A stretch of DNA of 64,000 nucleotides from an uncultured delta proteobacterium. GTDB lineage: Bacteria; Desulfobacterota; Binatia; UBA9968. The notes under the pieces are model-generated. The model made no database searches, was not told where the DNA came from, and worked only from the letters and a program-made list of their open reading frames with translations. The stretch covers positions 1-64,000 of the forward strand of contig CAWDPO010000006.1 of NCBI GenBank assembly GCA_963804165.1. Reading direction: 5' to 3'. The translations under genes and the position numbers were made by a program. Shown piece after piece: positions 1-64,000 of this stretch. How positions within the stretch are numbered: position 1 is the stretch's first letter; every line of letters starts with the position of its first letter.

Positions 1-622
1 TAAAGAAGCTCTCTAAACCTTTGGCGTCGCGTTGAGTCTCGATCTCTTCCAATTTCAGCTTCAGTGCCACAGTAGCAGCCCTGAGCTCTTTCATTTGGAG
101 GTCTCTTGCTATTGACGTGCTGGGTCCCGGCGGGCGCGGAACTCCAACACCGGCGAGTTTGGGGACGGCGTCCTTGAGGATCTCGAGCCTTTTTCCACTT
201 AGCTCGACCCCTAATCCCGAAACGCCCGTGACATTGCCTCCCGGCCGCGCCAAACTGGCAACCAGCCCTGCACCCACAGGGTCCGCAGAGGACGTGAACA
301 GGATAGGGATGGTAGCAGTGGCGCGCTTGGCCGCTAACGCAGCGATTGTCTGTGTGACCACAATTAGATCAACCTTAAAACGAACCAACTCCGCGGCAAG
401 CTCAGGTAGACGGCGATTTCCTCCCTCTGTGAACCGATACTCGATGGTAATATTCTTTCCCTCGATCCATCCAAGCTTGCGGACCTCCTGCCAGAACGCC
501 TGCAGGCGGACCGCGCTACCGGAAGCAGTGGTATTATCGAGGACACCTATGCGAAATATTTTTCCCGGCTGCTGCGCCTCGGCGGGAGGGCAAAGCGCAT
601 AGAACACGGCGCAAAGCGCCAT
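1..622 (-). CDS. SBP unit 1 (3' part outside window)
   Basis: Manual translation MALCAVFYALCPPAEAQQPGKIFRIGVLDN...[10 protein letters not shown] is open to the window edge. Confidence 0.85.
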   Translation of the reverse strand, partial: MALCAVFYALCPPAEAQQPGKIFRIGVLDNTTASGSAVRLQAFWQEVRKLGWIEGKNITIEYRFTEGGNRRLPELAAELVRFKVDLIVVTQTIAALAAKRATATIPILFTSSADPVGAGLVASLARPGGNVTGVSGLGVELSGKRLEILKDAVPKLAGVGVPRPPGPSTSIARDLQMKELRAATVALKLKLEEIETQRDAKGLESFF

Positions 623-669
623 GCAGAAGAGTCTCTTGCTGACTACTGACCACTGACTACTGACTACTC

Positions 670-1416
670 TCATCGAATCACCTTGTCCGCCCGCGCCAGC
701 ACATTCGGCGGAACTACGAGTCCGATCTGTTTTGCTGCTTTCAAATTGATCACCAGTTCGAACTTCTTTGGCTGCTCCACGGGAAGATCGGCGGGCTTAG
801 CACCTTTCAAAATCTTGTCCACATACGTGGCGGCGCGCCGCTCCAACTCGGCGAAGCTCGTGCCGTAGCTCATAAGCCCTCCGGCCTCTTCCACATAGTT
901 GATTTGCGGGTATATCGCCGGAAGCCGGGTCTTTACGGCATGTTGCGCCAGCAATGTTCGCTCAGAAAGAGGCCCTGGAAAACCCAGTACGAAAACTGCG
1001 TCAGCCCGTTCCTTGCTAGCCAAAAAGACTATGGGGATCGTGGTCGTCGCTTCCTTGGCGGCCCGGGTATCTGTCGCACCAGACGTGACGATGACATCCA
1101 CTTTGAGACGCAAGAGTTCGGCCGCACGCGCTGGCGCACGACTGAAATTTCCCTCCGGCTTTGGATATTCAATGGTGATGCTTTTTCCCTCGACGTAACC
1201 GAGATCGCGCAGGCTTTGTCGGAAGGCGACGAATTGGCCCAAGGTACCGCTACCGAGAAATCCTATCCGCTGGACTTTCTTCGCCTGCTGCGCGTCGGCA
1301 GGAGAAGCAGTTGTTAGCAAGACAGTTGCCAGTAGCCAGACAAAGATTTTTCCGCTCATTAGTTTCGCTCCCGTATTATTGCCGACAACTGATAACCGAC
1401 CACTGACATCTGTCAT
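670..1416 (-). CDS. SBP unit 2 with in-frame internal deletion (likely start ATG near 1359)
   Basis: TIPIVF is joined directly to LASKERADA; the LARPGGNxTG block is missing. Confidence 0.8.
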   Translation of the reverse strand: MTDVSGRLSVVGNNTGAKLMSGKIFVWLLATVLLTTASPADAQQAKKVQRIGFLGSGTLGQFVAFRQSLRDLGYVEGKSITIEYPKPEGNFSRAPARAAELLRLKVDVIVTSGATDTRAAKEATTTIPIVFLASKERADAVFVLGFPGPLSERTLLAQHAVKTRLPAIYPQINYVEEAGGLMSYGTSFAELERRAATYVDKILKGAKPADLPVEQPKKFELVINLKAAKQIGLVVPPNVLARADKVIR

Positions 1417-1420
1417 CTAA

Positions 1421-2455
1421 TTACTCATCCGCTCTCGCCAACACATTCGGCGGAATCGTCAGGCCGATCTGCTTCGAAGTCTTTAGATTGATGAAAAACT
1501 CAAACTTCATCGGTTGCTCCACCGGGAGGTCGGCGGGCTTTGCCCCTTTAAGAATCTTGTCCACAAAAATAGCCGCTCGGCGGTACAGTTCGACAATGTT
1601 CACCCCGTAGCCGATCAGGCCGCCGGCTTCCGCGAACACCTCGCGCCCGATTGAGGGGAGCCGATGCTTTGCTGCAAGCTCCGCGATCTGCTTTTGGTTG
1701 GCGTTAAGAAAATCGTCCTCAGGGAGCGCGACGGCATCAATCCGTTGCTTGGTCATCGCTGAGAAAACGTTTTTGAATTCTTCCGCTCCGCGCACTTCGA
1801 ATCGTTGAAGCCCTATCTTGAGCAACTTCGCCGTCTGCTCCATTGCCGGTAGATTCCGGTCGTTTATGGAATTGTCCGGATTGAAGAGAACGCCGAGCCG
1901 CTGTATCCGCGGCAAGGCTTCCTTAAGGAGCTCGAGCCGTTTCGCACTGAGTTCCGGGCTAAAGTTGCTCGATCCGGTAATATTCCCTCCCGGCCGCGCC
2001 AGGCTGGCGACAAAACCAAAAGCGACCGGGTCGCCGCTGGTTACCATTACGACGGGAATCGTCGTGGTAGCATTTTTGGCTGCACGGATCCCAGGTGTCC
2101 CGGCGGTCAGGATGACGTCAACGTTGAGGCGAACCAGTTCGGCTGCCAACTCGGGGAGGCGTTCAAACTTGCCCTCGGCCCAACGAGACTCGATGACAAG
2201 ATTCTTGCCTTCCAGATAACCCAAGTCACGCAGGCCCGCCCGCAGTGCTTCCATTCGGCCTGCGTTGCTGGCAGCGGAGGTGGGACCCAGGAAACCGACC
2301 CGAACGATTTTCGCCGTTTGCGCATGGGCCACAGCGCCACAGATCGAGAAGGCGAAACCGATGGCGAAGATCCCTACCCATTTTGGATTTTGGATTTTCG
2401 ATTTCCGATTGTCGGAGGAAAAGGCAGGAAGCCGGATCGAAAATATTTTACTCAT
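1421..2455 (-). CDS. SBP unit 3
   Basis: Intact 344 aa ORF with family motifs. Confidence 0.9.
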   Translation of the reverse strand: MSKIFSIRLPAFSSDNRKSKIQNPKWVGIFAIGFAFSICGAVAHAQTAKIVRVGFLGPTSAASNAGRMEALRAGLRDLGYLEGKNLVIESRWAEGKFERLPELAAELVRLNVDVILTAGTPGIRAAKNATTTIPVVMVTSGDPVAFGFVASLARPGGNITGSSNFSPELSAKRLELLKEALPRIQRLGVLFNPDNSINDRNLPAMEQTAKLLKIGLQRFEVRGAEEFKNVFSAMTKQRIDAVALPEDDFLNANQKQIAELAAKHRLPSIGREVFAEAGGLIGYGVNIVELYRRAAIFVDKILKGAKPADLPVEQPMKFEFFINLKTSKQIGLTIPPNVLARADE

Positions 2456-2506
2456 GTTTTTGTCTCCTTGAGCCCAATCGAAAATCTAAAATCGGCAATC
2501 GAAAAT

Positions 2507-3493
2507 TCACTTGATGACTCTGTCCGCTCGCACCAGCACATTCGGCGGAATCGTCAGGCCGATTTGCTTGGCGGCTTTAAGATTAATCACGAACTCGAAC
2601 TTCTTCGGCTGCTCCACCGGTAGATCCGAGGGCTTAGCGCCTTTGAGGATCTTGTCGACATAAGTGGCGGCGCGGCGGTATAAGTCGGTAACGCTCACGC
2701 CGTAAGACATAAGCCCGCCGTCTTCCACATATTCCGGCGCGTGGTATATCGCCGGGAGCCGGCTCTTTACCGCGAGGGCCGCAATCTGTTTTCGCTGAAG
2801 ATTGAAGACGCCGCCCTGCAGCACAAGGACTGCGTCAGCACGCCCTTTGCGCGCCTCTCGGAATGCAGTCTCAATATCCTTGGGACCTGGCACGTCTAGG
2901 TATTGAAGGTGTAACGTTGAACACCCCTGCGGCGAGCTCCATCTCTTTTAACACTTGTGCGGTGCCCGTGGTGGTCGAAGTCCCGAGTACAGCCACCCGG
3001 GCGAGCCTGGGAACGATCTCCTTCAGAAGCTCCAGTCGTTTTCCGCCCATCTCTGGGGCAAGGTTGGACAAGCCAGTAATGTTCCCGCCAGGTCGCGCAA
3101 GGCTGGCGACGACCCCGCTCCCAACCGGATCAGCATCGTTCGCCATGACAATGGGAATCGTGTTCGTCGCTTCCTTGGCGGGACGGATTGATGCCGGACC
3201 GGCCAAGACCATGACGTCTACCTTCAGACGCACAAGTTCGGCGGCGAGCGCTGGCAGGCGATCTAGTTTTGCCTCTGCATATCGATACTCAATGAGAATG
3301 TTTTTCCCCTCCACGTAGCCAAGCTCGCGCAGACCCTGCCGGAATGCGTCGAGGCGGGCCGAGATAGCGGAAGGAGAGGTAGCACCTAGGAATCCTATCC
3401 GGGCGACTTTCGTTGGCTGCTGCGCCTGGGCGGAAACACAAAGTTATCAGCAAGACAGATGTCAGTAACCAGAAAAGAGATTTTGAGATTCAT
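2507..3493 (-). pseudogene. SBP unit 4, frameshifted (or sequencing error)
   Basis: Fragments 2871-3314 and 2507-2893; mature part nearly identical to unit 18. Confidence 0.8.
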
Positions 3494-3545
3494 TGTCTTC
3501 CCACCTGTTCCTTACTGGTAACTGATCACTGCCCACTGACCTCTG

Positions 3546-4535
3546 TCACTTGATCACCTTATCCGCTCTCGCCAACACATTCGGCGGAATCGTCAGTCCG
3601 ATCTGCTTCGCCGTCTTCAGATTGATCACCAACTCGAATTTTGTCGGCTGCTCGACCGGCAGGTCGGCGGGCTTGGCTCCTTTCAGGATTTTGTCCACGT
3701 AATATGCGACGCGCCGGTAGCTGTCCGCGAAGTCCGCCCCGTAGGACATGAGCCCGCCGGCATCTACAGCGTCTTTTCTGCCGTACACCGACGGTAACCG
3801 GCTCTTTAACGTAAGGCCCGTGATCCGTTTTTGGTTAGCAGTCATTAGCGCCGCTCGTGGTCACGTAGAGTCCATCCGGGCGGTCCTTGTTTAGCGCAGC
3901 GAAGACCTTCTCGAAACCGTCCGCGTCTCGTACCTCCCAAGCCTGAACAGTCAGCCCCAGCGCGCGCGCCGCGACTGGGAGATCCTCTTTCACCTCGAGT
4001 ACAGCGGCCGGAGTGGCCCGCTCGTAGAGAACCGCGATACGGGCAACTTTGGGAACCGCTTCCTTGAGTAACTCCAGCCGCTTCCCGCCTAGTTCTCTGG
4101 AAAGGGTTGTAAGCCCGGTGACATTGCCGCCGGGACGGGCAAGGCTCTCAACAAGGCCCGACTCGACAGGATCGGCCGAAATGCCCATCATAACGATGGG
4201 AATCGTCTTGGTCGCATTCTTGGCCGCCCGGATTGGGCGCGTTCCTGGCACCACGATGATATCAACTTTGAGACGCACCAGCTCAGCCGCAAGGCCAGGT
4301 AGCCTATCTGGCTTCCCCTCCGCATATCGGTACTCGATGGCGATGTTCTGTCCTTCTATGTAGCCAAGCTCGCGCAGAGCCACCCGAATTGCCTCGGAAC
4401 GGGTGGACTCACCAGCTGGATCGGATTGACTAGATACCCTATCCGCGCGACTTTCTTCGGCTGTTGCGCCTCGGCAGAAAAGCAAAGCGCTAAGAGCAAA
4501 GTGCCAAGCGCAAGACCAAAGAATTTTCTTCTCAT
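3546..4535 (-). pseudogene. SBP unit 5, frameshifted
   Basis: Fragments 3835-4485 and 3546-3845; MRRKFFGLALG leader starts at 4535. Confidence 0.8.
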
Positions 4536-4590
4536 GAATCTACTCCTGTGTTTTTGCCGCTGCTCCTTGCTATTTGCTCCAAGTTCCCTG

Positions 4591-5619
4591 CTACTTGATC
4601 ACTCTGTCCGCTCTCACCAGCACATTGGGCGGAATCGTCAGGCCGATCTGCTTAGCCGCTTTTAGATTGATTGCGAACTCAAACTTAGTCGGCTGCTCGA
4701 CAGGAATGTCGGCGGGCTTGGCGCCTTTTAGAATCTTGTCGACCATCGATGCAGCGCGCCTAAAGGATTCGGCTCGGTCCGGGCCGTAGGACATCAAGCC
4801 GCCACTCTCGACAAAATCTCGCCGAGCGTAAATCGCAGATAGTCGATGCTTTGCCGCGAGTTGTGCGATCTGTTTCTGATGAGCGCCGGCCATTGAGTCC
4901 TGAGGCACAGCGAGCGCTAGGATACGAGCCTTAATTGCATCCTTGAACGCGCCCTCATATTTATCAGCCGTGCTTACTTCCATGGAATGAAGCTGCAAGC
5001 CCAGTTCTCTCGCCGGGTGTAGGCTTTCTTTCCATTGTTGGAGCGAGGCTGGATCCTGCGGATTCCACAGCACCGCAACGCTGGAGAGCTTGGGTACGGT
5101 TTCCTTGAGCAACTCGAGCCGCTTGCCAGACAATATCGCCGCGACGCTGGTGAACCCCGTGATGTTGCCCCCCGGGCGCGCCAGGCTGTCAACCAACCCG
5201 GCCGAGACGGGATCAGTCACTCCAATGACGATGATAGGGATCGTTCTGGTAGCGTTCTTGGCGGCTAAGGCAGCCGCTGTAGACGAGGTGATGAGTATAT
5301 CAACCTTCAGACGGAGCATCTCATCAACCAGCGCGGGAAAACGGTCAAATTTATTATCAGCGGATCGATATTCGATGACGATATGCTTGCCCTCGACATA
5401 GCCCAATGCCCGTAACTCTCGCCGCAATATCTCAGTCGAAGCGTCTCGCTCAGCGAAGGAGCCTCTGAGCAACCCAATCTTTTTTACCTTTGCCTGCTGC
5501 TGCGCCTCGGCGGAAACAAAAGTTATCAGCAAGACAGTTATCAGTAACCAGAAAAGCGATTTTGAATTCATAGTCTTTCCACTTCTTTCTACTGGTAACT
5601 GATCACTGACCACCGACAA
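4591..5619 (-). CDS. SBP unit 6 (likely start ATG 5571)
   Basis: Intact ORF, signal peptide MNSKSLFWLLITVLLITFVSAEAQQ. Confidence 0.9.
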   Translation of the reverse strand: MSVVSDQLPVERSGKTMNSKSLFWLLITVLLITFVSAEAQQQAKVKKIGLLRGSFAERDASTEILRRELRALGYVEGKHIVIEYRSADNKFDRFPALVDEMLRLKVDILITSSTAAALAAKNATRTIPIIVIGVTDPVSAGLVDSLARPGGNITGFTSVAAILSGKRLELLKETVPKLSSVAVLWNPQDPASLQQWKESLHPARELGLQLHSMEVSTADKYEGAFKDAIKARILALAVPQDSMAGAHQKQIAQLAAKHRLSAIYARRDFVESGGLMSYGPDRAESFRRAASMVDKILKGAKPADIPVEQPTKFEFAINLKAAKQIGLTIPPNVLVRADRVIK

Positions 5620-5622
5620 CTG

Positions 5623-6706
5623 TTACTTGATCACCTTGTCCGCTCGAAACAGCACCGACTGCGGAATATTGAGGCCGATCTGTTTCGCCGCTTTCAGATT
5701 GATGATGAACTCAAACTTGGTCGGTTGCTCCACTGGTAAGTCAGCAGGCTTCGCACCCTTCAAAATTTTGTCGACGAAAACGGCGGCGCGCCTGAAGAGT
5801 TCAGCCTGGTCGGCGCCGTAGGACATCAAACCACCGCTCTCGACAAAGTCTCCCCGATAATATATCGCCGGCAAGTCGATTTTTTCTTGCCAGCTCGACG
5901 ATCCGTTTTTGATTAAGAATTGATAAGTCGCGCTCTGACGTCACAGCGAGAGCGGCGCGCCCGCTTTATTGCCTCATGTGAACGCATTGTCTAATTGGTC
6001 CGCACGGCGCACTTCCATGGAATGAAGTTGCAAACCGAATTCTCCCGCCGGCAAGCTGGCTTTCTTTCCATTGCGGTTACGTCGCTCGGACCACTGGGAA
6101 TCCCATAGCACCGCGACGCGGGAGAGTTTGGGAATGGAATCCTTGAGTAACTCCAGCCATTTGCCAGCCAACAGTCCGCGCAATAGTGGTGAATCCAGTG
6201 ATGTTCGCGCCAGGCTGAGCTAGGCTATCAACCAATCCAGATCGACAACAGGATCACCACGGCCCCCAAGAAAACTATGGGAATCGTCCTGGTAGCATTT
6301 TTGGCAGCTAGTGGAGTCATTCAAACCACCGGCAACAATGATATCGACTTTGAGACGGACCAATTCTTCCGCAAGGGCAGGGAGGCGGTCGAGCTTACCT
6401 GTCCGCGTATCTCGACTCGATCACTATGTTCTTACCCTCAAGATAACCAAGTTTACGCAACTCCGGCAGAATTAAGTCGATTCTCGTGGTTGAAGCGGCA
6501 GAACTGGGCGAGAGCCAGCCGATCTTAGGTATTTTACCTTGCTGCTGTGCCTGAGCCACAGCGCCACACATTGTGAATGTGACAGCGATAGCGACAATCC
6601 CACCCCATTTTAGATTTTGGATCCCTCGGTAAGACTCAGGACAGGTTTTCGATTTTGGATTGTCGGAGAAAGAACCCAAAAATTGTTTGAGCAATGTGTT
6701 GTGCAT
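5623..6706 (-). pseudogene. SBP unit 7, multiple frameshifts
   Basis: Fragments 6395-6706, 5974-6183, 5623-5874. Confidence 0.8.
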
Positions 6707-6750
6707 CAGATTTTTCCCCTAATCGAAAATCGGCAATCGAAAATCTAAAA

Positions 6751-7742
6751 TCATTTGATGACTCGATCCGCTCGCACCAGCACATTCGGCGGAATCGTCA
6801 GGCTGATCTGCTTGAGCGGTTTTCAGATTGATGATCAGCTCGAACTTCATCGGCTGCTCTACGGGCAGTTCCGCTGGGTTTGGCACCTTTCAAAATCTTG
6901 TCTACGTACCATTGGCGGCACGCCTGTATTGATCAGCATTGTTGGTCGCATAGGACACAGTCCACCGGCCTCTACGTACTCATTTCCCGAGTACATTGAG
7001 GGCAACCGATTTTCTATGGCCAGGTCCGCGATCCGTTTAGCATAACGGTTAAACACGGGCGCCCTATCCGTAATGAGCGCACTCACGCGCCCCTGGGTTG
7101 CGGCTTTAAATGCGCCGTACAAATCGGGACTCGCGCCTCGTAGCTCTAGAGATTGCACCTGGACCTTTAGCGCCCGCGCGGCAGCCTGGTATTCTTTTAG
7201 GGAACGAGCCGCTGTCGCACCGTCCGCATGCCACAGGACGCCGACGCGTGATATCCCCGGCACCATTTCCTTGAATAGTTCCAGGCGTTTGCCGCCTAGG
7301 TCTCGGCCAAGCGTGGAGAGCCCGGTAACATTGCCTCCGGGCGCGCCATGCTATTGACTATCCCGGCCGCGACAGGGTCTGAATTAGTCACCATGACGAT
7401 GGGGATCGTCTTGGTCGCCTTCGTGGCAGCGTGAATAGCGGTTGAAGTTCCCAAGACCAAAGCATCGACATTGAGTTGCACAAGTTCAGTTACGAGGCCT
7501 GGGACCCGGTCCAGCTTTCCCTCAGCGTAGCGATACTCAACCCGGATGTTTTTCCCCTCGTGATAACCGAGATCTCGGAGACCTTGGCGAAACGCCTCGA
7601 CGAACGGTGGGGGACGAGATGGATCACCGTTTGTCGACAGGTATCCGATCCGCGGGATTTTCGTTGGCTGCTGCGCGCAGACGGGAAAGCAGAGCGCAAA
7701 GAGCATGGCGTAAAGAGTAAGGACCGTGATTTTTTTCTTCAT
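6751..7742 (-). pseudogene. SBP unit 8, multiple frameshifts
   Basis: Fragments 7296-7742 and 6859-7266 plus conserved tail ending at 6751. Confidence 0.8.
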
Positions 7743-7762
7743 GTCTTTTTTCTGTCTCGATT

Positions 7763-7870
7763 TACTTGCGCCGTGACACTGCAGCCAAGGACGGCGCAGT
7801 GTTCCGCAAACACCGCAAACGCCTCGCCCGCCAAGCCCGCATGCTCATCACGGAGCAAGCGCGCTCGTGA
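7763..7870 (+). pseudogene. Probable C-terminal remnant of an antitoxin
   Basis: YLRRDTAAKDGAVFRKHRKRLARQARMLITEQARS*; its TGA overlaps the toxin GTG (GTGA); no N-terminal DNA-binding domain. Confidence 0.45.
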
Positions 7871-8202
7871 GGCGGGGCAAGATCTACCGAACGCGCGAAC
7901 GGGTTCTGGAGCATGGAGCAAAGCCCGGTTTTTACGTCGTCGTATCTCGAACCTTTGTCGCGGAACACGAAGATGTCTCGACCGTGATCTGCGCTCCCGT
8001 TTACGGTGAAGTCCTCGGTCTTACAACGGAGGTCGTGCTCGGACCAGAAGATGGACTGCCACGGACTTCCGCCATCCGCTGCGATTTTCGTACACTGATG
8101 TTCAAGAGCAAGCTCACTCACTTTGTGTCCACATTGTCGGCATTCAAACTCGCCCAACTCAACCGCGCCTTTGCTCACGCTCTTGAACTCCCGTCACGAT
8201 AA
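7867..8202 (+). CDS. PemK/MazF-family toxin
   Basis: MRRGKIY...KPGFYVVVSR...VICAPV...GLP..SAIRCD pattern, 111 aa. Confidence 0.85.
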   Translation: MRRGKIYRTRERVLEHGAKPGFYVVVSRTFVAEHEDVSTVICAPVYGEVLGLTTEVVLGPEDGLPRTSAIRCDFRTLMFKSKLTHFVSTLSAFKLAQLNRAFAHALELPSR

Positions 8203-8280
8203 GGTGCAGACAATATCGTTACCGTATTCACGTATTTTGGATTTGTTTTTCCCAACTCGAAACCCAGAACTCGAAACGCC

Positions 8281-9330
8281 TTATCGAATAACTCGGTCCG
8301 CCCGCGCCAGCACGTTAGGCGGAATCGTAAGACCAATCTGCTTGGCTGCTTTCAGATTGATGATGAACTCGAACTTCTTTGGCTGCTCCACCGGGAGATC
8401 GGCGGGCTTAGCGCCCTTCAAAATCTTGTCGACATACGTAGCGGCGCGCCGAAATAAGTCGTTATAGTTAGTGCCGTAGTACATGAGGCCGCCGGCGGCG
8501 ATAAATTCCGGATGGAAGTATGTTGCGGGGAGCCGATGCTTGACCGCAAGCTCGACAGCTTGTTTTCGCTGGTTATTGAGGATGAGGTTCCCCAGCAGAA
8601 GGAGCGCGTCGGCACGTTCCTCGGTAGCGGCTCGGAACGCAATCTCAATATCCTTGGGACTTACGACGCTTAGATAGTGAACCTTGATGCCAAGCGCCTT
8701 CGCCGCGAGTTCCACTTCTTTCAAATTTTGCGTGTTACCCGGTTCCTCGTTGTTGCCAAACACGGCCACGCGCGCGAGCTTCGGCACGATCTCCTTGAGA
8801 ATCTCCAGTTGTTTTCCGCTTAGCTCAGGGCGCTGCGCTGACAATCCGGTAATGTTCCCCCCGGGTCGCGCAAGGCTGGCGACGAACCCGTTGCCAACCG
8901 GATCGTCATCAAAACCCATGACAATCGGAATCGACGTGGTAGCGTTCTTGGCGGTACGGGTTGCTATCGGACCTTGGGTGACGATGACGTCTACCTTGAG
9001 GTTCACGAACTCGCTCGCAAGCGCGGGGAGGCGATCGAGTTTTCCTTCCGCCGAGCGCCACTCAACGAGGATGTTTTTCCCCTCCTCGTAGCCGAGCTCG
9101 CGCAGTCCTTGGCGCAGCGCCTCGGTGCGGGCAGGGCTGTTGGAAAATGGGTTGCCGGTCAAATACCCTATCCGGGGAAGTTTCGTCGGCTGCTGGGCCC
9201 GTACTTCAACCCCGCACATTGCGAATGTGATGACGAGAGCAACAATCCCCACCAATTTTGGATTTTGGATTGCCGATTTTGGATTATCGGAGGAAGAAAC
9301 CAAAAACTGATTCAGTAGTCTTTTGATCAT
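8281..9330 (-). CDS. SBP unit 9
   Basis: Intact 349 aa ORF. Confidence 0.9.
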   Translation of the reverse strand: MIKRLLNQFLVSSSDNPKSAIQNPKLVGIVALVITFAMCGVEVRAQQPTKLPRIGYLTGNPFSNSPARTEALRQGLRELGYEEGKNILVEWRSAEGKLDRLPALASEFVNLKVDVIVTQGPIATRTAKNATTSIPIVMGFDDDPVGNGFVASLARPGGNITGLSAQRPELSGKQLEILKEIVPKLARVAVFGNNEEPGNTQNLKEVELAAKALGIKVHYLSVVSPKDIEIAFRAATEERADALLLLGNLILNNQRKQAVELAVKHRLPATYFHPEFIAAGGLMYYGTNYNDLFRRAATYVDKILKGAKPADLPVEQPKKFEFIINLKAAKQIGLTIPPNVLARADRVIR

Positions 9331-9384
9331 GTGCTTTTCCGAAGTCCGAATTTCTTACTGTTGCCTGTTGCCTATTGCCTTGCT

Positions 9385-10487
9385 TCATTTGATTACTTTG
9401 TCCGCCCGCACCAACACATTCGGCGGGATCGTCAGCCCGATCTGCTTCGCTGCTTTCAGATTGATGATGAACTCAAACTTCGTCGGCTGTTCGACAGGGA
9501 GATCAGCGGGCTTGGCGCCTTTGAGAATCTTGTCCACATACGTAGCAGCTCGCCGGAACAAGTCGGTAAAGCTCACGCCGTAGCTCACAAGCCCGCCCTC
9601 TTGGACAAATTCTAGATCGCAAAGTATACTCGCTGCTAGCCGGCTCTTTGCCGCGAGCTCTGCCAACTTGAATTCGCTGAGAATTGGTGACTGCGGCTCA
9701 CCAGCAACAGAACTGCGTCGGCACGCCCCTTGCTCGCGGCTTGAAAAGCGGTCTCAATATCCTTGCGGTCTAATATGTCTACGTATTGAATCTTCACTCC
9801 GAATGCTCCTGCGGCGAGTTCGGTCTCTTTTAGCGATTGCGCGTTACCTGGTTGGCTCGAAGTCCCGAGGACGGCCACGCGAGTGAGCCTCGGAACGATC
9901 TCCTTCAGAAGCTCCAGTTGTTTGCCGCTTATCTCCGGGGCAAGGCTGGACAGTCCGGTAATGTTACCGCCCGGTCGCGCCAGGCTGGCAACGACCCCGG
10001 AGCCAACAGGATCACTATCGAACGCCATCACAATGGGAATCGTAGAAGTTGCTTCCTTGGCTGCACGGGTTGATGTCGGACCCGTCGTGACAATCACATC
10101 GACGTTGTGATGCACTAGCTCGGCCGCAAGCTCGCTCAGCCGATCAAGTTTTCCCACAACGCCCCGAGACTCGATAACAATGTTTCTCCCTTCCACGTGA
10201 CCAAGCTCGCGCAGCCCTTGGCGGAATGCTTCGGTGCGGGCCGCGATGGAGGTAAGGGAGACAGCAGCTAAAACTCCTATCCGGGGGATTTTCGTTGGCG
10301 GCTGCGCCGGAGCCACAGCGCCAGCCATCACGAAAGTGACGACGAGAGCAAAAATCCCCACCGATTTTCGATTTTTGATTTTGGATTTCCGATTGTCGGA
10401 ACAAGAGAAACAAAATCGAATTTGAAATTTCCTTTGCATTCGTTTTTCTCCGTAATCGAAAATCGGCAATCGAAAATCTAAAATCAT
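9385..10487 (-). pseudogene. SBP unit 10, frameshifted
   Basis: Fragments 9636-10487 and 9385-9666. Confidence 0.8.
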
Positions 10488-11557
10488 TTAATGACCCGGT
10501 CCGCCCGGTACAGCACGTTCGGCGGAACTGTCAGGCGGATCTGCTTGGCCGCCTTAAGGTTGATCACGAGCTCGAACTTTATCGGTGCTTCCACCGGCAG
10601 GTCAGCCGGCTTCGTGCCCCTTAGGATCTTGTCAACGTACGTCGCGGCCCGCCTGTGCATGCCCGAGTAGCTTGGCCCATAGGACATCAAGCCACCCGCC
10701 TCGACCAACTCCACATAAGCATGCACGCCTGGTAAGTGGTTTTGGGTGGCGAAGTCCATGATGCGCACGCGGTGGTGCAGGAACAGTCGGTCTGCTAACA
10801 CGAGGAGCGCACCTGGTCGTTCTCTGAGAATTGTCGCAAATGCATTGTCGAACTGCTCCTCGGCTTGCACCCCCAGCGACAGCACTTTTATTTTCATTGC
10901 ATGAGCAGCCGCCTGTGTCTCCTTTTCCCCCGCCACCTGCAAGGGGCTGGTGGGATTCCAGAGCACCGCAACGTGCGAGATTTTAGGGACCACTTCCCTG
11001 AGCAACTCCAACCGCTTCCCGTCTAGCTCCGGTGAGATCGAGGTCAACCCGGTGAGGTTTCCACCAGGGTGGGCGAGACTCGCGATGAGGCCCGACCCCA
11101 CGGGGTCCCCGACGGCGATCATGACAAGGGGCAGCGTCGTTGTCGCCTGCTTGAGAGCGATCGTGGCGGGTGTGCCGGCGGTAACGATCAGTTCGACCTT
11201 CGAGGCGATCAGCTCCGCGATGAGGGCAGGAAAGCGCTCGTACTTTCCTTCCGCCCATCGCCACTCAATGACGATGTTTTTACCCTCGACATAGCCAACG
11301 TCATGCAACCCTTCGCGAAAGGGCCCGATCAGATTTGCCTCCAGGGCAGCGGTAGAGTTTCCCAGGAAACCGATCCGGGGGACCTTCCCTTTCTGCTGCG
11401 CCTCAGCCGTTCCCACACACCCCACGAGCAGGACGAGGATTAGAAGAAACCCCACCCATTTTAGATTTTGGATACTTCGACTCAGCTCAGTACAGGTTTT
11501 AGATTTCCGATTATCAGAGCGAGAATTTGGAGATCGCATCCAGGTTTTCTCATACAT
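10484..11557 (-). CDS. SBP unit 11
   Basis: Intact ORF with family motifs. Confidence 0.9.
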   Translation of the reverse strand: MYEKTWMRSPNSRSDNRKSKTCTELSRSIQNLKWVGFLLILVLLVGCVGTAEAQQKGKVPRIGFLGNSTAALEANLIGPFREGLHDVGYVEGKNIVIEWRWAEGKYERFPALIAELIASKVELIVTAGTPATIALKQATTTLPLVMIAVGDPVGSGLIASLAHPGGNLTGLTSISPELDGKRLELLREVVPKISHVAVLWNPTSPLQVAGEKETQAAAHAMKIKVLSLGVQAEEQFDNAFATILRERPGALLVLADRLFLHHRVRIMDFATQNHLPGVHAYVELVEAGGLMSYGPSYSGMHRRAATYVDKILRGTKPADLPVEAPIKFELVINLKAAKQIRLTVPPNVLYRADRVIK

Positions 11558-11574
11558 TTGTTTTTCTCCTCAAT

Positions 11575-12582
11575 CTAAAATCGGCAATCGACAATCCAAA
11601 ATTCATTGATGACTTTGTCCGCCCGCGCCAGCACATTCGGCGGAATCGTCAGGCCGATCTGCTTGGCCGTTTTCAGGTTAATTACCAATTCGAACTTCTT
11701 CGGTCGTTCGACGGGCAAATCGGCGGGCTTAGCGCCTTTGAGAATTTTATCCACGTACTCGGCGGCGCGCCGGTACTGCTCCGAACGGTCGCCTGCGTAA
11801 GTCATCAGTCCGCCCGCCTCGACGGACCGCGTGTTCGGAACCATCGCCGGAAACCGGTGTTTTATCGCTAGCTCTATGATTTGTTTTTGATTAGCGGTGA
11901 AAAACCCGCTGCCATCCACCAGAAGCGCTTCAGCACGCTTGTTGGCTGCGGCTTGAAATACTCCTTCGATTTCGTCAGACGTTTTCACTTCTAAGGATTG
12001 AATCCCGACCCGCAAGTGGCGAGCCACGGTCTCAATCTCTCTCAGGTTGCCGGCCGCGACTGGGCTGGTCGGACTCCAGAGAAAGCCGACCCGCGAGAGC
12101 TTGGGAATAATTTCCTTGAGCAGTTCTAACCGTTTTCCGTGTGTCTCGCCGCCCATAGAAGTCAGCCCAGTGATATTTCCACCGGGGCGCGCAAGGCTCG
12201 CGACGAGCCCGCTCCTAACTGCATCGCTGGTACTTGCCATGACAAGGGGAATTTCTTTAGTCGCGTTTTTAGTAGCCCTGGCTGCTTCATTGCCGATGGC
12301 AACGATAACTTCACAATCGAGGCGGACTAGCTCGGCGGCAAGCTCTGGCAGTCGCTCGACCTTCCCGTCAAAGTACCTGTATTCGATTGCGATGTTCTGT
12401 CCCTCGATGTGGCCGAGCTCGCTCAAGCGTTCACGAAACGGCTTCATGCTAGTCGCTGAAGTAGAAGCGGTGTTTCCGAGATAACCGATTCGCGCGACTT
12501 TCTTTGGCTGCTGCGCCCACGCCGGACTTAAAACAGCTAGAATCAACGTGGCGAGTATGAGCGCGGAGATCTTTTTATTCAC
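11575..12582 (-). CDS. SBP unit 12 (normal stop apparently lost by a 1-nt deletion; reads into junction repeat)
   Basis: Ends ADKVINEFWIVDCRF instead of ADKVIK*. Confidence 0.85.
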   Translation of the reverse strand: MNKKISALILATLILAVLSPAWAQQPKKVARIGYLGNTASTSATSMKPFRERLSELGHIEGQNIAIEYRYFDGKVERLPELAAELVRLDCEVIVAIGNEAARATKNATKEIPLVMASTSDAVRSGLVASLARPGGNITGLTSMGGETHGKRLELLKEIIPKLSRVGFLWSPTSPVAAGNLREIETVARHLRVGIQSLEVKTSDEIEGVFQAAANKRAEALLVDGSGFFTANQKQIIELAIKHRFPAMVPNTRSVEAGGLMTYAGDRSEQYRRAAEYVDKILKGAKPADLPVERPKKFELVINLKTAKQIGLTIPPNVLARADKVINEFWIVDCRF

Positions 12583-12643
12583 GCTTCCTCCAAGACAAAC
12601 CCATCAGCAATCGCTCCAGCAGGGCGCATGACAGGTATAAAAA

Positions 12644-13590
12644 TCATTTGATTCCCAATTCCCTCTGCGCCTCTCGGAGAATCGAGAGATCGGCAACTTC
12701 ACTCAAGGCAACCTCACGATCAATTTTCATAAGCCGTTTGGTGTCATCGAGGAGTCTGCGGAAACCATCCTCCGGCATGCTGCCGTCATTATTAAAACCT
12801 TTGATAAAAGAATCGTACGCCGCGCTGGCGACCTCTTTGTCATTCTATACGTGCTCATCAGCACCGGGATGGTTCCATCGCGATTCGCGCGCATGTAGCG
12901 GTTGGCTTTGATACCCGCGCGAATAACGCGCTTGACCTCGTCCGGTTTCTCTTTGATTTTCCTGATGCTGGCCGTCAGACCGCTGAAGGGATAGGTAAAG
13001 AGATCTTCCGATCGGACGATGACTGGAAAGCCCATCTTCCTGCCAAGGTAATCGGTGGGAACCGTGGCCATCGTGGCATCGAGTAGTCCTTGCTGCATTC
13101 TGATGTAGCGGCCTTCGTCTGAACCTGCGACGGCCCACTTCACATCCTTGTCCGGGTCGAGACCGAAGTGCTTGACGATAAGCCGCCCGACCAGATCGGG
13201 ACCGCCACCGAATGCGCGAACCCCGATGGTCTTGCCTTTAAGATCTTTGACGGTTTTGAACTCTGGCCGGCTCTGCAGCATGAAATGTGGCGTCGGGCGG
13301 TAGCACGCAGCGATCCTAAGCGGCAAACCCTGAAGGATCGCGCGCAGGGCGGAGCCAAAACCGCTGAAGTAATCAGTGTCGCCGTTACTGAGAGCGACGT
13401 TTGCCACCGGGCCCGAGATTATAACCAGTTCCGCGTCGAAGCCTTCCTCTTTTAGAAATCCTCTTTTCTGCGCCAAATGCATGGTGAAGTGCGCCGCGTC
13501 TGCCGGCGTGCTGATTCTGATCTTGTCCGCCGCGTGGATCGACGTGTGGAGAAGACAAATAGCGAGCAACGCCACAAATATTTGCTTCAT
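12644..13590 (-). CDS. NMT1/SsuA-type substrate-binding protein, frameshift near the C-terminus
   Basis: Signal peptide, AQKRGFLKEEGFDAEL, KTVKDLKGKTIGV motifs; shifted tail ends ELGIK*. Confidence 0.8.
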
Positions 13591-13645
13591 GTATTTTTTT
13601 CTATCTCCATCCACTTGACACTCGACACTTGACACTCGCCCCTTC

Positions 13646-14639
13646 TCACTTGATCACCTTATCCGCTCGATACAGCACGATTGGCGGAATTGTCACACCG
13701 ATCTGCTTCGCTGTTTTCAGATTGAATACCAGCTCAAACTTCGTCGGCCGCTCTACCGGCAGATCGGCAGGCTTGGCTCCCTTGAGGATTTTGTCCACGT
13801 AAGTGGCTGCCCGCCGGTAGATGTCCGCGAGGTCCGCCCCGTAGTACATGAGCCCACCGACATCTACCGATTCTCTGGTGCTGTATACCGACGGTAACCG
13901 ACGCTTTAACGCAAAGCCCGCGATCCGTTTTCGGTTATCACGCGTTAGCGGGCCCGCTGGCACGTAGAGTCCATCCGGGCGCTCCTTGCTCGAACGCAGC
14001 GAATACCTTCTCGAAATTGTCCGCGCCTCGTACCTCCCAGGGATGAATGGTCAACCCCAGCGCACGCGCCGCGACTGGGAGAACCTCTTTCAGCTCGAAT
14101 ACACTGGCCCGACTGGTCGGATCGTGGAGAACCGCGACACGGACAACTTTAGTAACGGCTTCTTTGAGCAGCTCGAGTCGCTTACCGCCTAATTCAGCGC
14201 TAAGATTTGTAATGCCGGTAACGTTGCCGCCGGGACGGGCAAGGCTATCAACAAAGCCCGCCTCGACAGGATCGTCGGAGAGTTCCCCATCACAATAGGA
14301 ATCGTCTTGGTCGCATTCTTAGCCGCCTGGATCGGCCCGCTTCCTCCCAGCTGCCACGATGAGATCAACCTTGAGATGCACTAGCTCGGCCGCAAGCTCA
14401 GGGAGCCGATCAAGCTTCCCCTCCGCATATCGGTACTCGATGGCAATGTTCTGTCCTTCAATGTAGCCAAGCTCGCGCGGAGCGCGCCGAATTGTCTCGG
14501 AACGAGCGGAGGCAAGAGATGGCTCGCTCGACGTTAAATACCCTATCCGAGGGACTTTCTTCGGTTGCTGCGCCTGAGCGGGAAAGCAAAGCGCAAAGAG
14601 CAAAGTGCCAAGCGCAAGACCAAAGAATTTTCTTCTCAT
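13646..14639 (-). pseudogene. SBP unit 13, frameshifted
   Basis: Fragments 14319-14639 and 13646-13963. Confidence 0.8.
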
Positions 14640-14694
14640 GAATCCACTCCTGTGTTCTTGCCGCTGCTCCTTGCTATTTGCTCCATGCTACCTG

Positions 14695-15673
14695 CTATTT
14701 GATCACCTTATCCGCCCGCGCCAGCACGTTGGGCGGAATCGTCACGCCGATCTGCTTGGCCGTTTTCAGATTGATGACAAGCTCAAACTTCTTGGGACGC
14801 TCTACGGGCAGGTCCCAGGTTTTGTGCCCTTTAGAATTTGATCGACGTACTCAGCTGCGCGGCGGAATTGATAAGGGCGATCATCGAGTAAGTCATCAGT
14901 CCACCAGCCTCGACGTATCGAGTGTTGTTATACATCGCTGGAAGTCGACTCTTCGCCCCTAGCTCTAAGATTCGTTTTTGGTGAAAGGCGAAGAGGCCGC
15001 CTCCCGACACCAAAAGCGCCTCAGCGCGCTTCTTGGTTGCAAGTCGAAATGCTGCATCGAAGTCGTCAGGCCCTTTCACCTCGATGGCTTGAAGCTCTAA
15101 ACTTATTGACCGCGCAATGGTTTCAATCTCTTTAACTTGGACATCCACGCCTGGATTCGTCGGACTCCAGATGAAAGCGACCCGCGAAAGTTTGGGAACG
15201 ATCTCTTTGAGTAGCTCGAGCCGTTTTCCGTCCAGTTCAGTGCCAATTGAAGTCAACCCCGTGATGTTTCCGCCGGGACGCGCGAGATCCGAGACGATCC
15301 CACGCCGGAGAGCATCCCCGCCAAACGCCATAACAACCGGGACCGTCTTGATCGCGTTCTTGGCAGCCTGCGCCGCTTCAGTCCCGGATGTAACGATAAC
15401 GTCACAGTTGAGACGGACTAACTCGGCGGCAAGCTCTGGCAGAAGCTCAACCTTTCCCTCCCAAGACCGGTGCTCGATTGTGATGTTCTGCCCCTCGGTG
15501 TAGCCGAGTTCGCGTAAACGTTCACGAAATGGTTTCATGCTATTCGCTTCGACCGAAGCGCTGTTCCCTAGATAACCTACGCGCGCGCCTTTCTTTTGCT
15601 GCTGCGCATCGGCATATGAGCCAGTAGTCAGTAGAGCACTGGTCATTAGGCAGATCCCGATTTTTCGCTTCAT
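14695..15673 (-). pseudogene. SBP unit 14, frameshift in the C-terminal part
   Basis: ORF 14831-15673 plus out-of-frame conserved tail. Confidence 0.8.
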
Positions 15674-15702
15674 GTTTTTCCTTTTGGCTTTTACTTTTGC
15701 CT

Positions 15703-16680
15703 TTACCTAATCACCCGATCCGCTCGCGCCAGCACATTCGGCGGAATCGTCAGACCGATCTGCTTGGCGGCTTTCAGGTTGATCACCAGATCGAATTTAG
15801 TCGGCTGTTCGACGGGCAGATCCGCAGGCTTTGCGCCTTTGAGAATCTTGTCGACATAAGTTGCGGCGCGCCGGTCCAAATCGCGAATGCTCGTGCCGTA
15901 ACTCAGAAGTCCGCCATCGTCGACACGTGACGAATCGAAATAGATCGCCGGGAGCCGGTTTTTTATCGCGAGACTCGGAATCGGTCGCGAGATATGGGAC
16001 GGAGTATTCAGTACGATGACAGCCTCAGCGCGCCCTTTACTCGCCGTCTGAAACGCAACTTCAATATCCTTAGGATGACCTATTTCTAAGTATTGGACTT
16101 TTACGCCGAACTGATTTGCGGCGAGCTGCGTGTCTTTTAGCGATTGGGAGTTACCCGGATTGCTTGACGTGGCGAGGACGGCCACGCGCGAGAGCCGGGG
16201 AACGATCTCTTTGAGAAGCTCCAGACGCTTGCCGTTTAACTCCGCTGAGTAGGAGGACAGTCCAGTGATGTTCCCGCCGGGCCGCGCAAGGCTGGCAACA
16301 AAGCCATTGCCCACGGGATCAGCATCCTGCGCCATCACAATGGGAATCGTCGAAGTTGTTTGCTTAACGGGACCGGTCACGCTAGGTCCAGCCGTGACGA
16401 TGACACTAACCTTGAGATCCACGAGTTCTGCGGCGAGCCGCGGCAGACGATCGGCCTTTCCATCGGCAAATCGGTACTCAACCAGGATGTTCTTTCCCTC
16501 TATGTAGCCAAGCTCGCGAAGGCCCCGCCGGAAGACTTCGAACCGACGCGCCTGCATGGCAGCAGAGCTGGCTGTTACGTACGCTATCCGCGGGATGTTC
16601 GCAGGCTGCTGCGCCTCGACAGAAAAAACAGTAAACAGAAAGACAGTTAGCAGTAGGCAGGAAAGAATTTGTTTGATCAT
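15703..16680 (-). CDS. SBP unit 15
   Basis: Intact 325 aa ORF. Confidence 0.9.
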   Translation of the reverse strand: MIKQILSCLLLTVFLFTVFSVEAQQPANIPRIAYVTASSAAMQARRFEVFRRGLRELGYIEGKNILVEYRFADGKADRLPRLAAELVDLKVSVIVTAGPSVTGPVKQTTSTIPIVMAQDADPVGNGFVASLARPGGNITGLSSYSAELNGKRLELLKEIVPRLSRVAVLATSSNPGNSQSLKDTQLAANQFGVKVQYLEIGHPKDIEVAFQTASKGRAEAVIVLNTPSHISRPIPSLAIKNRLPAIYFDSSRVDDGGLLSYGTSIRDLDRRAATYVDKILKGAKPADLPVEQPTKFDLVINLKAAKQIGLTIPPNVLARADRVIR

Positions 16681-16727
16681 GCGTCTTGCTCCCGGTTTTC
16701 TTGCTGCTCACTGCTTACTGCTCACTG

Positions 16728-17837
16728 TCATTTAATAACTCTGTCCGCTCGCGCCAGCACATTCGGCGGAATCGTCAGGCCGATCTGCTTCGCCGTCTTC
16801 AGATTGATCACAAGCTCAAATTTCGTCGGCTGCTCCACCGGAAGGTCCCCCGGCTTTGCACCCTTCAGGATTTTGTCGACGTAATATGCGACGCGCCGGT
16901 AGATGTCTGCTAGGTCCGCGCCGTAGGACATGAGCCCGCCGGCATTTACGAATTCTCTGGTGAAGTACATCGACGGAAGCCGACTTTTTATCGCAAGGCC
17001 TGCGATTCGTTTTTGGTTAATATGCATTCGCGAGCCCCCGCCAAGCACGTAGAGACCATCCGGACGCTGCTTACTCAGCGCGGCGAATACCCGCTCGAAA
17101 TCGTCCGCGGCTCGTACCTCCCAAGACCTAACAGTCAACTTCAACGCGCGCGCCGCGACCGGGAGAGCTTCTTTCACCTCGCGTGCATTACCCAGAATGG
17201 CCGGATCGTAGAGAACCGCGACACGGGCAAGTTTGGCAACCGTCTCTTTGAACAGCTCCAGCCGCTTCCCTATTAGTTCTCTGCCAAGGTTTGTAAGCCC
17301 AGTGACGTTGCCGCCGGGACGGGCAAGGCTTTCGACTAGGCCTGCCTCGACAGGATCGTCCCCGCCGCCCGTCATAACGATGGGAATCGTCTTGGTCGCA
17401 TTCTTGGCCGCCCGGATCGGTAGGATCCCGCCTGCTACCACGATGAGATCAACCTTGAGACGCACCAGCTCGGCCGCAAGCTCAGGGAGCCGATCGGGCT
17501 TCCCCTCCGTATATCGATACTCGATGGCGATGTTCTGTCCTTCTATGTAGCCACGCTCGCGCAGAGCCAGCCGAATTCCCTCGGAACGCGTGGAGTCACT
17601 CGCCGCGTCGGCCGCCGCTAGATACCCTATCCGAAGGACTTTCTTCGGCTGTTGCGCCGATACCACAGCCCCACACATCGCGAATGTGATAACGAGAGCA
17701 ACAATCCCCACCATTTTGATTTTCGATTGCCGATTTTGGATTGTAGATTGAGAACAGCACAATCGAATCGGAATAGTTTCATTCATGTATTTTTCCCTAA
17801 TCCAAAATCTAAAATCGAAAATCCAAAATCTGTTCAT
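16728..17837 (-). CDS. SBP unit 16 (true start probably near 17787)
   Basis: Intact ORF. Confidence 0.9.
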
Positions 17838-18820
17838 TTGATGACTCTGTCCGCTCGCGTCAGCATTCTCTGCGGGATCGTCAGACCGATCTGTTTAGCT
17901 GTCTTGAGATTGATCACTAGCTCGAACTTCGTCGGCTGCTCGACCGGCAGATCCGCTGGCTTGGCGCCTTTTAGAATTTTGTCGACGTAAGTGGCTGCAC
18001 GCCGCTCCAAGTCGGTAAAGCTCACGCCGTAGCTCATTAGCACGCCGGCTTCAACAAATTCTGCCTGTGGTAGATCGCTGGGAGCCGGTTTTTTACCGCG
18101 AGTTCGTCAATCTGCTCTTCGGTGAGAATCGAGCGACGCGACTCGCTCAGCACGAGGACTGCGTCAGCACGCCCCTTGCTCGCGGCTCGGAATGCGGTCT
18201 CAATATCCTTGGGACCTCGTATATCGAGGAACTGAAGCTTCACCCCGAACGCCCCTGCGGCGCGTTCCATCTCTTTTAACGTTTGCGCGTTGCCCGGGTA
18301 GGTTGAAGTCCCGAGGACAGCCACGCGCGAGAGCTTAGGAACTGATCTCCTTCAGAAGCTCCAGTCGTTTGCCGCTTAACTCCGGGGCAAGGGTTGACAA
18401 TCCAGTGATGTTCCCGCCAGGCCGCGCAAGACTGGCGACGAACCCATTTCCAACAGGATCGGTATCCTGCGCCATGACAATGGGAATCGTAGAGGTGGCC
18501 TCCTTGGCGGCACGGGTTGCTGGCGCACCAGCCGTGACGATGACGTCTACCTTGAGCCGCACTAGCTCGGCCGCAAGCGCTGGGAGACGATCGAGGTTTT
18601 CCTCAGCGGATCGCCATTCAATGACAACGTTCTTTCCCTCGACGTATCTAAGCTCGCGCAGACCTTGCCGGAATGCCTCGATGCGGGCAGCGCTAGCGGA
18701 AGGGGAGCTTCCAACTAGGAATCCTATCCGGGCGACTTTGATTGTCTGCTGCGCGGCGGCAGGAACGCAAAGTGTAAAGAGCATGGCGCAAAGCGTAAGA
18801 CGCATGACGTTTTTACTCAT
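17834..18820 (-). pseudogene. SBP unit 17, frameshifted
   Basis: Fragments 18335-18820, 18037-18324, 17834-18043. Confidence 0.8.
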
Positions 18821-18920
18821 GGTCGTTCGCCCTGGGAATTGAAGCAGTGCAGTACTGGAGAAATGGTGTTAATCGATTCGTCCCAACATCCATGACTCCA
18901 ATACTCCATCATCCAGTTTT

Positions 18921-19970
18921 TCACTTGATCACCTTGTCCGCCCTCACCAGCACATTCGGCGGAATCGTTAACCCGATCTGCTTCGCGGCTTTCAGATTGA
19001 TGATGAACTCGAACTTCTTTGGCTGCTCCACTGGGAGATCGGCAGGCTTGGCGCCTTTCAGAATCTTGTCCACATACGTGGCGGCGCGGCGGTATAAGTC
19101 GGTAACGCTCACGCCGTAAGACATAAGCCCCCCGTCTTCCACATATTCCGGCGCATGATATATCGCCGGGAGCCGGCTCTTTACCGCGAGGGCCGCAATC
19201 TGTTTTCGCTGAAGATTGAAGACGCCGCCCTGCAGCACAAGGACTGCGTCAGCACTCCCTTTGCGCGCCTCTCGGAATGCAGTCTCAATATCCTTGGGAC
19301 CTGGCACGTCTAGGTATTGAAGGTGTAACTTGAACACCCCTGCGGCGAGCTCCATCTCTTTTAACACTTGTGCGGTGCCCGTGGTGGTCGAAGTCCCGAG
19401 TACAGCCACACGGCCCAGGCTGGGAACGATCTCCTTCAGAAGCTCCAGTCGTTTTCCGCCTATCTCTGGGGCAAGGTTGGATAAGCCAGTAATGTTCCCG
19501 CCGGGTCGCGCAAGACTGGCGATGACCCCGCTCCCAACCGGATCAGCATCGTTCGCCATGACAATGGGAATCGTGTTCGTCGCTTCCTTAGCGGGACGGA
19601 TTGCTGCCGGACCGGCCAAGACCATGACGTCTACCTTCAGACGCACAAGTTCGGCGGCGAGCGCTGGCAGGCGATCTAGTTTTGCCTCTGCATATCGATA
19701 CTCAATGAGAATGTTTTTCCCCTCCACGTAGCCAAGCTCACGCAGACCCTGCCGGAATGCGTCGAGGCGGCCCGAGATAGCGGACGGAGAAGTAGCACCT
19801 AGGAATCCTATCCGGGCGACTTTGGTTGGCTGCTGCGCCCGTACTTCAACCTCGCACATCGCGAATGTGATGACGAGAGCAATAATCCCCACCAATTTTG
19901 GATTTTGGATTGCCGATTTTGGATTGTAGGATTGAGAACAGCACAATCGAATCCGGAATAGTTTCTTCAT
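18921..19970 (-). CDS. SBP unit 18
   Basis: Intact 349 aa ORF. Confidence 0.9.
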   Translation of the reverse strand: MKKLFRIRLCCSQSYNPKSAIQNPKLVGIIALVITFAMCEVEVRAQQPTKVARIGFLGATSPSAISGRLDAFRQGLRELGYVEGKNILIEYRYAEAKLDRLPALAAELVRLKVDVMVLAGPAAIRPAKEATNTIPIVMANDADPVGSGVIASLARPGGNITGLSNLAPEIGGKRLELLKEIVPSLGRVAVLGTSTTTGTAQVLKEMELAAGVFKLHLQYLDVPGPKDIETAFREARKGSADAVLVLQGGVFNLQRKQIAALAVKSRLPAIYHAPEYVEDGGLMSYGVSVTDLYRRAATYVDKILKGAKPADLPVEQPKKFEFIINLKAAKQIGLTIPPNVLVRADKVIK

Positions 19971-20014
19971 GTATTTTTCCCTAATCCAAAATCTGAAATC
20001 GAAAATCCCGAATG

Positions 20015-21010
20015 CTATTTGATGACTCTGTCCGCTCGCGCCAACACGTTCGGCGGAATCGTGAGACCGATCTGCTTGGCGGCTTTCAGATTAATGATGA
20101 ATTCGAATTTTTTCGGCTGTTCGACGGGAAGATCAGCAGGCTTCGCGCCTTTGAGAATCTTGTCGACATAAGTGGCGGCGCGCCGGGTCAGGTCGTTCCG
20201 GTTCACGCCATAGGTCATTAGCCCTCCGGCTTCGACCAGATCCCCCGTGTAATATATCGCTGGCAGCCGGTTCTTAACCGCAAGCTCGACAAGCTGCTTT
20301 CGCTGAGGATTGAGCAGAGGAATACCCAGCACAACGATTGCCTCAGCACCACCCTTGCTCGCGGTTCGAAACGCGGCCTCGATAGCGTTGGGATCTAGTA
20401 AGTCTAGGTATTGAAACTTCAGTCCGAACGTCTTTGCAGCGTCTTCGATCTCTCTTAACGCCAGTGTGTTGCCCGGATTATTGGAACTGCCGAGAATGGC
20501 CACACGGGATAACTTAGGAATGATCTCCTTCAGAAGCTCGAGTTGTTTGCTGCTCAGCTCCGGTGCAAGCGTGGACAAGCCAGTAATGTTTCCACCAGGC
20601 CGCGCAAGGCTGGCGATGAACCCATTGCCTACAGGATCATTATCAAACGTCATGACAATTGGGATCGTGCTAGTCGCTTCCTTAGCAGCCCTCGTATCGG
20701 ACGGGCCAGCCGTGACAATGACGTCGACCTTGAGACGAATGAGCTCAGCCGCGAGGGCGGCAAGGCGATCGAGTCTTCCCTCCGCAGAGCGCCACTCAAT
20801 GACAATGTTCTTCCCCTCCTCGTAGCCAAGCTCGCGCAGCCCTTGAAGAAACATTTCGTAGCGGGCCGCATTAACAGACCGAGAGGAAGCGATCAGGAAT
20901 CCTATCCGTGGGACTTTGAGCGGCTGCTGGGCTTGAGTGGTGGAGGCGGTTGTCAGCAAGATAATAGTTGTCAGGAACAAGACAAAAATTTTTCCAACCA
21001 TCGCATTCAT
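20015..21010 (-). CDS. SBP unit 19
   Basis: Intact 331 aa ORF. Confidence 0.9.
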   Translation of the reverse strand: MNAMVGKIFVLFLTTIILLTTASTTQAQQPLKVPRIGFLIASSRSVNAARYEMFLQGLRELGYEEGKNIVIEWRSAEGRLDRLAALAAELIRLKVDVIVTAGPSDTRAAKEATSTIPIVMTFDNDPVGNGFIASLARPGGNITGLSTLAPELSSKQLELLKEIIPKLSRVAILGSSNNPGNTLALREIEDAAKTFGLKFQYLDLLDPNAIEAAFRTASKGGAEAIVVLGIPLLNPQRKQLVELAVKNRLPAIYYTGDLVEAGGLMTYGVNRNDLTRRAATYVDKILKGAKPADLPVEQPKKFEFIINLKAAKQIGLTIPPNVLARADRVIK

Positions 21011-21070
21011 CGTTGTTTTCCTCTGACGCGGAGCCTATCCTGAGCATGTCGAAGAGCCTCACCACTTACC

Positions 21071-22070
21071 TTACCGAATCACTTTGTCCGCCCGCCCCAG
21101 CACCTTCTGCGAAATCGTGAGACCGATCTGCTTCGCCGTCTTTAAATTGATCACCAGCTCAAACTTCGTCGGTTGTTCCAGGGGAAGATCGGCGGGCTTG
21201 GCGCCCTTGAGGATTTTGTCCACGTAATATGCGACGCGCCGGTAGCTGTCCGCGATGTCTGCCCCGTACGACATGAGCGCACCGGAATCTACAGCTTCTT
21301 TGGTCTGAAACATCGACGGCAATCGACTTTTTAAGGCTAAGCCCGCGATCCGTTTTTGGTTGGCACTCAATAGCCCACCGCCGAGCACTTGCAGTCCATC
21401 CGGGCGCTCCTTGTTTTGCGCAGCGAATACCTTCTCGAAATCGTCCGCGGTTCGTACCTCCCAAGGCTCAAGAGTCAACCGCAACGCGCGCGCTGATGCC
21501 GGGAGAACGCCTTTCAGAGCGATCCCACTGGACGGATTGACCGGATCGTAGAGAACCGCGACACGGGCAATTTTGGGAACTGCTTCCTTGAGCAGCTCCA
21601 GCCGTTTACCGACTAACTCCCCGGCAAACGAGGTCGTTGGCCCTGTGATATTGCCGCCGGGACGGGCAAGGCTTTCAACTAGGCCTGCCTCGACAGGATC
21701 GAGCCCCTGGCCCGTTATAACGATGGGAATCGTCTTGGTCGCATTCTTGGCCGCTCGGATCGGTAGGACCCCTCCTGCTACCAGGATGAGATCAACCTTG
21801 AGACGCACCAGCTCGGCGGCAAGCACCGCGTACCTATCACTCTTCCCTTCCCCATATCGGTACTCGATGGCGATGTTCTGTCCTACTATGTAGCCAAGCT
21901 CGCGCAGAGCCAGCCGAATTGCCTCGGCACGGGCGGTCTCAGTAGCTGCATCGATCCCCGATAGATACCCTATCCGGGGAACTTTCTTTGGCTGCTGTGC
22001 CGCGGCGGAAACGCAGAGACGCAAGAAGAGCAAAGCGCATAAGTGCAGGACAAAAGATTTTGCTATTCAT
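21071..22070 (-). CDS. SBP unit 20 (possible frameshift in signal peptide)
   Basis: ORF 21071-22033; the RBS-preceded ATG at 22070 is out of frame. Confidence 0.8.
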
Positions 22071-22120
22071 GAATTTTTTTTCTCCTTGCTGACCACTGAC
22101 TTCTGACCGCTGATCACTGT

Positions 22121-23109
22121 TTACTTGATCACCTTATCCGCCCGATAAAGCACCGACTGCGAATTGTCAGGTCGATCCGTTTGGCGGCTCTAAGATTGAT
22201 TATGAAATCAAACTTGATGGGCTGTTCGACGGGAAGGTCGGCTGGCTTGGCGCCCTTCAATATTTTATCGACGTATGTGGCCGAGCGGCGGGTTAAGTCA
22301 ATAAATGCTCCGGAGTACTTGAGAGCCCACCGTCGTCGACAAATTCCGCCTGAGTGTAAATCGCCGGGAGTTTTAGTCTTCGCTGCAAACTCGATGATCC
22401 GTTTTCTGTTTCTGACCATCAGAGGACCGCCACCTGTGTACGAGTCCATCGGCTCGCCATTTCGTTATACCTTGGAAGCGACCGTCGAAGTCTTCGAGCT
22501 TTGCCAGGTCGAACCATTGGGTTTGTAACTTTAACGCTCGAGGCAGTCGGATCTATCTCTTTTCCAGACACTTCCGCAGCTCGGTTCGTTAGATCGTTCA
22601 GGACCGCTACGCGCGAGAGTTTCGGAACAATCTCTTTGAGTAATTCAAGCCTCTTGTCCCCAAGATCAAACCCGACGGAGCTAAGACCGGTGATATTGCC
22701 TCCGGGCCGAGCGAGGCTGGCGATATCGCCCTGTCCCACGGGATCGCTGTCGTTCATCATGACAATCGGAATGGTCTTGGTCGCGTCTTTTGCAGGCCCA
22801 GTGGCGCTGTTGCCGGTGGTGACGATAACATCGACCTTTAGACGCAACTAGTTCGGCCGCAAATTCGCGGAGCCGATCGGATTTGCCGTCCGCATAGCGG
22901 TATTCGATTTTCATGTTTTGACCATCCACGTACCCAAGCTTGAGTAACGCCTCGCGAAAAGCCTCGACGCGATCTCTTCTGAACCGATGCAGGATCGAGA
23001 GAGAAAACCAATTCGCGACACCTTACTGAGCTTGCTGAGCCTGAGCAGGGAAAGCAAAGCAGCAACGAGCAGAGCGCTGAGTGCCAGAGCCAATGATTTT
23101 TTTTCTCAT
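22121..23109 (-). pseudogene. SBP unit 21, multiple frameshifts
   Basis: Fragments 22911-23093, 22681-22929, 22419-22847, 22129-22449. Confidence 0.8.
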
Positions 23110-23168
23110 GAATTTTCTCCTGGTGATCTCACGCTCTCTGCTCCTTGCCCTTTGCTCCATGCTCCCTG

Positions 23169-24159
23169 CTATTTGATGACTTTGTCCGCCCGCCCCAGCA
23201 CCTTCTGCGAAATCGTGAGACCGATCTGCTTCGCTGTCTTTGAGATTGATCACCAGCTCAAACTTCGTCGGTTGTTCCAGGGGAAGATCGGCGGGCTTGG
23301 CGCCTTTGAGGATTTTGTCCACGTAGATATGCGACGCGTCGGTAGCTGTCCGCGAGGTCCGCGCCGTAGGACATGAGCCCGCCGGCATCGACATATTCTC
23401 TGTCTGGGGTACATCGACGGTAACCGGCTCTTTAAGGCAAAGCTCGCGATCCGTTTCCCATTAGCTCGCATTAGCGGCCCGCCCGCGGAGACGTAGAGTC
23501 CATCCGGGCGCTGTTTGTTTAACGCAGCGAATACCTTCTCGAAGCTGCCCGCGTCTCGTATCTCCCAAGGCTGACTATCAATCGCAACGCACGCGCCGGG
23601 ACTGGGAGAACCTCTTTAACCTCGATTGCGCACTGGGTCGAAGCTGGCCGGATCGTAAAGAACCGCGACACGGGCAACGTTGGGAACGGCTTCTTTGAAT
23701 AGCTCCAGCCGCTTGCCGCCTAGTTCTCTGCTAAGGGTTGTAAGGCCGGTGACGTTGCCACCGGGACGGGCAAGGCTTTCAACAAAGCCTGCCGCGACAG
23801 GATCGAGTCCTGCGCCCGTCATAACGATGGGAATCGTTTTGGTCGCATTCTTGGCGGCCCGTATCGGTCCGGCCCCTCCTGCTACCAGGATGAGATCAAC
23901 CTTGAGACGCACCAGCTCGGCCGCAAGCTCAGGATACCGATCGTGCTTCCCCTCCGAATACCGATACTCGATGGCGATGTTCTGTCCTCCTATGTAGCCA
24001 AGCTCGCGCAGAGCGAGCCGAATTGCCTCGGAACGGGTGGAGTCAGTAGCCGCGGTCGATCGCCGATAGATACCCTATCCGAGGGACTTTCTTCGGCTGC
24101 TGCGCGTGACCCACGTTGCCACAGAGTCCGAGGATAAAAATAATCAGCGTGCTAAACAC
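23169..24159 (-). pseudogene. SBP unit 22, multiple frameshifts
   Basis: GGAGG then GTG start VFSTLIIFILGLCGNVGHAQQPKK; fragments 23616-23912 and others. Confidence 0.78.
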
Positions 24160-24182
24160 TTCGCCTCCGAACAATGATAACC

Positions 24183-24212
24183 TTGTGCCGACCGGCGTGG
24201 CTGGTATAGAAT
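24183..24212 (+). promoter_or_regulatory. Candidate sigma70 promoter for hicBA
   Basis: TTGTGC-N18-TAGAAT followed by GGAGG and ATG at 24233. Confidence 0.45.
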
Positions 24213-24232
24213 TCTTGCTTGGAGGTATCGTC

Positions 24233-24475
24233 ATGCGTTACTCCGTGCTTCTTGAACCGATCAACGAACCTGAATTTCAGGGTTACTATTACGCCCATAT
24301 TCCGACCCTCGATCTAACGACTCACGGTCAAGGTATCGAAGGAGCCATCGCTGCGGCTCAGGAACTGATTGAGGCGTGGGTTCAAGAGAAGCGGTCTCGC
24401 GGTGAGAAGGTTCCGGTCGAAGCCAAGTCGCTAATCGCGCACGTCGATATCCCCGATGCCGTATTCCGCCCGTGA
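24233..24475 (+). CDS. hicB: HicB-family antitoxin (short form)
   Basis: MRYSVLLEP...[33 protein letters not shown]. Confidence 0.85.
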
Positions 24476-24662
24476 AGTTCTCGCCAAGCTCCTTCGCGCC
24501 GGATTCGTAGAAGTACGACAGAGCGGTAGCCACAAAGTCCTCCGACATCCCGATGGCCGGCAAACCTATGTGGCCATGCATCCGGGTGGATTGCCGACGG
24601 GAACGTTCCGTAAGATCCTCAAGCAAGCCGGCATTTCGGAAGAACACTTTCGCGATTTGTAG
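24456..24662 (+). CDS. hicA: HicA-family mRNA interferase toxin
   Basis: [20 protein letters not shown]...H...[14 protein letters not shown]. Confidence 0.9.
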
Positions 24663-24737
24663 TCGCTGCATCGATAATTTTTTCTCCGCCTTGCTATTGC
24701 CGATACAGATCGAATCTCCGTCCATAACGCCTTCTGC

Positions 24738-25719
24738 CTACTTGATCACTTTATTCGCTCGCTCGAGCACGCGGACTGGAATTGTAATGCCGATTTGTTT
24801 TGCCGCTTTAAGGTTGATGACGAATTCAAACTTCGTTGCCTGCTGCACCGGCAGATCGCCGGCTTTGGCGCCTTTCAAGATCTTGTCCACGTAGACAGCC
24901 GCACTGCCGAAACAGATCAACGTAGTCCGCCCCATAGGACATGAGGCCGCCTTCATCGACGAACTCCTTCTGGAAGTAAATCGCCGGTAACCGGTATTTG
25001 CCGGCAAGTTCGACGATGCGCTTTCGCTCGCCGAAAAAGCGGCGAGTGGCGGTCGGCATGATCGCACCCACCTGCTTATGGTTGGCGGTTTGAAAGGCGC
25101 TCTCTAAATTTTTCGCCTCGGCTTGAGTCTCGATCTCCTCCAATTTTAGCTTTAGTGCCAGCGCCGCAGGCCTGAGCTCTTTCAATTGGATCTCTTGCCC
25201 TTTGTTGTCGCCCGACAACCGCAATACCCCGACTCGGGAGAGCCGAGGCACTGCATCCTTGAGGACCTCCAGCCTTTTCGTACTTAGCTCCGGCGCTAAA
25301 CTCGCGAGCCCGGTGACATTGCCTCCCGGCCGCGCCAAACTGGCAACCAGACCCGCACCCACAGGGTCCGAAACGTTCGTGATCACGATGGGTATAGTAG
25401 TAGTCGCTTTCTTTGCCGCCAACGCCAGCGGTATCCCTGTGACGACGATCAGGTCGACCTTGGAACGAACAAGGTCCTCCGCGAGCTCAGGCAGGCTTTC
25501 ATTCTTTTGCTCCGCAAACCGGTACTCGATATTTTTTCCCTCGATCCATCCGAGGTTGCGCAGCTCCTGCCGGAACGCGTCCCAGAGAACCGCGCTATTG
25601 GATACAGCGGTTCTATCTAAAATGCCCACGCGGGGGACTTTCTTCGGCTGCGCCTGGGCGTGAAGGCAGAGCGCTAAGAGCACCGCGCAAAGACTAATGA
25701 CCGTGACTTTTTTCTTCAT
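24738..25719 (-). pseudogene. SBP unit 23, frameshift near the C-terminus
   Basis: Fragments 24826-25719 and 24738-25067. Confidence 0.8.
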
Positions 25720-25777
25720 ATCTTTTTCTCTGTGTCGATCTGCATCTCACTCTGCGCTCGACAGTCCCCGCAACCTC

Positions 25778-26765
25778 TCACTTGATGACTCGATCCGCTC
25801 TCGCCAGCACGTTGGGTGGAATCGTCAGGCCGATCTGCTTCGCTGTTTTCAGGTTGATGACAAGCTCGAAATAAGTTGGAGCTTCAACAGGTAAGTCCTG
25901 TGGCTTTGTGCCCTTGAGAATTCGGTCTACATACCACGCGCCTCGAAGGCCCATGCGGTATCTATCAGGCCCATAGGACAGCAGAAATCCCTGCTCAGTT
26001 ATGTCCGGAGTGGTACAACCTGTAGTCAAGGCGAGTCTCTTCTGCATTGCGACAGCCGCCATCTTCTTAATGGAGTCCCTAAATAAGCTGGAGCAGATAA
26101 CGAAGAGACCATCCGTAGTATCCTTAGAGACCGAGGCAAGCGCCCGCTCAATATCCGCAGTGGACTTAACGGGTTTTTCGATAAGTTTAAGGCCCTAGCG
26201 CTGGAGCAACCTTCTGGACTAACGCGAGGCTTTTAGCATGGCCTGGATTTTCTCCCCGCGCGTTATACAATAAGGCCACGCGCCGTAAAGTTGGCACCGC
26301 TTCTTTAAAAACCTCTAGGCGCTTACCCTGTACTTCAACATCCGTCGCGCTGGCAACGCCTGTAATATTTGTCTCCGGTCGTGCCGCCGATTTCACAAGT
26401 CCTGATCCTACAGGGTCTGAAGAGCCGACAAAGACAATGGGGATTTCTCGGGTCAATTCCCTGGCGATGAGTGGTGCTGTGGCACCACTCGCTACGATGA
26501 CATCGAATTTCTTTTCTATGTAGGCCTTGGCAATCGGACGGAGTTCGTCAATGGTTTCTATCGCTGGGGCATCCAGGATAAGGTTTTTTCCCTCGACATA
26601 TCCGGCCTCCTTCAAACCGTCGCGCAGACCCTTCATCGCAGCAATATCTGGACTTCCGAGCATGAGAATCCCCGCTCGATATACTTTCTGCTGCTGTGCT
26701 TCGACAAGAAGCGGAGGCGCCAGAATCGCGGTGGCGAGCGCGATGGCAAGGATGTTTTTACTCAT
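25778..26765 (-). pseudogene. SBP unit 24 (divergent), frameshifted
   Basis: Fragments 26187-26765 and 25778-26062. Confidence 0.8.
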
Positions 26766-26829
26766 TGTCCTCTCCGTTCACCAACCAAAATTGGCAATCC
26801 AGGATTGATTTCTGGCCAGCTGCTTACTG

Positions 26830-27813
26830 TCACTTGATCACCCGATTCGCGCGCTCAAGCACACGAACCGGAATTGTAATACCGATTTGTTTTGCCGCCT
26901 TAAGGTTAATGATGAATTCAAACTTCGTCGCCTGCTGCACCGGCAAATCGGCCGGTTTGGCGCCTTTGAGGATCTTGTCGACGTAGTGGGCAGACTTGCG
27001 CAACAGATCACCGAAGTCCACTCCGTAGGACATGAGGCCGCCATCATCGACAAATTCCTTCTGGAAATAAATCGCTGGCAAGCGGTATTTACCGGCAAGC
27101 TCGACGAGCCGCTTCCTTTCGGCGAAAAAGGGGCGACCGACGGCCGTCATTATCGCGCCAACCTGCTTTTGCTTTGCGGTTTGAAAAGCGATCTCCAGAC
27201 CTTTGGCGTCGAGTTGCGTTTCGATCTCCTCCAGTTTTAGTTTCAGTGCCACAGCCGCAGGCCTGAGCTCTTGCAGTTGCGGTGCTTCGCTGGTTCCTGG
27301 GGTCCGCAGAAGTCCAAATCGACCAAGCTTGGGAACTGCGTCCTTAAGTATCTCCAGCCTTTTGCTATTTAGCTCGGCTGCTAGACTCGATAGCCCCGTG
27401 ACGTTACCCCCAGGCCGCGCCAGACTGGCAACCAGACCTAAAGCCACGGGGCTACCAGCGGTCGCCATCACTATGGGGATTGAAGTCGTGGTGCTCTTAG
27501 CCGCCGATGCTGGCTGTGCCCCTGTTGCGACGATTAGATCAACCTTCAGTCTAACTAACTCCGCGGCAAGCTCAGGTAACTGCTCATTCTTATGCTCGGC
27601 AAACCGATACTCGATGGTGATATTTTGTCCTTCAACCCAGCCAAGCTTGCGCAGTTCTTGCCTGAACGCGTCCAAGAGCCCTGCCATACCAGAAGCAGTG
27701 CTATTATCCAGAAACCCGATGCGGAAGATTTTTCCGGGCTGCTGCGCGTCGGCGATTGAGCAAAGCGTAAAGAGCATGGCGCAAAGAGTAAGGAACGCGA
27801 TTTTTTTCTTCAT
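26830..27813 (-). CDS. SBP unit 25
   Basis: Intact 327 aa ORF. Confidence 0.9.
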   Translation of the reverse strand: MKKKIAFLTLCAMLFTLCSIADAQQPGKIFRIGFLDNSTASGMAGLLDAFRQELRKLGWVEGQNITIEYRFAEHKNEQLPELAAELVRLKVDLIVATGAQPASAAKSTTTSIPIVMATAGSPVALGLVASLARPGGNVTGLSSLAAELNSKRLEILKDAVPKLGRFGLLRTPGTSEAPQLQELRPAAVALKLKLEEIETQLDAKGLEIAFQTAKQKQVGAIMTAVGRPFFAERKRLVELAGKYRLPAIYFQKEFVDDGGLMSYGVDFGDLLRKSAHYVDKILKGAKPADLPVQQATKFEFIINLKAAKQIGITIPVRVLERANRVIK

Positions 27814-27858
27814 GGTTTTATTCTTACTAATGCCTATCGCCTAATGCCTATTGCCTGT

Positions 27859-28893
27859 TTACTTGATCACCTTGTCCGCTCGATACAGTAGCGACTGCGG
27901 AATTGTCAGGCCGATCTGCTTCGCCGTCTTAAGATTGATCACCAGCTCAAACTTCGTCGGCTGCTCCACGGGAAGCTCGGCAGGCTTGGCACCCTTCAGG
28001 ATTCTGTCCACGTAAGTAGCGACGCGTCGATACATAAAAATGTAGTCTGCTCCGTAGGACATGAGTCCGCCAGCTTCCACGAACTCCCTGTCTGCGTACA
28101 TCGTTGGAAGGCGGCTTTTTACCGCAAGCTCTGCGATCCATGCGTGGTGAATCGCGGTAAGAGGGTTCCTGAAGACGAGGAGTGCTTGAGCATGCCCCTT
28201 GCTCGCGGCTTGAAATGCGGGTTCAATTTCCTTGGGAGTCTGTACCTCTAGGTATTGAATCTGCAGCCCGAACGTCCCTGCGGCAACTTCCGTCTCTTTG
28301 AACACCTGTGGGTTGCCCGGGGCGTTCGAATTCCCGAAGAAAGCTACACGGGAGAGCTTGGGAATAACCTCCTTCAGAAGCTCCAGTCGCTTGCCGCTCA
28401 GCTCAGGAGCAAGAGTGGCAAATCCCGTGATGTGTCCACCAGGCCGCGCCAGGTTGGCGACTAGCCCTGATCCTACGGGGTCGCCAATATTTGTGACGAC
28501 GATGGGAATTGTCTTGCTCGCATTCTTAGCAGGCGGAACTGCTGGGCCTGCTGCCCATATGACCTCAACATTGAGACGCACTAACTCCTCCGCAAGGTTG
28601 GGTAACCGGTCAACTTTTCCTTCGGCGTAGCGGTATTCGATGACGATATTCTTCCCTTCTACGTAACCAAGATCGCGCATCGCTTGTTGGAAAGTCTCCA
28701 CCGGGGGATTTTGCGGCGAATCGCCTCGCAGCACGCCTATCCTGCGGACCTTTGCAGCCTGCTGCGCCTCCACTGGAAAGCTAAGAGCCAAGAGCAAAGC
28801 GCTCAAAGCAAGGCAAATAACGTTTTTACGCATAGGGTGTGTTTTCCTGAATTTTTTGCCGCTAACAGCTTCCTGCTCCCTGCTTTCTGTCAT
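27859..28893 (-). CDS. SBP unit 26 (likely start 28833)
   Basis: Intact ORF. Confidence 0.9.
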   Translation of the reverse strand: MTESREQEAVSGKKFRKTHPMRKNVICLALSALLLALSFPVEAQQAAKVRRIGVLRGDSPQNPPVETFQQAMRDLGYVEGKNIVIEYRYAEGKVDRLPNLAEELVRLNVEVIWAAGPAVPPAKNASKTIPIVVTNIGDPVGSGLVANLARPGGHITGFATLAPELSGKRLELLKEVIPKLSRVAFFGNSNAPGNPQVFKETEVAAGTFGLQIQYLEVQTPKEIEPAFQAASKGHAQALLVFRNPLTAIHHAWIAELAVKSRLPTMYADREFVEAGGLMSYGADYIFMYRRVATYVDRILKGAKPAELPVEQPTKFELVINLKTAKQIGLTIPQSLLYRADKVIK

Positions 28894-29864
28894 CTGATCA
28901 CTTTATCCGCTCGCCCCAGCACTCTCTGCGGAATCGTCACGCCGATCTGCTTCGCCGTTTTCAGATTGATGATCAGATCGATCTTATCGACCCCCTCCAC
29001 AGGCAAGTCCTTGGGTTTGACACCAGTAAGAATCCGCTGAACATACTTCGCTGAAACGCGGCCAACTTGGTGGAAGCTCACGCCGTAAGTGGCGAGGCCT
29101 CCTTTGATGACTTCACTTGGAAAATTGAACATAGTCGGTAACCTCTTGACCCTTGCCGTGTCGATGATCAGTTGAGACTGGTTAGTCGCTATCGGTTCCG
29201 CCATTGCAAGGTAGGCGTCGAAGTCCCCAGCCCTAAGCGCTCGCACGCCGGCTTGAAATTCCTCGACGGAAGCGACGTGTCGCTCGACGAACTGGATTCC
29301 CATCTCTCGCGCAGCTTCCCTCGCCGACTTGGAGGACTCGATAGTAGTAGGACGTCGGGGATCGTAGAACGTCACTACCCGGCGCAGCTTCGGGACAATT
29401 TCCTTCAGGATCTCCAGACGCTTCGCGGTGAGCTCGGTGGACCGGTTGTAGACGCCCGTGAGTCTACCCCCCGGATTTGCAAAACTATCTACGAGCCCGA
29501 CAACAACGGGGTCGGTTCCGGCACAGAAAACGATGGGGATGTCTGCCGTCGCTTGCCTTGCTGCTATGGTGCTGTTAGTGGAAGTCGCATAAATCAGATT
29601 GACTTTCTCTCGTTCGAATTTCCTCGCTGCCTCCTCCGCCATTTTCGCGTCGCCCTTCCAATCTCGGATTGAGAGAACAAACTGTTTCCCCTCTTCAAGC
29701 CCCAGCTCCCTAAGACCGACCCGGAGCCCGTCAATGATCTCGTACCAAGCATCGCCTGGGACGAGGACGCCGACACGGTAGACCTTCGCCTGCTGTGCTT
29801 CGGCGGGAAAGCACGGAGCAAGGAGCAGGGAGCATAGAGCGAGGAAGATGATTTTTTTAGTCAT
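28890..29864 (-). CDS. SBP unit 27 (divergent)
   Basis: Intact 324 aa ORF. Confidence 0.9.
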   Translation of the reverse strand: MTKKIIFLALCSLLLAPCFPAEAQQAKVYRVGVLVPGDAWYEIIDGLRVGLRELGLEEGKQFVLSIRDWKGDAKMAEEAARKFEREKVNLIYATSTNSTIAARQATADIPIVFCAGTDPVVVGLVDSFANPGGRLTGVYNRSTELTAKRLEILKEIVPKLRRVVTFYDPRRPTTIESSKSAREAAREMGIQFVERHVASVEEFQAGVRALRAGDFDAYLAMAEPIATNQSQLIIDTARVKRLPTMFNFPSEVIKGGLATYGVSFHQVGRVSAKYVQRILTGVKPKDLPVEGVDKIDLIINLKTAKQIGVTIPQRVLGRADKVIR

Positions 29865-29922
29865 TGCTGTCCGTCCTGCTTTTCCGATCTCTGACTGTCT
29901 GACTTCTGATCTCTGACCTTAG

Positions 29923-30289
29923 TCATTTGATCACGTTATCCGCCCTCACCAGCACCCTCTGCGGAATCGTCACGCCGATTTGCTTCGCTGTTTTCAGATT
30001 GATCACCAGCTCGAACTTCTTCGGCCGCTTCACGGGCAGATCTGCGGGCGCCCGCTAAGATCTTGGCATCGGGTCACCCACACGGCGACATGGGAAAGAT
30101 CGTGAGTTAACCGGGTCCCGAATTTATACTATGTTGATTCGGAGGGTGCGGCTGTTCACTATTGAACAACGATATTTCCGCCCGAACTGGCGAGAGCGGA
30201 ACTTTGGCCTCTGTCTGCTGCGCCTCAGCTGGAGAGCTAAGAGCCAAGAGCAAAGCGCCTAGGGCGAGGCAAAAAACTTTTTTGTTCAT
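29923..30289 (-). pseudogene. SBP unit 28: signal peptide and conserved tail only
   Basis: MNKKVFCLALGALLLALSSPAEAQQ at the 5' end, [25 protein letters not shown] tail at the 3' end, about 150 bp of unrelated DNA between. Confidence 0.8.
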
Positions 30290-30327
30290 GATTTTTCTCT
30301 CACGCCTTTCGCCTCATGGCTCACGCC

Positions 30328-31308
30328 TCATCGAATCACTCGATCCGCTCTAGCTAAAACGTTCGGTGGAATGGTTAATCCGATTTGCTTGGCCGCTTTC
30401 AGATTGATGATGAACTCGAACTTCTTCGGCTGCTCGATGGGGAGGTCTGCGGGCTTGGCGCCTTTCAGGATTTTGTCGACATACGCAGCGGCGCGGTGGA
30501 ACAAAGCGGGAAAGCTGGTGCCATAGGACATGAGGCCACCGGCGTCAACATATTCCCTAAAGGTGTACATCGCCGGCAGCCTGTTCTTGGCCGCGGACGC
30601 TGTGATCAGTTCCCGATTGGCGAAGAGCAAAGGGTCTGCAAGCTCGAAGATTGACTGAGGGCGTTCCTTTGCCATGCCGGAAAGGAGATTCTCAAGGTCT
30701 TCCCGGTTTCGCGCTTCCATGGAGATAAGCGTCAATGTCAGTGCTTGTGCCGCGACCTGAGCCTCTTTATAGGCAGGTATCTGACCGGGTTGGTTGGGAT
30801 TCCAGAAAACCGCCACGCGCAAAAGACGCGGAACCACTTCCTTGAGCAACTCTAGTCGTTTTCCGCTCAGATCTTGAGAAATATGAGTGAGTCCCGTTAT
30901 GTTTCCTCCCGGTCGTGCCAGGCTGGTGACGAATCCTGAACCGACCGGATCGGTGACTCCGGCCATGACGACAGGTACGGTGGTGGTTTGTTCTTTTGCC
31001 GAGCGAATTGCGGGAGTGGCAGAAGAGACAATAACGTCAACTTTGAGGCGAATTAGATCGGCCACGAGCGCCGGCAAGCGTTCTAGTTTCCCTTCGGCCC
31101 ATCGATACTCAATCATGATGTTCTGGCCCTCCACATACCCAAGTTCGCGCAGCCCCTGCACGAACGCCTGGGCGTGGTGTCCCGCGGTGGTAGGGGATCC
31201 AGCCCCGACATAACCTATCCGCGAAACTTTCTTCGCCTGCTGCCCCTGAGCCACCGCGCCCACACCTATGGTCGCGATGATTAGCAGAATTGAAAAAATA
31301 TCTTTCAT
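30328..31308 (-). CDS. SBP unit 29
   Basis: Intact 326 aa ORF. Confidence 0.9.
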   Translation of the reverse strand: MKDIFSILLIIATIGVGAVAQGQQAKKVSRIGYVGAGSPTTAGHHAQAFVQGLRELGYVEGQNIMIEYRWAEGKLERLPALVADLIRLKVDVIVSSATPAIRSAKEQTTTVPVVMAGVTDPVGSGFVTSLARPGGNITGLTHISQDLSGKRLELLKEVVPRLLRVAVFWNPNQPGQIPAYKEAQVAAQALTLTLISMEARNREDLENLLSGMAKERPQSIFELADPLLFANRELITASAAKNRLPAMYTFREYVDAGGLMSYGTSFPALFHRAAAYVDKILKGAKPADLPIEQPKKFEFIINLKAAKQIGLTIPPNVLARADRVIR

Positions 31309-31403
31309 CGCTCCTCCTCACCAAAGTGCTGAGTGCTGAGTTATATAAGTACTGTTTTTCTTTTCATCCGATCTCAGTTCTCAGCACTCGCTACCCAATC
31401 CTG

Positions 31404-32387
31404 TCATCTGATGACTTTGTCCGCCCGCGCCAGTACATTCGGCGGAATCGCCAAGCCGATCTGTTTGGCGGCTTTTAAGTTGATGATGAAATCAAACTTC
31501 ATAGGGCGCTCCACGGGAAGGTCGGAAGGTTTAGCCCCTTTTAGGATTTTGTCCACATACACCGCAGCGCGCCGAAAATTATCGGCGATGTTTGGCCCAT
31601 AGGACATCAGGCCACCGGCTTCCACGAATAATTTATCGGGGAACATCGTCGGTAGGCGGTTCTTTGCTGCGAAATTTACGATCCTGTCTCCGGTAGAAGT
31701 GTAAGCGGGGCTCCTTATTATGATGAGCGCGCCGGCCCGGTCCCTAATCGAAGATTGCAGTGCGTTGTTAAGATCGTCCGGGCTTTGTAGCCCCAGAGAT
31801 AGAAGCTGTAATCTCAGCGATTGTGCGGCAACCTCAGTCTCTTTGAAATTGCGAGCGTTGCCTGCATCAGCAGGGCTCCAGAGAACCGCTACTCTTGAGA
31901 GCATAGGAACTGCCTCCTTAAGCAGCTCCAGCCGTTTTCCACTCAAATCGGTAGAGGAACTCGTTAGTCCTGTAACGTTCCCGCCGGGCCGGGCGAGACT
32001 GGCGACGACTCCAATCGCGACGGGATCCCCTGGATTCGTCATAACAATAGGGATTTTATCGGTTGCCGGTTTGGCAGCGAGCACCACTGCTGAACCTCCC
32101 GCTGCCACAATAATGTCGACCTTCAGACCGACCAATTCCGCCGCCACGCCGGAAAACCGATCGGTCTTCCCTTCCGTATTTCTGTACTCAATGATGATGT
32201 TCTTTCCCTCGACGTACCCAAGCTCGCGCAACCCCTGCCGGAATGCCTCGACTTCAGGATCAGTAGGTGATCCACCTCGCATGAAACCTATCGTAGGGAT
32301 TTTCCCCGGCTGCTGTGCCTCGGCTACCAGGGAAACAGTAGCTAGAAGGATCGTTGCTAGTAAGCAGAGAACGATTCTTTTATTCAT
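31404..32387 (-). CDS. SBP unit 30
   Basis: Intact 327 aa ORF. Confidence 0.9.
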   Translation of the reverse strand: MNKRIVLCLLATILLATVSLVAEAQQPGKIPTIGFMRGGSPTDPEVEAFRQGLRELGYVEGKNIIIEYRNTEGKTDRFSGVAAELVGLKVDIIVAAGGSAVVLAAKPATDKIPIVMTNPGDPVAIGVVASLARPGGNVTGLTSSSTDLSGKRLELLKEAVPMLSRVAVLWSPADAGNARNFKETEVAAQSLRLQLLSLGLQSPDDLNNALQSSIRDRAGALIIIRSPAYTSTGDRIVNFAAKNRLPTMFPDKLFVEAGGLMSYGPNIADNFRRAAVYVDKILKGAKPSDLPVERPMKFDFIINLKAAKQIGLAIPPNVLARADKVIR

Positions 32388-32437
32388 GTATTCTCCTAAC
32401 CGTTCACTCCGTACTTCTCACGCCTCACGCCTCACGA

Positions 32438-33415
32438 TCACTTAATCACTTTGTTCGCTCTCGCCAGCACATTCGGCGGTATCGTCAAGCTGATCTGCTT
32501 TGCGGCTTTGAGATTGATTACGAACTCAAACTTGGTCGGCTGCTCCACCGGTAGATCGCCAGGCTTGGCGCCTTTCAATATCTTATCCACGTAGACAGCG
32601 GTGCGTTGGAACTGGTAATTGCGGTCCGCCCCGTATGAGATCAGGCCGCCGGCGTCGATCCAGTTGGTTGCCTGGTAAATCGCCGGCAGGCGACGCTTTG
32701 CAACCAACTCCACGAACTGCTTGCGCTGTTCAGGAGGCGTACTCGCCGGGATGCGCACCACTAGAGCCTGAGCGCGTTCTTTGGTCGCGATTCGAAAAAT
32801 GTTTTCGTAGTCCTCGACGCCGCGCACGGGCACTCGTGTCACCTGAACTTTCAACGCGCGCGCGGGACTCTCCGTTTCCTTGATAAACAGGTCTTGGGTT
32901 GGACTTCCCGGTGGCGGTCCGGGAACGACGACGCGCGAAAGCTGAGGAATGATTTCCTTGAGTATCTCCAAGAGTTTTCCTCCCAACTCGCCGCTGACAC
33001 TCGAAAGCCCAGTCACATTCCCGCCCGGCCGCGCGATGCTGGCAACGAGCCCCATCCCGACGGGATCGGTGCTGCTGGTCATGACGATGGGAATCGTATT
33101 GGTGGCGTTCTTGGCAGCCGCCGCCGGGCCAGAGCCGTCGGCGACAATGATATCTACCTTCAGACGGATCAGCTCAGCGGTGAGATCGGGCCACCCGGCA
33201 GTTCCCCCTTCCCTTGACCGATACTCGAAGGTGATATTTTTCCCCTTGGCGTAACCAAGATCACCCAACGCTTTCACGAACGCTTCGGGAAGAGCGGAAC
33301 CGCCGCCAGCCAGAAAACCGATCCGGGGAATCTTTCCCGGCTGCTGGGCTTCGGCCCGATCCACGGCAGACAGAATTGCCAAGGCGACTACAAAAGCAGC
33401 GATCGGTTTGTTCAT
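32438..33415 (-). CDS. SBP unit 31 (first gene of the array)
   Basis: Intact 325 aa ORF, GGAGA RBS. Confidence 0.9.
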   Translation of the reverse strand: MNKPIAAFVVALAILSAVDRAEAQQPGKIPRIGFLAGGGSALPEAFVKALGDLGYAKGKNITFEYRSREGGTAGWPDLTAELIRLKVDIIVADGSGPAAAAKNATNTIPIVMTSSTDPVGMGLVASIARPGGNVTGLSSVSGELGGKLLEILKEIIPQLSRVVVPGPPPGSPTQDLFIKETESPARALKVQVTRVPVRGVEDYENIFRIATKERAQALVVRIPASTPPEQRKQFVELVAKRRLPAIYQATNWIDAGGLISYGADRNYQFQRTAVYVDKILKGAKPGDLPVEQPTKFEFVINLKAAKQISLTIPPNVLARANKVIK

Positions 33416-33671
33416 GTTTTCTCCAGGCGCGATAACTCGTAACTCCCATGAGCACGAACAATGCCATGACCGAGTCGCCGATCACCCAGACAAGAGCGTT
33501 GAATTCGTAGAGGAATTCCCGGCGGAGGAACCGCGGCCGGCGCGCCGAAGCAAGTTGAGCATGTAGCCGATTTGATACGGGGCGTATCAAATTTGATTCA
33601 TCTGGATTCGATGCGATGCGCATACGACGATTAAAGATCGAGCGAGATCGATGAGTAGCGGCGACATAAAC

Positions 33672-33707
33672 AAAAAAAGGCCCGAGCGGTATGAAACCGT
33701 TCGGGCC
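33672..33707 (-). terminator. Intrinsic terminator in the array leader
   Basis: Minus-strand GGCCCGAACGGT-TTCAT-ACCGCTCGGGCC followed by T7. Confidence 0.75.
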
Positions 33708-33937
33708 CTTGGATTATCGATCTATGGTGGCAGCCTAAGCAGCGTCAGCCGGTATCTGTGTAGCTACCTTATCCCACGGGCGTGAAACATCTGTCAATCG
33801 CAACCAATCGCTCTGAGTGTATTCGTGTGAACGCTATCACGTCGTCAGCTTATGCATTTCAGCATTCACCGTCGATTCGCTTGACAGTCCTACGGCGCTG
33901 AAATATCTCTCGACAAGCAAAGAGAGGAACTCAAACC

Positions 33938-35131
33938 ATGAGCATTCGAGGAAAAACTGCAGTGGTCGGCATCGGTGAGACGCCGACCGATCGGCTCGGT
34001 GGCAAACCCGATGAGCCGCGCAAATCGACGGCGGAATATCTCGCCTGGGCGGCGCGCCTGGCGATGGAGGACGCGGGGCTGACAAAAAAAGATTTTGACG
34101 GCCAAGGGCTCGCAGCCATTTACACGACCAATCACTCTCAACCGTTTTGGCCGGAGGAAGTGGCGGCAATCCTCGGCGTCACGCCGGCGGTTTCGCTCGC
34201 CGGCGGCAACGGCGGCGCCAGCTCCGTGTCGCTCCTCGGCCACGCGGCGGCGGCGATCACGGCCGGCCTGTGTGATCTTGTCCTTGTCATCGCGGCAGCC
34301 TCGCTTTTCGGCGAGCGTGGCGGCCATCGCGGCGCCCACGCCGACACGCGCGACTACGAAATGCCCTTCGGCGTCATGGGACCGAACTGTAAGATCTCTT
34401 TCGTCATGAGCCGCTACATGCATGAGTCGGGCATGACCGAGGAACACTTTGGCAAGATCGCGGTCACGGGACGCTATCATGCGTCGTTGAATCCCAACGC
34501 CTATCTTCGCAAACCCATCACCATCGAAGACTACAGAAAGTCGCGGCTGATCTCCGATCCGATCCGACTGTTGGATTGCGTCCTACCGGCCAACGGCGGC
34601 AAGGCCTACATCATGGCATCGGCGGAACGCGCGAAAAGCATGCGCAAGAAACCGGTCTACTTGCTCGGCTGGGGCGAGTGCAATAACGCGAGCTACGGAC
34701 CGCGCTACCGGGCCAATCCATTAATCACCGGCATCACGCAAGCCGGGAAACGCGCATTCGACATGTCCGGCGTCGCGCGCAAAGATATCCGCTGTTTGAA
34801 TCTCTACGACGACTACATTCCGATCGTGATGATTCAAATCGAAGACCTTGGCTTCTGCGGCAGAAACGACAAGGCATTCTTCGAGAAGACCGACTTCACT
34901 TTCAAAGGCGATTTGCCGATTCAAACCAGCGGCGGCATGATCAACTGCGGCCAGCCATCGACAACGGGCGGCATGCTGCACGTCTTGGAAACGGTGCGGC
35001 AGATCCGCGGCGAAGGCGGCGAGCGTCAAGTGCCGAACATAAAGTTCGGTATCTCGACCGGCGTGGGCGCGGTCAATTACGGTAAAAACTTCGGCTGCAC
35101 CGCCGCGGCGATTCTCGGCAGCGAAGTGTAA
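33938..35131 (+). CDS. Thiolase-family (SCP-x-like) protein
   Basis: AVVGIGET start, ISDPIRLLDC, LPIQTSGG motifs. Confidence 0.88.
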   Translation: MSIRGKTAVVGIGETPTDRLGGKPDEPRKSTAEYLAWAARLAMEDAGLTKKDFDGQGLAAIYTTNHSQPFWPEEVAAILGVTPAVSLAGGNGGASSVSLLGHAAAAITAGLCDLVLVIAAASLFGERGGHRGAHADTRDYEMPFGVMGPNCKISFVMSRYMHESGMTEEHFGKIAVTGRYHASLNPNAYLRKPITIEDYRKSRLISDPIRLLDCVLPANGGKAYIMASAERAKSMRKKPVYLLGWGECNNASYGPRYRANPLITGITQAGKRAFDMSGVARKDIRCLNLYDDYIPIVMIQIEDLGFCGRNDKAFFEKTDFTFKGDLPIQTSGGMINCGQPSTTGGMLHVLETVRQIRGEGGERQVPNIKFGISTGVGAVNYGKNFGCTAAAILGSEV

Positions 35132-35176
35132 AGCAATGGGAATATTCCCGCAAAGGCGCGAAGGCGCAAAGGTAAT

Positions 35177-35200
35177 GTAGGGGCGACCGGCGGTCGCCCT
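35177..35200. repeat. GTAG-type REP palindrome
   Basis: GTAGGGGCGACCGGCGGTCGCCCT; related copies at 43740, 58655, 58998. Confidence 0.8.
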
Positions 35201-35255
35201 GGGTTCGACAGCGTCGATAAATTACTGCAAGCCGCGAATAAGGTAGGAGTATCAC

Positions 35256-35685
35256 ATGGCAGATGACAAATTACCCAAAAAACCACTCCCCGAAATCACT
35301 CCCGTCAACAAGCCGTTTTGGGACGGCGCAAAAGCGCGGCAAACTGATGATGCAAAAATGCCAAGACTGCGGCACCTGGGTATTCTGCCCGCGGCCGGTT
35401 TGCGGCGATTGCGCCAGCGATAAGCTCGAATGGGTGCAGGTCACCGGCAAAGGCAAAATCTTTTGCTTCACGGTGGTTCGCGAAGTCGTCGGCCAGGCGC
35501 TGCGTGGTTTCGCGCCTGATATCCCCTATGTCACGGCTTGGGTCGACTTGGACGACGGCCCGCGCTTCTGCAGCAACGTCATCGGCTGCCCGATCGAAAA
35601 AGTCCATATCGACATGCCGGTAGAAGTCGTCTTCGAAGATAGTGGTGACGGAGTCACGCTGCCGAAGTTTAGGCCGGTGGCTTGA
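35256..35685 (+). CDS. DUF35 Zn-ribbon/OB-fold protein (frameshift near the start)
   Basis: CQDC...CGDC Zn ribbon, typical thiolase partner; MADDKLPKKPLP start is out of frame. Confidence 0.85.
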
Positions 35686-35713
35686 GCGCCTGGTTTCCAA
35701 CGGCATCGAATAT

Positions 35714-36342
35714 CGTAGGATGTGGTGACCGACGGGAACCGCATCGTCATTGACCGAAGGCTTGAGACTCCGATGACAGAATATCGCCGTCCGTTGATGC
35801 CGGGTGCTACTTGGTTTTTTACGGTCAACTTGGCTGAACGAAGAGGGAATCGCCTACTGATCGACAAGCTAGACAAGTTGCGTTCTGCGATTCGCTCGGT
35901 TCAAGTAGACCACCCATTCCGGATTGATGCCGTGGTCATTCTTCCGGAACATCTCCACTGCATCTGGACATTACCGCCGAGAGACGCCGACTTTGCGACG
36001 CGTTGGGGTTTGATTAAGGGGCAATTTTCCCGATACATCGACAAAGGGGAACGAGTCTCACCAAGCAGATCGAAAAGGGGTGAGCGAGGGATATGGCAGC
36101 GGCGCTTCTGGGAGCATCTCATTAGAGATGAGAACGATTTGAGCGCTCACGTAGATTACATCCATTGGAACCCAGTCAAACATGGCTGGGCGCAACACGT
36201 CGCAGATTGGCCACATTCCAGTTTTCATACCTATGTGAAACGCGGGGTTTACACCGCGGATTGGGGAGGAGTAGCGGGTCCCGATCTCGAGGCCGGTGAA
36301 TGACACGAGCGATGCGGTTCCCTCCGGTCACCGCATCCTACG
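35714..36342 (+). mobile_element. RAYT module bounded by 33-bp GTAG inverted repeats
   Basis: 35714-35746 and 36310-36342 are near-perfect inverted repeats flanking the transposase. Confidence 0.8.
35773..36303 (+). CDS. REP-associated tyrosine transposase (RAYT, Y1/HUH)
   Basis: PGATWFFTVN, LPEHLH (HUH), WQRRFWEHLIR, YIHWNPVKHG. Confidence 0.92.
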   Translation: MTEYRRPLMPGATWFFTVNLAERRGNRLLIDKLDKLRSAIRSVQVDHPFRIDAVVILPEHLHCIWTLPPRDADFATRWGLIKGQFSRYIDKGERVSPSRSKRGERGIWQRRFWEHLIRDENDLSAHVDYIHWNPVKHGWAQHVADWPHSSFHTYVKRGVYTADWGGVAGPDLEAGE

Positions 36343-36517
36343 GGAATTTGCTCTCGATTTGCGCACGCCGCAACAACCGACAGCATTCCATTCAGGTCGT
36401 GTTTCGTGATCAATCCTTCGCGACAGCACGCCGATCACTACGGTGTAAAACCGTTGTAATCGCTCGGATCTCATCATATCTTCACGCGAAACAAACGATT
36501 TCATTCGAGGATCCATT

Positions 36518-37078
36518 GTGAAAAAACTTCTCGGCCTGTTGGTCATGAGCGGCGCGGTTCTGGGCGCGCTTTTTTTTCTCAGTAATCTCGCCCGCACCAG
36601 CGTCGGCGACTCGACTCAAGCGATCACGCTGAAACCAGGGACGGTGATTCAAGAAGGATCGATCGTTTCGGTCGAATACACGCTCACCGACGACGCCGGC
36701 GCCGTAATCGATACCAACGTCGGCAAGGAGCCGCTCACTTTCATCGAAGGGGCGGGACAGATCGTCAAGGGACTCGAACAGGAATTGATCGGCCTCAAAG
36801 TCGGCGACCAGAAAAAGGTGCGGGTGAAGCCGGAAGACGGCTACGGTTTGCCGGATAAGGCCGCGTTTCAAGAAATCCCGCGCGATAAGATCCCTGCCGA
36901 AGGGCAAAAGCCGGGCGCCATGCTGATGAGCAAAGCACCCGACGGCCGGACCATTCCCATGCGCGTGCACGAGGTCAAGGACAAAACCGTCGTCGTGGAC
37001 CTGAATCATCCGCTCGCCGGCAAGACTCTGAACTTCGACGTCAAGATCAAAGACATCAGAGCCGCTGAAGCGAAGTAG
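36518..37078 (+). CDS. FKBP-type (SlyD-like) PPIase with N-terminal signal or anchor
   Basis: VSVEYTL, GLEQEL, DLNHPLAGKTLNFDV. Confidence 0.9.
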   Translation: MKKLLGLLVMSGAVLGALFFLSNLARTSVGDSTQAITLKPGTVIQEGSIVSVEYTLTDDAGAVIDTNVGKEPLTFIEGAGQIVKGLEQELIGLKVGDQKKVRVKPEDGYGLPDKAAFQEIPRDKIPAEGQKPGAMLMSKAPDGRTIPMRVHEVKDKTVVVDLNHPLAGKTLNFDVKIKDIRAAEAK

Positions 37079-37094
37079 ATACCAAACTTATCGT

Positions 37095-37172
37095 TGGAGT
37101 ACTGGAGTGATAGAGTAATGGTTTAATGCTATAGAACCCAACACTCCAGTACACCAGCACTCCAGTACTCCA
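37095..37172. repeat. Palindromic 8-nt-period repeat (GGAGTAxT / AxTACTCC)
   Basis: Similar elements near 18850-18915 and 61338-61393. Confidence 0.6.
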
Positions 37173-37183
37173 ATCCCCCTCTC

Positions 37184-38449
37184 ATGCGCCCTAAGTTTTT
37201 CTACGGCTACGTCATTCTCGCCCTTTGCTTCGCCAACATGGTGGTGATGCGCGGCGTCAACGGCGCGTTCGGTGTTTACTATATTGCACTGCTGGAAGAA
37301 TTCGCCTGGTCGCGCAGCGACGGCGCCACGGTGGCATCTGCCAATTTCTTCGTCTATGCCGTCGCCTCGCCGCTGGTCGGGTTGGCCTTCGACCGCTTCG
37401 GGCCGCGGCTGTTGATGCCTCTCGGCGCGTTGTTGGTCGGGGTCGGCCTGGTGCTGTCATCCTTCGCAAGTTCCCTAGCAGGTCTGTACTTTTCTTACGG
37501 CATCATTACTGCCCTCGGCCAAGGAGCTCTCAGTTTCGTCGGTCACAACGCGCTCATTTCTTTCTGGTTCGTGCGCCGGCGCGCCACCGCGATCGGCATC
37601 GCCTCGATGGGACAGGGCGTGGGCGCATTGGTGATGGTGCCGCTGACTCAGCTGCTCATCGATGGAATTGGCTGGCGCTGGACTTTCATTGTAACCGGTA
37701 GCTTGTTGTTGTTCGTCTTGGTTCCGGCAAACGGACTGTTTCAGCGGCGCGCTCCAGAGGACGTCGGACAATATCCTGATGGCGACGATGCGCAGACTGC
37801 GTCGAGTTCCCGCCGTCATTCGGCAAAACACGCCGGCCAGCGTGATTGGACTCTGGGAGAAGCCGCGCGTTCTTTCCCCTTTTGGTGTATCACGGTCGGC
37901 CATCTCGCCCTCGGCACCGCTTTGTTCATGATCAACACCCATGTCATCGCGCATTTCGTTGCCGTCGGCCACGAGAAGTTGGCGGCGTCTTTCTACTTTG
38001 GACTCATGGGCTTTATCCGTATCGGCGCGACGATACTTTGGGGTTCCATCTCAGACCGTCTCGGACGCAGCGCAACGTACGGTGTCGCTACTTTCGTCAC
38101 CGCTCTTGGCGTCGCTTGCATGATCGCCATGACCGCGGGCGCGCCGATCTGGCTCGTGTATCTTACCATTGTGCTTTACGGCGTCGGCCACAGTGCCGGC
38201 AATCCGACCTACGGCGCGGTGATCGGCGACATTTTCTCCGGTCGCAAGATCGGTCTCATCTTCGGTTTTCTGGAAATCAGTTTTGGCCTGGGGAGCGCCT
38301 TCGGTTCGTGGATCGGCGGTTACCTCTTCGATGTCACCGGTACTTACGCCTGGGCCTTCGCCGTCTGCCTACTCTGCTTCGTGATTTCCGGTCTTGCCAT
38401 TCACGCCTGCGTGCGCTGGCACACGCGCGAAATGGGAGCGGGGAATTAG
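37184..38449 (+). CDS. MFS transporter
   Basis: Multiple hydrophobic segments, DRFGPR and DRLGR motifs. Confidence 0.9.
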   Translation: MRPKFFYGYVILALCFANMVVMRGVNGAFGVYYIALLEEFAWSRSDGATVASANFFVYAVASPLVGLAFDRFGPRLLMPLGALLVGVGLVLSSFASSLAGLYFSYGIITALGQGALSFVGHNALISFWFVRRRATAIGIASMGQGVGALVMVPLTQLLIDGIGWRWTFIVTGSLLLFVLVPANGLFQRRAPEDVGQYPDGDDAQTASSSRRHSAKHAGQRDWTLGEAARSFPFWCITVGHLALGTALFMINTHVIAHFVAVGHEKLAASFYFGLMGFIRIGATILWGSISDRLGRSATYGVATFVTALGVACMIAMTAGAPIWLVYLTIVLYGVGHSAGNPTYGAVIGDIFSGRKIGLIFGFLEISFGLGSAFGSWIGGYLFDVTGTYAWAFAVCLLCFVISGLAIHACVRWHTREMGAGN

Positions 38450-38587
38450 GATGTTCAAGACTTTCAAATCGTTCAAGTAGTTCAAATCGTATGAACGGAG
38501 ATCGCGAAGCAATCGCCTGAACGGAGCAAAGCGGTTGAACGATTGGAAGGTTTTGAACTAAGAGCCCAATGCGAGTATGAAGAGGTT

Positions 38588-39580
38588 ATGAATTTTTGCC
38601 TGCATGGTTCGGCGCGCACGGTAAACGAAGCGGTGAAGCGCGCCGTTCGCGCCGAAGAGCTCGGCTTTGAAGCGATTTTTTTCGCCGATAGCCAGATGAA
38701 CAACGTCGATCCCTATCAAGCGATGGCGCTGTGCGCCGTCAATACCAAGAGGATTCGCTTCGGCACCGCCGTGACCAACATGGTTTATCGCGATCCGACG
38801 ATCACGGCGAATTCCTTCGCGACGCTGAATGAAATTTCCCAAGGCCGCGCGATTATCGGCATGGGCACGGGCGACGGGCCGGTTTACAGTCTCGGGCGAA
38901 CAGCGACCAAGCTCGTCGATTTCGAGAAGGGTTTGCACGTGATCCGCGATCTTCTTCACGACCGCGGCATCAACGTGCCCAAGAGCAAGGAACGCGCCGG
39001 CGGCAACGTCAAGCTCAAAGCCGGCAAGCGTCTCGTGCCGATCTACATTTCCGCCGAGGGGCCGAAGACGCTGCGGGTCGCCGGGCGCACCTGCGACGGC
39101 GTCATTCTCGGCACCGGTTTCGACGCGCAAGTAACCGCCTGGGCGCGCCGCCGCATCGCCGAAGGCGCGGAAGCGGAAGGGCGAAGCTTGGATGAGATCG
39201 ATATCATGCCCGCCGGCATGATCGTCGTCGACGACGATGGCGACCTCGCCCGCCGGCGCGTGCGCTCGCGCATGGCCAATCGCGCGCATCACAATTTTCG
39301 CTTCACGATGGAAACCGTTCCCGAAGGCGAGGCGGCGGGCGTGCAGCGATTTATGGACAACTTCGATATCTCGAAACCCATAGAAGAGCGCGTCGATCCC
39401 GACTTCGTCACCGACTATCTCCTCGAGCGCTTCACCATCGCCGGCACGCCGCAGGAATGCATCGCCAAAGTGAGACGGCTGGAAGCCGACGGCATCAAGA
39501 GGATTTTGCTCACGCCGCCCAACGCCATTTACGATCAAGTGATGGAGACATGGGGCGAGCGGGTGATTGGCAAGGATTAA
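38588..39580 (+). CDS. LLM-class (luciferase-like) flavin-dependent oxidoreductase
   Basis: AEELGFEAIFFADS, IRFGTAVTN, GRAIIGMGTGD, PIYISAEGPK. Confidence 0.88.
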   Translation: MNFCLHGSARTVNEAVKRAVRAEELGFEAIFFADSQMNNVDPYQAMALCAVNTKRIRFGTAVTNMVYRDPTITANSFATLNEISQGRAIIGMGTGDGPVYSLGRTATKLVDFEKGLHVIRDLLHDRGINVPKSKERAGGNVKLKAGKRLVPIYISAEGPKTLRVAGRTCDGVILGTGFDAQVTAWARRRIAEGAEAEGRSLDEIDIMPAGMIVVDDDGDLARRRVRSRMANRAHHNFRFTMETVPEGEAAGVQRFMDNFDISKPIEERVDPDFVTDYLLERFTIAGTPQECIAKVRRLEADGIKRILLTPPNAIYDQVMETWGERVIGKD

Positions 39581-39878
39581 CGCTTAGTCATCAGTCGGCC
39601 GTTGTCACCAGAGAAAATATGATGGACACGCGATCCTGGATTCTCAATTCGGCAAGAGCGAGAGTAAAATGGCGCGCTTCATGGGCATGCGCCTGCTCGA
39701 CGAACTGCAGCGCGAAGGATTTTTCGAATGCATCGGTAGGTAACCATCTAGAATCGAGTTAGTTACTCATTGCCTCGATAGCTCTTATAGCCGCCTCGCT
39801 TCGTTGAGTTCTGAAATCCCAATGATAAGCTATTCAAAATCGCCGATCGAAATGAATCGATTTACAAGAGGGATATAA

Positions 39879-40484
39879 ATGCGCATCAAATTTTTCTCGC
39901 TCTTAACGCTTTTTTCGTTTTGCATCTTTAGCGGGCTTGCCTTTTCCGCGACGGCGGAAAAAACCAAGGATGCCCGCGTCGTAAAAGATGGCTTGATGGT
40001 CAGCTTTGACTACACACTCAAAAGCCCGGACGGAAAATTGATCGAAACCAGCAAAGGCCGGGAGCCGCTAAAATATATTCACGGCCAAAAGATGATGATC
40101 CCGGGTCTGGAAAAGGAAATGACCGGGATGAAAGTCGGCGGTGAAAAACATGTCACAGTCAAGCCCGAGGACGGCTATGGCAAGATCAACCCTAAAGCCG
40201 TTCAGGAAGTTCCCAAGGAAAAACTTCCGCCGAACGCCCTCAAAATCGGCGCGGTGCTGGCGGCGAAAAGCCCGGAAGGAATGGTCGTACCGATGACGGT
40301 CCGCGAGATCAAGGAAAAAACGGTCGTCATGGATTTGAACCATCCCATGGCTGGAAAAACTCTGGTCTTCGACATCAAGATCGTCGACATTCAACCTCCT
40401 CCGCCGCAGCCACGCCGCCGCCAGCCCGCAACGCCGGCGAAACCGGCTACAGCCTGCGCAACCGGCTCCCGCGGCGCCGGCTAA
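39879..40484 (+). CDS. Second FKBP-type PPIase with signal peptide and Pro/Ala-rich tail (tail probably frameshifted; end near 40512)
   Basis: IPGLEKEM, DLNHPMAGKTLVFD. Confidence 0.88.
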   Translation: MRIKFFSLLTLFSFCIFSGLAFSATAEKTKDARVVKDGLMVSFDYTLKSPDGKLIETSKGREPLKYIHGQKMMIPGLEKEMTGMKVGGEKHVTVKPEDGYGKINPKAVQEVPKEKLPPNALKIGAVLAAKSPEGMVVPMTVREIKEKTVVMDLNHPMAGKTLVFDIKIVDIQPPPPQPRRRQPATPAKPATACATGSRGAG

Positions 40485-40530
40485 ACCGGCGGATCCGGCG
40501 CAAAAAAAATAACTTGCCCGCCGGCTGGCC

Positions 40531-41295
40531 ATGATGATGGACCTGGTAGAATTTGCGGGGCGCCTGCGACGATCTCAAGCCATAGTTTTCTTTACCGGCG
40601 CCGGCATCAGCACGGAATCCGGCGTGCCGGATTTTCGCAGCCCGGGCGGCGTCTGGACGAAATACCAACCGGTACTATTTCAAGATTTCCTCGCCAGCGA
40701 GTCGGCGCGCGTCCAGCATTGGCAGCTCAAGAAAGCGACATACGAGCTTTTCAAGACGGTCCAACCGAATCCCGCCCACGACGCAATTTGCGATTTGGAA
40801 AAACGCGGCCAACTGCTCGGCTTGATCACACAGAATATCGACGGCCTGCACAAGCTCGCCGGAACGTCGGAGACAAAACTCGTCGAGCTTCACGGCACCG
40901 ATCGCCTGGTCACCTGCCTTGAGTGCGGCAAACGTTATAAACCCGCCGACGTCTACGAAAACTTGCCGGAAGACTTTACCGCGCCGACCTGTAACGACTG
41001 CGGCGGATTTTTAAAATCCGCCAACGTCTCGTTCGGCCAGTCGATGCCGGTCGAAGCGATGCAGCGCGCGCAAGCTTGGAGCGAGCAAGCGGAGATCTTC
41101 ATCGTCGTCGGTTCGTCCCTGCAAGTGCAACCCGCCGCTAGTTTCCCGGTCATTGCGAAACGAAGCGGCGCGCTCCTGGCCATCGTCAACCGTGACCCGA
41201 CACCGCTCGACGATCTGGCGGATTTTGTTCATAATGGCGCCATCGGCGAGTTTTTTCAGCGGCTCACGCCTTTGGTTGGCGCCGTTTCGACCTGA
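40531..41295 (+). CDS. cobB: Sir2/CobB-family NAD-dependent deacylase
   Basis: TGAGISTESGVPDFRS, TQNIDGLH, ELHG, CxxC pairs, VGSSL. Confidence 0.92.
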   Translation: MMMDLVEFAGRLRRSQAIVFFTGAGISTESGVPDFRSPGGVWTKYQPVLFQDFLASESARVQHWQLKKATYELFKTVQPNPAHDAICDLEKRGQLLGLITQNIDGLHKLAGTSETKLVELHGTDRLVTCLECGKRYKPADVYENLPEDFTAPTCNDCGGFLKSANVSFGQSMPVEAMQRAQAWSEQAEIFIVVGSSLQVQPAASFPVIAKRSGALLAIVNRDPTPLDDLADFVHNGAIGEFFQRLTPLVGAVST

Positions 41296-41344
41296 CGTCG
41301 TATTCCGAGCGGATGCTCGTCCAAACCCTTAAACCTGGATAGCG

Positions 41345-42187
41345 ATGCAGCTCATGCGTTTGGCCGATGCGCCGCTGGATCGACGCGATCGCGTCTTTCA
41401 ATATTCCAAGTCTCGCGCCGTGTTCGGGGCGTTGGTCCTCAGTGGAATTGCGTTTGGGGTGATCCTATTCGGCTGGCTGAAAGGCCTCTGGCTTGCCTAC
41501 TATGTCGCGGCCGTCATCGTCATCTATTTACTGATCTTGCAAAAGCTTTTCACCGCGCGCTTTCGCCCAACCAACTGGCTCGTGCGCATGACCGACAACG
41601 GACTCTTCATAAAATTTCGCTCGTATTTGAACCACGGGTTTCCCGACGAAGATCTCACGGTCGTGTTCGTCCCCTACTCTGAGATTCGCTCGGCAAAGGT
41701 AATAAAAGAACGTCAAGAGCTGCCGGACCGCGATCAGGCCAATCGAAAAGCCTCAATCGTGAGAACGCGCCGTTTTATCGAACTGGAGCTCGCCGGTAAT
41801 TCGGACCGGTTGGCTGCCGCGCTCGCCGATGAATCAAAACGCGTATTCGCCAAACCCAACCCCGGCGGCGCCGCCGTCTCAAGTCGCTATCAACACCTAC
41901 CTTTGAGACTCTCATCGCCCAATACCGTGAGAATCGAATGGGGCGTCGTGCCGGGCGCGCGAACTCTGCTGGACGCGCTCACGCACCATACGCTTGTCCG
42001 ACCCGCCAGTGACACGGCAAAGGATTTTGCCCATCTCGAAGGGCTCGAACGCAAAGAGCAGGAAGCGCGCTTACTGGAGTTGGCTGAATCCGGCGATAGG
42101 ATCGGCGCCGTGGCGCTGGCGCGCCAACTTTACGCTTACGATCTAACCACGGCGAAGGAGTTTATCGATTCATTGATCCGCAAATAG
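41345..42187 (+). CDS. Hypothetical membrane protein with L7/L12-CTD-like C-terminal motif
   Basis: Two N-terminal TM segments; GDRIGAVALARQLYAYDLTTAKEFID. Confidence 0.6.
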   Translation: MQLMRLADAPLDRRDRVFQYSKSRAVFGALVLSGIAFGVILFGWLKGLWLAYYVAAVIVIYLLILQKLFTARFRPTNWLVRMTDNGLFIKFRSYLNHGFPDEDLTVVFVPYSEIRSAKVIKERQELPDRDQANRKASIVRTRRFIELELAGNSDRLAAALADESKRVFAKPNPGGAAVSSRYQHLPLRLSSPNTVRIEWGVVPGARTLLDALTHHTLVRPASDTAKDFAHLEGLERKEQEARLLELAESGDRIGAVALARQLYAYDLTTAKEFIDSLIRK

Positions 42188-42198
42188 CCGCAGGCGAT

Positions 42199-42804
42199 TT
42201 GATGCAATCGAAAATCGAAACGATTCTCAACTTTTGGTTCGGCGCCAATTCGGACGACGCAGAAATCGCCAGGTCGCAGGCAAAGCTTTGGTGGGGCAAA
42301 GACAAAGAGATCGACGATGAAATCGGGCGACGATTCGAAGACACTGTGCGAGCTGCGGTAGCGGGAGAATTAAACGATTAGCTGACGACGGCGCGCGGAC
42401 AATTAGCATTGATCATCGTCACGGATCAATTCCCGCGCAATATTTACCGCGAAACGGCGCGGGCGTTTTCTTCGGACGCGAAAGCGCTGGCGTGGTGTCT
42501 GTACGGTCTCGACCGCCGCGCCGATCGCGAGCTGCGACCGGTTGAAAGGGTTTTCTTCTATCTCCCCCTCGAACATGCGGAGTCGCGCGAACATCAACGA
42601 CGATCGGTTGAATGTTTTTTAAATTTATTTGCCATCGTGCCGGCGCCGCAGAAAGTTATCTTCGAGGAATATCTAAACTATGCAATCCGCCATCGCGATG
42701 TTATCGAGCGCTTCGGCCGATTTCCCCACCGCAATAAAATTCTCGGTCGGGATTCCACCCCCGAGGAACTGGCGTTTCTCTTGGAAGCCGCATCGACCTT
42801 CTAA
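42199..42804 (+). pseudogene. DUF924-family protein with an internal stop
   Basis: ILNFWFG, DQFPRNIYR, FFYLPLEHAE, FGRFPHRN; TAG near 42379 where Trp is expected. Confidence 0.8.
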
Positions 42805-42850
42805 CGTAGGGGCGCGATTTATCGCGCCGCTTGGATGCGTGCACTCGACG

Positions 42851-43834
42851 TTACGCCGGTCGAAGCAGAATCTTTCGCGCACCGGGTCTTGCCGCATGAG
42901 TCATGGCCGCGACACCGTCGTCAAGTGAATAGACTTTGTCAATCAGAGGCGTCACCGCAATTTGCTTCGACGCCAGTGCCGCGAGCGCGTCCGGAAACGG
43001 CCCACAGCGTGAGCCGATCACATTGATTTCGTTGATCACGACCGGCGCCAGCGATATTTGATGATTGCCGGCGATGGTACTCTTGAGAATCAGCGTCCCG
43101 CGCGGCCGCACGGCGCTGAGGGCCAGCTCGAATCCTGACGCCGAACCCGTCGCTTCGACGACGACATCGAACAATCTCGGTTGCCAATCGTTCAGCAGGA
43201 TCGTTCGCACGCCTGCTTTCTTGATCAACGCAAGTTTATCGCCATGTTTTCCGAGCGCGGTGATTTTCGCGCCGGTAAGCCGCAATACTTGCGCACAAAG
43301 GCTCCCTAGCTTGCCGTCGCCCAAAACGAGAACATCATCGCCCGGATCGAGTTGGATTTGGGTGAGAATTTCGAACGCCGCCGCGAGCGGTTCGGTAAAC
43401 ACCGCTTCTTCGTCGCTGACGTTATCGGGAACCAAGTGAAGATTTTCCACCGGGACGGAGACGTACTCGGCAAAAGCACCGTCCGCGTCGACAATCCCCA
43501 TCACCTTTCGCATTGGACAGTGCCGACCGAGGTCGCGGCGGCAGGCGTCGCACTGCCCGCAAGCAAAATTGATTTCGCCGACGACGCGTTTGCCGATGAG
43601 TTCGCGCGGTCCTTCGCTCACCGAGCCGACGAACTCGTGTCCGGGCACGCCCTTGAAGCCCATGTAACCCTTAAGAATTTGCAGGTCGGTGGAGCAAACA
43701 CCCGCGAGATGAACCTTGATCAGGGCGGTCGAGGTCATCGGGCGACCGCCGGTCGCCCCTACGGCCTTCGATTCCGGCGTTGGATAACCCGAGTTGTATC
43801 GCAGCTCATGGCCGTCCCAATAGAGAGCCCGCAT
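42851..43834 (-). CDS. Zn-dependent alcohol dehydrogenase (MDR family)
   Basis: GVCSTD, GHEFVG, CxxCxxC..C, GDGKLG. Confidence 0.9.
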   Translation of the reverse strand: MRALYWDGHELRYNSGYPTPESKAVGATGGRPMTSTALIKVHLAGVCSTDLQILKGYMGFKGVPGHEFVGSVSEGPRELIGKRVVGEINFACGQCDACRRDLGRHCPMRKVMGIVDADGAFAEYVSVPVENLHLVPDNVSDEEAVFTEPLAAAFEILTQIQLDPGDDVLVLGDGKLGSLCAQVLRLTGAKITALGKHGDKLALIKKAGVRTILLNDWQPRLFDVVVEATGSASGFELALSAVRPRGTLILKSTIAGNHQISLAPVVINEINVIGSRCGPFPDALAALASKQIAVTPLIDKVYSLDDGVAAMTHAARPGARKILLRPA

Positions 43835-43851
43835 GATTCCGGTGAGTTAAT

Positions 43852-44666
43852 TTATTTTCTCAGGGCGCTGGCCCATTTTGTCTGCGGCGACGGCACAAGC
43901 TCGCCATCGACATAGATATCGCAGCCGCGCTCGTGGAAGAAACAAAGCAGGCCTTTGATTTTCGGACACTCGGGAATCGGCGCCATGTAGCCCCAGACCA
44001 AATCGGTGAAAGTCTCATCGCCGAGCTTTACCGACCAATAGGAGGCCGGTCCCTTATACGGACAGCGCGACGTTGTTGCGCTCGGCGACGAGCCCAGTCC
44101 ATGCGCACGTCTTCCTGCGGGATATAGTAGCGCACCGGATGATTGGTTTCGAAGAGTAAATGGGGCCGCCGCGTCTCCGCAACGGTGTGCCCGTCGATCA
44201 CGACGCGAATGTGGCGTTTGCTCGGCATCACATCGACGCGTTTGTACGGATCGCGCGCATGCTTGAAAAGCTCCTCGTCTTCCTCCATCCACTTTTCCAT
44301 TTTCGGCCAATCGAAGGCAAAGTGATCTTTCAGGCTCACCGCCTCGGGATGCGGAGTTCTATAACTCCACGCCGCGTTTTCGGCCCGGCGATCGCCGACT
44401 TGGATCGACCAATACGAAGCTTCGCCTTTGACAGGGCAAGGGCTCTTGAATTCGCTTGGCACGAAAAGATCTGTGCGTACGTCTTCTTTGGGAAAATAGT
44501 AAGCGGGCAAGATTTCCGCCTCGCGCAAGAGTTTTGCGTGTTTACTGTCGGCGATCGTCTCGCCGCCGAACATGACGCGCACATGGCGCGGGCTTTCGCT
44601 GACATGAAGCCAATGGCCCGGGTCGCCGTGGATCGGCACACGTTGCTGAGTGACGTTGCTCTGCAT
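43852..44666 (-). CDS. Tandem DUF427 protein (frameshift near 44100)
   Basis: CPVKGEASYWS and CPYKGPASYWS repeats. Confidence 0.85.
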
Positions 44667-44804
44667 ACTTCGGCCTCCCCTTACCCTATCTCTCCCCTTC
44701 CCCCGCCTTGTTCAAATGTTCCAGGTTCAAAGTTCAAGGTGGGGGAAGGGATCATTGAACATTTGAACCTTGAACGGTTGAACGGTTTTATCCTGCCAAG
44801 GCAG

Positions 44805-45758
44805 CTAACCGAGTTTCTTAAGTTTCTGTAAGCTCCGCAATTCGCGCGGCGGCTTCAGATGTTGGCCCATGATCGTCCACGATACTTCGCCGACATAAAT
44901 ATCACCGCGTGAATCGATGGCGAGCCCGTGCGGCGCGATGAACTGCCCGGGTTTTTCGCCGGCGCGGATGTCGCCAAGTCGCGCCAGCCGCTTTCCAGTC
45001 TTATCGTATACATCGAGACGGTTTCCCAAGTTCGGCGCTTCTTTATTGACGCCTAAGCCCGGACCGAGCTCACCGACATAGCAGATCGGATCCTTCTTCG
45101 TGGTATCCATATAAAGCGCGCAGGGCCGATGCATATTGTTCCACTGCGTTTCATATTTACCGTTGCTGTCGAAGACTTGAACCCGATTATTTTCCCGATC
45201 AGCGACGTAAACCCAGCCGTCTTTGTCGGTGACGATGTTGTGCACAATGTTGAATTGCCCGGGATCGGAACCCGACTCTCCCCACGACAAGAGCAACTTG
45301 CCGTCAGGGGAATACTTATGCACGCGTGAATTGCCATAGCCATCCGAGACGTAGATCTCGCCCTGCGGGGAAAACGCGACGTGCGTGCAGCGGTTGAAGG
45401 GCTCGCCGCCTTGATACGGCGCCGCTTTCCCGGGCACACCGATGGTCATGAGTATTTTGCCGTCAAGCGTGCACTTGCGCACCGTGTGGTCGCCGTCGTC
45501 CGTCAAGAAGATCGTTTCGTCGGGACCGATCGTCGCGCCATGCGCCCGCTTGAACACACCGTCGCCCCAAGCGCGCGAAAAATTCCCGTCCCGATCGAAC
45601 ACGATCACGGGATGCTTGCCGCGGGTGAAACAGTAAACCTGGTCTTTGTCGTCCACCGCAACCGCGGCGACTTCGTGAAAGGTCCAATCGTCGGGTAGTT
45701 TTCCCCAACCTTCGATCACTTCGTAGCGATAATCACCGCTTCCTACGACCGTACTCAT
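44805..45758 (-). CDS. NHL-repeat beta-propeller (PAL-like lyase family)
   Basis: IYVSDGYGNSRV, PGQFNIVH, VYVADRENNRVQVF. Confidence 0.88.
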   Translation of the reverse strand: MSTVVGSGDYRYEVIEGWGKLPDDWTFHEVAAVAVDDKDQVYCFTRGKHPVIVFDRDGNFSRAWGDGVFKRAHGATIGPDETIFLTDDGDHTVRKCTLDGKILMTIGVPGKAAPYQGGEPFNRCTHVAFSPQGEIYVSDGYGNSRVHKYSPDGKLLLSWGESGSDPGQFNIVHNIVTDKDGWVYVADRENNRVQVFDSNGKYETQWNNMHRPCALYMDTTKKDPICYVGELGPGLGVNKEAPNLGNRLDVYDKTGKRLARLGDIRAGEKPGQFIAPHGLAIDSRGDIYVGEVSWTIMGQHLKPPRELRSLQKLKKLG

Positions 45759-45845
45759 GATAACCTCCTTGCTTTCGCAGTCTCAAGTTTAGAGTCCAGC
45801 GTCTTGAGTTTGACGCGAGACACGAGACTCAAGACTCTTTCATAC

Positions 45846-46160
45846 TTATGCGGCCTCATGCTCATACACCGGCCGCCAAGCTTCGAAGCCACCGCTCATG
45901 CTGGCGACGTTGGCAAAGCCGTTCTCCAGCAGAAACGCCGTCGCGCCCAAACTGCTGTTGCCGTGGTAGCAGTAGACGACGACAGCTTGTTCTTTAGCGG
46001 TGTTTTGCAGGAATTCTTGCACATTGCCGTCGTTGAGTTGAACCGCACCCGGAATATGCGCTTGGCGATAGGAACCGGGATCGCGAATGTCGACGAACAA
46101 ACAACTCTTCTCATCGAGCTTCTTTTTGGCCTCGTGAATTGGTATCTGAGGTATTTCCAT
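45846..46160 (-). CDS. glpE: Rhodanese (GlpE-like)
   Basis: VDIRD, HIPGA, CYHGNSS active loop. Confidence 0.85.
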   Translation of the reverse strand: MEIPQIPIHEAKKKLDEKSCLFVDIRDPGSYRQAHIPGAVQLNDGNVQEFLQNTAKEQAVVVYCYHGNSSLGATAFLLENGFANVASMSGGFEAWRPVYEHEAA

Positions 46161-46275
46161 ACGGCGCTCCTTGCCTGACGCTGTCGTTTTATCAAGGTCG
46201 AATCAAGCTGTCCACAGCGACAAATTTCCCGCCGCTTTCATAGGCTCCAAGCCTGCCAACTGCTATAGTCGCGCG

Positions 46276-47442
46276 ATGACCTTCTCTCCGCTTACCTTGT
46301 ACGTGCTAGCGGCGATCTTCCAAACCGCCGGATCGTCCGGCGCGGCGATGCTCGCGCCGTTTTTCATGAAGGCCCATGGCTATTCCGTCGCCGTGGCGGG
46401 AGTGCCCTTGGTCGCTAACGGCGTGGGGCGGGTTTGTTCCGATGTCCTGTCCGGGATCATAGCGACTTATTTCAGCGCCGGATCGCTGCTCTTCGCCGCC
46501 ATGATCATCGGCATCGCGACCAGCATCGTGGGCTATGCCTTCATGGACAGCATGCCGGTGTTTCTCACCGCCTGGATCATATTTGGTTTGACCGAAGCGA
46601 TGTTTGCTTTGTCACTGCGAAAAATCGGCTTCGACCAGTCTCCGCCCGATCGTCAGGGCAGAGTGCAAGGACAAATGGCTTCGGCGTTAGGTATCGGGTT
46701 TACCCTCGGGCCGTTGCTCGGCGGCTTCGTCGGCAAATGGCTCGGACCGGACGGATTATTTTTTCTCTATGCGGCACCGCAATTCATCGGCATGATCATC
46801 ATCTTTGCCGCCGGTGCACACCGCTACCGGCTCAAAGACCGTCGCACCAACCCCAACCTGTGGCGCGAAGGACGGCGCTTGCTCGCTGGGATCCCTTTTC
46901 TCGCTTCGTGCCTGGCGATCTGTCAATCTTTCCTGTTTCTGGTCGGCGTTACGCGCATAGCGTTTCCGTTTCTCGCGGTCAACCTGCGCGGTATCAGTTT
47001 AGAAACCGTAGGGATGATCGTTTCGATTTCCCGTCTGAGCGACACCTTTGGGCGCTATATGGGCGGACGGCTTTGCGACCGGATCAAACCGGCTAACGTC
47101 ATCCTGCTGGGAATTACCGTCGGTGTGCCAATGTTCTTGCTACAAATATATGGCTCCGGCTTTGCCACTCTCTTGATTCCTTTGGCGCTCATGACGATGG
47201 GCTTCGGCTTTACCAACGTCGGCGCTACCACCTTTGCGTTACAATCCGCCGACCGAGGCGCCAAAGAACTCAGTCTCGGCATATCTCGCGCGTCCACGTC
47301 CGTAGGGCAAGCGATCGGACCTTTAGTATGCGGCGCGCTGATCGAGCAGATGGGATACGAGGGGGGATTTCAAGCGATGGCGCTGATCTCGGCGGTGGTT
47401 CTGGTCATGACCTGGATCGGCTTAAAACAACAACCGGAGTGA
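46276..47442 (+). CDS. MFS transporter
   Basis: Multiple TM segments, GPLLGG and GRLCDR motifs. Confidence 0.85.
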   Translation: MTFSPLTLYVLAAIFQTAGSSGAAMLAPFFMKAHGYSVAVAGVPLVANGVGRVCSDVLSGIIATYFSAGSLLFAAMIIGIATSIVGYAFMDSMPVFLTAWIIFGLTEAMFALSLRKIGFDQSPPDRQGRVQGQMASALGIGFTLGPLLGGFVGKWLGPDGLFFLYAAPQFIGMIIIFAAGAHRYRLKDRRTNPNLWREGRRLLAGIPFLASCLAICQSFLFLVGVTRIAFPFLAVNLRGISLETVGMIVSISRLSDTFGRYMGGRLCDRIKPANVILLGITVGVPMFLLQIYGSGFATLLIPLALMTMGFGFTNVGATTFALQSADRGAKELSLGISRASTSVGQAIGPLVCGALIEQMGYEGGFQAMALISAVVLVMTWIGLKQQPE

Positions 47443-47445
47443 AAC

Positions 47446-47521
47446 GGTTCAAAGTTCAAGGTTCAAAGTTCAAGGTCGGATCCGATCTCAGTCCTTGAAC
47501 TTGGAACCTTGAACTTTGAAC
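47446..47521. repeat. GTTCAAx heptamer inverted-repeat hairpin between convergent genes
   Basis: (GTTCAAA/G)n ... (C/TTTGAAC)n; similar near 44708-44785 and 62619-62680. Confidence 0.7.
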
Positions 47522-47531
47522 GGGCTGCGCG

Positions 47532-48323
47532 TTAGCGCAGCCCCTTATACTCCTCGCCGAGTCCGAGATCTTTCAAATACTCGATGCTGTTATTGGCGTA
47601 ACCGACCTGTCCCGCCTTCTCCGCGCGCCAGGCGTCGAGATATTTGACGATATCATCCAACGGCAAAACATCGGCATACTTCTGATTCATGTCGAAGAGA
47701 TTGATCGCATGACAAGCTTCATGTCGATCGAAGACACATTCTTCCGCGACCACCATGCGCAGCCGATTCGTCGTACCATCGACAACGCTGGCGCGCACGC
47801 AGCCGCTGGTGCTCTCCCCGCACGTGATGATCGTGTCCACGCCGAGAAAGTTTAAATGGCCGACCAGTGGCGTGCCCCAAAAGGCGCTCGGCGAGACTTT
47901 CTTGAACACGGTTTCACCGGGAATTGGTTTTACTTGATCGACGATGTCGTAACGGCGCCGAAAGCGATCGAGCTCTTCGGCGCTCATGGTCGCGCGTTTT
48001 TTTGTGTCGCGCCGGAAAGCCCAAGGCTCCACCGCGACTCCGTCCATGCCGGTGACGTGAATGATGGGGATCCCGACTTCGCGTGCTTTGCCCAGCAGTT
48101 TTTGAATGTGCGGCAAAGCGTTCCACCCGGCCAGCCCGCAACTGCCCGGCCAAGTCTTGATCGCTTCGGTCACCGCCTCCGGCTTGTCACCGAATACCCA
48201 GCGGTAAAGGTCGATCAGCAACAACGCCGGCCGCTCGCCGAAACCGATGCGCCGATCCGCCTTACCGACTAACGTCGCTTTGTCTTGCTCCGTGAGAAAT
48301 TTTTCCCAGACACGCTCAGCCAT
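47532..48323 (-). CDS. Isochorismatase-family hydrolase
   Basis: ALLLID, K..PSAFWGT, GESTSGCVRAS. Confidence 0.88.
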   Translation of the reverse strand: MAERVWEKFLTEQDKATLVGKADRRIGFGERPALLLIDLYRWVFGDKPEAVTEAIKTWPGSCGLAGWNALPHIQKLLGKAREVGIPIIHVTGMDGVAVEPWAFRRDTKKRATMSAEELDRFRRRYDIVDQVKPIPGETVFKKVSPSAFWGTPLVGHLNFLGVDTIITCGESTSGCVRASVVDGTTNRLRMVVAEECVFDRHEACHAINLFDMNQKYADVLPLDDIVKYLDAWRAEKAGQVGYANNSIEYLKDLGLGEEYKGLR

Positions 48324-48585
48324 GAGACACCTCCAAAAAAACGTGAATTACCTGAAGACTTATCACCCAGGTCCTTTCACGGTCAAGGCGATCAAATACC
48401 TCCAGCACGACCCGTCGCGGGCAAAATGCCATAAGACTTGGCACCTGCGCGTGGCTATTCGCCGACCGTAGATGTCATTCTGAACGAAGTGAAGAATCTC
48501 GACCGAAGTTGGTAGTGCTTTCGACTTCGTAGCAGTGCGTAGTTCGCTGTTGCTCCCGATGTTTCGTTGGCGCTATAGTCACCCT

Positions 48586-49101
48586 ATGGAAAAGCTCATT
48601 CCTATCGACCTAACTGGCGTCATCGAAGATGTCAAAGCTGAAGGCAAAACTCGCCGCGTGTTGTGGCAGGACTCGGAGTCCATCGCATTTCTGAGCAGCG
48701 GGCGTAAAGAGCGCTGGGATTTCCACATCGATCCGGCGGACGAAGTGACGTTGCAACTGACCGGTGTACAGCATCTGGTCTACCGAACACCCGATGGCAA
48801 AGAACAAACAGCCGACATAAAAGCCGGCCAGATCCTTCTCTGTCCCGCCGGCGTGCCCCACTCGCCGCGGCTCGAAGCAAACTCCTGGTTCATCGTCTTC
48901 GAGCGCAAACGCAAAGCCGGTGAATTGGATCACTTCAAGTGGTTCTGTAACAAGTGCGGCGAGAACGTCTACGAGACTTCCGTCGAAGTAGGCGATTACC
49001 GCGCTGATCCGGTGGGACAGGTTTACCGAAAGTTCTCCAGCGACGAGCAACTGCGCACGTGCAAGAAATGCGGCACAGTGGTTCCGGTGCCGCCATCCTG
49101 A
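48586..49101 (+). CDS. 3-hydroxyanthranilate 3,4-dioxygenase-like cupin
   Basis: RWDFHIDPADE, VPHSPR, WFCNKC...RTCKKCG. Confidence 0.8.
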   Translation: MEKLIPIDLTGVIEDVKAEGKTRRVLWQDSESIAFLSSGRKERWDFHIDPADEVTLQLTGVQHLVYRTPDGKEQTADIKAGQILLCPAGVPHSPRLEANSWFIVFERKRKAGELDHFKWFCNKCGENVYETSVEVGDYRADPVGQVYRKFSSDEQLRTCKKCGTVVPVPPS

Positions 49102-49190
49102 GCCGGGCGCAGGATCTCCGGCAAGCACCGAACTTTTCCTCCTGCACGCAGTGAAGGCTCTTTTCGATTGCCGGCGGGAAATAGAATTTC

Positions 49191-49979
49191 ATGTCAAACC
49201 GCGCCAACCCCTACGTCGCAAAACTCACGCGATTAGCATCCGCGTACCGCGAAGCGGAAGCGCAGGTCGTCAGTGCCTTCTTTAAGAAAACACGACGAAC
49301 CAAAGAACACCTCCGTTGGCTCAAGGCGCAGGGCTTTAAAGAATATTCGGCCATCAAGCCGATCGTCGATGCGCTCGCGGCTCTCTATCCCGACATCGAC
49401 CGCGGCATAGACCGCCATCACTACGCCGAGCTGACGGAGAAACTGGCGGATGAAACCAAACACGCGCGTTTGGTCATGGATCTCCTGCAACAAATCACCG
49501 GCAGAAAGATCACGCCCCGTGATCTCACCTGGCTGCCGCAAGACCGCGCTCTCGCCCGGGTGCGCGCGCAATATTCCAAGAGTTACGCGGGTCTCTTGCA
49601 CGGCTCGGTGAAGATCACCTCTAAAGAAATCAAACGGCGTGACGAAGAACTAGAACGTGCCGCGATCACTCTGACCGAGGGCGGTGGCGGCGCGCTGTAC
49701 CAAGTTTGCAGCAAGCTTAAGAAGAATGGCGTCGAGGGAAAAATCGCTCGCGTGTTTCGCGAAATCCTGCGCGATGAGGTCGGACACAAGGACACCGGTG
49801 CCCGGGCGCTCGCCAGCCTAATCAGCGACGAGTCCTCGTTTCGGCGGGCGGCGAGAATCATCGGGGAAGTCTCCGGCCAACGATTGCGCATGCGCAACGA
49901 GCAATTCGGCTTTCCGCTTGACCGACATGAAGTGGCGGCGCTCGACGGTCGCATCAAGCAATGGGTAGATAAGGAATGA
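49191..49979 (+). CDS. Ferritin-like domain protein
   Basis: Two DExxH motifs (DETKH, DEVGH). Confidence 0.65.
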   Translation: MSNRANPYVAKLTRLASAYREAEAQVVSAFFKKTRRTKEHLRWLKAQGFKEYSAIKPIVDALAALYPDIDRGIDRHHYAELTEKLADETKHARLVMDLLQQITGRKITPRDLTWLPQDRALARVRAQYSKSYAGLLHGSVKITSKEIKRRDEELERAAITLTEGGGGALYQVCSKLKKNGVEGKIARVFREILRDEVGHKDTGARALASLISDESSFRRAARIIGEVSGQRLRMRNEQFGFPLDRHEVAALDGRIKQWVDKE

Positions 49980-50845
49980 ATTTTTTAGTCATCGCCATAC
50001 TCTTTAGTTTGCTCTCCGGCTCCGTTTCATCGGCTCTTGAAATGCCAGCGCTCAGGACCGGCATCAACGATTTCGCCGCAATGTTTCCCCCGGCGAGCCT
50101 CGACGATCTGGAAACTCGCCTGCGCCGCTTCAACACTGAAACCGCGAATGGCGTCGTCGTGCTGACGCTCAAGAGTCTCGATGGCGAAGATATCCACAGC
50201 GTCGCGCTCAGAGCATTCAACGAGCTACCGCTCAGTGACGTCGAGCGGCAAAGGAGCGTGCTCCTGGTGGTAGCGCGGACCGAGCGACAAATCGCGATCC
50301 AAGCTGGCGCACGAGTGCGCGCCTTACTTCCGGAGCCAGCGGCAAGCGAGAAGGTTCTCGGCCAGGTCGCGCTTTACTGGGATGGCATGCGGCCCGATCT
50401 CGGCATTCACGGCGCGGTGCAATATCTTTTTCGCGTATTGCGCGGCGACGTCCGCGTCGGCAGCCAAACCGAGGAAGAAAAATTGCAGCAGACTTCGTTG
50501 CGCGGCGGCGAGGCCGGCGCGATCTTCGCGCTTTGCTTGGCGCCCTTTCTGGCGTTTTTCATCGGCGTCGGCTGGGGAATTTACGCGACTCAATACGGTG
50601 TGCAGCGTGGCACGCGCCTGCTCATGGGCGCGATCTTCGGTGGCGGCACGGCTAAGATCGTTGCAATGCTGATGTCCTTCCTGGGCGGCTATAGCGACAA
50701 TCTGTGGTATTTCATCATGGCGCTCGCTATTCCGCTCGGCGTATTCGGCAGCCTGACCGAGTTCTGGATGTGGGGTGATTGGAGTGGAATTCCGCGCGTC
50801 AAAGAACGCCGCCCGCGCAAACCGGAAGACAACATGGGAATATGA
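49976..50845 (+). CDS. TPM-domain membrane protein
   Basis: Signal peptide, INDFAAMF, VVVLTLKSLDGEDI, C-terminal TM segments. Confidence 0.75.
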   Translation: MNFLVIAILFSLLSGSVSSALEMPALRTGINDFAAMFPPASLDDLETRLRRFNTETANGVVVLTLKSLDGEDIHSVALRAFNELPLSDVERQRSVLLVVARTERQIAIQAGARVRALLPEPAASEKVLGQVALYWDGMRPDLGIHGAVQYLFRVLRGDVRVGSQTEEEKLQQTSLRGGEAGAIFALCLAPFLAFFIGVGWGIYATQYGVQRGTRLLMGAIFGGGTAKIVAMLMSFLGGYSDNLWYFIMALAIPLGVFGSLTEFWMWGDWSGIPRVKERRPRKPEDNMGI

Positions 50846-50924
50846 GAACAGCGAGTGGGAAGTGCCGAGGACTACGTGCTAATGGCGCAAATCAACCGCG
50901 ACTTAGATCCACGACCTGATTTCA

Positions 50925-51845
50925 ATGCGATTTGACTCACTGACCAGGCGCGATGTGCTGCGCATGGCGCTCGGCGCCGGCGCACTCGCGCTCGCCGGAG
51001 GAGCGACCATGGCAGATTCGATTATTCGCAAATCTATTCCGAAAACCGGCGAAGCTTTGCCGACGATCGGCCTCGGCACGTGGCAAACTTTCGACGTTGG
51101 CGCGGCGACAGCCGCTCGTGAACCGCTCAAAGACGTATTGCGTGAATTCGTCGGCTTGGGCGGCAGCGTCATCGACTCTTCACCCATGTACGGCAGATCC
51201 GAGAGCGTCACCGGCGATCTCGCCGCCGAGCTCGGCCTACAGAAAAAACTATTTCTCGCCACCAAAGTCTGGACCACCGGGCGCGATGCCGGCATCCGCC
51301 AGATGGAGGAATCGTTCGCGCGGCTGCGTGCGGAGCGCATGGAGCTTATGCAAGTCCACAATCTGGTCGACTACCGCACGCACCTCGCCACTCTCAGGCG
51401 TTGGAAAGAACAGGGAAAAGTTCGCTACATCGGCGTCACTCACTACACCGAAAACGCTTATGATGACTTAGCGCGCGTGCTCGCGGGGGAAGAGCTCGAT
51501 TTTGTCCAGCTCAACTACTCGATCGCAGAGCGCGCAGCAGAAAAACGCCTGCTGCCGCTGGCGGCCGAGAAACGTCTGGCCGTGCTTGTCAATCGCCCGC
51601 TCGCCGCCGGCGGATTGTTTAGTAGAGTGCGCGACAAGTCATTGCCGACTTGGTCCAAAGAAATCGGCTGCGCGAGCTGGGCGCAATATTTTCTCAAATT
51701 CGTTATCTCCCATCCCGCGGTAACCTGTGCGATTCCCGCGACCAGCAAAGTCGATCATCTCGTCGACAATATGCGCACCATGCATGGCCCGATGCCGGAC
51801 GCGCAAGCGCGCGAGCGCATGGCGCGCTACTTGGCCGACCTCTAG
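50925..51845 (+). CDS. Aldo/keto reductase
   Basis: IGLGTWQ, DSSPMYG, LFLATKVW, QLNYS; TRRDVL Tat-like start. Confidence 0.9.
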   Translation: MRFDSLTRRDVLRMALGAGALALAGGATMADSIIRKSIPKTGEALPTIGLGTWQTFDVGAATAAREPLKDVLREFVGLGGSVIDSSPMYGRSESVTGDLAAELGLQKKLFLATKVWTTGRDAGIRQMEESFARLRAERMELMQVHNLVDYRTHLATLRRWKEQGKVRYIGVTHYTENAYDDLARVLAGEELDFVQLNYSIAERAAEKRLLPLAAEKRLAVLVNRPLAAGGLFSRVRDKSLPTWSKEIGCASWAQYFLKFVISHPAVTCAIPATSKVDHLVDNMRTMHGPMPDAQARERMARYLADL

Positions 51846-51871
51846 AGCGCTGCTGAAATCTCTGTCGGAGT

Positions 51872-51975
51872 TCTTCGACGGTACTAAGAGCCCGTCCTGA
51901 GTTTATCGAAGGAACGAACGGAGGGTTTTGATATCTTCGAGGATATTCCGATTATGCTGAGCTCGTCGAAGCATT
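51872..51975. repeat. REP-like repeat family (CTGAG...TCGAAG)
   Basis: Related sequences near 52534-52620, 21031-21056, 11475-11496, 6623-6646. Confidence 0.55.
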
Positions 51976-52130
51976 CCTAGCCATTTTTTCCAGCAACCCG
52001 CGAGCTGCAGCTGCGCCGTAAATTGCGCCGTGATCGGAAGGCCACCCGCGACCGAGTGTCGTTGACAGTTTTCCACACCGGTGATAGCGCTGATTTCTAA
52101 TCAGAGATAATTTTTCGAGGAGGACTCACC

Positions 52131-52508
52131 ATGGCCAAGCTTCGTCATCTCGCCATTCTCACCCATCAACCCGATAAGCTTGCTGACTTTTACAAACGCG
52201 TTTTCGAAATGACAGAAATGTACCGCACCAAAAACGGCTCGGTTCATCTTTCCGACGGTGAAGTCAATCTGGCGATACTGAACGCGACCGACCCCAAAGA
52301 ACCCGGACACCAGCCGGGGCTTTATCACATCGGTTTTCACGTCGAAGATAACAAGGAAGTCGCTCAGCGCATTAAAGAAATTTATCCCGAAGGCGCGCCC
52401 AAAGAGCGTGAGGCGACCTATGCCGAGGGCCGTGGCTGCGATCCCGACGGCAACCTTTTCGATATTTCCACCGTCGGTTGGGGCCCCAAGCGCAGAATGG
52501 ATCTGTAG
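52131..52508 (+). CDS. VOC/glyoxalase-family protein
   Basis: LRHLAI, GLYHIGFHVE, DPDGNLFDI. Confidence 0.88.
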   Translation: MAKLRHLAILTHQPDKLADFYKRVFEMTEMYRTKNGSVHLSDGEVNLAILNATDPKEPGHQPGLYHIGFHVEDNKEVAQRIKEIYPEGAPKEREATYAEGRGCDPDGNLFDISTVGWGPKRRMDL

Positions 52509-52742
52509 GAGCCTGTGAAAAAAGGTCCGGAATGCTTCGACAAGCTGCTCAGCATGAACGGAAAATCTCAATCGCTTTAACTTTTCTCCGTTCGCCCTGA
52601 GGCTCTCGAAGGGTGAACGGAGGGTTCCTCAGTCACCGCGGTGCACCAGTGTTTTCGGTTAGCTTACGCAACCGCGTGTCCAACATGACTGCAAAAATAC
52701 ATTGCACTTTTCGTAGTTAGATAATTATCCCGCGGACTTTTT

Positions 52743-53642
52743 ATGGTCCTCAGATTCGGCACGTCGGAGGCCGGTGGCACTTTTCACTCGCAGGCGCTCG
52801 AGCTGGTAAGCCTCTTTAATGAAGCGCGAACAGGTGGCGAACCGTGTGTCGTGACAAACAATTTGATCACTCTCGAAGATGTCACGCTTTTCGACCGCGG
52901 TGAGCTCGACTTTGGCTTGATGGCGTCGAACTGGATCGGCCGGGCTAAAGACGGCGCGCCGCCGTTTACGCGGCCAATCGAGCTACGCATGGTTGCGCCG
53001 GCCAACGCCGGTCCGGTGTTTTTCGTCGCGCTGGCCGATTCGCCGATCCGAAATGTCAGCGACTTAGTCGGTAAACGGATCGCGCTCGGGCCGAAGGGAA
53101 GTGGCATGGCTCAGCACGCCGAGGTCATTTTCAAAATCCTGGCAATATCATTCGACAGATTTACGCCGGTCTACCTCGGTTTCGCTGAAGCCGGCGACGC
53201 TTTGATCGACCGCGAGATCGACGCTCTTTGGCAGCGACCGATCCCCAATCAAGCCATGACAGACTTAAGCGAACGCGCCGACGTCCGTGTGGTGAGTTAC
53301 GCTGACGGACAATTGGCAACGATCTTTTCTTCGGTGCCCTTCTACCGCGAGATCATCATTGAGAAAAATGCTTTTCGCGGGGCCACGGAAGCGTCCGCGC
53401 AAGTCGGCGTCGTTAACGTGATCGTGACCCACGAGCGCGCGGCACAAGACATCGTCCGTGTGATGGCCAGGACCATTGCATCCAATCTCGATGCATTGCC
53501 GCAGCTCAATCCGTTATTTAAATCGCTAAAGCCGCTGTTCGCGGCCTTGCGCGCGCACGGCCCGGCTGCTTTCGAATTCGCCGGCGTGCCGCTCCATCCA
53601 GGCGCGCGGCGGGCGTACCAAGATCTTGGGTGGCTAGAATAA
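52743..53642 (+). CDS. TAXI-family TRAP solute receptor-like protein
   Basis: FGTSEAGGTFH, DLVGKRIALGPKGSG, VPLHPGARRAY. Confidence 0.8.
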   Translation: MVLRFGTSEAGGTFHSQALELVSLFNEARTGGEPCVVTNNLITLEDVTLFDRGELDFGLMASNWIGRAKDGAPPFTRPIELRMVAPANAGPVFFVALADSPIRNVSDLVGKRIALGPKGSGMAQHAEVIFKILAISFDRFTPVYLGFAEAGDALIDREIDALWQRPIPNQAMTDLSERADVRVVSYADGQLATIFSSVPFYREIIIEKNAFRGATEASAQVGVVNVIVTHERAAQDIVRVMARTIASNLDALPQLNPLFKSLKPLFAALRAHGPAAFEFAGVPLHPGARRAYQDLGWLE

Positions 53643-53668
53643 TTTACCGGGCCGTCGCTCGTGTGACG

Positions 53669-54097
53669 CTACTTCAGTGATTTCTTCAAGACCCGCACCG
53701 CCGTGTCGGCATCCGCCGCGCTGTCGAACGCAAAGTATGACACGGCGCGCCTGCCGAGAGCCGCGGCCGAGATACCGCGCAGATTAACTCCTGCGGCCGC
53801 GAGGGCATCGGTCATTTTTGCGCCCAGGCCGGCGCGGTCCGGTCCTTCGACACGCACCGAATGCAGGCCTGCGCTCGTGCCGAGACCCGCCTGCTGGGCA
53901 GCGGCTTTCGGCTTCGAGCCCTTGATCGGCGCGAGAAATACCACGCCTGTGCCAGGTTTGTCGGGAGCGCGGCGAGCAACGATAAATTCGATACTGCTCC
54001 CCGCCTCCTGCAAAGCCACCAAGGTACTTGCAAGCCCACCGGGACGATCTGCGATCTCTCCCGCCCAAACATCCACTTTTTTCACCGTGTACGCCAT
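53669..54097 (-). CDS. Double ACT-domain protein
   Basis: DRPGGLA and DRAGLGA motifs. Confidence 0.8.
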   Translation of the reverse strand: MAYTVKKVDVWAGEIADRPGGLASTLVALQEAGSSIEFIVARRAPDKPGTGVVFLAPIKGSKPKAAAQQAGLGTSAGLHSVRVEGPDRAGLGAKMTDALAAAGVNLRGISAAALGRRAVSYFAFDSAADADTAVRVLKKSLK

Positions 54098-54317
54098 ATC
54101 ACACCCCCTTGATTGATTTGACGACTGCGGATAAGCGCGGACCTGAAACCAAAAGACCGGTCACTGTTGCGACTTAAGTTGCTTATATGATCGGTTTCTA
54201 TCTCCACCTATGGAAAGTGTCAACCAGCGTATCGAACAGGAGAAAAACGAATATAAACACCCCTCGGACGCGGTTGGGTCAAATCCCATTAAAGTTCCGT
54301 GACAGCCGCAAAAATGA

Positions 54318-55331
54318 TTGAAGGGAACCAGCCTTCATGATAGTGTCCAGTGTTCAATGAGACCTAAACATACAAACCTTGTAAAAGCTTATCTTATCCA
54401 ATGGTTCGATGCCGATTATCACGCGGCAGGAGTCGTCGGAAAGGTTCGCGATCTCGACCGCGTCAATTGGATCCGCTGCCTGCCGTTTATAATTCTACAC
54501 CTAGGCTGCCTGGCAATCTTCATCGTCGGCTGGAGCTGGACTGCGGTTTGCGCCGCCGTCGCGCTATATCTGGTCAGGATGTTTGCCATCACCGGAATCT
54601 ACCACCGATATTTTTCGCACCGGACATTCAAAACGTCGCGGCCGGCACAGTTTGTCTTCGCCCTTTTGGGAGCTTCGTCGGCCCAGCGTGGACCGCTTTG
54701 GTGGGCGGCCAATCATCGAAACCATCACCGCGAATCGGACACGCCGGACGATCCCCACTCACCGATCCACTACAGTTTTTTCCGTTCCCACGCCGGCTGG
54801 TTCATGTGCACGCGCTATTACGCGACGCAATACGAACGTATCAGGGATTTTGCGCGCTTTCCTGAGTTGGTCTGGATAAACCGCTTCGACAAGGCCATTC
54901 CGGCGGCTTTAGGGTTGGGCATCTATCTCTGCGGTTTATGTTTGGAATACACCGTGCCGACCCTCGGGGTCACGGGCTTGCAACTGTTTGTCTGGGGATT
55001 CGTCTTGAGCACGACGATTCTGTTTCATGCCACCGCTAGCATCAATTCGCTGGCGCATCTGTTCGGGTGGCAGCGCTACGAAACCGGCGACGAAAGCCGC
55101 AACAATTTTTGGCTGGCGCTGATTACTCTAGGCGAAGGTTGGCACAACAACCACCACAAACACATGGGCTGCACGCGCCAGGGTTTCTATTGGTGGGAGA
55201 TCGATATCACCTACTACGTGCTAAAATGTCTCTCCTGGGCCGGCGTCATATGGGACCTCAAGCCGGTGCCGACCAAGGCGTATAGCCACGACGAACAACT
55301 GCCGCGCCGAAAATACGCATCGGCAGCGTAA
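54318..55331 (+). CDS. Acyl-CoA delta-9-type fatty acid desaturase
   Basis: His boxes YHRYFSH, HRNHH, GEGWHNNHH. Confidence 0.92.
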   Translation: MKGTSLHDSVQCSMRPKHTNLVKAYLIQWFDADYHAAGVVGKVRDLDRVNWIRCLPFIILHLGCLAIFIVGWSWTAVCAAVALYLVRMFAITGIYHRYFSHRTFKTSRPAQFVFALLGASSAQRGPLWWAANHRNHHRESDTPDDPHSPIHYSFFRSHAGWFMCTRYYATQYERIRDFARFPELVWINRFDKAIPAALGLGIYLCGLCLEYTVPTLGVTGLQLFVWGFVLSTTILFHATASINSLAHLFGWQRYETGDESRNNFWLALITLGEGWHNNHHKHMGCTRQGFYWWEIDITYYVLKCLSWAGVIWDLKPVPTKAYSHDEQLPRRKYASAA

Positions 55332-55476
55332 ACAGACCTGAAAACTCCCCTCGCCGCGCCCAAGATGCATCCGCCGACCAGGCCGCGGCGGACCGCCACA
55401 TCCCTTGCCCCACACCGGCAATGTTGAGTTTGATCGAGCATGAGGCTAGCATTGTGAGCGCAGCTCCAATTAAGCA

Positions 55477-55995
55477 TTGCCCATGGTCCCAGAATTTTTC
55501 AAAAACGTGTCGTTGTTTCAGGATCTAGACCGCGACGCACTGGATCAATTAGCGACACGGATGATTTTAAAGAAAATCTCCGCCGGAGCGGTCGTCTTTC
55601 GCGAGTCGGATGATTCCGACGCGCTCTATTTGGTCGAGTCGGGACAAATCGTTATCAGCAAGCATGTTCAGGGCGAAGTGGATATCGTTTTGACGCGCTT
55701 TCATCGCGGTGATTTTTTCGGCGAAATGGGGCTATTCGATGCCGCGCCGCGTTCCGCCACCGCGTACGCCGAAGGTGACGCGGTACTTTGGCGGCTCGAC
55801 CGCAAGGCGTTTCAACAAATCCTTTCCGACTACCCCCAGATGGCTGCGAGGATTTGCTATCGCATGGTCAGCGTTTTCATCGCAAGAATGCGCGCGACCA
55901 ACGACCAAGCGCGCGAGGCGATACGTTGGGGTCTGGAAGCGACCGGCTACTCTCCGACGGGAGACCGCACTTCGTTCGGCCGCAAGTCCACGTAA
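55477..55995 (+). CDS. Stand-alone cyclic-nucleotide-binding domain protein
   Basis: GDFFGEMGLF..PRSAT. Confidence 0.88.
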   Translation: MPMVPEFFKNVSLFQDLDRDALDQLATRMILKKISAGAVVFRESDDSDALYLVESGQIVISKHVQGEVDIVLTRFHRGDFFGEMGLFDAAPRSATAYAEGDAVLWRLDRKAFQQILSDYPQMAARICYRMVSVFIARMRATNDQAREAIRWGLEATGYSPTGDRTSFGRKST

Positions 55996-56006
55996 TGAAT
56001 TAGTCC

Positions 56007-57230
56007 ATGCCTGAACCAGCCAAGCTCGAGCTCCTGACCCGCACCGCTGATAATGCGGGATTTCACACCGTCGAAATCAATAGCGATTACGTCTATGGGC
56101 TGTTCAAACCGCAGCGCCTGCCTAAAACCGAGTGGGAGCTGACCCCTCAACCACGGGGCGCGGACGGCGCGCGCCATTACGTGCTCAAAAACCTGCGCCA
56201 CGACCGTTACGTGTTGCTCAACGCGAAGGAATACTTTCTGTGGGACTACTTCGATGGCTGTCATTCGTTGGAAGAAATCGCCCGCGCCTTCCATATTTCA
56301 AACGGCGCCTTTGACTTTTCGCTCATTCGTCAATTGCTGACCAAGCTTTACGGTTGCGGTCTGATCGAAACCAATAACACCACGGATCTGCGCTCTAGTC
56401 TCACTGGCTTGCAACCTTTTTCATGGACGCGTTCCTTGGGTTCGGGTGTGAGAGCATTGCGGCGCATTTCCTTTAAGCTTCCCAACGCGGATCGGGTATG
56501 CTCCGCGATTTATGATCGCGGCGGTTTTTTGCTGTTTCATCCCATCGCTTTCTGGCTGAGCGTCACCGTCGCCGTTCTAGCTTTCGTCTTAGGCCTCAGA
56601 CTGGTTCCACAGGCCGGCGACTTCGCGTGGCACTTGAAAGCGCGCCCTCTCTTGGTCACCGGCGTGATGCTGCTCATTCTCCTCTTGGTCTCCATGCTCC
56701 ACGTGCTAGTCCACGCGCTCGCCTGTAAATCCTACGGCCGCAGAGTGCGCGAGATGGGATTTTTTCTGCTCCAGGGCGTTCTACCGACATGGTACGCGGA
56801 CGTGACCGATATCTTCATGTCGAGCCGGCGCGCCCGTGTGACCGTCGACTTGGCGGGACCTATGGTCGAAGTGGTATTGGGGAGTTTCGCCATCATCGGC
56901 GCCTACGGCGCGAGCCCGGGGTTCGAACAAGCGCTGTTATTCGGCGTCGGCGTGATGCTCTGGGAAGGCGCCCTGATCAATCTCTATCCGTTCAACTTCC
57001 TCGAAATGGATGGCTACAATATCGTTGCGGACCTGCTTGCAATGCCAATGCTCAGGCAACAAGCTCTGGCGCTGCTTTCGAGCTTGCCAAGCCGTCTGCG
57101 CAACGTGACGACGATCGCCCGCGCCGAGTGGATTCAATTGAGCTACCTGCTGATTTGCCTCCTATCCGTGCTCGTTTATTTGATCGTGCATCTCGACGCG
57201 ATCCGCACTTTGTTGCCCTTTCTGCGATAG
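56007..57230 (+). CDS. M50/site-2-protease-like membrane protein with PqqD-like N-terminus, catalytic Glu absent
   Basis: HVLVH in place of HExxH, LAGP, NLYPF...DGY. Confidence 0.7.
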   Translation: MPEPAKLELLTRTADNAGFHTVEINSDYVYGLFKPQRLPKTEWELTPQPRGADGARHYVLKNLRHDRYVLLNAKEYFLWDYFDGCHSLEEIARAFHISNGAFDFSLIRQLLTKLYGCGLIETNNTTDLRSSLTGLQPFSWTRSLGSGVRALRRISFKLPNADRVCSAIYDRGGFLLFHPIAFWLSVTVAVLAFVLGLRLVPQAGDFAWHLKARPLLVTGVMLLILLLVSMLHVLVHALACKSYGRRVREMGFFLLQGVLPTWYADVTDIFMSSRRARVTVDLAGPMVEVVLGSFAIIGAYGASPGFEQALLFGVGVMLWEGALINLYPFNFLEMDGYNIVADLLAMPMLRQQALALLSSLPSRLRNVTTIARAEWIQLSYLLICLLSVLVYLIVHLDAIRTLLPFLR

Positions 57231-57319
57231 AGCGCGGTGGCGTGCGCCAACAGCCCCTTCCTCATGCGCTTCTCGCTGCCCGCATCATCCTAAACCAATA
57301 GGATCGAGCCCATGCGCGC

Positions 57320-58363
57320 CTATTTTCTCCCCAGCTCCCGGAGCCATTTTTCCCAACGGTCGCTCTCGCGTTCCAGCTGTTCGATCGACATTCCTTTTTC
57401 GATGTACCAGCGCTTGAAGCCGTATTCCTTCGACGCGCTGCCGTATTCGTAACTTTCCAGAATCTTCTGCCCGTCCGGGCTGAAGAGAAAATCGATAAAC
57501 AACACCGCCGCGTGCGGATGCGGGGCTTGGGACGATAGCGCGGCGCTGCCCGCGCTCGCCGGAACGATGTCCATCGGCACCCACGCGACCGGCGCCTTTT
57601 TCTCCGCGGCGACCAAGGCATGATTGCGAAAGATCGTCGGCGACGCTTCGACTTCGCCGGAAACGATCATATCGTTGAGCGCCTGTCCGGAAACCGAATG
57701 CATCGTGATCTCTTGAGCGCGCAGTTTCTTAATAAACTCTTCGCCTTTGACTTTCAGCATCGCCGCGACCGTGCGCGAGCCCGTGTCAGTGGTGACGAAA
57801 GCCATCCTGCCCTTGAGCGCCGGATTCAATAGACCGTCATAATTTTTCGGCACGGCGCTCGCGGGAAGCTTATCCTTATTGTACGCGAAGCCCATGTACG
57901 ATTCGCGATCGGTGGCCCAGTGAACAGTGCCTTTACCTGCCTCTTCCTTGGCTTCGGCGGGGACTTTCGCCAGGTGCGGCACGCTGAACGGTGTAAGCCT
58001 TTTCATCGCGCGCATGAGCATCAGCAAGGGCAGCGAGCTTTCCGCGACGTCCATTAAATATTTTTTTGCCTGCGATTCCGCCAGCACTTTGGCGATCAAG
58101 TCTCGGCTCGCGCCCCGATAGGCTTCCACCGGCACGCCGTATTTCGTTTCAAAGGCGCGTGCGAGATCCTTGTACGAGCCGCCGGCAAGGGCGGTGTACC
58201 ACACGACCTTGCCTTCCTTCTTCGCCCCCGCGACGAGGAGTTGTTCGCGGTCCGCGCCGTTATAGACCGCCAGGTCGGCGAGGGTCGTAGGTTTAGCGGC
58301 TTGCGCATACGCGATGGAAGAACACAACAAAGACATCGACAAAAGTACAATGACAAATTTCAC
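57320..58363 (-). CDS. Extracellular solute-binding protein (Fe3+/thiamine-type ABC)
   Basis: Signal peptide, GAKKEGKVVWY, APHPHAAVLFIDFLFSPDGQ. Confidence 0.85.
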   Translation of the reverse strand: MKFVIVLLSMSLLCSSIAYAQAAKPTTLADLAVYNGADREQLLVAGAKKEGKVVWYTALAGGSYKDLARAFETKYGVPVEAYRGASRDLIAKVLAESQAKKYLMDVAESSLPLLMLMRAMKRLTPFSVPHLAKVPAEAKEEAGKGTVHWATDRESYMGFAYNKDKLPASAVPKNYDGLLNPALKGRMAFVTTDTGSRTVAAMLKVKGEEFIKKLRAQEITMHSVSGQALNDMIVSGEVEASPTIFRNHALVAAEKKAPVAWVPMDIVPASAGSAALSSQAPHPHAAVLFIDFLFSPDGQKILESYEYGSASKEYGFKRWYIEKGMSIEQLERESDRWEKWLRELGRK

Positions 58364-58394
58364 GACGGTGCCTCCTCGGAGGGATCAGACGCGG

Positions 58395-58958
58395 CTATAC
58401 CACCTGCCACTGGTTTTCAGGCTCGGGAGCTGTCGCCAACGGATTTTCCCGATCGAATTCCCAACGAGCAGGGTTGTCCTGGATGTATCGTCGGATGCGT
58501 TCCAAGGATTCGTCGTTACGGATGATGTGTTCGAAGTAGTTGCGTTGCCAGATGACCGTGCCGAGTTCGCCCTGCAACTCACGGATGCTTTTGGTAACGG
58601 CTGATTTGAAACCACCGACAAAGACACCCAACGACCGCTTGGTTGGGCCGGAATGTAGGGGCGACCGGCGGGTCGCCCTCTCCGACGAGTTGGTAATCAC
58701 CATAATACCGTGAACGTGGTTGGGCATTACAACAAAGGCATCCAATCCAATTTCATTTCGTATCCGCGCTGACTGTTCCCATTCGTTTTGCACATTTTCG
58801 CCCCAATGATTTAGTCGCATTTCGCCGTCACTGACCTCTCCGAACAAACATCTACGCTCGCGCGTTACAATCGTAATGAAATAGGCTCCTGCCGATGCAT
58901 AGTCATAGTCTCGCAAGCGAATCGATCGTCGGTTCCGTGTTTCAGGATTGATCGTCAT
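58395..58958 (-). CDS. Second REP-associated tyrosine transposase
   Basis: RRSIRLRDYDY..GAYFITI, MPNHVH (HUH), WQRNYFEHIIR, YIQDNP. Confidence 0.92.
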   Translation of the reverse strand: MTINPETRNRRSIRLRDYDYASAGAYFITIVTRERRCLFGEVSDGEMRLNHWGENVQNEWEQSARIRNEIGLDAFVVMPNHVHGIMVITNSSERATRRSPLHSGPTKRSLGVFVGGFKSAVTKSIRELQGELGTVIWQRNYFEHIIRNDESLERIRRYIQDNPARWEFDRENPLATAPEPENQWQVV

Positions 58959-59091
58959 TACCCTCAGAGAACTAGTCGTTGTGTCAGCACCCACAAGAGG
59001 GCGACCGCCGGTCGCCCCTACTAAGGATCGCGTCCTTTACGCGGTACGATATTGTCATGCGCCGTGCTTTCCATTCACTTCTTCTTCCCTC

Positions 59092-60042
59092 TCACGCTCC
59101 TTCCAACCCCGCGGCCTCGGCATCGAAAAACTTCATGTAATCGATGCGGTTCGGCGACAATCCCTGCTCGTGCGCGTACTGCGTCATCGCTTGCAGCACG
59201 ACGCGATTATTCTCGACATTGTAGGCCCAATAATTTTCGCCCATCAGCTCGCGCTGCTCGGCAACGGCGGCGGCAATCCATGAATAAGCAATCACCTGCG
59301 GGTCCGACCCTTCGAGCCGTTCGAAGGCAGCATCGCGCGACTTGCGAAACGCGTTGAGCAAAGCCACGGGCGCGCCCGGATGCCGATCAACAAATGATTG
59401 CTTGAGCGTCACGATATGACTCGTCGGAAAAATCCCCGTTTTCTTAAAATAGTTTTGTTCTTCGCTGCGGTAATCGCGAAACAGCCGGCGCGTGCGCGGA
59501 TCGCGCGCCGAAATCGACGGCAGCAAGTTGGGACCGATCACCGCATCGATCTTCCCGGCGATGAGCAAGTTGTCCAATAGGTGATCGGCATCGCCTTCGC
59601 TATCAATTTTTTCAATGCATATCCCCTCGGCCACGCCTTCCTTCTTTACCCGCGCCGCCAGCCAGTTGATCCGCTTCAGATCGACGCCATAGTAATGTTG
59701 CAGCGCGCCGCGTGCCCAGACGCCGGCGGTGTTGTCCCACTGCATGATACCGACCCGCCTGCTTTCCAGATCTTTTGCCGTCTCGATGCCCGCTTTGCTA
59801 TTGACGAAAATATAGGCGAGGCGAAACTTGCGGTTGGGAAAGGCCGGGATCGAAATATGCGCTTCGCCTTTCGCGTAAGCGCGCACGCGCGCAGCGAAGC
59901 CGCAGTCCCAGGCGTCGGCTTCCTCCTCGTTAGGAACGAATTCCCAGTCGAAGCCGTCGATCTGCACCGTCCCGTCCGTGATCGGCATGTTGGTATCGAT
60001 GGTCGGCTCGCGAAAATAGAATTTTAGTTTCGGATTGGCCAT
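59092..60042 (-). CDS. 4,5-dihydroxyphthalate decarboxylase-like (SBP-fold) protein
   Basis: IPAFPNRKFR, TAGVWARG, YFKKTGIFPTSH pattern. Confidence 0.7.
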   Translation of the reverse strand: MANPKLKFYFREPTIDTNMPITDGTVQIDGFDWEFVPNEEEADAWDCGFAARVRAYAKGEAHISIPAFPNRKFRLAYIFVNSKAGIETAKDLESRRVGIMQWDNTAGVWARGALQHYYGVDLKRINWLAARVKKEGVAEGICIEKIDSEGDADHLLDNLLIAGKIDAVIGPNLLPSISARDPRTRRLFRDYRSEEQNYFKKTGIFPTSHIVTLKQSFVDRHPGAPVALLNAFRKSRDAAFERLEGSDPQVIAYSWIAAAVAEQRELMGENYWAYNVENNRVVLQAMTQYAHEQGLSPNRIDYMKFFDAEAAGLEGA

Positions 60043-60276
60043 GTATTTCTCCTTGTCGTCGCATTTGCCAAATAGGAGCCCAAACGCCATCAGCTCTTAT
60101 CACCAATCGTCCCTGCGGCAAAGTCGGTAAAATAATTGCTCCCCTGGCATAAGTGGAAAATTGCTTTTTTTTGAAATAGTTGTTAGCGGAGCTATACAGA
60201 CACAGGCCACCTGACGGGCGATGATCGGCGCTTGACGTCATGTCCTGCAGGCTCAGTAACTGATCGGAGGCATAAT

Positions 60277-61335
60277 ATGAGCGATCCACACGCCGCCCCT
60301 GAGACGCCCGAACTCCAAGCGCTCCATGCGCGCCTCGCCCAGTATTCTCTCGGTGGACACTGGCAAAGCCGAGAGCAAAATCCCGATCTTGTTCCTCACC
60401 TCTGGCCTTGGTCGGTGATCTATTCTTGCCTGATGGAATCCGGCGAGGTTGTGAAACTAGGCGGCGTCGAGGATGCGGCAAATCGACGCACCGTGCAGCT
60501 CGTCAATCCCGCGCTAACTCAAAGAAAGGCGACGTCGCGCACGCTGCAGATGTCGATTCAATTGGTCAAACCAGGCGAGCGTGCCGAGTGCCACCGCCAC
60601 TCGGCTGCGGCGCTGCGGTTTGTCGTCGAAGGCGACGGCACCGGCTACACCAACGTCGAAGGCGAAGAAATGTTAATGGAGCCCGGCGATCTCGTGCTGA
60701 CGCCGAACTGGACTTGGCACGATCATTTCAATCCCGGAAAAAATAACATCGTCTGGTTGGACGTGCTCGACGCTCATCTCACACGCCATCTCGACGCCGG
60801 CTTTCATGAAAGTTACGGTGAGGGTCCGGCGCAGCAGATCATCAAACGCGACGGTTATTGCAAGCAGCAATACGGCGCGATTAGGCCGCGCATGGCGCAC
60901 AGCAGCAACGCCGCGCTGCCCTATACCTACAAGTGGTGCGACACCGTGAAAGCGTTAAACGAAGTCGCCGCCGCAGGCGAGCGCGATGCTCATGATGGCA
61001 TCTTGCTCGAATACACTCATCCGCTCACCGGCGGGCCGACGATGCCGACCATCGGCTGTTGGGTGCAGATGATTCCGCCGGGTGAAACCACTAAAGTGCA
61101 CCGCCACACCAGCAGCACCATCTACCACGTCGTTCAAGGTCAGGGCATCACGTCGGCAGGAAAATCAAAAGGCGCAGCAAAGGATCTAGCGTGGGGCGCC
61201 CATGACTGCTTCTTCGTACCGTCGTGGAACTGGCATCACTTCAAAAATACGTCGGATAGTGAACCCGCTATCCTTTTTTCAGTGACCGACCGGCCGGTGC
61301 TGGAAAGCCTGGGGCTGCTTCGGGAAGAGGGATAG
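60277..61335 (+). CDS. Gentisate 1,2-dioxygenase-like bicupin
   Basis: HRHSAAALRF, WTWHDH, YTHPLTGGPTMPTI, HRHTSS. Confidence 0.85.
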   Translation: MSDPHAAPETPELQALHARLAQYSLGGHWQSREQNPDLVPHLWPWSVIYSCLMESGEVVKLGGVEDAANRRTVQLVNPALTQRKATSRTLQMSIQLVKPGERAECHRHSAAALRFVVEGDGTGYTNVEGEEMLMEPGDLVLTPNWTWHDHFNPGKNNIVWLDVLDAHLTRHLDAGFHESYGEGPAQQIIKRDGYCKQQYGAIRPRMAHSSNAALPYTYKWCDTVKALNEVAAAGERDAHDGILLEYTHPLTGGPTMPTIGCWVQMIPPGETTKVHRHTSSTIYHVVQGQGITSAGKSKGAAKDLAWGAHDCFFVPSWNWHHFKNTSDSEPAILFSVTDRPVLESLGLLREEG

Positions 61336-61436
61336 AATTGGAGTGATGGAGTAGTGGAGTGATGGGTCTGAAGCCAATACTCCAACACTCCAAAACAACT
61401 TTTTTAAGCTAATTCAATTGCGAGAGGATTTTACCC

Positions 61437-62591
61437 ATGCCACGTCAGTATAAATGTATCTCCGGCGACGGGCATATCGATCTCAACCCCGATATCTGGC
61501 GCGATCGCGTCCAGGCAAAATGGCGCGACCGCGCGCCCAAGCGCGTGAAGATGCCCAACGGTTCCGACGCCGTCGTGATCGACGGCGGCAAACCGAATAC
61601 CATAGGGATCACCCGCAGCGTGCGGGTCCCCCACGCGGAGCTCGCCAAGCAAGTGCCGACCTTTGAAACCTGCGCCGGCACCGGCACACCGGAGCAACGT
61701 TTGGCCGAACAAGATCAGGACGGGATTGACTGCGAAATTTTATTTTCGCAGATCACGTTTGTGTTGCGTCAGGCGAAGGACGACGACTTTTACCGCGACT
61801 GCATCCGCGCCTACAACGAATTTCTCGGCGAGGAGTACATGGCACCGGCGCCGGACCGTATCATTTGCATGGGGACGATTCCCACCACCGGCGTGGACGA
61901 CGCGATCAAAGAGCTCGAGCACTGCGCCAAGCTCGGCATGAAAGGTGTCAAGCTCGACCGCTATCCGAGCGGCAAGAGTTATCCGACGCCGGAAGACGAC
62001 AAGTTCTGGGCGGCGGCGCTCGACCTGGGCATCGCGCTGACCAACCACAATACCGGCAACATGGGATCGGGCAGGGGCGAGCCCGATTATCTTTACCCGA
62101 AAGATCCAGGCCACGATGTGCACCAGAAAGACGCTTTCAAATTTTTCACCCGCTTCACCAACGACGCCATGACGGCGACGCTGCAGATGGCCTTTGCCGG
62201 AGTCTGGGATCGATTTCCCAAACTGCAATTCTACTGGGCGGAAACCATGATCGGCTGGCTGGAATATGGTCTGTGGCAGATCGACGACCACTACCGGCGC
62301 TACATCGGCATGATCCACGACAACTGGGGGCTGAATAAATTGGAGCGCAAACCCAGCGAGTACTTGAAGGAGCGCAACTACTGGGGATTTCTCCACGATC
62401 CGGTCGGCGTCAAACGCCGCGACTGCATCGGCTACGACAAACTGATGTGGGGCACCGACTTCGCCCACGCCGCCAGCGAGTTCCCAAACTCACAAAAGCA
62501 TTTAGGGGAAGATTTCGCAGGTGTGCCGGAAAACGAAAAACGCGCCATGACGGTGGATAATTGCGTCCGCTATTTTCATCTTGATCGATAA
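61437..62591 (+). CDS. Amidohydrolase-family protein (decarboxylase/hydratase-like)
   Basis: ISGDGH, DRFPKL...AE, LMWGTDFAH. Confidence 0.85.
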   Translation: MPRQYKCISGDGHIDLNPDIWRDRVQAKWRDRAPKRVKMPNGSDAVVIDGGKPNTIGITRSVRVPHAELAKQVPTFETCAGTGTPEQRLAEQDQDGIDCEILFSQITFVLRQAKDDDFYRDCIRAYNEFLGEEYMAPAPDRIICMGTIPTTGVDDAIKELEHCAKLGMKGVKLDRYPSGKSYPTPEDDKFWAAALDLGIALTNHNTGNMGSGRGEPDYLYPKDPGHDVHQKDAFKFFTRFTNDAMTATLQMAFAGVWDRFPKLQFYWAETMIGWLEYGLWQIDDHYRRYIGMIHDNWGLNKLERKPSEYLKERNYWGFLHDPVGVKRRDCIGYDKLMWGTDFAHAASEFPNSQKHLGEDFAGVPENEKRAMTVDNCVRYFHLDR

Positions 62592-62701
62592 CTGAGCGGG
62601 TTTTCTTGTCCGAAGACGACTTGAACATTGAACCTTGAACCGTTGAACCGTCGCGGCCGTTCAAAAGTTCAAGGTTCAACGTAAAAATTAGGAGGCCGAC
62701 C

Positions 62702-63725
62702 GTGAGCGACGTAGGCACAACGCACGAGGACCTCGAACATTTTCTCGCCGAGCACCATCTCGTCGGCGCCGGGCTGAGACGCGACGGACGCGCGGCGCCG
62801 CGCCAGGGCAATACGGGGGCGCACTGGAAATGGGACGGCATCTACCGCGGGCTCATGCGCTCAGGCGAGATCGTCACCGTAGGGCCGAACGGCATGACCG
62901 GCATGCGCTCGGTGGTCGGCATCGAGGCGCGGAGGTTTCCGATCTGGATGAATGCGCAGATTCTCATGCCCGGCGAGCGCACCCAAGCGCACCGCAATCT
63001 GCGCAGCGAGACACGCCTCGTTTGCCAAGCGCCAAAGGACGCAGTGTTCGTTTGCGAGTACGAAGCCTACCCGATGGAACGTGGCGACGTGGTGATCAGC
63101 CCGGCATGGACTTTTCACGATCATTGGAACAAAGACACAACGCCTGCCATTTGGATCGACGGCTACGACAACGGCTACAACCCGAATGTAAACGTCAACG
63201 AGCGCATGCCCAATGATGAGCCGTACGAGGAAATAAAAACGCCGACTGGCTACAGCCAGCGGACTCGCGGCCTGGCGCGTCCGATGACAAAGGAAGCTTC
63301 CTTTCCGCTCCCGCCGATGCGTTACCCATGGGCCGATACCCATGCAGCGCTAACGGCGCTCCGTGAAAACGGCGAGAGCGATCCCTACGATGGAATCATG
63401 GTCATGCTCGCCAGCCCGGTCGACGGCGGCTCTACGCTGCCGACAATCGCCTGGCAAGCGCAGTTGCTCGCTAAAAACCAGAAAACCCTTCCGCACCGCC
63501 ACAACAGCACCACATTTTTCTTCGCCTTCGAAGGTGAAGGCGCCGTCGTCATCGACGGTGAGCGCTTGGCAATACGCCAAAGGCGATATTTTCGCCGTGC
63601 CGGCCTGGACCTGGCACCATCACGAGAATACCCAGAACGAGGATACGATACTCTTTTCGATCGACGACTGGCCGGCCATGAAGAAGCTTGGCTTCTATAT
63701 GAAGGAAGAAGCCAAAGGATTTTGA
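62702..63725 (+). CDS. Second gentisate-dioxygenase-like bicupin (frameshift near 63565)
   Basis: WTFHDH, PVDGGSTLPTI, HRHNS; C-terminus WTWHHH in another frame. Confidence 0.8.
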
Positions 63726-63756
63726 ACGTCCATCAATCCTAATTCAGCGGCATCGT

Positions 63757-63785
63757 GTAGGGGCAGGTTTGAAACCTGCCCCTAC
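63757..63785. repeat. GTAG-type REP palindrome
   Basis: GTAGGGGCAGGTTTGAAACCTGCCCCTAC. Confidence 0.75.
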
Positions 63786-63849
63786 GTAATTCAGCCAATC
63801 ACAAAACCCCTGGAGACCCGACCAAGATTCGTGTATTAGAAACAGCACC

Positions 63850-64000
63850 ATGACCCTTGCCGCGTCGAATTCGGCTGCTTCTACGCCGGGTGAAACCAAT
63901 GCGAAGCGCAGGATCGCCGTTAGCCTGCGCGGATTGTGGAAAACTTATCCTGGCAACGCAAAACCGGCGGTCCAAAACTTGTCTCTTGAGATCTACGACG
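63850..64000 (+). CDS. N-terminus of a probable ABC transporter ATP-binding protein (partial)
   Basis: VSLRGLWKTYPG..PAVQNLSLEI. Confidence 0.6.
   Translation, partial: MTLAASNSAASTPGETNAKRRIAVSLRGLWKTYPGNAKPAVQNLSLEIYD

Follow-up and report, generated by a model that had tools for sequence, protein, structure and literature searches.

Results

The PF04392 array and its junctions

The window, that is the whole stretch of 64,000 nucleotides that was analysed, carries an array of about 30 PF04392 (ABC_sub_bind) paralogues arranged head to tail (1..33403, minus strand; tblastn and Pfam). All genes concerned in the junction hairpins are located on the minus strand. Thirty C-terminal ends of PF04392 paralogues were listed in the array by tblastn, and all units of the array except two were PF04392 paralogues (tblastn, Pfam). 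Several of the genes are frame-broken, and the frame breaks seen by tblastn fall in the mature part. About 140 PF04392 copies were found genome-wide, in a genome that is 81% complete. An Rfam gathering scan of the whole window gave no matches. Neither a sigma-70-like promoter nor an intrinsic terminator was predicted at the minus-strand junctions, which fits long transcripts. Over 1300-11200, contigs of one sequencing run (share 0.05, only presumably RNA) aligned as short segments, most of them 90-95% identical and derived from related organisms, and they gave no information on transcript ends or expression.

The spacers behind the stop codons consist of tandem 7-nt repeats of several unit families, and the 7-nt periodicity was also detected in the signal-peptide codons (junction listing, TRF). 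The units of the arms are 7 nt and sometimes 8 nt long (TRF period counts and unit lists), the arrays are short (about 3-5.6 imperfect units with variant positions), and at least five unrelated unit families exist among the arms. The signal-peptide codons of the next gene are often an inverted copy of the post-stop repeat. The proximal array starts at the upstream stop codon or takes it in, and the distal array is translated in frame. It encodes the basic n-region in the TTTTSGA family (..NRKSKIQNPK..) and the hydrophobic core of the signal peptide in the CAGT and CTTTGCG families. The ribosome-binding site (RBS) and the start codon are topologically inside the loop.

In the CAGT family, the post-stop arm at 5592..5621 (5' arm in the RNA; all arms are on the minus strand) begins 1 nt after the stop codon 5623-5625. 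In the MFE fold it pairs with the coding arm at 5521..5551, which encodes WLLITVLLIT (start codon 5571; z -2.98). Other CAGT arms locate at 3509..3546 (partner about 3438-3478 in the next signal-peptide codons, 39 spacer-to-coding base pairs, z -2.22) and at 1396..1414 (partner about 1321-1340 in the WLLATVLL codons, start codon 1359, z -2.47). The GCAGT-family arm at 16704..16729 overlaps the TGA stop codon and faces about 16627-16660 in the CLLLTVFLFT codons (z -2.03).

TTTTSGA-family arms were located by repeat search at 2476..2509 (partner 2381-2410 in the SDNRKSKIQNPK codons, start codon 2455, z -0.50), 6724..6751 (partner 6607-6665, also in the fold), 10449..10478 (partner 10363-10392, z -0.94), 17799..17830 (partner 17714-17749, z -2.58) and 19983..20013 (partner 19895-19925, z -1.64). 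The inverted repeats detected were 2391-2410/2490-2509 (20 nt, 90%), 2386-2403/2476-2493 (18 nt, 94%), 6643-6665/6724-6746, 10363-10392/10449-10478, 11455-11472/11567-11584, 17714-17742/17799-17827 and 19895-19925/19983-20013. The last five pairs confirmed the statement of an earlier note on this DNA that further units look similar. The AGCAAGG-family arm at 4561..4591 (partner 4482-4512 in the ALGTLLLALC codons) gave a fold that was not above its shuffles (z +0.15). The strongest stem of the array was that of the AGCARGG-family arm at 23128..23170 (partner about 23044-23085, z -4.17); this stem falls outside the range marked in the earlier note (1300..20013).

Complementarity of the two arms, which the earlier note had seen in unrelated sequence families, was borne out across these families. 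The arm pairs that it had named exist, and the stems 5592-5621 x 5521-5551 and 16704-16729 x 16627-16660 were found in MFE folds, but at some junctions the arms are mismatched (e.g. 682, 9397, 15718, 22162 and 29938).

Folding and pairing of the arms

Spacer-to-coding pairing (at least 12 bp in the MFE structure) was predicted at 24 of the 28 family junctions of the window. The predicted stems have 18-41 pairs with many internal mismatches (an RNase III site takes a duplex of some 20 bp or longer), and in the 10 folded junctions the stem starts 0-6 nt after the stop codon (MFE). A z score below -2 was reached at 5/28 junctions (mean z -1.04) versus 1/28 mid-gene controls (mean -0.22). For the named examples, z scores were calculated from 200 dinucleotide shuffles each. 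When the four pairs exemplified in the earlier note were compared with controls in this way, 5592/5521 and 16704/16629 folded better, but 2476/2381 and 4561/4482 did not.

RNAduplex on 80 x 108 nt pieces was dropped as too noisy (shuffles about -40 kcal/mol), and local alignment scores were used instead. Smith-Waterman complementarity was significant (p ≤ 0.05) for 9/23 units of the window and 32/101 genome-wide. Cognate spacer/coding pairs reached -30.0 kcal/mol versus -25.2 kcal/mol for non-cognate pairs, and none of 20000 permutations was as good. Comparing G.U-tolerant with A.C-tolerant scoring gave no clear strand signal. These results indicate that the junction hairpins are real, but less uniform than first described.

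At the same time, the accessibility of the translation start was predicted. The unpaired probability of the Shine-Dalgarno sequence (SD) was 0.38-0.39 in hairpin members versus 0.42 in non-hairpin PF04392 members, and that of the AUG was 0.52-0.64 versus 0.45. The placement of RBS and start codon in the loop, as the earlier note had put it, is thus correct in topology, but the predicted accessibility does not differ from that of family members lacking a hairpin, and occlusion of the SD or start codon by the hairpin is not supported.

The earlier note had also taken the change of sequence with kept pairing as a sign of selection on structure. Cognate arms of the TTTTSGA family had no advantage in pairing over non-cognate ones (35.5 versus 37.3, p 0.93, n = 20). 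Mismatches in this family are mostly transversions at the variable unit position (84/135), and 20 of 30 TTTTSGA 5' arms face a coding arm of TTTTSGA type. The arm types disagree at about one third to one half of the junctions that have a typed arm. In the CAGT family, canonical pairs amounted to 84.8% versus 79.7% in shuffles (0/500 shuffles reach it), and double-change cells to 13 versus 8.4 (19/500); weak pairwise covariation was observed in this family only. G.U mismatches exceeded A.C mismatches in the 29 start-spanning hairpins (35 versus 16), for which the arm composition could be the cause, and the counts were 50 versus 64 in 70 short-loop hairpins. Some of these signals, namely the better overall pairing of cognate arms, the CAGT figures and the G.U excess, point to selection on pairing and speak against a repeat-family reading. 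Our results showed that the covariation is one of whole repeat families and not of single base pairs: the claim of kept pairing stands at the level of the repeat family, but compensation at base pairs is absent in TTTTSGA and weak in CAGT.

These data bear on the explanation that the hairpins are purpose-built regulatory elements of RNA, in which the terminating ribosome would melt the basal stem (coupling) or RNase III would cut the polycistron. It agrees with the stems of 18-41 bp beginning 0-6 nt from the stop, whose base would be within reach of a ribosome halted at the upstream stop codon, with the long transcripts suggested by the junctions devoid of predicted promoters and terminators, with the weak CAGT covariation and with the G.U excess of 35 to 16. 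We nevertheless consider it rather doubtful. SD and AUG are unpaired to about 0.4 and 0.5 alike in hairpin and non-hairpin paralogues, just 5 of 28 junction folds beat their shuffles at z < -2, the best-formed family has no cognate specificity, and the mismatch in type affects about one third to one half of the typed-arm junctions. Besides, if RNase III cleaved the distal arm, the coding sequence of the downstream gene would be lost.

The CTTTGCG-type signal peptide was found without a complementary spacer in 23/31 rows, and it also occurs in another family of the order; because of this occurrence without the spacer, the CTTTGCG coding arm may be the older part. The comparison of junction identity with mature-domain identity and the Leu codon usage of the arms are circular, with groups defined by motifs, and were used descriptively only.

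Distribution of the hairpins

An inverted partner within 200 nt was found for 285/1145 arrays of period 7, 8 or 14-16 in the genome, versus 15/1145 in flanks 5 kb away, and 183 distinct inverted heptamer/octamer hairpins were obtained genome-wide. The loop is shorter than 45 nt in 124 of these, none of which locates at the N-terminus of the PF04392 family; among the 59 hairpins with longer loops, 26 do. The start-spanning form is almost confined to the PF04392 gene family. Short-loop hairpins follow the stop codon by a median of 12 nt and precede the next start by 25 nt (70 co-directional cases, crude ORF calls). The 93 intergenic ones comprise 70 co-directional, 16 convergent and 7 divergent cases, with a background of 4499/1178/1168 from the same crude ORF calls. 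In the window, GTTCAAG-family hairpins of this short-loop class are present outside the array at 44725..44775 and between two other genes at 47461..47521. The two arms normally stand between the stop codon and the next ribosome-binding site, and in PF04392 arrays they are spread around the translation start. The earlier note had missed the genome-wide occurrence of this kind of hairpin and its published repeat class.

Of the 6 genomes of the same family (G000 among them), 5 carry the TTTTSGA hairpin pattern; in the other families of the class it was detected in none of 55 genomes. GTTCAAG pairs were detected in 2/61 genomes, both of one genus. The start-spanning form is conserved in sister genera, with variant arms in relatives, and the hairpin pattern was absent from the proteobacterial homologues examined.

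Exchange of junction modules

On a quick tree of the mature domains, the signal types are scattered, and the starred branches require no fewer than 4, 5 and 7 changes for the three types. The mature-domain blocks 2506-3426 and 18920-19839 are 95% identical; both begin exactly at the stop codon, and they carry different junction modules. Among blocks of 88-99.5% identity, 27 of 78 ends fall within 50 nt of a stop codon. Our results showed that junction modules have been shuffled among the PF04392 paralogues.

It follows to ask whether the hairpins are themselves recombination sites in DNA, attC-like or repeat-promoted, at which breakpoints would give rise to gene duplications and to the exchange of export-signal modules within the set of about 140 paralogues. 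The departure of signal type from the mature-domain tree, the 95% block whose end coincides with the stop codon and which is followed by different modules, and the block ends near stop codons are all consistent with such sites. However, the very conserved C-terminal codons before the stop could alone explain the breakpoints, and BLAST blocks also end where fast-evolving repeats start.

Integron attC sites are imperfect inverted repeats at each gene boundary of a one-directional array; they have R''/R' core sites (RYYYAAC ... GTTRRRY) and extrahelical bases, and their cassettes are unrelated ORFs that mostly lack promoters. The junctions here share the inverted repeat at the gene boundaries of such an array. 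In contrast to attC, each paralogue here has its start codon within the repeat, the arms are built of tandem units (by eye), and no IntI was found: with the integron integrase profile TIGR02249, the best score in the genome (81% complete) was 104.9 bits versus a cut-off of 265, and no match lay on the contig of the window. The attC-like sites suggested in the earlier note were rejected on this missing integrase and on the cassettes, which in all but two units are PF04392 paralogues rather than unrelated ORFs.

REP/BIME elements, and REPINs with RAYT transposases, are abundant extragenic hairpins behind stop codons; REPs are fixed palindromes and not tandem units. The hairpins here likewise follow stop codons, and the genome contains RAYT-like genes, with 18 PF01797 matches (Y1-transposase). 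The flanks of these genes carry inverted repeats of the different GGGGTCA type, and none of the 18 has any of the 183 hairpins within 700 nt. An identity with REP/REPIN was rejected on this ground. Taking the integrase, the paralogous cassettes and the transposase flanks together, a recombination-site nature of the hairpins appears quite improbable.

Discussion

We think it probable that each junction hairpin consists of heptanucleotide simple-sequence repeats in two inverted arrays, with the junction inherited or recombined as a module and with no compensation of single pairs. The whole junction (arm, RBS, start codon, arm) would be passed on and recombined among paralogues as one module. The sequence would then change with pairing kept because both arms share a repeat family and the junction moves as a unit. 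The anatomy, the enrichment over chance, the genome-wide class, the restriction to one lineage and the module shuffling were demonstrated by the results above. The frequent formation of inverted pairs is left unexplained by this reading.

In a polycistronic transcript, the arms of such repeat pairs may form an imperfect stem of about 20-40 bp that begins at the stop codon and closes 13-45 nt into the next ORF, and the upstream ribosome may melt its base. If there is an effect, the likeliest one would be that of an intercistronic stem-loop that blocks 3' exonucleases or serves as a processing site. Such a role in RNA is a serious possibility, short of being the expected outcome; that the hairpins have no selected function is likewise possible, if somewhat doubtful.

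A stronger view is that the junction module is a selected, exchangeable cassette, whose stem ties about 140 orphan binding-protein genes to the translation or processing of their upstream neighbour and whose repeats let export signals be rebuilt or swapped between paralogues. We consider this view unlikely; if true, it would mean repeat-driven making and regulation of signal peptides.

In Neisseria opa genes, perfect and numerous CTCTT repeats in the leader-peptide region make the coding sequence phase-variable. Similarly, a short repeat whose length is not a multiple of three encodes a hydrophobic part of the signal peptide in a paralogous family here. A change in the number of 7-nt units by slipped-strand mispairing could switch single paralogues on or off, and the position of the repeats in the leader-peptide codons of a large exported-protein family, with many copies frame-broken, would suit this mechanism. 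Unlike those of opa, the arrays here have few and imperfect units and an inverted copy as partner; with only about 3-5.6 units with variant positions, and with the observed frame breaks in the mature part of the genes, phase variation is extremely unlikely.

Whatever the function, the locus shows that parts of a working signal peptide can come from simple 7-nt repeats and that N-terminal modules of this kind pass from one paralogue to another, which matters for the origin of export signals and for start-codon annotation in uncultured bacteria rich in repeats. Should the stems act in RNA, they would show how a very long series of near-identical genes is divided up or coupled post-transcriptionally. 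Because the repeat class has already been described, a specialist will be moderately surprised; in the open-access literature, we found no account of inverted heptamer pairs enclosing a start codon or encoding signal peptides.

Comparison with known systems

TAACTGA direct repeats occur in Beggiatoaceae, cyanobacteria and Bacteroidetes, and were proposed as sites for a single-strand nucleic-acid-binding regulator in Beggiatoaceae (MacGregor 2015, PMC4679880). This heptamer is nearly the same as the unit of the CAGT family (TCAGTTA/TAACTGA-like), and, like the arrays here, the repeats in that report overlap the stop codons of upstream genes, adjoin starts and are in some cases inside ORFs at protein ends. 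In that report they are direct repeats with a single indirect pair, whereas here the upstream repeat has the opposite orientation and an inverted copy lies in the coding sequence. The heptamer arrays here could be thought of as binding sites for such a regulator, with the hairpin incidental: reverse-complementing TCAGTTA, the unit of the CAGT family, gives TAACTGA, the Beggiatoaceae repeats sit just upstream of start codons (PMC4679880), and in Nostoc, heptamer repeats close to start codons reportedly affect expression (bioRxiv 10.1101/2022.06.06.494920). We regard this as very improbable, since each of the at least five unrelated unit families would require its own binder and the strong excess of inverted pairs would be left unexplained; CsrA was not found, which in a genome only 81% complete is weak evidence.

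In cyanobacteria, STRR hairpins lie between hupS and hupL; transcript stability or translational coupling has been proposed for them (PMC2670836), and both proposals would also suit a regulatory RNA hairpin at the junctions here. Like those at the junctions, the STRR hairpins are built of 7-bp repeats between the cistrons of an operon. They differ in phylum and in units, and they are described as wholly between genes.

The paired GGGAATC repeats of Xanthomonas are also similar. These heptamers are mostly between co-oriented ORFs, with 16% convergent and 7-8% divergent, and 70-75 convergent pairs (Rehm et al. 2015, PMC4692102). As here, they are tandem 7-nt units that are mostly intergenic and close behind the upstream ORF, mainly between co-oriented and rarely between divergent genes, and often in two inverted arrays able to form a stem-loop; array length and sequence vary between close relatives with the type of the pair kept (PMC4692102). 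Unlike GGGAATC, the several unit families here are not G-rich, so no G-quadruplex is expected, and at the PF04392 genes the two arrays surround the RBS and start codon, with the distal array translated. In conclusion, the junction hairpins are a local form of a class of repeats that has been described before in other bacteria, as STRR and as the paired Xanthomonas heptamers.

Structure of the junctions

All junctions were inspected from the last conserved codons of one gene through the next gene. Every post-stop spacer of the window array is built as a short tandem repeat of period 7 nt, and the spacer units fall into mutually unrelated families: (C/G)AGTNNT, GATTTTS (with a GATTGCC variant), AGCARGG, TGAGGCG, GGCAAYA, GAGTGTC and the 8-nt GGAGTNNT. 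The opening letters of the first unit are often the stop codon itself (TGACAGT, TGATTTT, TAGCAGG, TGAGGCG). Early in the next gene, the codons often form an inverted copy of the spacer that is likewise 7-nt periodic, and a plausible Shine-Dalgarno sequence and ATG lie between the two arms. The inverted copy of GATTTTS is translated as a basic stretch (..SDNRKSKIQNPK..) preceding the hydrophobic core, while those of CAGT (WLLITVLLIT) and AGCARGG (LALGTLLFALCF) are translated as the hydrophobic core. Several junctions are mixed, pairing the spacer of one family with the coding arm of another. Inserted in the GATTTTS-type coding arm at window 6607-6665 and 11455-11520 is another small element (..CCTGTNCTGAGC..GTCGAAGNATCC..), which is translated in frame as ..KTCTELSRS.. 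and has more copies on contigs C38, C37, C10, C19, C33 and C14.

Folding of the junctions compared with chance

The earlier note had observed that the spacer and coding arms are complementary, and this was confirmed in part. Twenty-eight family junctions were folded from the stop codon to +100 and compared with dinucleotide shuffles and mid-gene controls. At least 12 spacer-to-coding pairs were present in the minimum-energy structure of 24 junctions, yet the fold energy was only modestly better than that of the shuffles (mean z -1.04, z < -2 in 5/28; mid-gene controls, mean z -0.22, z < -2 in 1/28). Ten junctions, labelled by the end coordinate of the upstream gene, were also scored individually. 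Among the four arm pairs named in the earlier note, two folded better than shuffles (5635, z -2.98; 16743, z -2.03) and two did not (2522, z -0.50; 4606, z +0.15). The other six gave z of -4.17 (23181), -2.58 (17849), -2.47 (1424), -2.22 (3558), -1.64 (20030) and -0.94 (10499). A repeat search of the window recovered GATTTTS-family inverted pairs at six junctions. With 200 shuffles, local complementarity reached p<=0.05 in 9/23 window units and 32/101 units genome-wide, and p<=0.005 in 15 of these 101. Cognate spacer/coding pairs averaged -30.0 kcal/mol versus -25.2 kcal/mol for non-cognate pairs, and the observed mean was reached in 0/20000 permutations.

Pairing at the level of repeat families

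The covariation analysis covered 165 distinct N-termini, left after removing duplicates from 101 of this genome and 71 of relatives' loci; six of these rows came from the unpublished genome G005, and no claim depends on those rows alone. The arm types were associated: 20/30 GATTTTS 5' arms stood opposite a GATTTTS-type coding arm, and 7/14 CAGT 5' arms opposite a CAGT-type one. Within the GATTTTS family, pairing scores of spacers with their own coding arms were not higher than with coding arms from other members (35.5 vs 37.3; p 0.93; n=20). The CAGT family gave a weak signal (cognate 22.1 vs non-cognate 19.3, p 0.047, n=7). Its 18-pair alifold helix was 84.8% canonical versus 79.7% in shuffles (0/500 reached that) and held 13 double-change cells versus 8.4 (19/500), a signal overstated because the sequences are related. 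The 29 significant hairpins contained 622 Watson-Crick pairs, and their mismatches were 84 transversions, 35 G.U and 16 A.C, with the transversions falling on the unit's variable position. Pairing is therefore maintained per repeat family rather than per base pair. The covariation read earlier as selection on structure holds for families only.

Gene array and module shuffling

The array genes all lie on the minus strand. A tblastn search whose query was the intact unit at 1421-2455 (344 aa; Pfam match to PF04392 ABC_sub_bind with E 5.7e-47) found about 30 head-to-tail copies over window 1-33403, several of them split across two frames. Many units span at least two frames, among them 2507-3492, 3546-4539, 5623-6706, 6751-7742 and 9385-10439; real pseudogenes and sequencing errors are equally plausible causes. 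In the whole genome (7.5 Mb, 46 contigs, the window being C6:1-64000) tblastn gave 216 HSPs, 78 near full length; 144 contained the C-terminus, so the family has roughly 140 members, mostly arrayed on C6, C38, C37, C16, C5 and C7. A 138-aa ORF at window 7762-8178 (-), with no Pfam match and preceded by its own GTTTCGAGTT-type repeat spacer, breaks up the array. A multi-copy tyrosine recombinase (284-310 aa), whose score falls short of the cut-off for integron integrases, is located next to or within other arrays of the family (C18:37335-38144, C23:251854-252663 and 259745-260554, C5:4111-4908, C37:1802-2599, C10:35735-36532, C41:60032-60838).

A quickly built maximum-likelihood tree of 62 mature domains showed the signal types scattered, and its starred branches imply a minimum of 4, 5 and 7 changes for the three types. 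The mature-domain blocks 2506-3426 and 18920-19839 are 95% identical and each begins exactly at the stop codon of its own gene, the latter ending about 130 nt inside its gene. Their N-terminal modules differ (CAGT-type and GATTTTS-type, respectively). Their downstream spacers also differ. In family regions, 27/78 ends of blocks with 88-99.5% identity fall no more than 50 nt from a stop codon. This clustering could be due to strongly conserved C-terminal codons or fast-evolving repeats, without a special site.

Hairpins in the genome and in relatives

Period-7 and period-8 arrays are abundant in the genome (TRF). An inverted copy within 200 nt was found for 285/1145 merged arrays versus 15 in control flanks, giving 183 distinct hairpins. 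None of the 124 with loops <45 nt, and 26 of the 59 with longer loops, lie at a family N-terminus; the remaining long-loop hairpins are mainly MITE-like or wholly intergenic. With ORFs called crudely, the short-loop hairpins fall between co-directional, convergent and divergent genes in 70, 16 and 7 cases (background 4499/1178/1168), at a median of 12 nt after the stop and 25 nt ahead of the next start. Their mismatches are balanced (50 G.U vs 64 A.C), and in 54/70 the G-rich arm precedes the other. GATTTTS hairpins also exist as wholly intergenic elements, one of them taking up the entire space between a pair of genes on C17. Two apparently cytoplasmic enzymes (C2:226759-227607 (-), C18:35995-37041 (+)) have GATTTTS-type repeats, open in frame, at their annotated-looking N-termini; their true starts probably lie downstream of the repeat. 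MITE-like elements (about 120-220 nt; for example C18:14398-14526, C30:44988-45115, C45:155056-155193, C46:26398-26541) carry terminal inverted repeats of CGAAATCCGAAAC type, and their interiors are conserved in part.

The PF04392 family is expanded within the same genus (up to ~100 matches per genome), where the same spacer and signal types were found again. The GATTTTS hairpin pattern occurs in 5/6 genomes of the same taxonomic family, covering two genera and counting this genome, and was not found in 55 genomes from other families of the class; a GTTCAAG pattern occurs in 2/61 genomes, of one genus. Proteobacterial homologues of the binding protein have ordinary upstream regions and signal peptides, and members in this genome with their own promoter-like upstream region are without repeats. 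These results indicate that the hairpins are part of the repeat biology of the lineage, not of the protein family.

Possible mechanisms and known systems

The proposal of attC-like (integron) recombination sites was not supported: no integron integrase was found in this 81% complete genome (best 104.9 bits vs a cut-off of 265), and the cassettes are paralogues. The genome has 18 matches to Y1 (IS200/RAYT-type) transposases, mostly ORFs of ~316-324 aa with GGGGTCAG-type inverted repeats on both sides (window 35722-36303 (+), weak at 23.2 bits; C6:99647-100597; 16 other places). A REP/RAYT origin was not supported either: for 0/18 was one of the 183 hairpins located 700 nt away or less, and the inverted repeats flanking these genes are of a different, GGGGTCA type. 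One Y1 match adjoins an AGGGTCA heptamer array.

An RNA function of the junction hairpins is possible. As to translational coupling, the folded stems begin at the stop codon, but predicted accessibility of the Shine-Dalgarno sequence and AUG did not differ between hairpin members and paralogues without hairpins. Prediction gave neither a sigma-70-like promoter nor an intrinsic terminator at the minus-strand junctions, weak evidence that is compatible with long transcripts.

Our search of open-access literature found no paper on repeat pairs in which a start codon is enclosed and one arm is translated as signal peptide. Heptameric repeats are reported to be over-represented in bacterial intergenic DNA; those of Xanthomonas lie close 3' of ORFs, mainly where the neighbouring genes are co-oriented, with 70-75 of them in convergent pairs that have stem-loop potential (PMC4692102). 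In cyanobacteria, STRR repeats make up hairpins in the hupS-hupL interval, for which stability or translational coupling was proposed (PMC2670836). The TAACTGA repeats of Beggiatoaceae are reported to share bases with stop codons and to lie ahead of start codons (PMC4679880), and the CAGT-family unit in this genome reads TAACTGA on the opposite strand. In conclusion, the junction hairpins belong to a known repeat class, in variant form.

Follow-up and report, generated by a model that had tools for sequence, protein, structure and literature searches.

The closest published analogue of the locus described here is the lpl cluster of Staphylococcus aureus, in which tandem paralogues encode exported lipoproteins and every ORF contains a conserved nucleotide stretch that acts as a recombination site (Tsuru and Kobayashi 2008, PMC2568036). 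The flanks of this stretch are described as giving incongruent phylogenies, with new combinations produced by repeated homologous recombination (PMC2568036). The present set of substrate-binding protein genes resembles lpl in its tandem paralogues, in a conserved intragenic stretch (here, islands at an Ala-Gln-Gln [AQQ] junction and at the tail end) and in the incongruent phylogenies on either side of it. It differs from the described cluster in having two islands, AQQ and tail end, in a spacer and leader that form their own cassette, unlinked to the upstream tail (Spearman 0.04), in the construction of this cassette as a heptamer-repeat palindrome and in the approximately 140 family members in one genome. 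Among characterised binding proteins of the family PF04392, three structures with L-Trp, L-Tyr or L-Phe are described (PMC10443332). The genes studied here belong to the same Pfam family but represent approximately 140 orphan copies without adjacent permease or ATPase genes.

Other systems share single features with the locus. The ospE, ospF and elp (erp) genes of Borrelia reportedly join near-identical promoter and leader regions (the upstream homology box) to divergent or unrelated mature lipoproteins, a pattern said to result from recombination. To our knowledge, these are plasmid-borne lipoprotein genes without long tandem arrays, and we know of no palindromic cassette reported for them; the shared feature is the joining of like leaders to unlike mature regions. 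REP/BIME elements and REPINs with RAYTs are short, numerous, species-specific intergenic palindromes in genomes that carry IS200-like Y1 transposase genes, and those located between malE and malF make the binding-protein message upstream of them more stable. Hairpin-forming palindromic repeat units are also present at our locus, but one palindrome arm codes for the predicted signal peptide, tandem heptamers make up the arms and, in a weak test, no cassette-type repeat flanked the Y1 genes. Cyanobacterial STRRs are tandem heptanucleotide repeats in intergenic DNA; the tandem 7-nt repeats found here are similar in kind but belong to another phylum, have other sequences, form inverted arrays around the start codon and are partly translated. 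No description of swappable palindromic leader cassettes was found in the literature searched.

Organisation of the Array

The stretch analysed (64,000 nt; hereafter, the window) belongs to a Binatia-type MAG of an uncultured soil bacterium (completeness 81%, contamination 5%) with approximately 140 PF04392 binding-protein genes. Based on tblastn with unit 18, Pfam and ORF lists, a tandem array of approximately 31 PF04392 (ABC_sub_bind) substrate-binding protein genes occupies 1..33460; it is truncated by the contig start, and all units are co-oriented on the minus strand. Units 18, 9 and 6 scored 179, 186 and 170 bits against PF04392 (E-values 1.6e-52, 1.1e-54 and 8.6e-50), far above the gathering cut-off of 25.9, and are thus members of the family. 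The units are separated by cassettes of 95–200 nt, and their leaders, read from translations, are hydrophobic and end in A-x-A before QQ. The 33-kb array consists of binding-protein units and a single non-family gene, an inserted NMT1/THI5-like binding-protein gene (12727..13635, minus strand; PF09084, E 5.4e-13); neither adjacent ABC permease or ATPase genes nor a recombinase gene was found within it. An Rfam scan of positions 1–34000 matched no family, and predicted promoters (6 vs. 9.6) and terminators (15 vs. 21.1) were below the shuffle level. The mature frame was open in 15 of 30 array units, which is a lower bound, and about half of the units had broken frames as assembled. The array may be partly decaying, or the assembly may contain indel errors.

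Mosaic Units within the Window

Units 4 and 18 carry nearly the same mature domain behind different leaders. The mature domain and tail of unit 18 (18921..19838, minus strand) have an intact frame, and the same segment of unit 4 (2507..3425, minus strand) is a near-copy with one extra base. Identity between 2506–3426 and 18920–19839 was 95.0% over 921 nt, the sole long match of at least 88% within the array. By segment, the mature domains were 97.2% identical and the tails 84.6%, and the 130 nt upstream was unalignable, confirming the near-identical mature domains and unrelated leaders noted in the preliminary description. The 5′ identity changepoint preceded the AQQ codon GCG by 1 nt, and the 3′ changepoint was located at nt 762, where the tail starts. 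Since the two units differ in both leader and tail, copying of the mature domain is favoured. Unit 4 is disrupted as assembled: its mature region has one base more than that of unit 18 (column 725 of alignment A1), its ORFs are split at 2871–2893 and its ATG and mature domain are in different reading frames. Two metagenome Logan contigs were without the base at 2911, although they may come from another paralogue.

The leaders of these units recur before other mature domains. The spacer-plus-leader cassette of unit 4 (type T3; 3426..3545, minus strand) forms a long hairpin with the RBS and ATG in the loop (−39.4 kcal/mol, z −2.8; 1 of 200 shuffles equally good). It is 89% identical to the T3 cassette of unit 6 (MNSKSLFWLLITVLLITFVSAEA; 5506..5622, minus strand; −36.6 kcal/mol, z −3.4, with covariation across T3), in which the arm coding for the hydrophobic core and the spacer arm are reverse complements. 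The match of leader and spacer between units 4 and 6 that had been seen initially amounted to 89.0% over the 130 nt upstream versus 55% in the mature region. In the T2 cassette of unit 18 (19839..20014, minus strand; z −1.2), NPKSAIQNPK is encoded by AATCCAA-type heptamers, with an inverted copy upstream. The T2 cassette of unit 9 (9199..9384, minus strand; z 0.05, no stable hairpin) has the same NPKSAIQNPK arm and signal peptide, and that of unit 16 (17658..17833, minus strand; −39.8 kcal/mol, z −3.1) is a long heptamer-repeat hairpin with the ATG in the loop. As previously proposed, the unit 18 leader matched those of unit 9 (85.3%) and unit 16 (91.3%), although identity in the mature region was only 67.7% and 61.9%, respectively; by eye, units 18 and 9 have approximately 4–5 mismatches in approximately 100 nt up to GCAGCAGCC in alignment A1. 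The differing upstream repeat reported for unit 9 was also found, as AGGCAAT/AGGCAAC heptamers on the coding strand (TTGCCT on the plus strand).

Exchange within the Genome and Comparison with Other Genomes

Leaders and mature domains have been exchanged across the genome, with a shared junction. For 67 typed units, leader type required 44 changes on the maximum-likelihood mature-region phylogeny (minimum 10), compared with a shuffled mean of 43.3; 740 of 1000 shuffles were as low as the observed value, so that leader types look randomly placed on the tree. AU tests rejected clades of leader type T3 (lnL difference 963, p 4e-58) and T2 (lnL difference 1432, p 4e-5). Separate segment trees, the check originally suggested, were strongly incongruent. 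Up to six leader types occurred in young, well-supported mature-domain clades, one of which has 14 members (support 100/100). Mature identity was at least 85% in 35 pairs, and in 27 of these, for which sufficient upstream sequence was available, the leaders were less than 75% identical; in some pairs, mature domains were 92%–98% identical and the leaders unalignable. Conversely, 83 unit pairs had leader regions at least 80% identical and dissimilar mature regions. Leaders common to different units were 80%–95% identical, never fully identical, and most exchanges are old (8%–15% divergence). In a collinear block (C16:156998–159104 vs. approximately 162400–164452), unit 1 was approximately 80% identical and unit 2 approximately 90%, with a non-homologous cassette between them. 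Leader identity did not covary with tail identity of the upstream neighbour (Spearman 0.04; 3321 pairs), contrary to the prediction of simple co-conversion of flanks.

Comparisons with three other related assemblies yielded 46 between-genome pairs with mature identity of at least 80%, all with leaders below 65%, which favours cassette turnover. None of approximately 4,800 sampled between-genome pairs reached a leader identity of 80%, whereas mature domains reached 90%. Homology to units 16–18 in genus relatives, including the unpublished G005, mostly ended at the junction. The AQQ discontinuity was also present in the independent assemblies G004 (10 contigs), G012 and G017 (7 contigs), and protein matches in many other Binatia MAGs began at residue 44–45. 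Leader families resembling T1, T2 and T3 occurred in other genera. In a synteny test of fixed slots versus moving cassettes, G004 had no array beside the orthologous thiolase-like gene, and G012 had an array there without unit-by-unit orthology. No public sequencing run was found with a share of sampled words above 0.13, and Logan contigs from four metagenomes gave pieces of up to 870 nt (90%–99% identity), none bridging cassette and mature domain.

Junction and Tail Islands

In the breakpoint analysis called for at the outset, changepoints gathered around the AQQ codons: 23 of the 27 leader-discordant pairs had theirs between −8 and +5 nt relative to the GCG. An unselected all-against-all blastn gave 15 HSPs longer than 900 nt at 88% identity or more; seven continued through the leader, and eight started at −30 to +5. 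Pairs are not independent; the eight tracts starting at the junction derive from approximately five unit clusters. The 3′ changepoints were located at nt 762–837 in 7 of 10 pairs, and internal breakpoints were seen at nt 376 and 512.

In the aligned junctions of 140 units, the AQQ island (GCGCAGCAGCC; 19828..19838, minus strand, in unit 18; 3415–3425 in unit 4) encodes A-Q-Q in 102 units. The Ala codon was GCG in 84 of these 102 (crude genome value 0.42), and the Gln codons were CAG in 91 and 94 (genome 0.56). The effective codon number was 1.2–1.8 at the junction and 1.1–1.9 at most of the conserved positions between tail residues 287 and 300, compared with mostly 2.3–5 at four- to six-fold degenerate residues elsewhere. 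In the conserved C-terminal tail of unit 18 (18921..19076, minus strand; ending ADKVIK), the last approximately 45 nt are conserved at the codon level. The AQQ island is 11 nt long in most units and at least 17 nt in only 16; an island this short is below the length that efficient RecA exchange usually requires. The clustering of breakpoints at AQQ may reflect no more than the lack of homology between leader types beyond the island. Three findings go beyond the preliminary description: the pattern is genome-wide, the mature tract has a second preferred boundary at its 3′ end and the cassette is a heptamer-repeat palindrome.

Palindromic Leader Cassettes

The spacer-plus-leader cassette is often a 100–180 nt palindrome of heptamer repeats, with the predicted signal peptide coded by one arm and the RBS and ATG in the loop. 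Folding was significant in about a third of the cassettes (z < −2 in 28 of 79 and z < −3 in 12). In C37_128060m, positions 5–123 of 125 nt are paired, filling the interval from stop codon to AQQ. The T3 alignment contained four compensated pairs versus 0–2 in controls, and consensus folding gave only 5 pairs for T1 and 10 for T2+T7, the alignments of which were too gappy. Hairpins in other MAGs had z < −2 in 8 of 59 cases versus 0 of 59 controls, with a non-significant overall shift (Mann–Whitney p 0.099). A mismatch-tolerant scan, used since exact 8-mer seeds were too strict (6 loci), identified 205 long hairpin loci in the genome, 190 of them outside arrays, and those inspected were also built of heptamer repeats. 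Beyond the array, for example, GTTCAAR heptamer repeats form an intergenic palindrome at 47447..47521 (unstranded); similar palindromes are found at 37094–37173 and 62625–62682. The AATC[CGT]AAAATC motif had 50 of its 137 sites outside binding-protein units. Phase variation through heptamer copy number was also considered and is unsupported, the repeats comprising only 2–4 degenerate copies.

Origin of the Mosaics

Ectopic homologous recombination or gene conversion between paralogues, resolved in the two conserved DNA islands, is the probable cause of the shuffling of modules. The family is a very large tandem set of PF04392 binding proteins, predicted to be Sec-exported, with units composed of three semi-independently evolving modules: a spacer-plus-signal-peptide cassette spanning the interval between the upstream stop codon and AQQ, a mature domain of approximately 760 nt and a conserved 156-nt tail. 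Ectopic recombination, by gene conversion or repeated unequal crossing-over, would be resolved preferentially in the island GCC GAG GCG CAG CAG CC, located at the predicted signal-peptidase site, or in the tail end, both conserved even at synonymous sites. Since an island lies on either side, cassettes or mature domains would be exchanged in their entirety, and any leader could come to precede any mature domain. The earlier proposal of crossover or gene conversion at the signal-peptide cleavage site, generating mosaics, agrees with the observed exchange and shared junction, from which we infer the crossover or conversion itself, a RecA-type mechanism and which module moves. The hairpin may act on the mRNA (stability or translation start) or promote breaks.

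A more tentative idea, less probable than not, is that the export signal is an arm of a genome-specific heptamer palindrome. T-rich 7-nt repeats, in any frame, would read as a hydrophobic core or a K-rich N-region. Cassettes containing RBS, start codon and signal peptide could then spread or be homogenised within each genome and be placed at AQQ before any mature domain, and hairpin-induced breaks may drive the shuffling.

It is rather unlikely that the cassettes are mobile REPIN- or MITE-like palindromes, perhaps moved as single-stranded hairpins by IS200-like Y1 transposases and landing between tail and AQQ with a ready RBS and signal peptide. Such mobility would agree with palindromes that fill the stop-to-AQQ interval (z < −2 in 28 of 79), with the 205 long hairpin loci, 190 of which are outside arrays, and with the finding that no sampled cassette was 80% identical between genomes. 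The window also contains two Y1_Tnp homologues, one at 35722..36303 (plus strand), which lies 2.3 kb away from the array and may be a RAYT but, at 22.5 bits, is weak and below the PF01797 cut-off of 23, and the other at 58395..58994 (minus strand; 28.6 bits). However, no cassette-type inverted repeats were found beside either gene, although this test is weak, and only about a third of the cassettes fold significantly. The replacement is moreover exact, in frame and at a conserved coding island, which fits homology-directed exchange better than insertion. Programmed variation, in which site-specific recombination at AQQ switches the mature domain behind a given leader and promoter, as in Mycoplasma vsa/vsp and shufflons, seems very unlikely. 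Many alternative mature domains in tandem and a short junction sequence common to nearly all copies would suit it, but each unit has its own leader, and silent leaderless cassettes were thus not encountered. The co-orientation of the units, the 33-kb array without a recombinase gene, the age of most exchanges (8%–15% divergence) and the internal breakpoints (nt 376 and 512) argue against it as well.

Even less credence is given to chimeric joining of paralogues at the conserved islands during assembly. The MAG is incomplete (81%, with 5% contamination) and its source reads were not found among public runs, but the island is merely 11–23 nt long, the discontinuity recurs in G004, G012, G017 and many other Binatia MAGs, and leaders common to different units are 80%–95% identical rather than identical. 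Equally improbable is an absence of exchange, with ancient conserved leaders, fast mature domains and mosaics due to rate effects or convergence; the T1-, T2- and T3-like leader families in other genera could be read in this way, but young supported clades with up to six leader types, the rejection of leader clades by AU tests and pairs with 92%–98% mature identity and unalignable leaders contradict it.

At the unusual scale of approximately 140 paralogues, the exchange shows that modules smaller than a gene can be the evolutionary units of a bacterial gene family, and that an export signal and its translation start can be swapped as one cassette. The connection of intergenic repeat palindromes with signal-peptide coding suggests how repeat DNA might be recruited into coding sequence, and also what might give rise to hot spots of recombination. 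In the annotation of Binatia and similar MAGs, caution is needed with this family's start codons, leaders and paralogue trees, which are unreliable at face value.

Whole units have also been duplicated. Unit 11 with the end of unit 12 (10484..11821, minus strand) was 95.3% identical to C37:147600–148939 and C38:2369–3708, indicating joint copying of the leader with its mature domain there.

Segment exchange among array units

In the head-to-tail array of about 31 genes, all of Pfam family PF04392 (ABC_sub_bind), that occupies the minus strand from base 1 to about 33,460 (tblastn, Pfam), units 4 and 18 carry near-identical mature domains and unrelated leaders, as the preliminary description had stated. 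Identity was 95.0% over 921 nt (2506–3426 vs. 18920–19839), the sole long match at ≥ 88% within the array, and the 130 nt upstream could not be aligned. The switch indeed fell at the AQQ junction, the Ala-Gln-Gln codons between the spacer-plus-leader cassette and the mature domain, with the 5′ changepoint 1 nt before the GCG. The 3′ changepoint lay at nt 762, in the first codons of the tail. Up to that point there were 20 mismatches, vs. 25 in the last 157 nt; by segment, identity was 97.2% in the mature domain and 84.6% in the tail. The leader relationships proposed at the outset were recovered as well. The spacer plus leader of unit 4 resembles that of unit 6 (89% identity; mature regions 55%), and the unit 18 leader resembles those of unit 9 (85%; mature regions 68%) and unit 16 (91%; mature regions 62%), each best local upstream match stopping 10–15 nt beyond the junction. 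The distinct upstream repeat ascribed to unit 9 is visible in the alignment as AGGCAAC heptamers (TTGCCT on the plus strand). Unit 4 is disrupted by one extra base in its mature region, with the ATG out of frame.

This uncoupling extends across the genome, in which all 140 units were divided at the aligned junction. Mature identity reached ≥ 85% in 35 pairs, and leader identity was < 75% in 27 of these with enough upstream sequence; conversely, 83 pairs had ≥ 80% identity in the leader region without similar mature regions. In 23 of the 27 discordant pairs the changepoint fell between −8 and +5 nt relative to the GCG, in agreement with the breakpoint position suggested earlier. For 33 pairs of the opposite kind (leaders alike, mature regions unlike), 26 changepoints lay at +8 to +38, just beyond the conserved AQQPxKxxRIG codons. 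Because these tallies are somewhat biased by the choice of pairs by segment, an unselected all-against-all blastn of the units (≥ 88% identity) was also run. It gave 15 HSPs of > 900 nt, comprising seven whole-unit duplicates and eight that began at −30, −8, −7, −4, −3, −2, −1 and +5, the latter representing about five independent unit clusters. Internal breakpoints were also present (nt 376 and 512), and whole units, such as unit 11, have been duplicated. A collinear two-unit block on contig C16 retained about 80% identity in its unit 1 and about 90% in its unit 2, with a non-homologous cassette.

Separately, a three-unit block is common to C37:146564–148939 and C38:1336–3708 of the same genome (96%–100% identity), and unit 11 of the window (10484–11821) is about 98.6% identical to it over an aligned 1,198 nt. 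Either the block arose by a segmental duplication that is recent, or these MAG contigs are redundant or represent strain variants.

Leader types and the mature-domain tree

Single-linkage clustering of the 90 nt before the junction at 75% grouped 137 units into 12 leader types (2–20 members) and 65 singletons. Leader type was then mapped on a mature-region tree (IQ-TREE) of 67 typed units, from which C38_1336m, C38_2369m, C38_3489m, C38_9837m and C5_10337m had been dropped as near-duplicate or atypical rows. The expected incongruence between segments was borne out: leader type required 44 changes (minimum 10), similar to shuffled labels (43.3 ± 1.7 changes; 740 of 1000 shuffles as low as observed). 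When only starred branches were considered, the 13 rows of type T2 (which includes units 9, 16 and 18) still required no fewer than 10 changes, and the eight rows of type T3 (units 4 and 6 among others) no fewer than seven. Grouping either type as a clade was rejected by AU tests (T3: lnL difference 963, p = 4e-58; T2: lnL difference 1432, p = 4e-5). Units 4 (T3) and 18 (T2) were sisters with 100/100 support.

Conserved DNA islands and palindromic cassettes

The junction read A-Q-Q in 102 of 140 units, with Ala encoded by GCG in 84 of the 102 (crude genome-wide value 0.42) and the Gln codons by CAG in 91 and 94 (crude genome-wide value 0.56). Among 61 intact units, the effective codon number was 1.2–1.8 at the junction and 1.1–1.9 at the majority of conserved positions within tail residues 287–300, vs. 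mostly 2.3–5 at other conserved residues with four- to six-fold degeneracy. The DNA that borders the cassette at either end is thus more conserved than the protein needs.

Between these islands, the cassettes of units 4 and 6 were predicted to fold into long hairpins (−39.4 kcal/mol, z −2.8; −36.6 kcal/mol, z −3.4), pairing the spacer right after the upstream stop with the codons of the signal-peptide hydrophobic core and holding the ribosome-binding site and ATG in the loop. The T2 cassette of unit 16 showed the same fold type with AATCCAA-type arms (z −3.1), that of unit 18 a weaker one (z −1.2) and that of unit 9 no fold (z 0.05). Among the 79 cassettes whose upstream stop was defined, z relative to mononucleotide shuffles was < −2 in 28 and < −3 in 12, and the best hairpins covered almost the entire interval from stop codon to AQQ. 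The T3 alignment (seven sequences) kept 26 pairs with 94% of cells paired, and four pairs showed compensatory changes vs. 0–2 with a slid partner. At 59 loci of other MAGs, z was < −2 in eight cassettes (some T1-like, some T3-like, some of a further sequence type) vs. 0 controls, with an overall shift that was not significant (p = 0.099). Cassette self-identity peaked at lags of 7 (36.7%) and 14 (34.4%), other lags giving 24%–29%; this periodicity occurred in every leader type, including singletons, and was absent from the mature region. Of 137 sites with the motif AATC[CGT]AAAATC, 50 fell outside the binding-protein units. Rfam yielded no matching family in the array region, and a scan found no enrichment of promoter- or terminator-like sites. 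The ORF of unit 12 passes the usual stop into an inverted heptamer-repeat arm (11575–11605; …ADKVINEFWIVDCRF). By eye, the NMT1-like binding-protein gene within the array (12727–13645) also appeared to have spacer sequence that is complementary to its own signal-peptide codons.

Comparison with related genomes and possible mechanism

Of 12 further genomes from the genus, 11 contained DNA matches to units 16–18, and these matches mostly ended at the junction coordinate; both the tally and the list include the unpublished genome G005. In a small sample of 40 usable units from the related genomes G004, G012 and G017, 46 between-genome pairs had ≥ 80% mature identity (maximum 90%), all with leader identity < 65%. 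Leader identity stayed below 80% in all of the roughly 4,800 pairs compared between genomes, although pairs at ≥ 80% exist inside G004 and G017; the cassettes in this small sample therefore look homogenised or recently spread genome by genome, and the mature domains have cross-genome counterparts. The array beside the thiolase-like gene was absent in G004 and not collinear in G012; array turnover is thus fast.

The explanation with the best support is ectopic homologous recombination between paralogues, with resolution in the two islands. A single mature-domain conversion would account for both boundaries in units 4 and 18, and cassette replacement would be the simpler account of the C16 block and the between-genome data; both probably occur. 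A less probable alternative, that the cassettes are mobile elements, draws on the shortness of the island, on the absence of co-variation between leader and upstream tail, and on the palindromic, genome-specific nature of the cassettes. There are also resemblances to Borrelia erp leaders, to REP/REPIN elements and to cyanobacterial STRRs. The closest published case to the recombination proposed here, with the same principle, is the Staphylococcus aureus lpl cluster, which differs in having a single central site and in its conserved unit across two genes (PMC2568036). Such a two-gene unit was sought here and not found, as the leader did not co-vary with the upstream tail. Full-text searches on PF04392, Binatia substrate-binding proteins, and signal peptides combined with hairpins, heptanucleotides or tandem paralogues yielded no published description of the arrangement seen in this genome.

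Genomic setting of the array

The source MAG comprises 7.5 Mb in 46 contigs, the window being the first 64 kb of C6. The array is interrupted only by the NMT1-like gene (12727–13635), and window ORFs from 1 to about 33,460 included no permease or ATPase genes. Genome-wide, the 140 tblastn matches that extend to the conserved C-terminal tail cluster in arrays on C6, C38, C37, C16, C5 and C7. The frame was open from junction to stop in 64 of the 140, about half being broken as assembled, and in at least 15 of 30 window units, a lower bound with two stops mis-projected. The broken frames may reflect pseudogenes or assembly indels. Beyond the array, a cupin dioxygenase-like paralogue (62702–63742) and two overlapping DUF427-like ORFs (43852–44666) also look frameshifted; by impression, frameshifts seemed less dense there than in the array.

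In public genomes, the closest relatives of unit 18 mostly bore the label Candidatus Binatia. Short contigs in MAGs assigned to Pyrinomonadaceae, Verrucomicrobia, Acidobacteria or Actinomycetota also carried close homologues (loci L034, L048, L057, L061, L065 and others), for which mis-binned Binatia contigs seem likelier than transfer.

Inverted arrays of 7-nt repeats built like the cassettes also occur in intergenic DNA beyond the arrays, where 190 long hairpin loci were counted genome-wide, and are a genome-wide element class in this Binatia MAG. These palindromes, among them those in the window at 37094–37173, 47447–47521 and 62625–62682, have tandem-heptamer arms (TGGAGTA, GTTCAAR and others), with recurring translations such as LECWSIGVMEYW or LNGLNDLN. 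The window also encodes two IS200-like Y1 transposase homologues, at 35722–36303 (plus strand) and 58395–58994 (minus strand), one of them below the Pfam cut-off; no inverted repeats were found flanking the two genes, which are possibly RAYTs.
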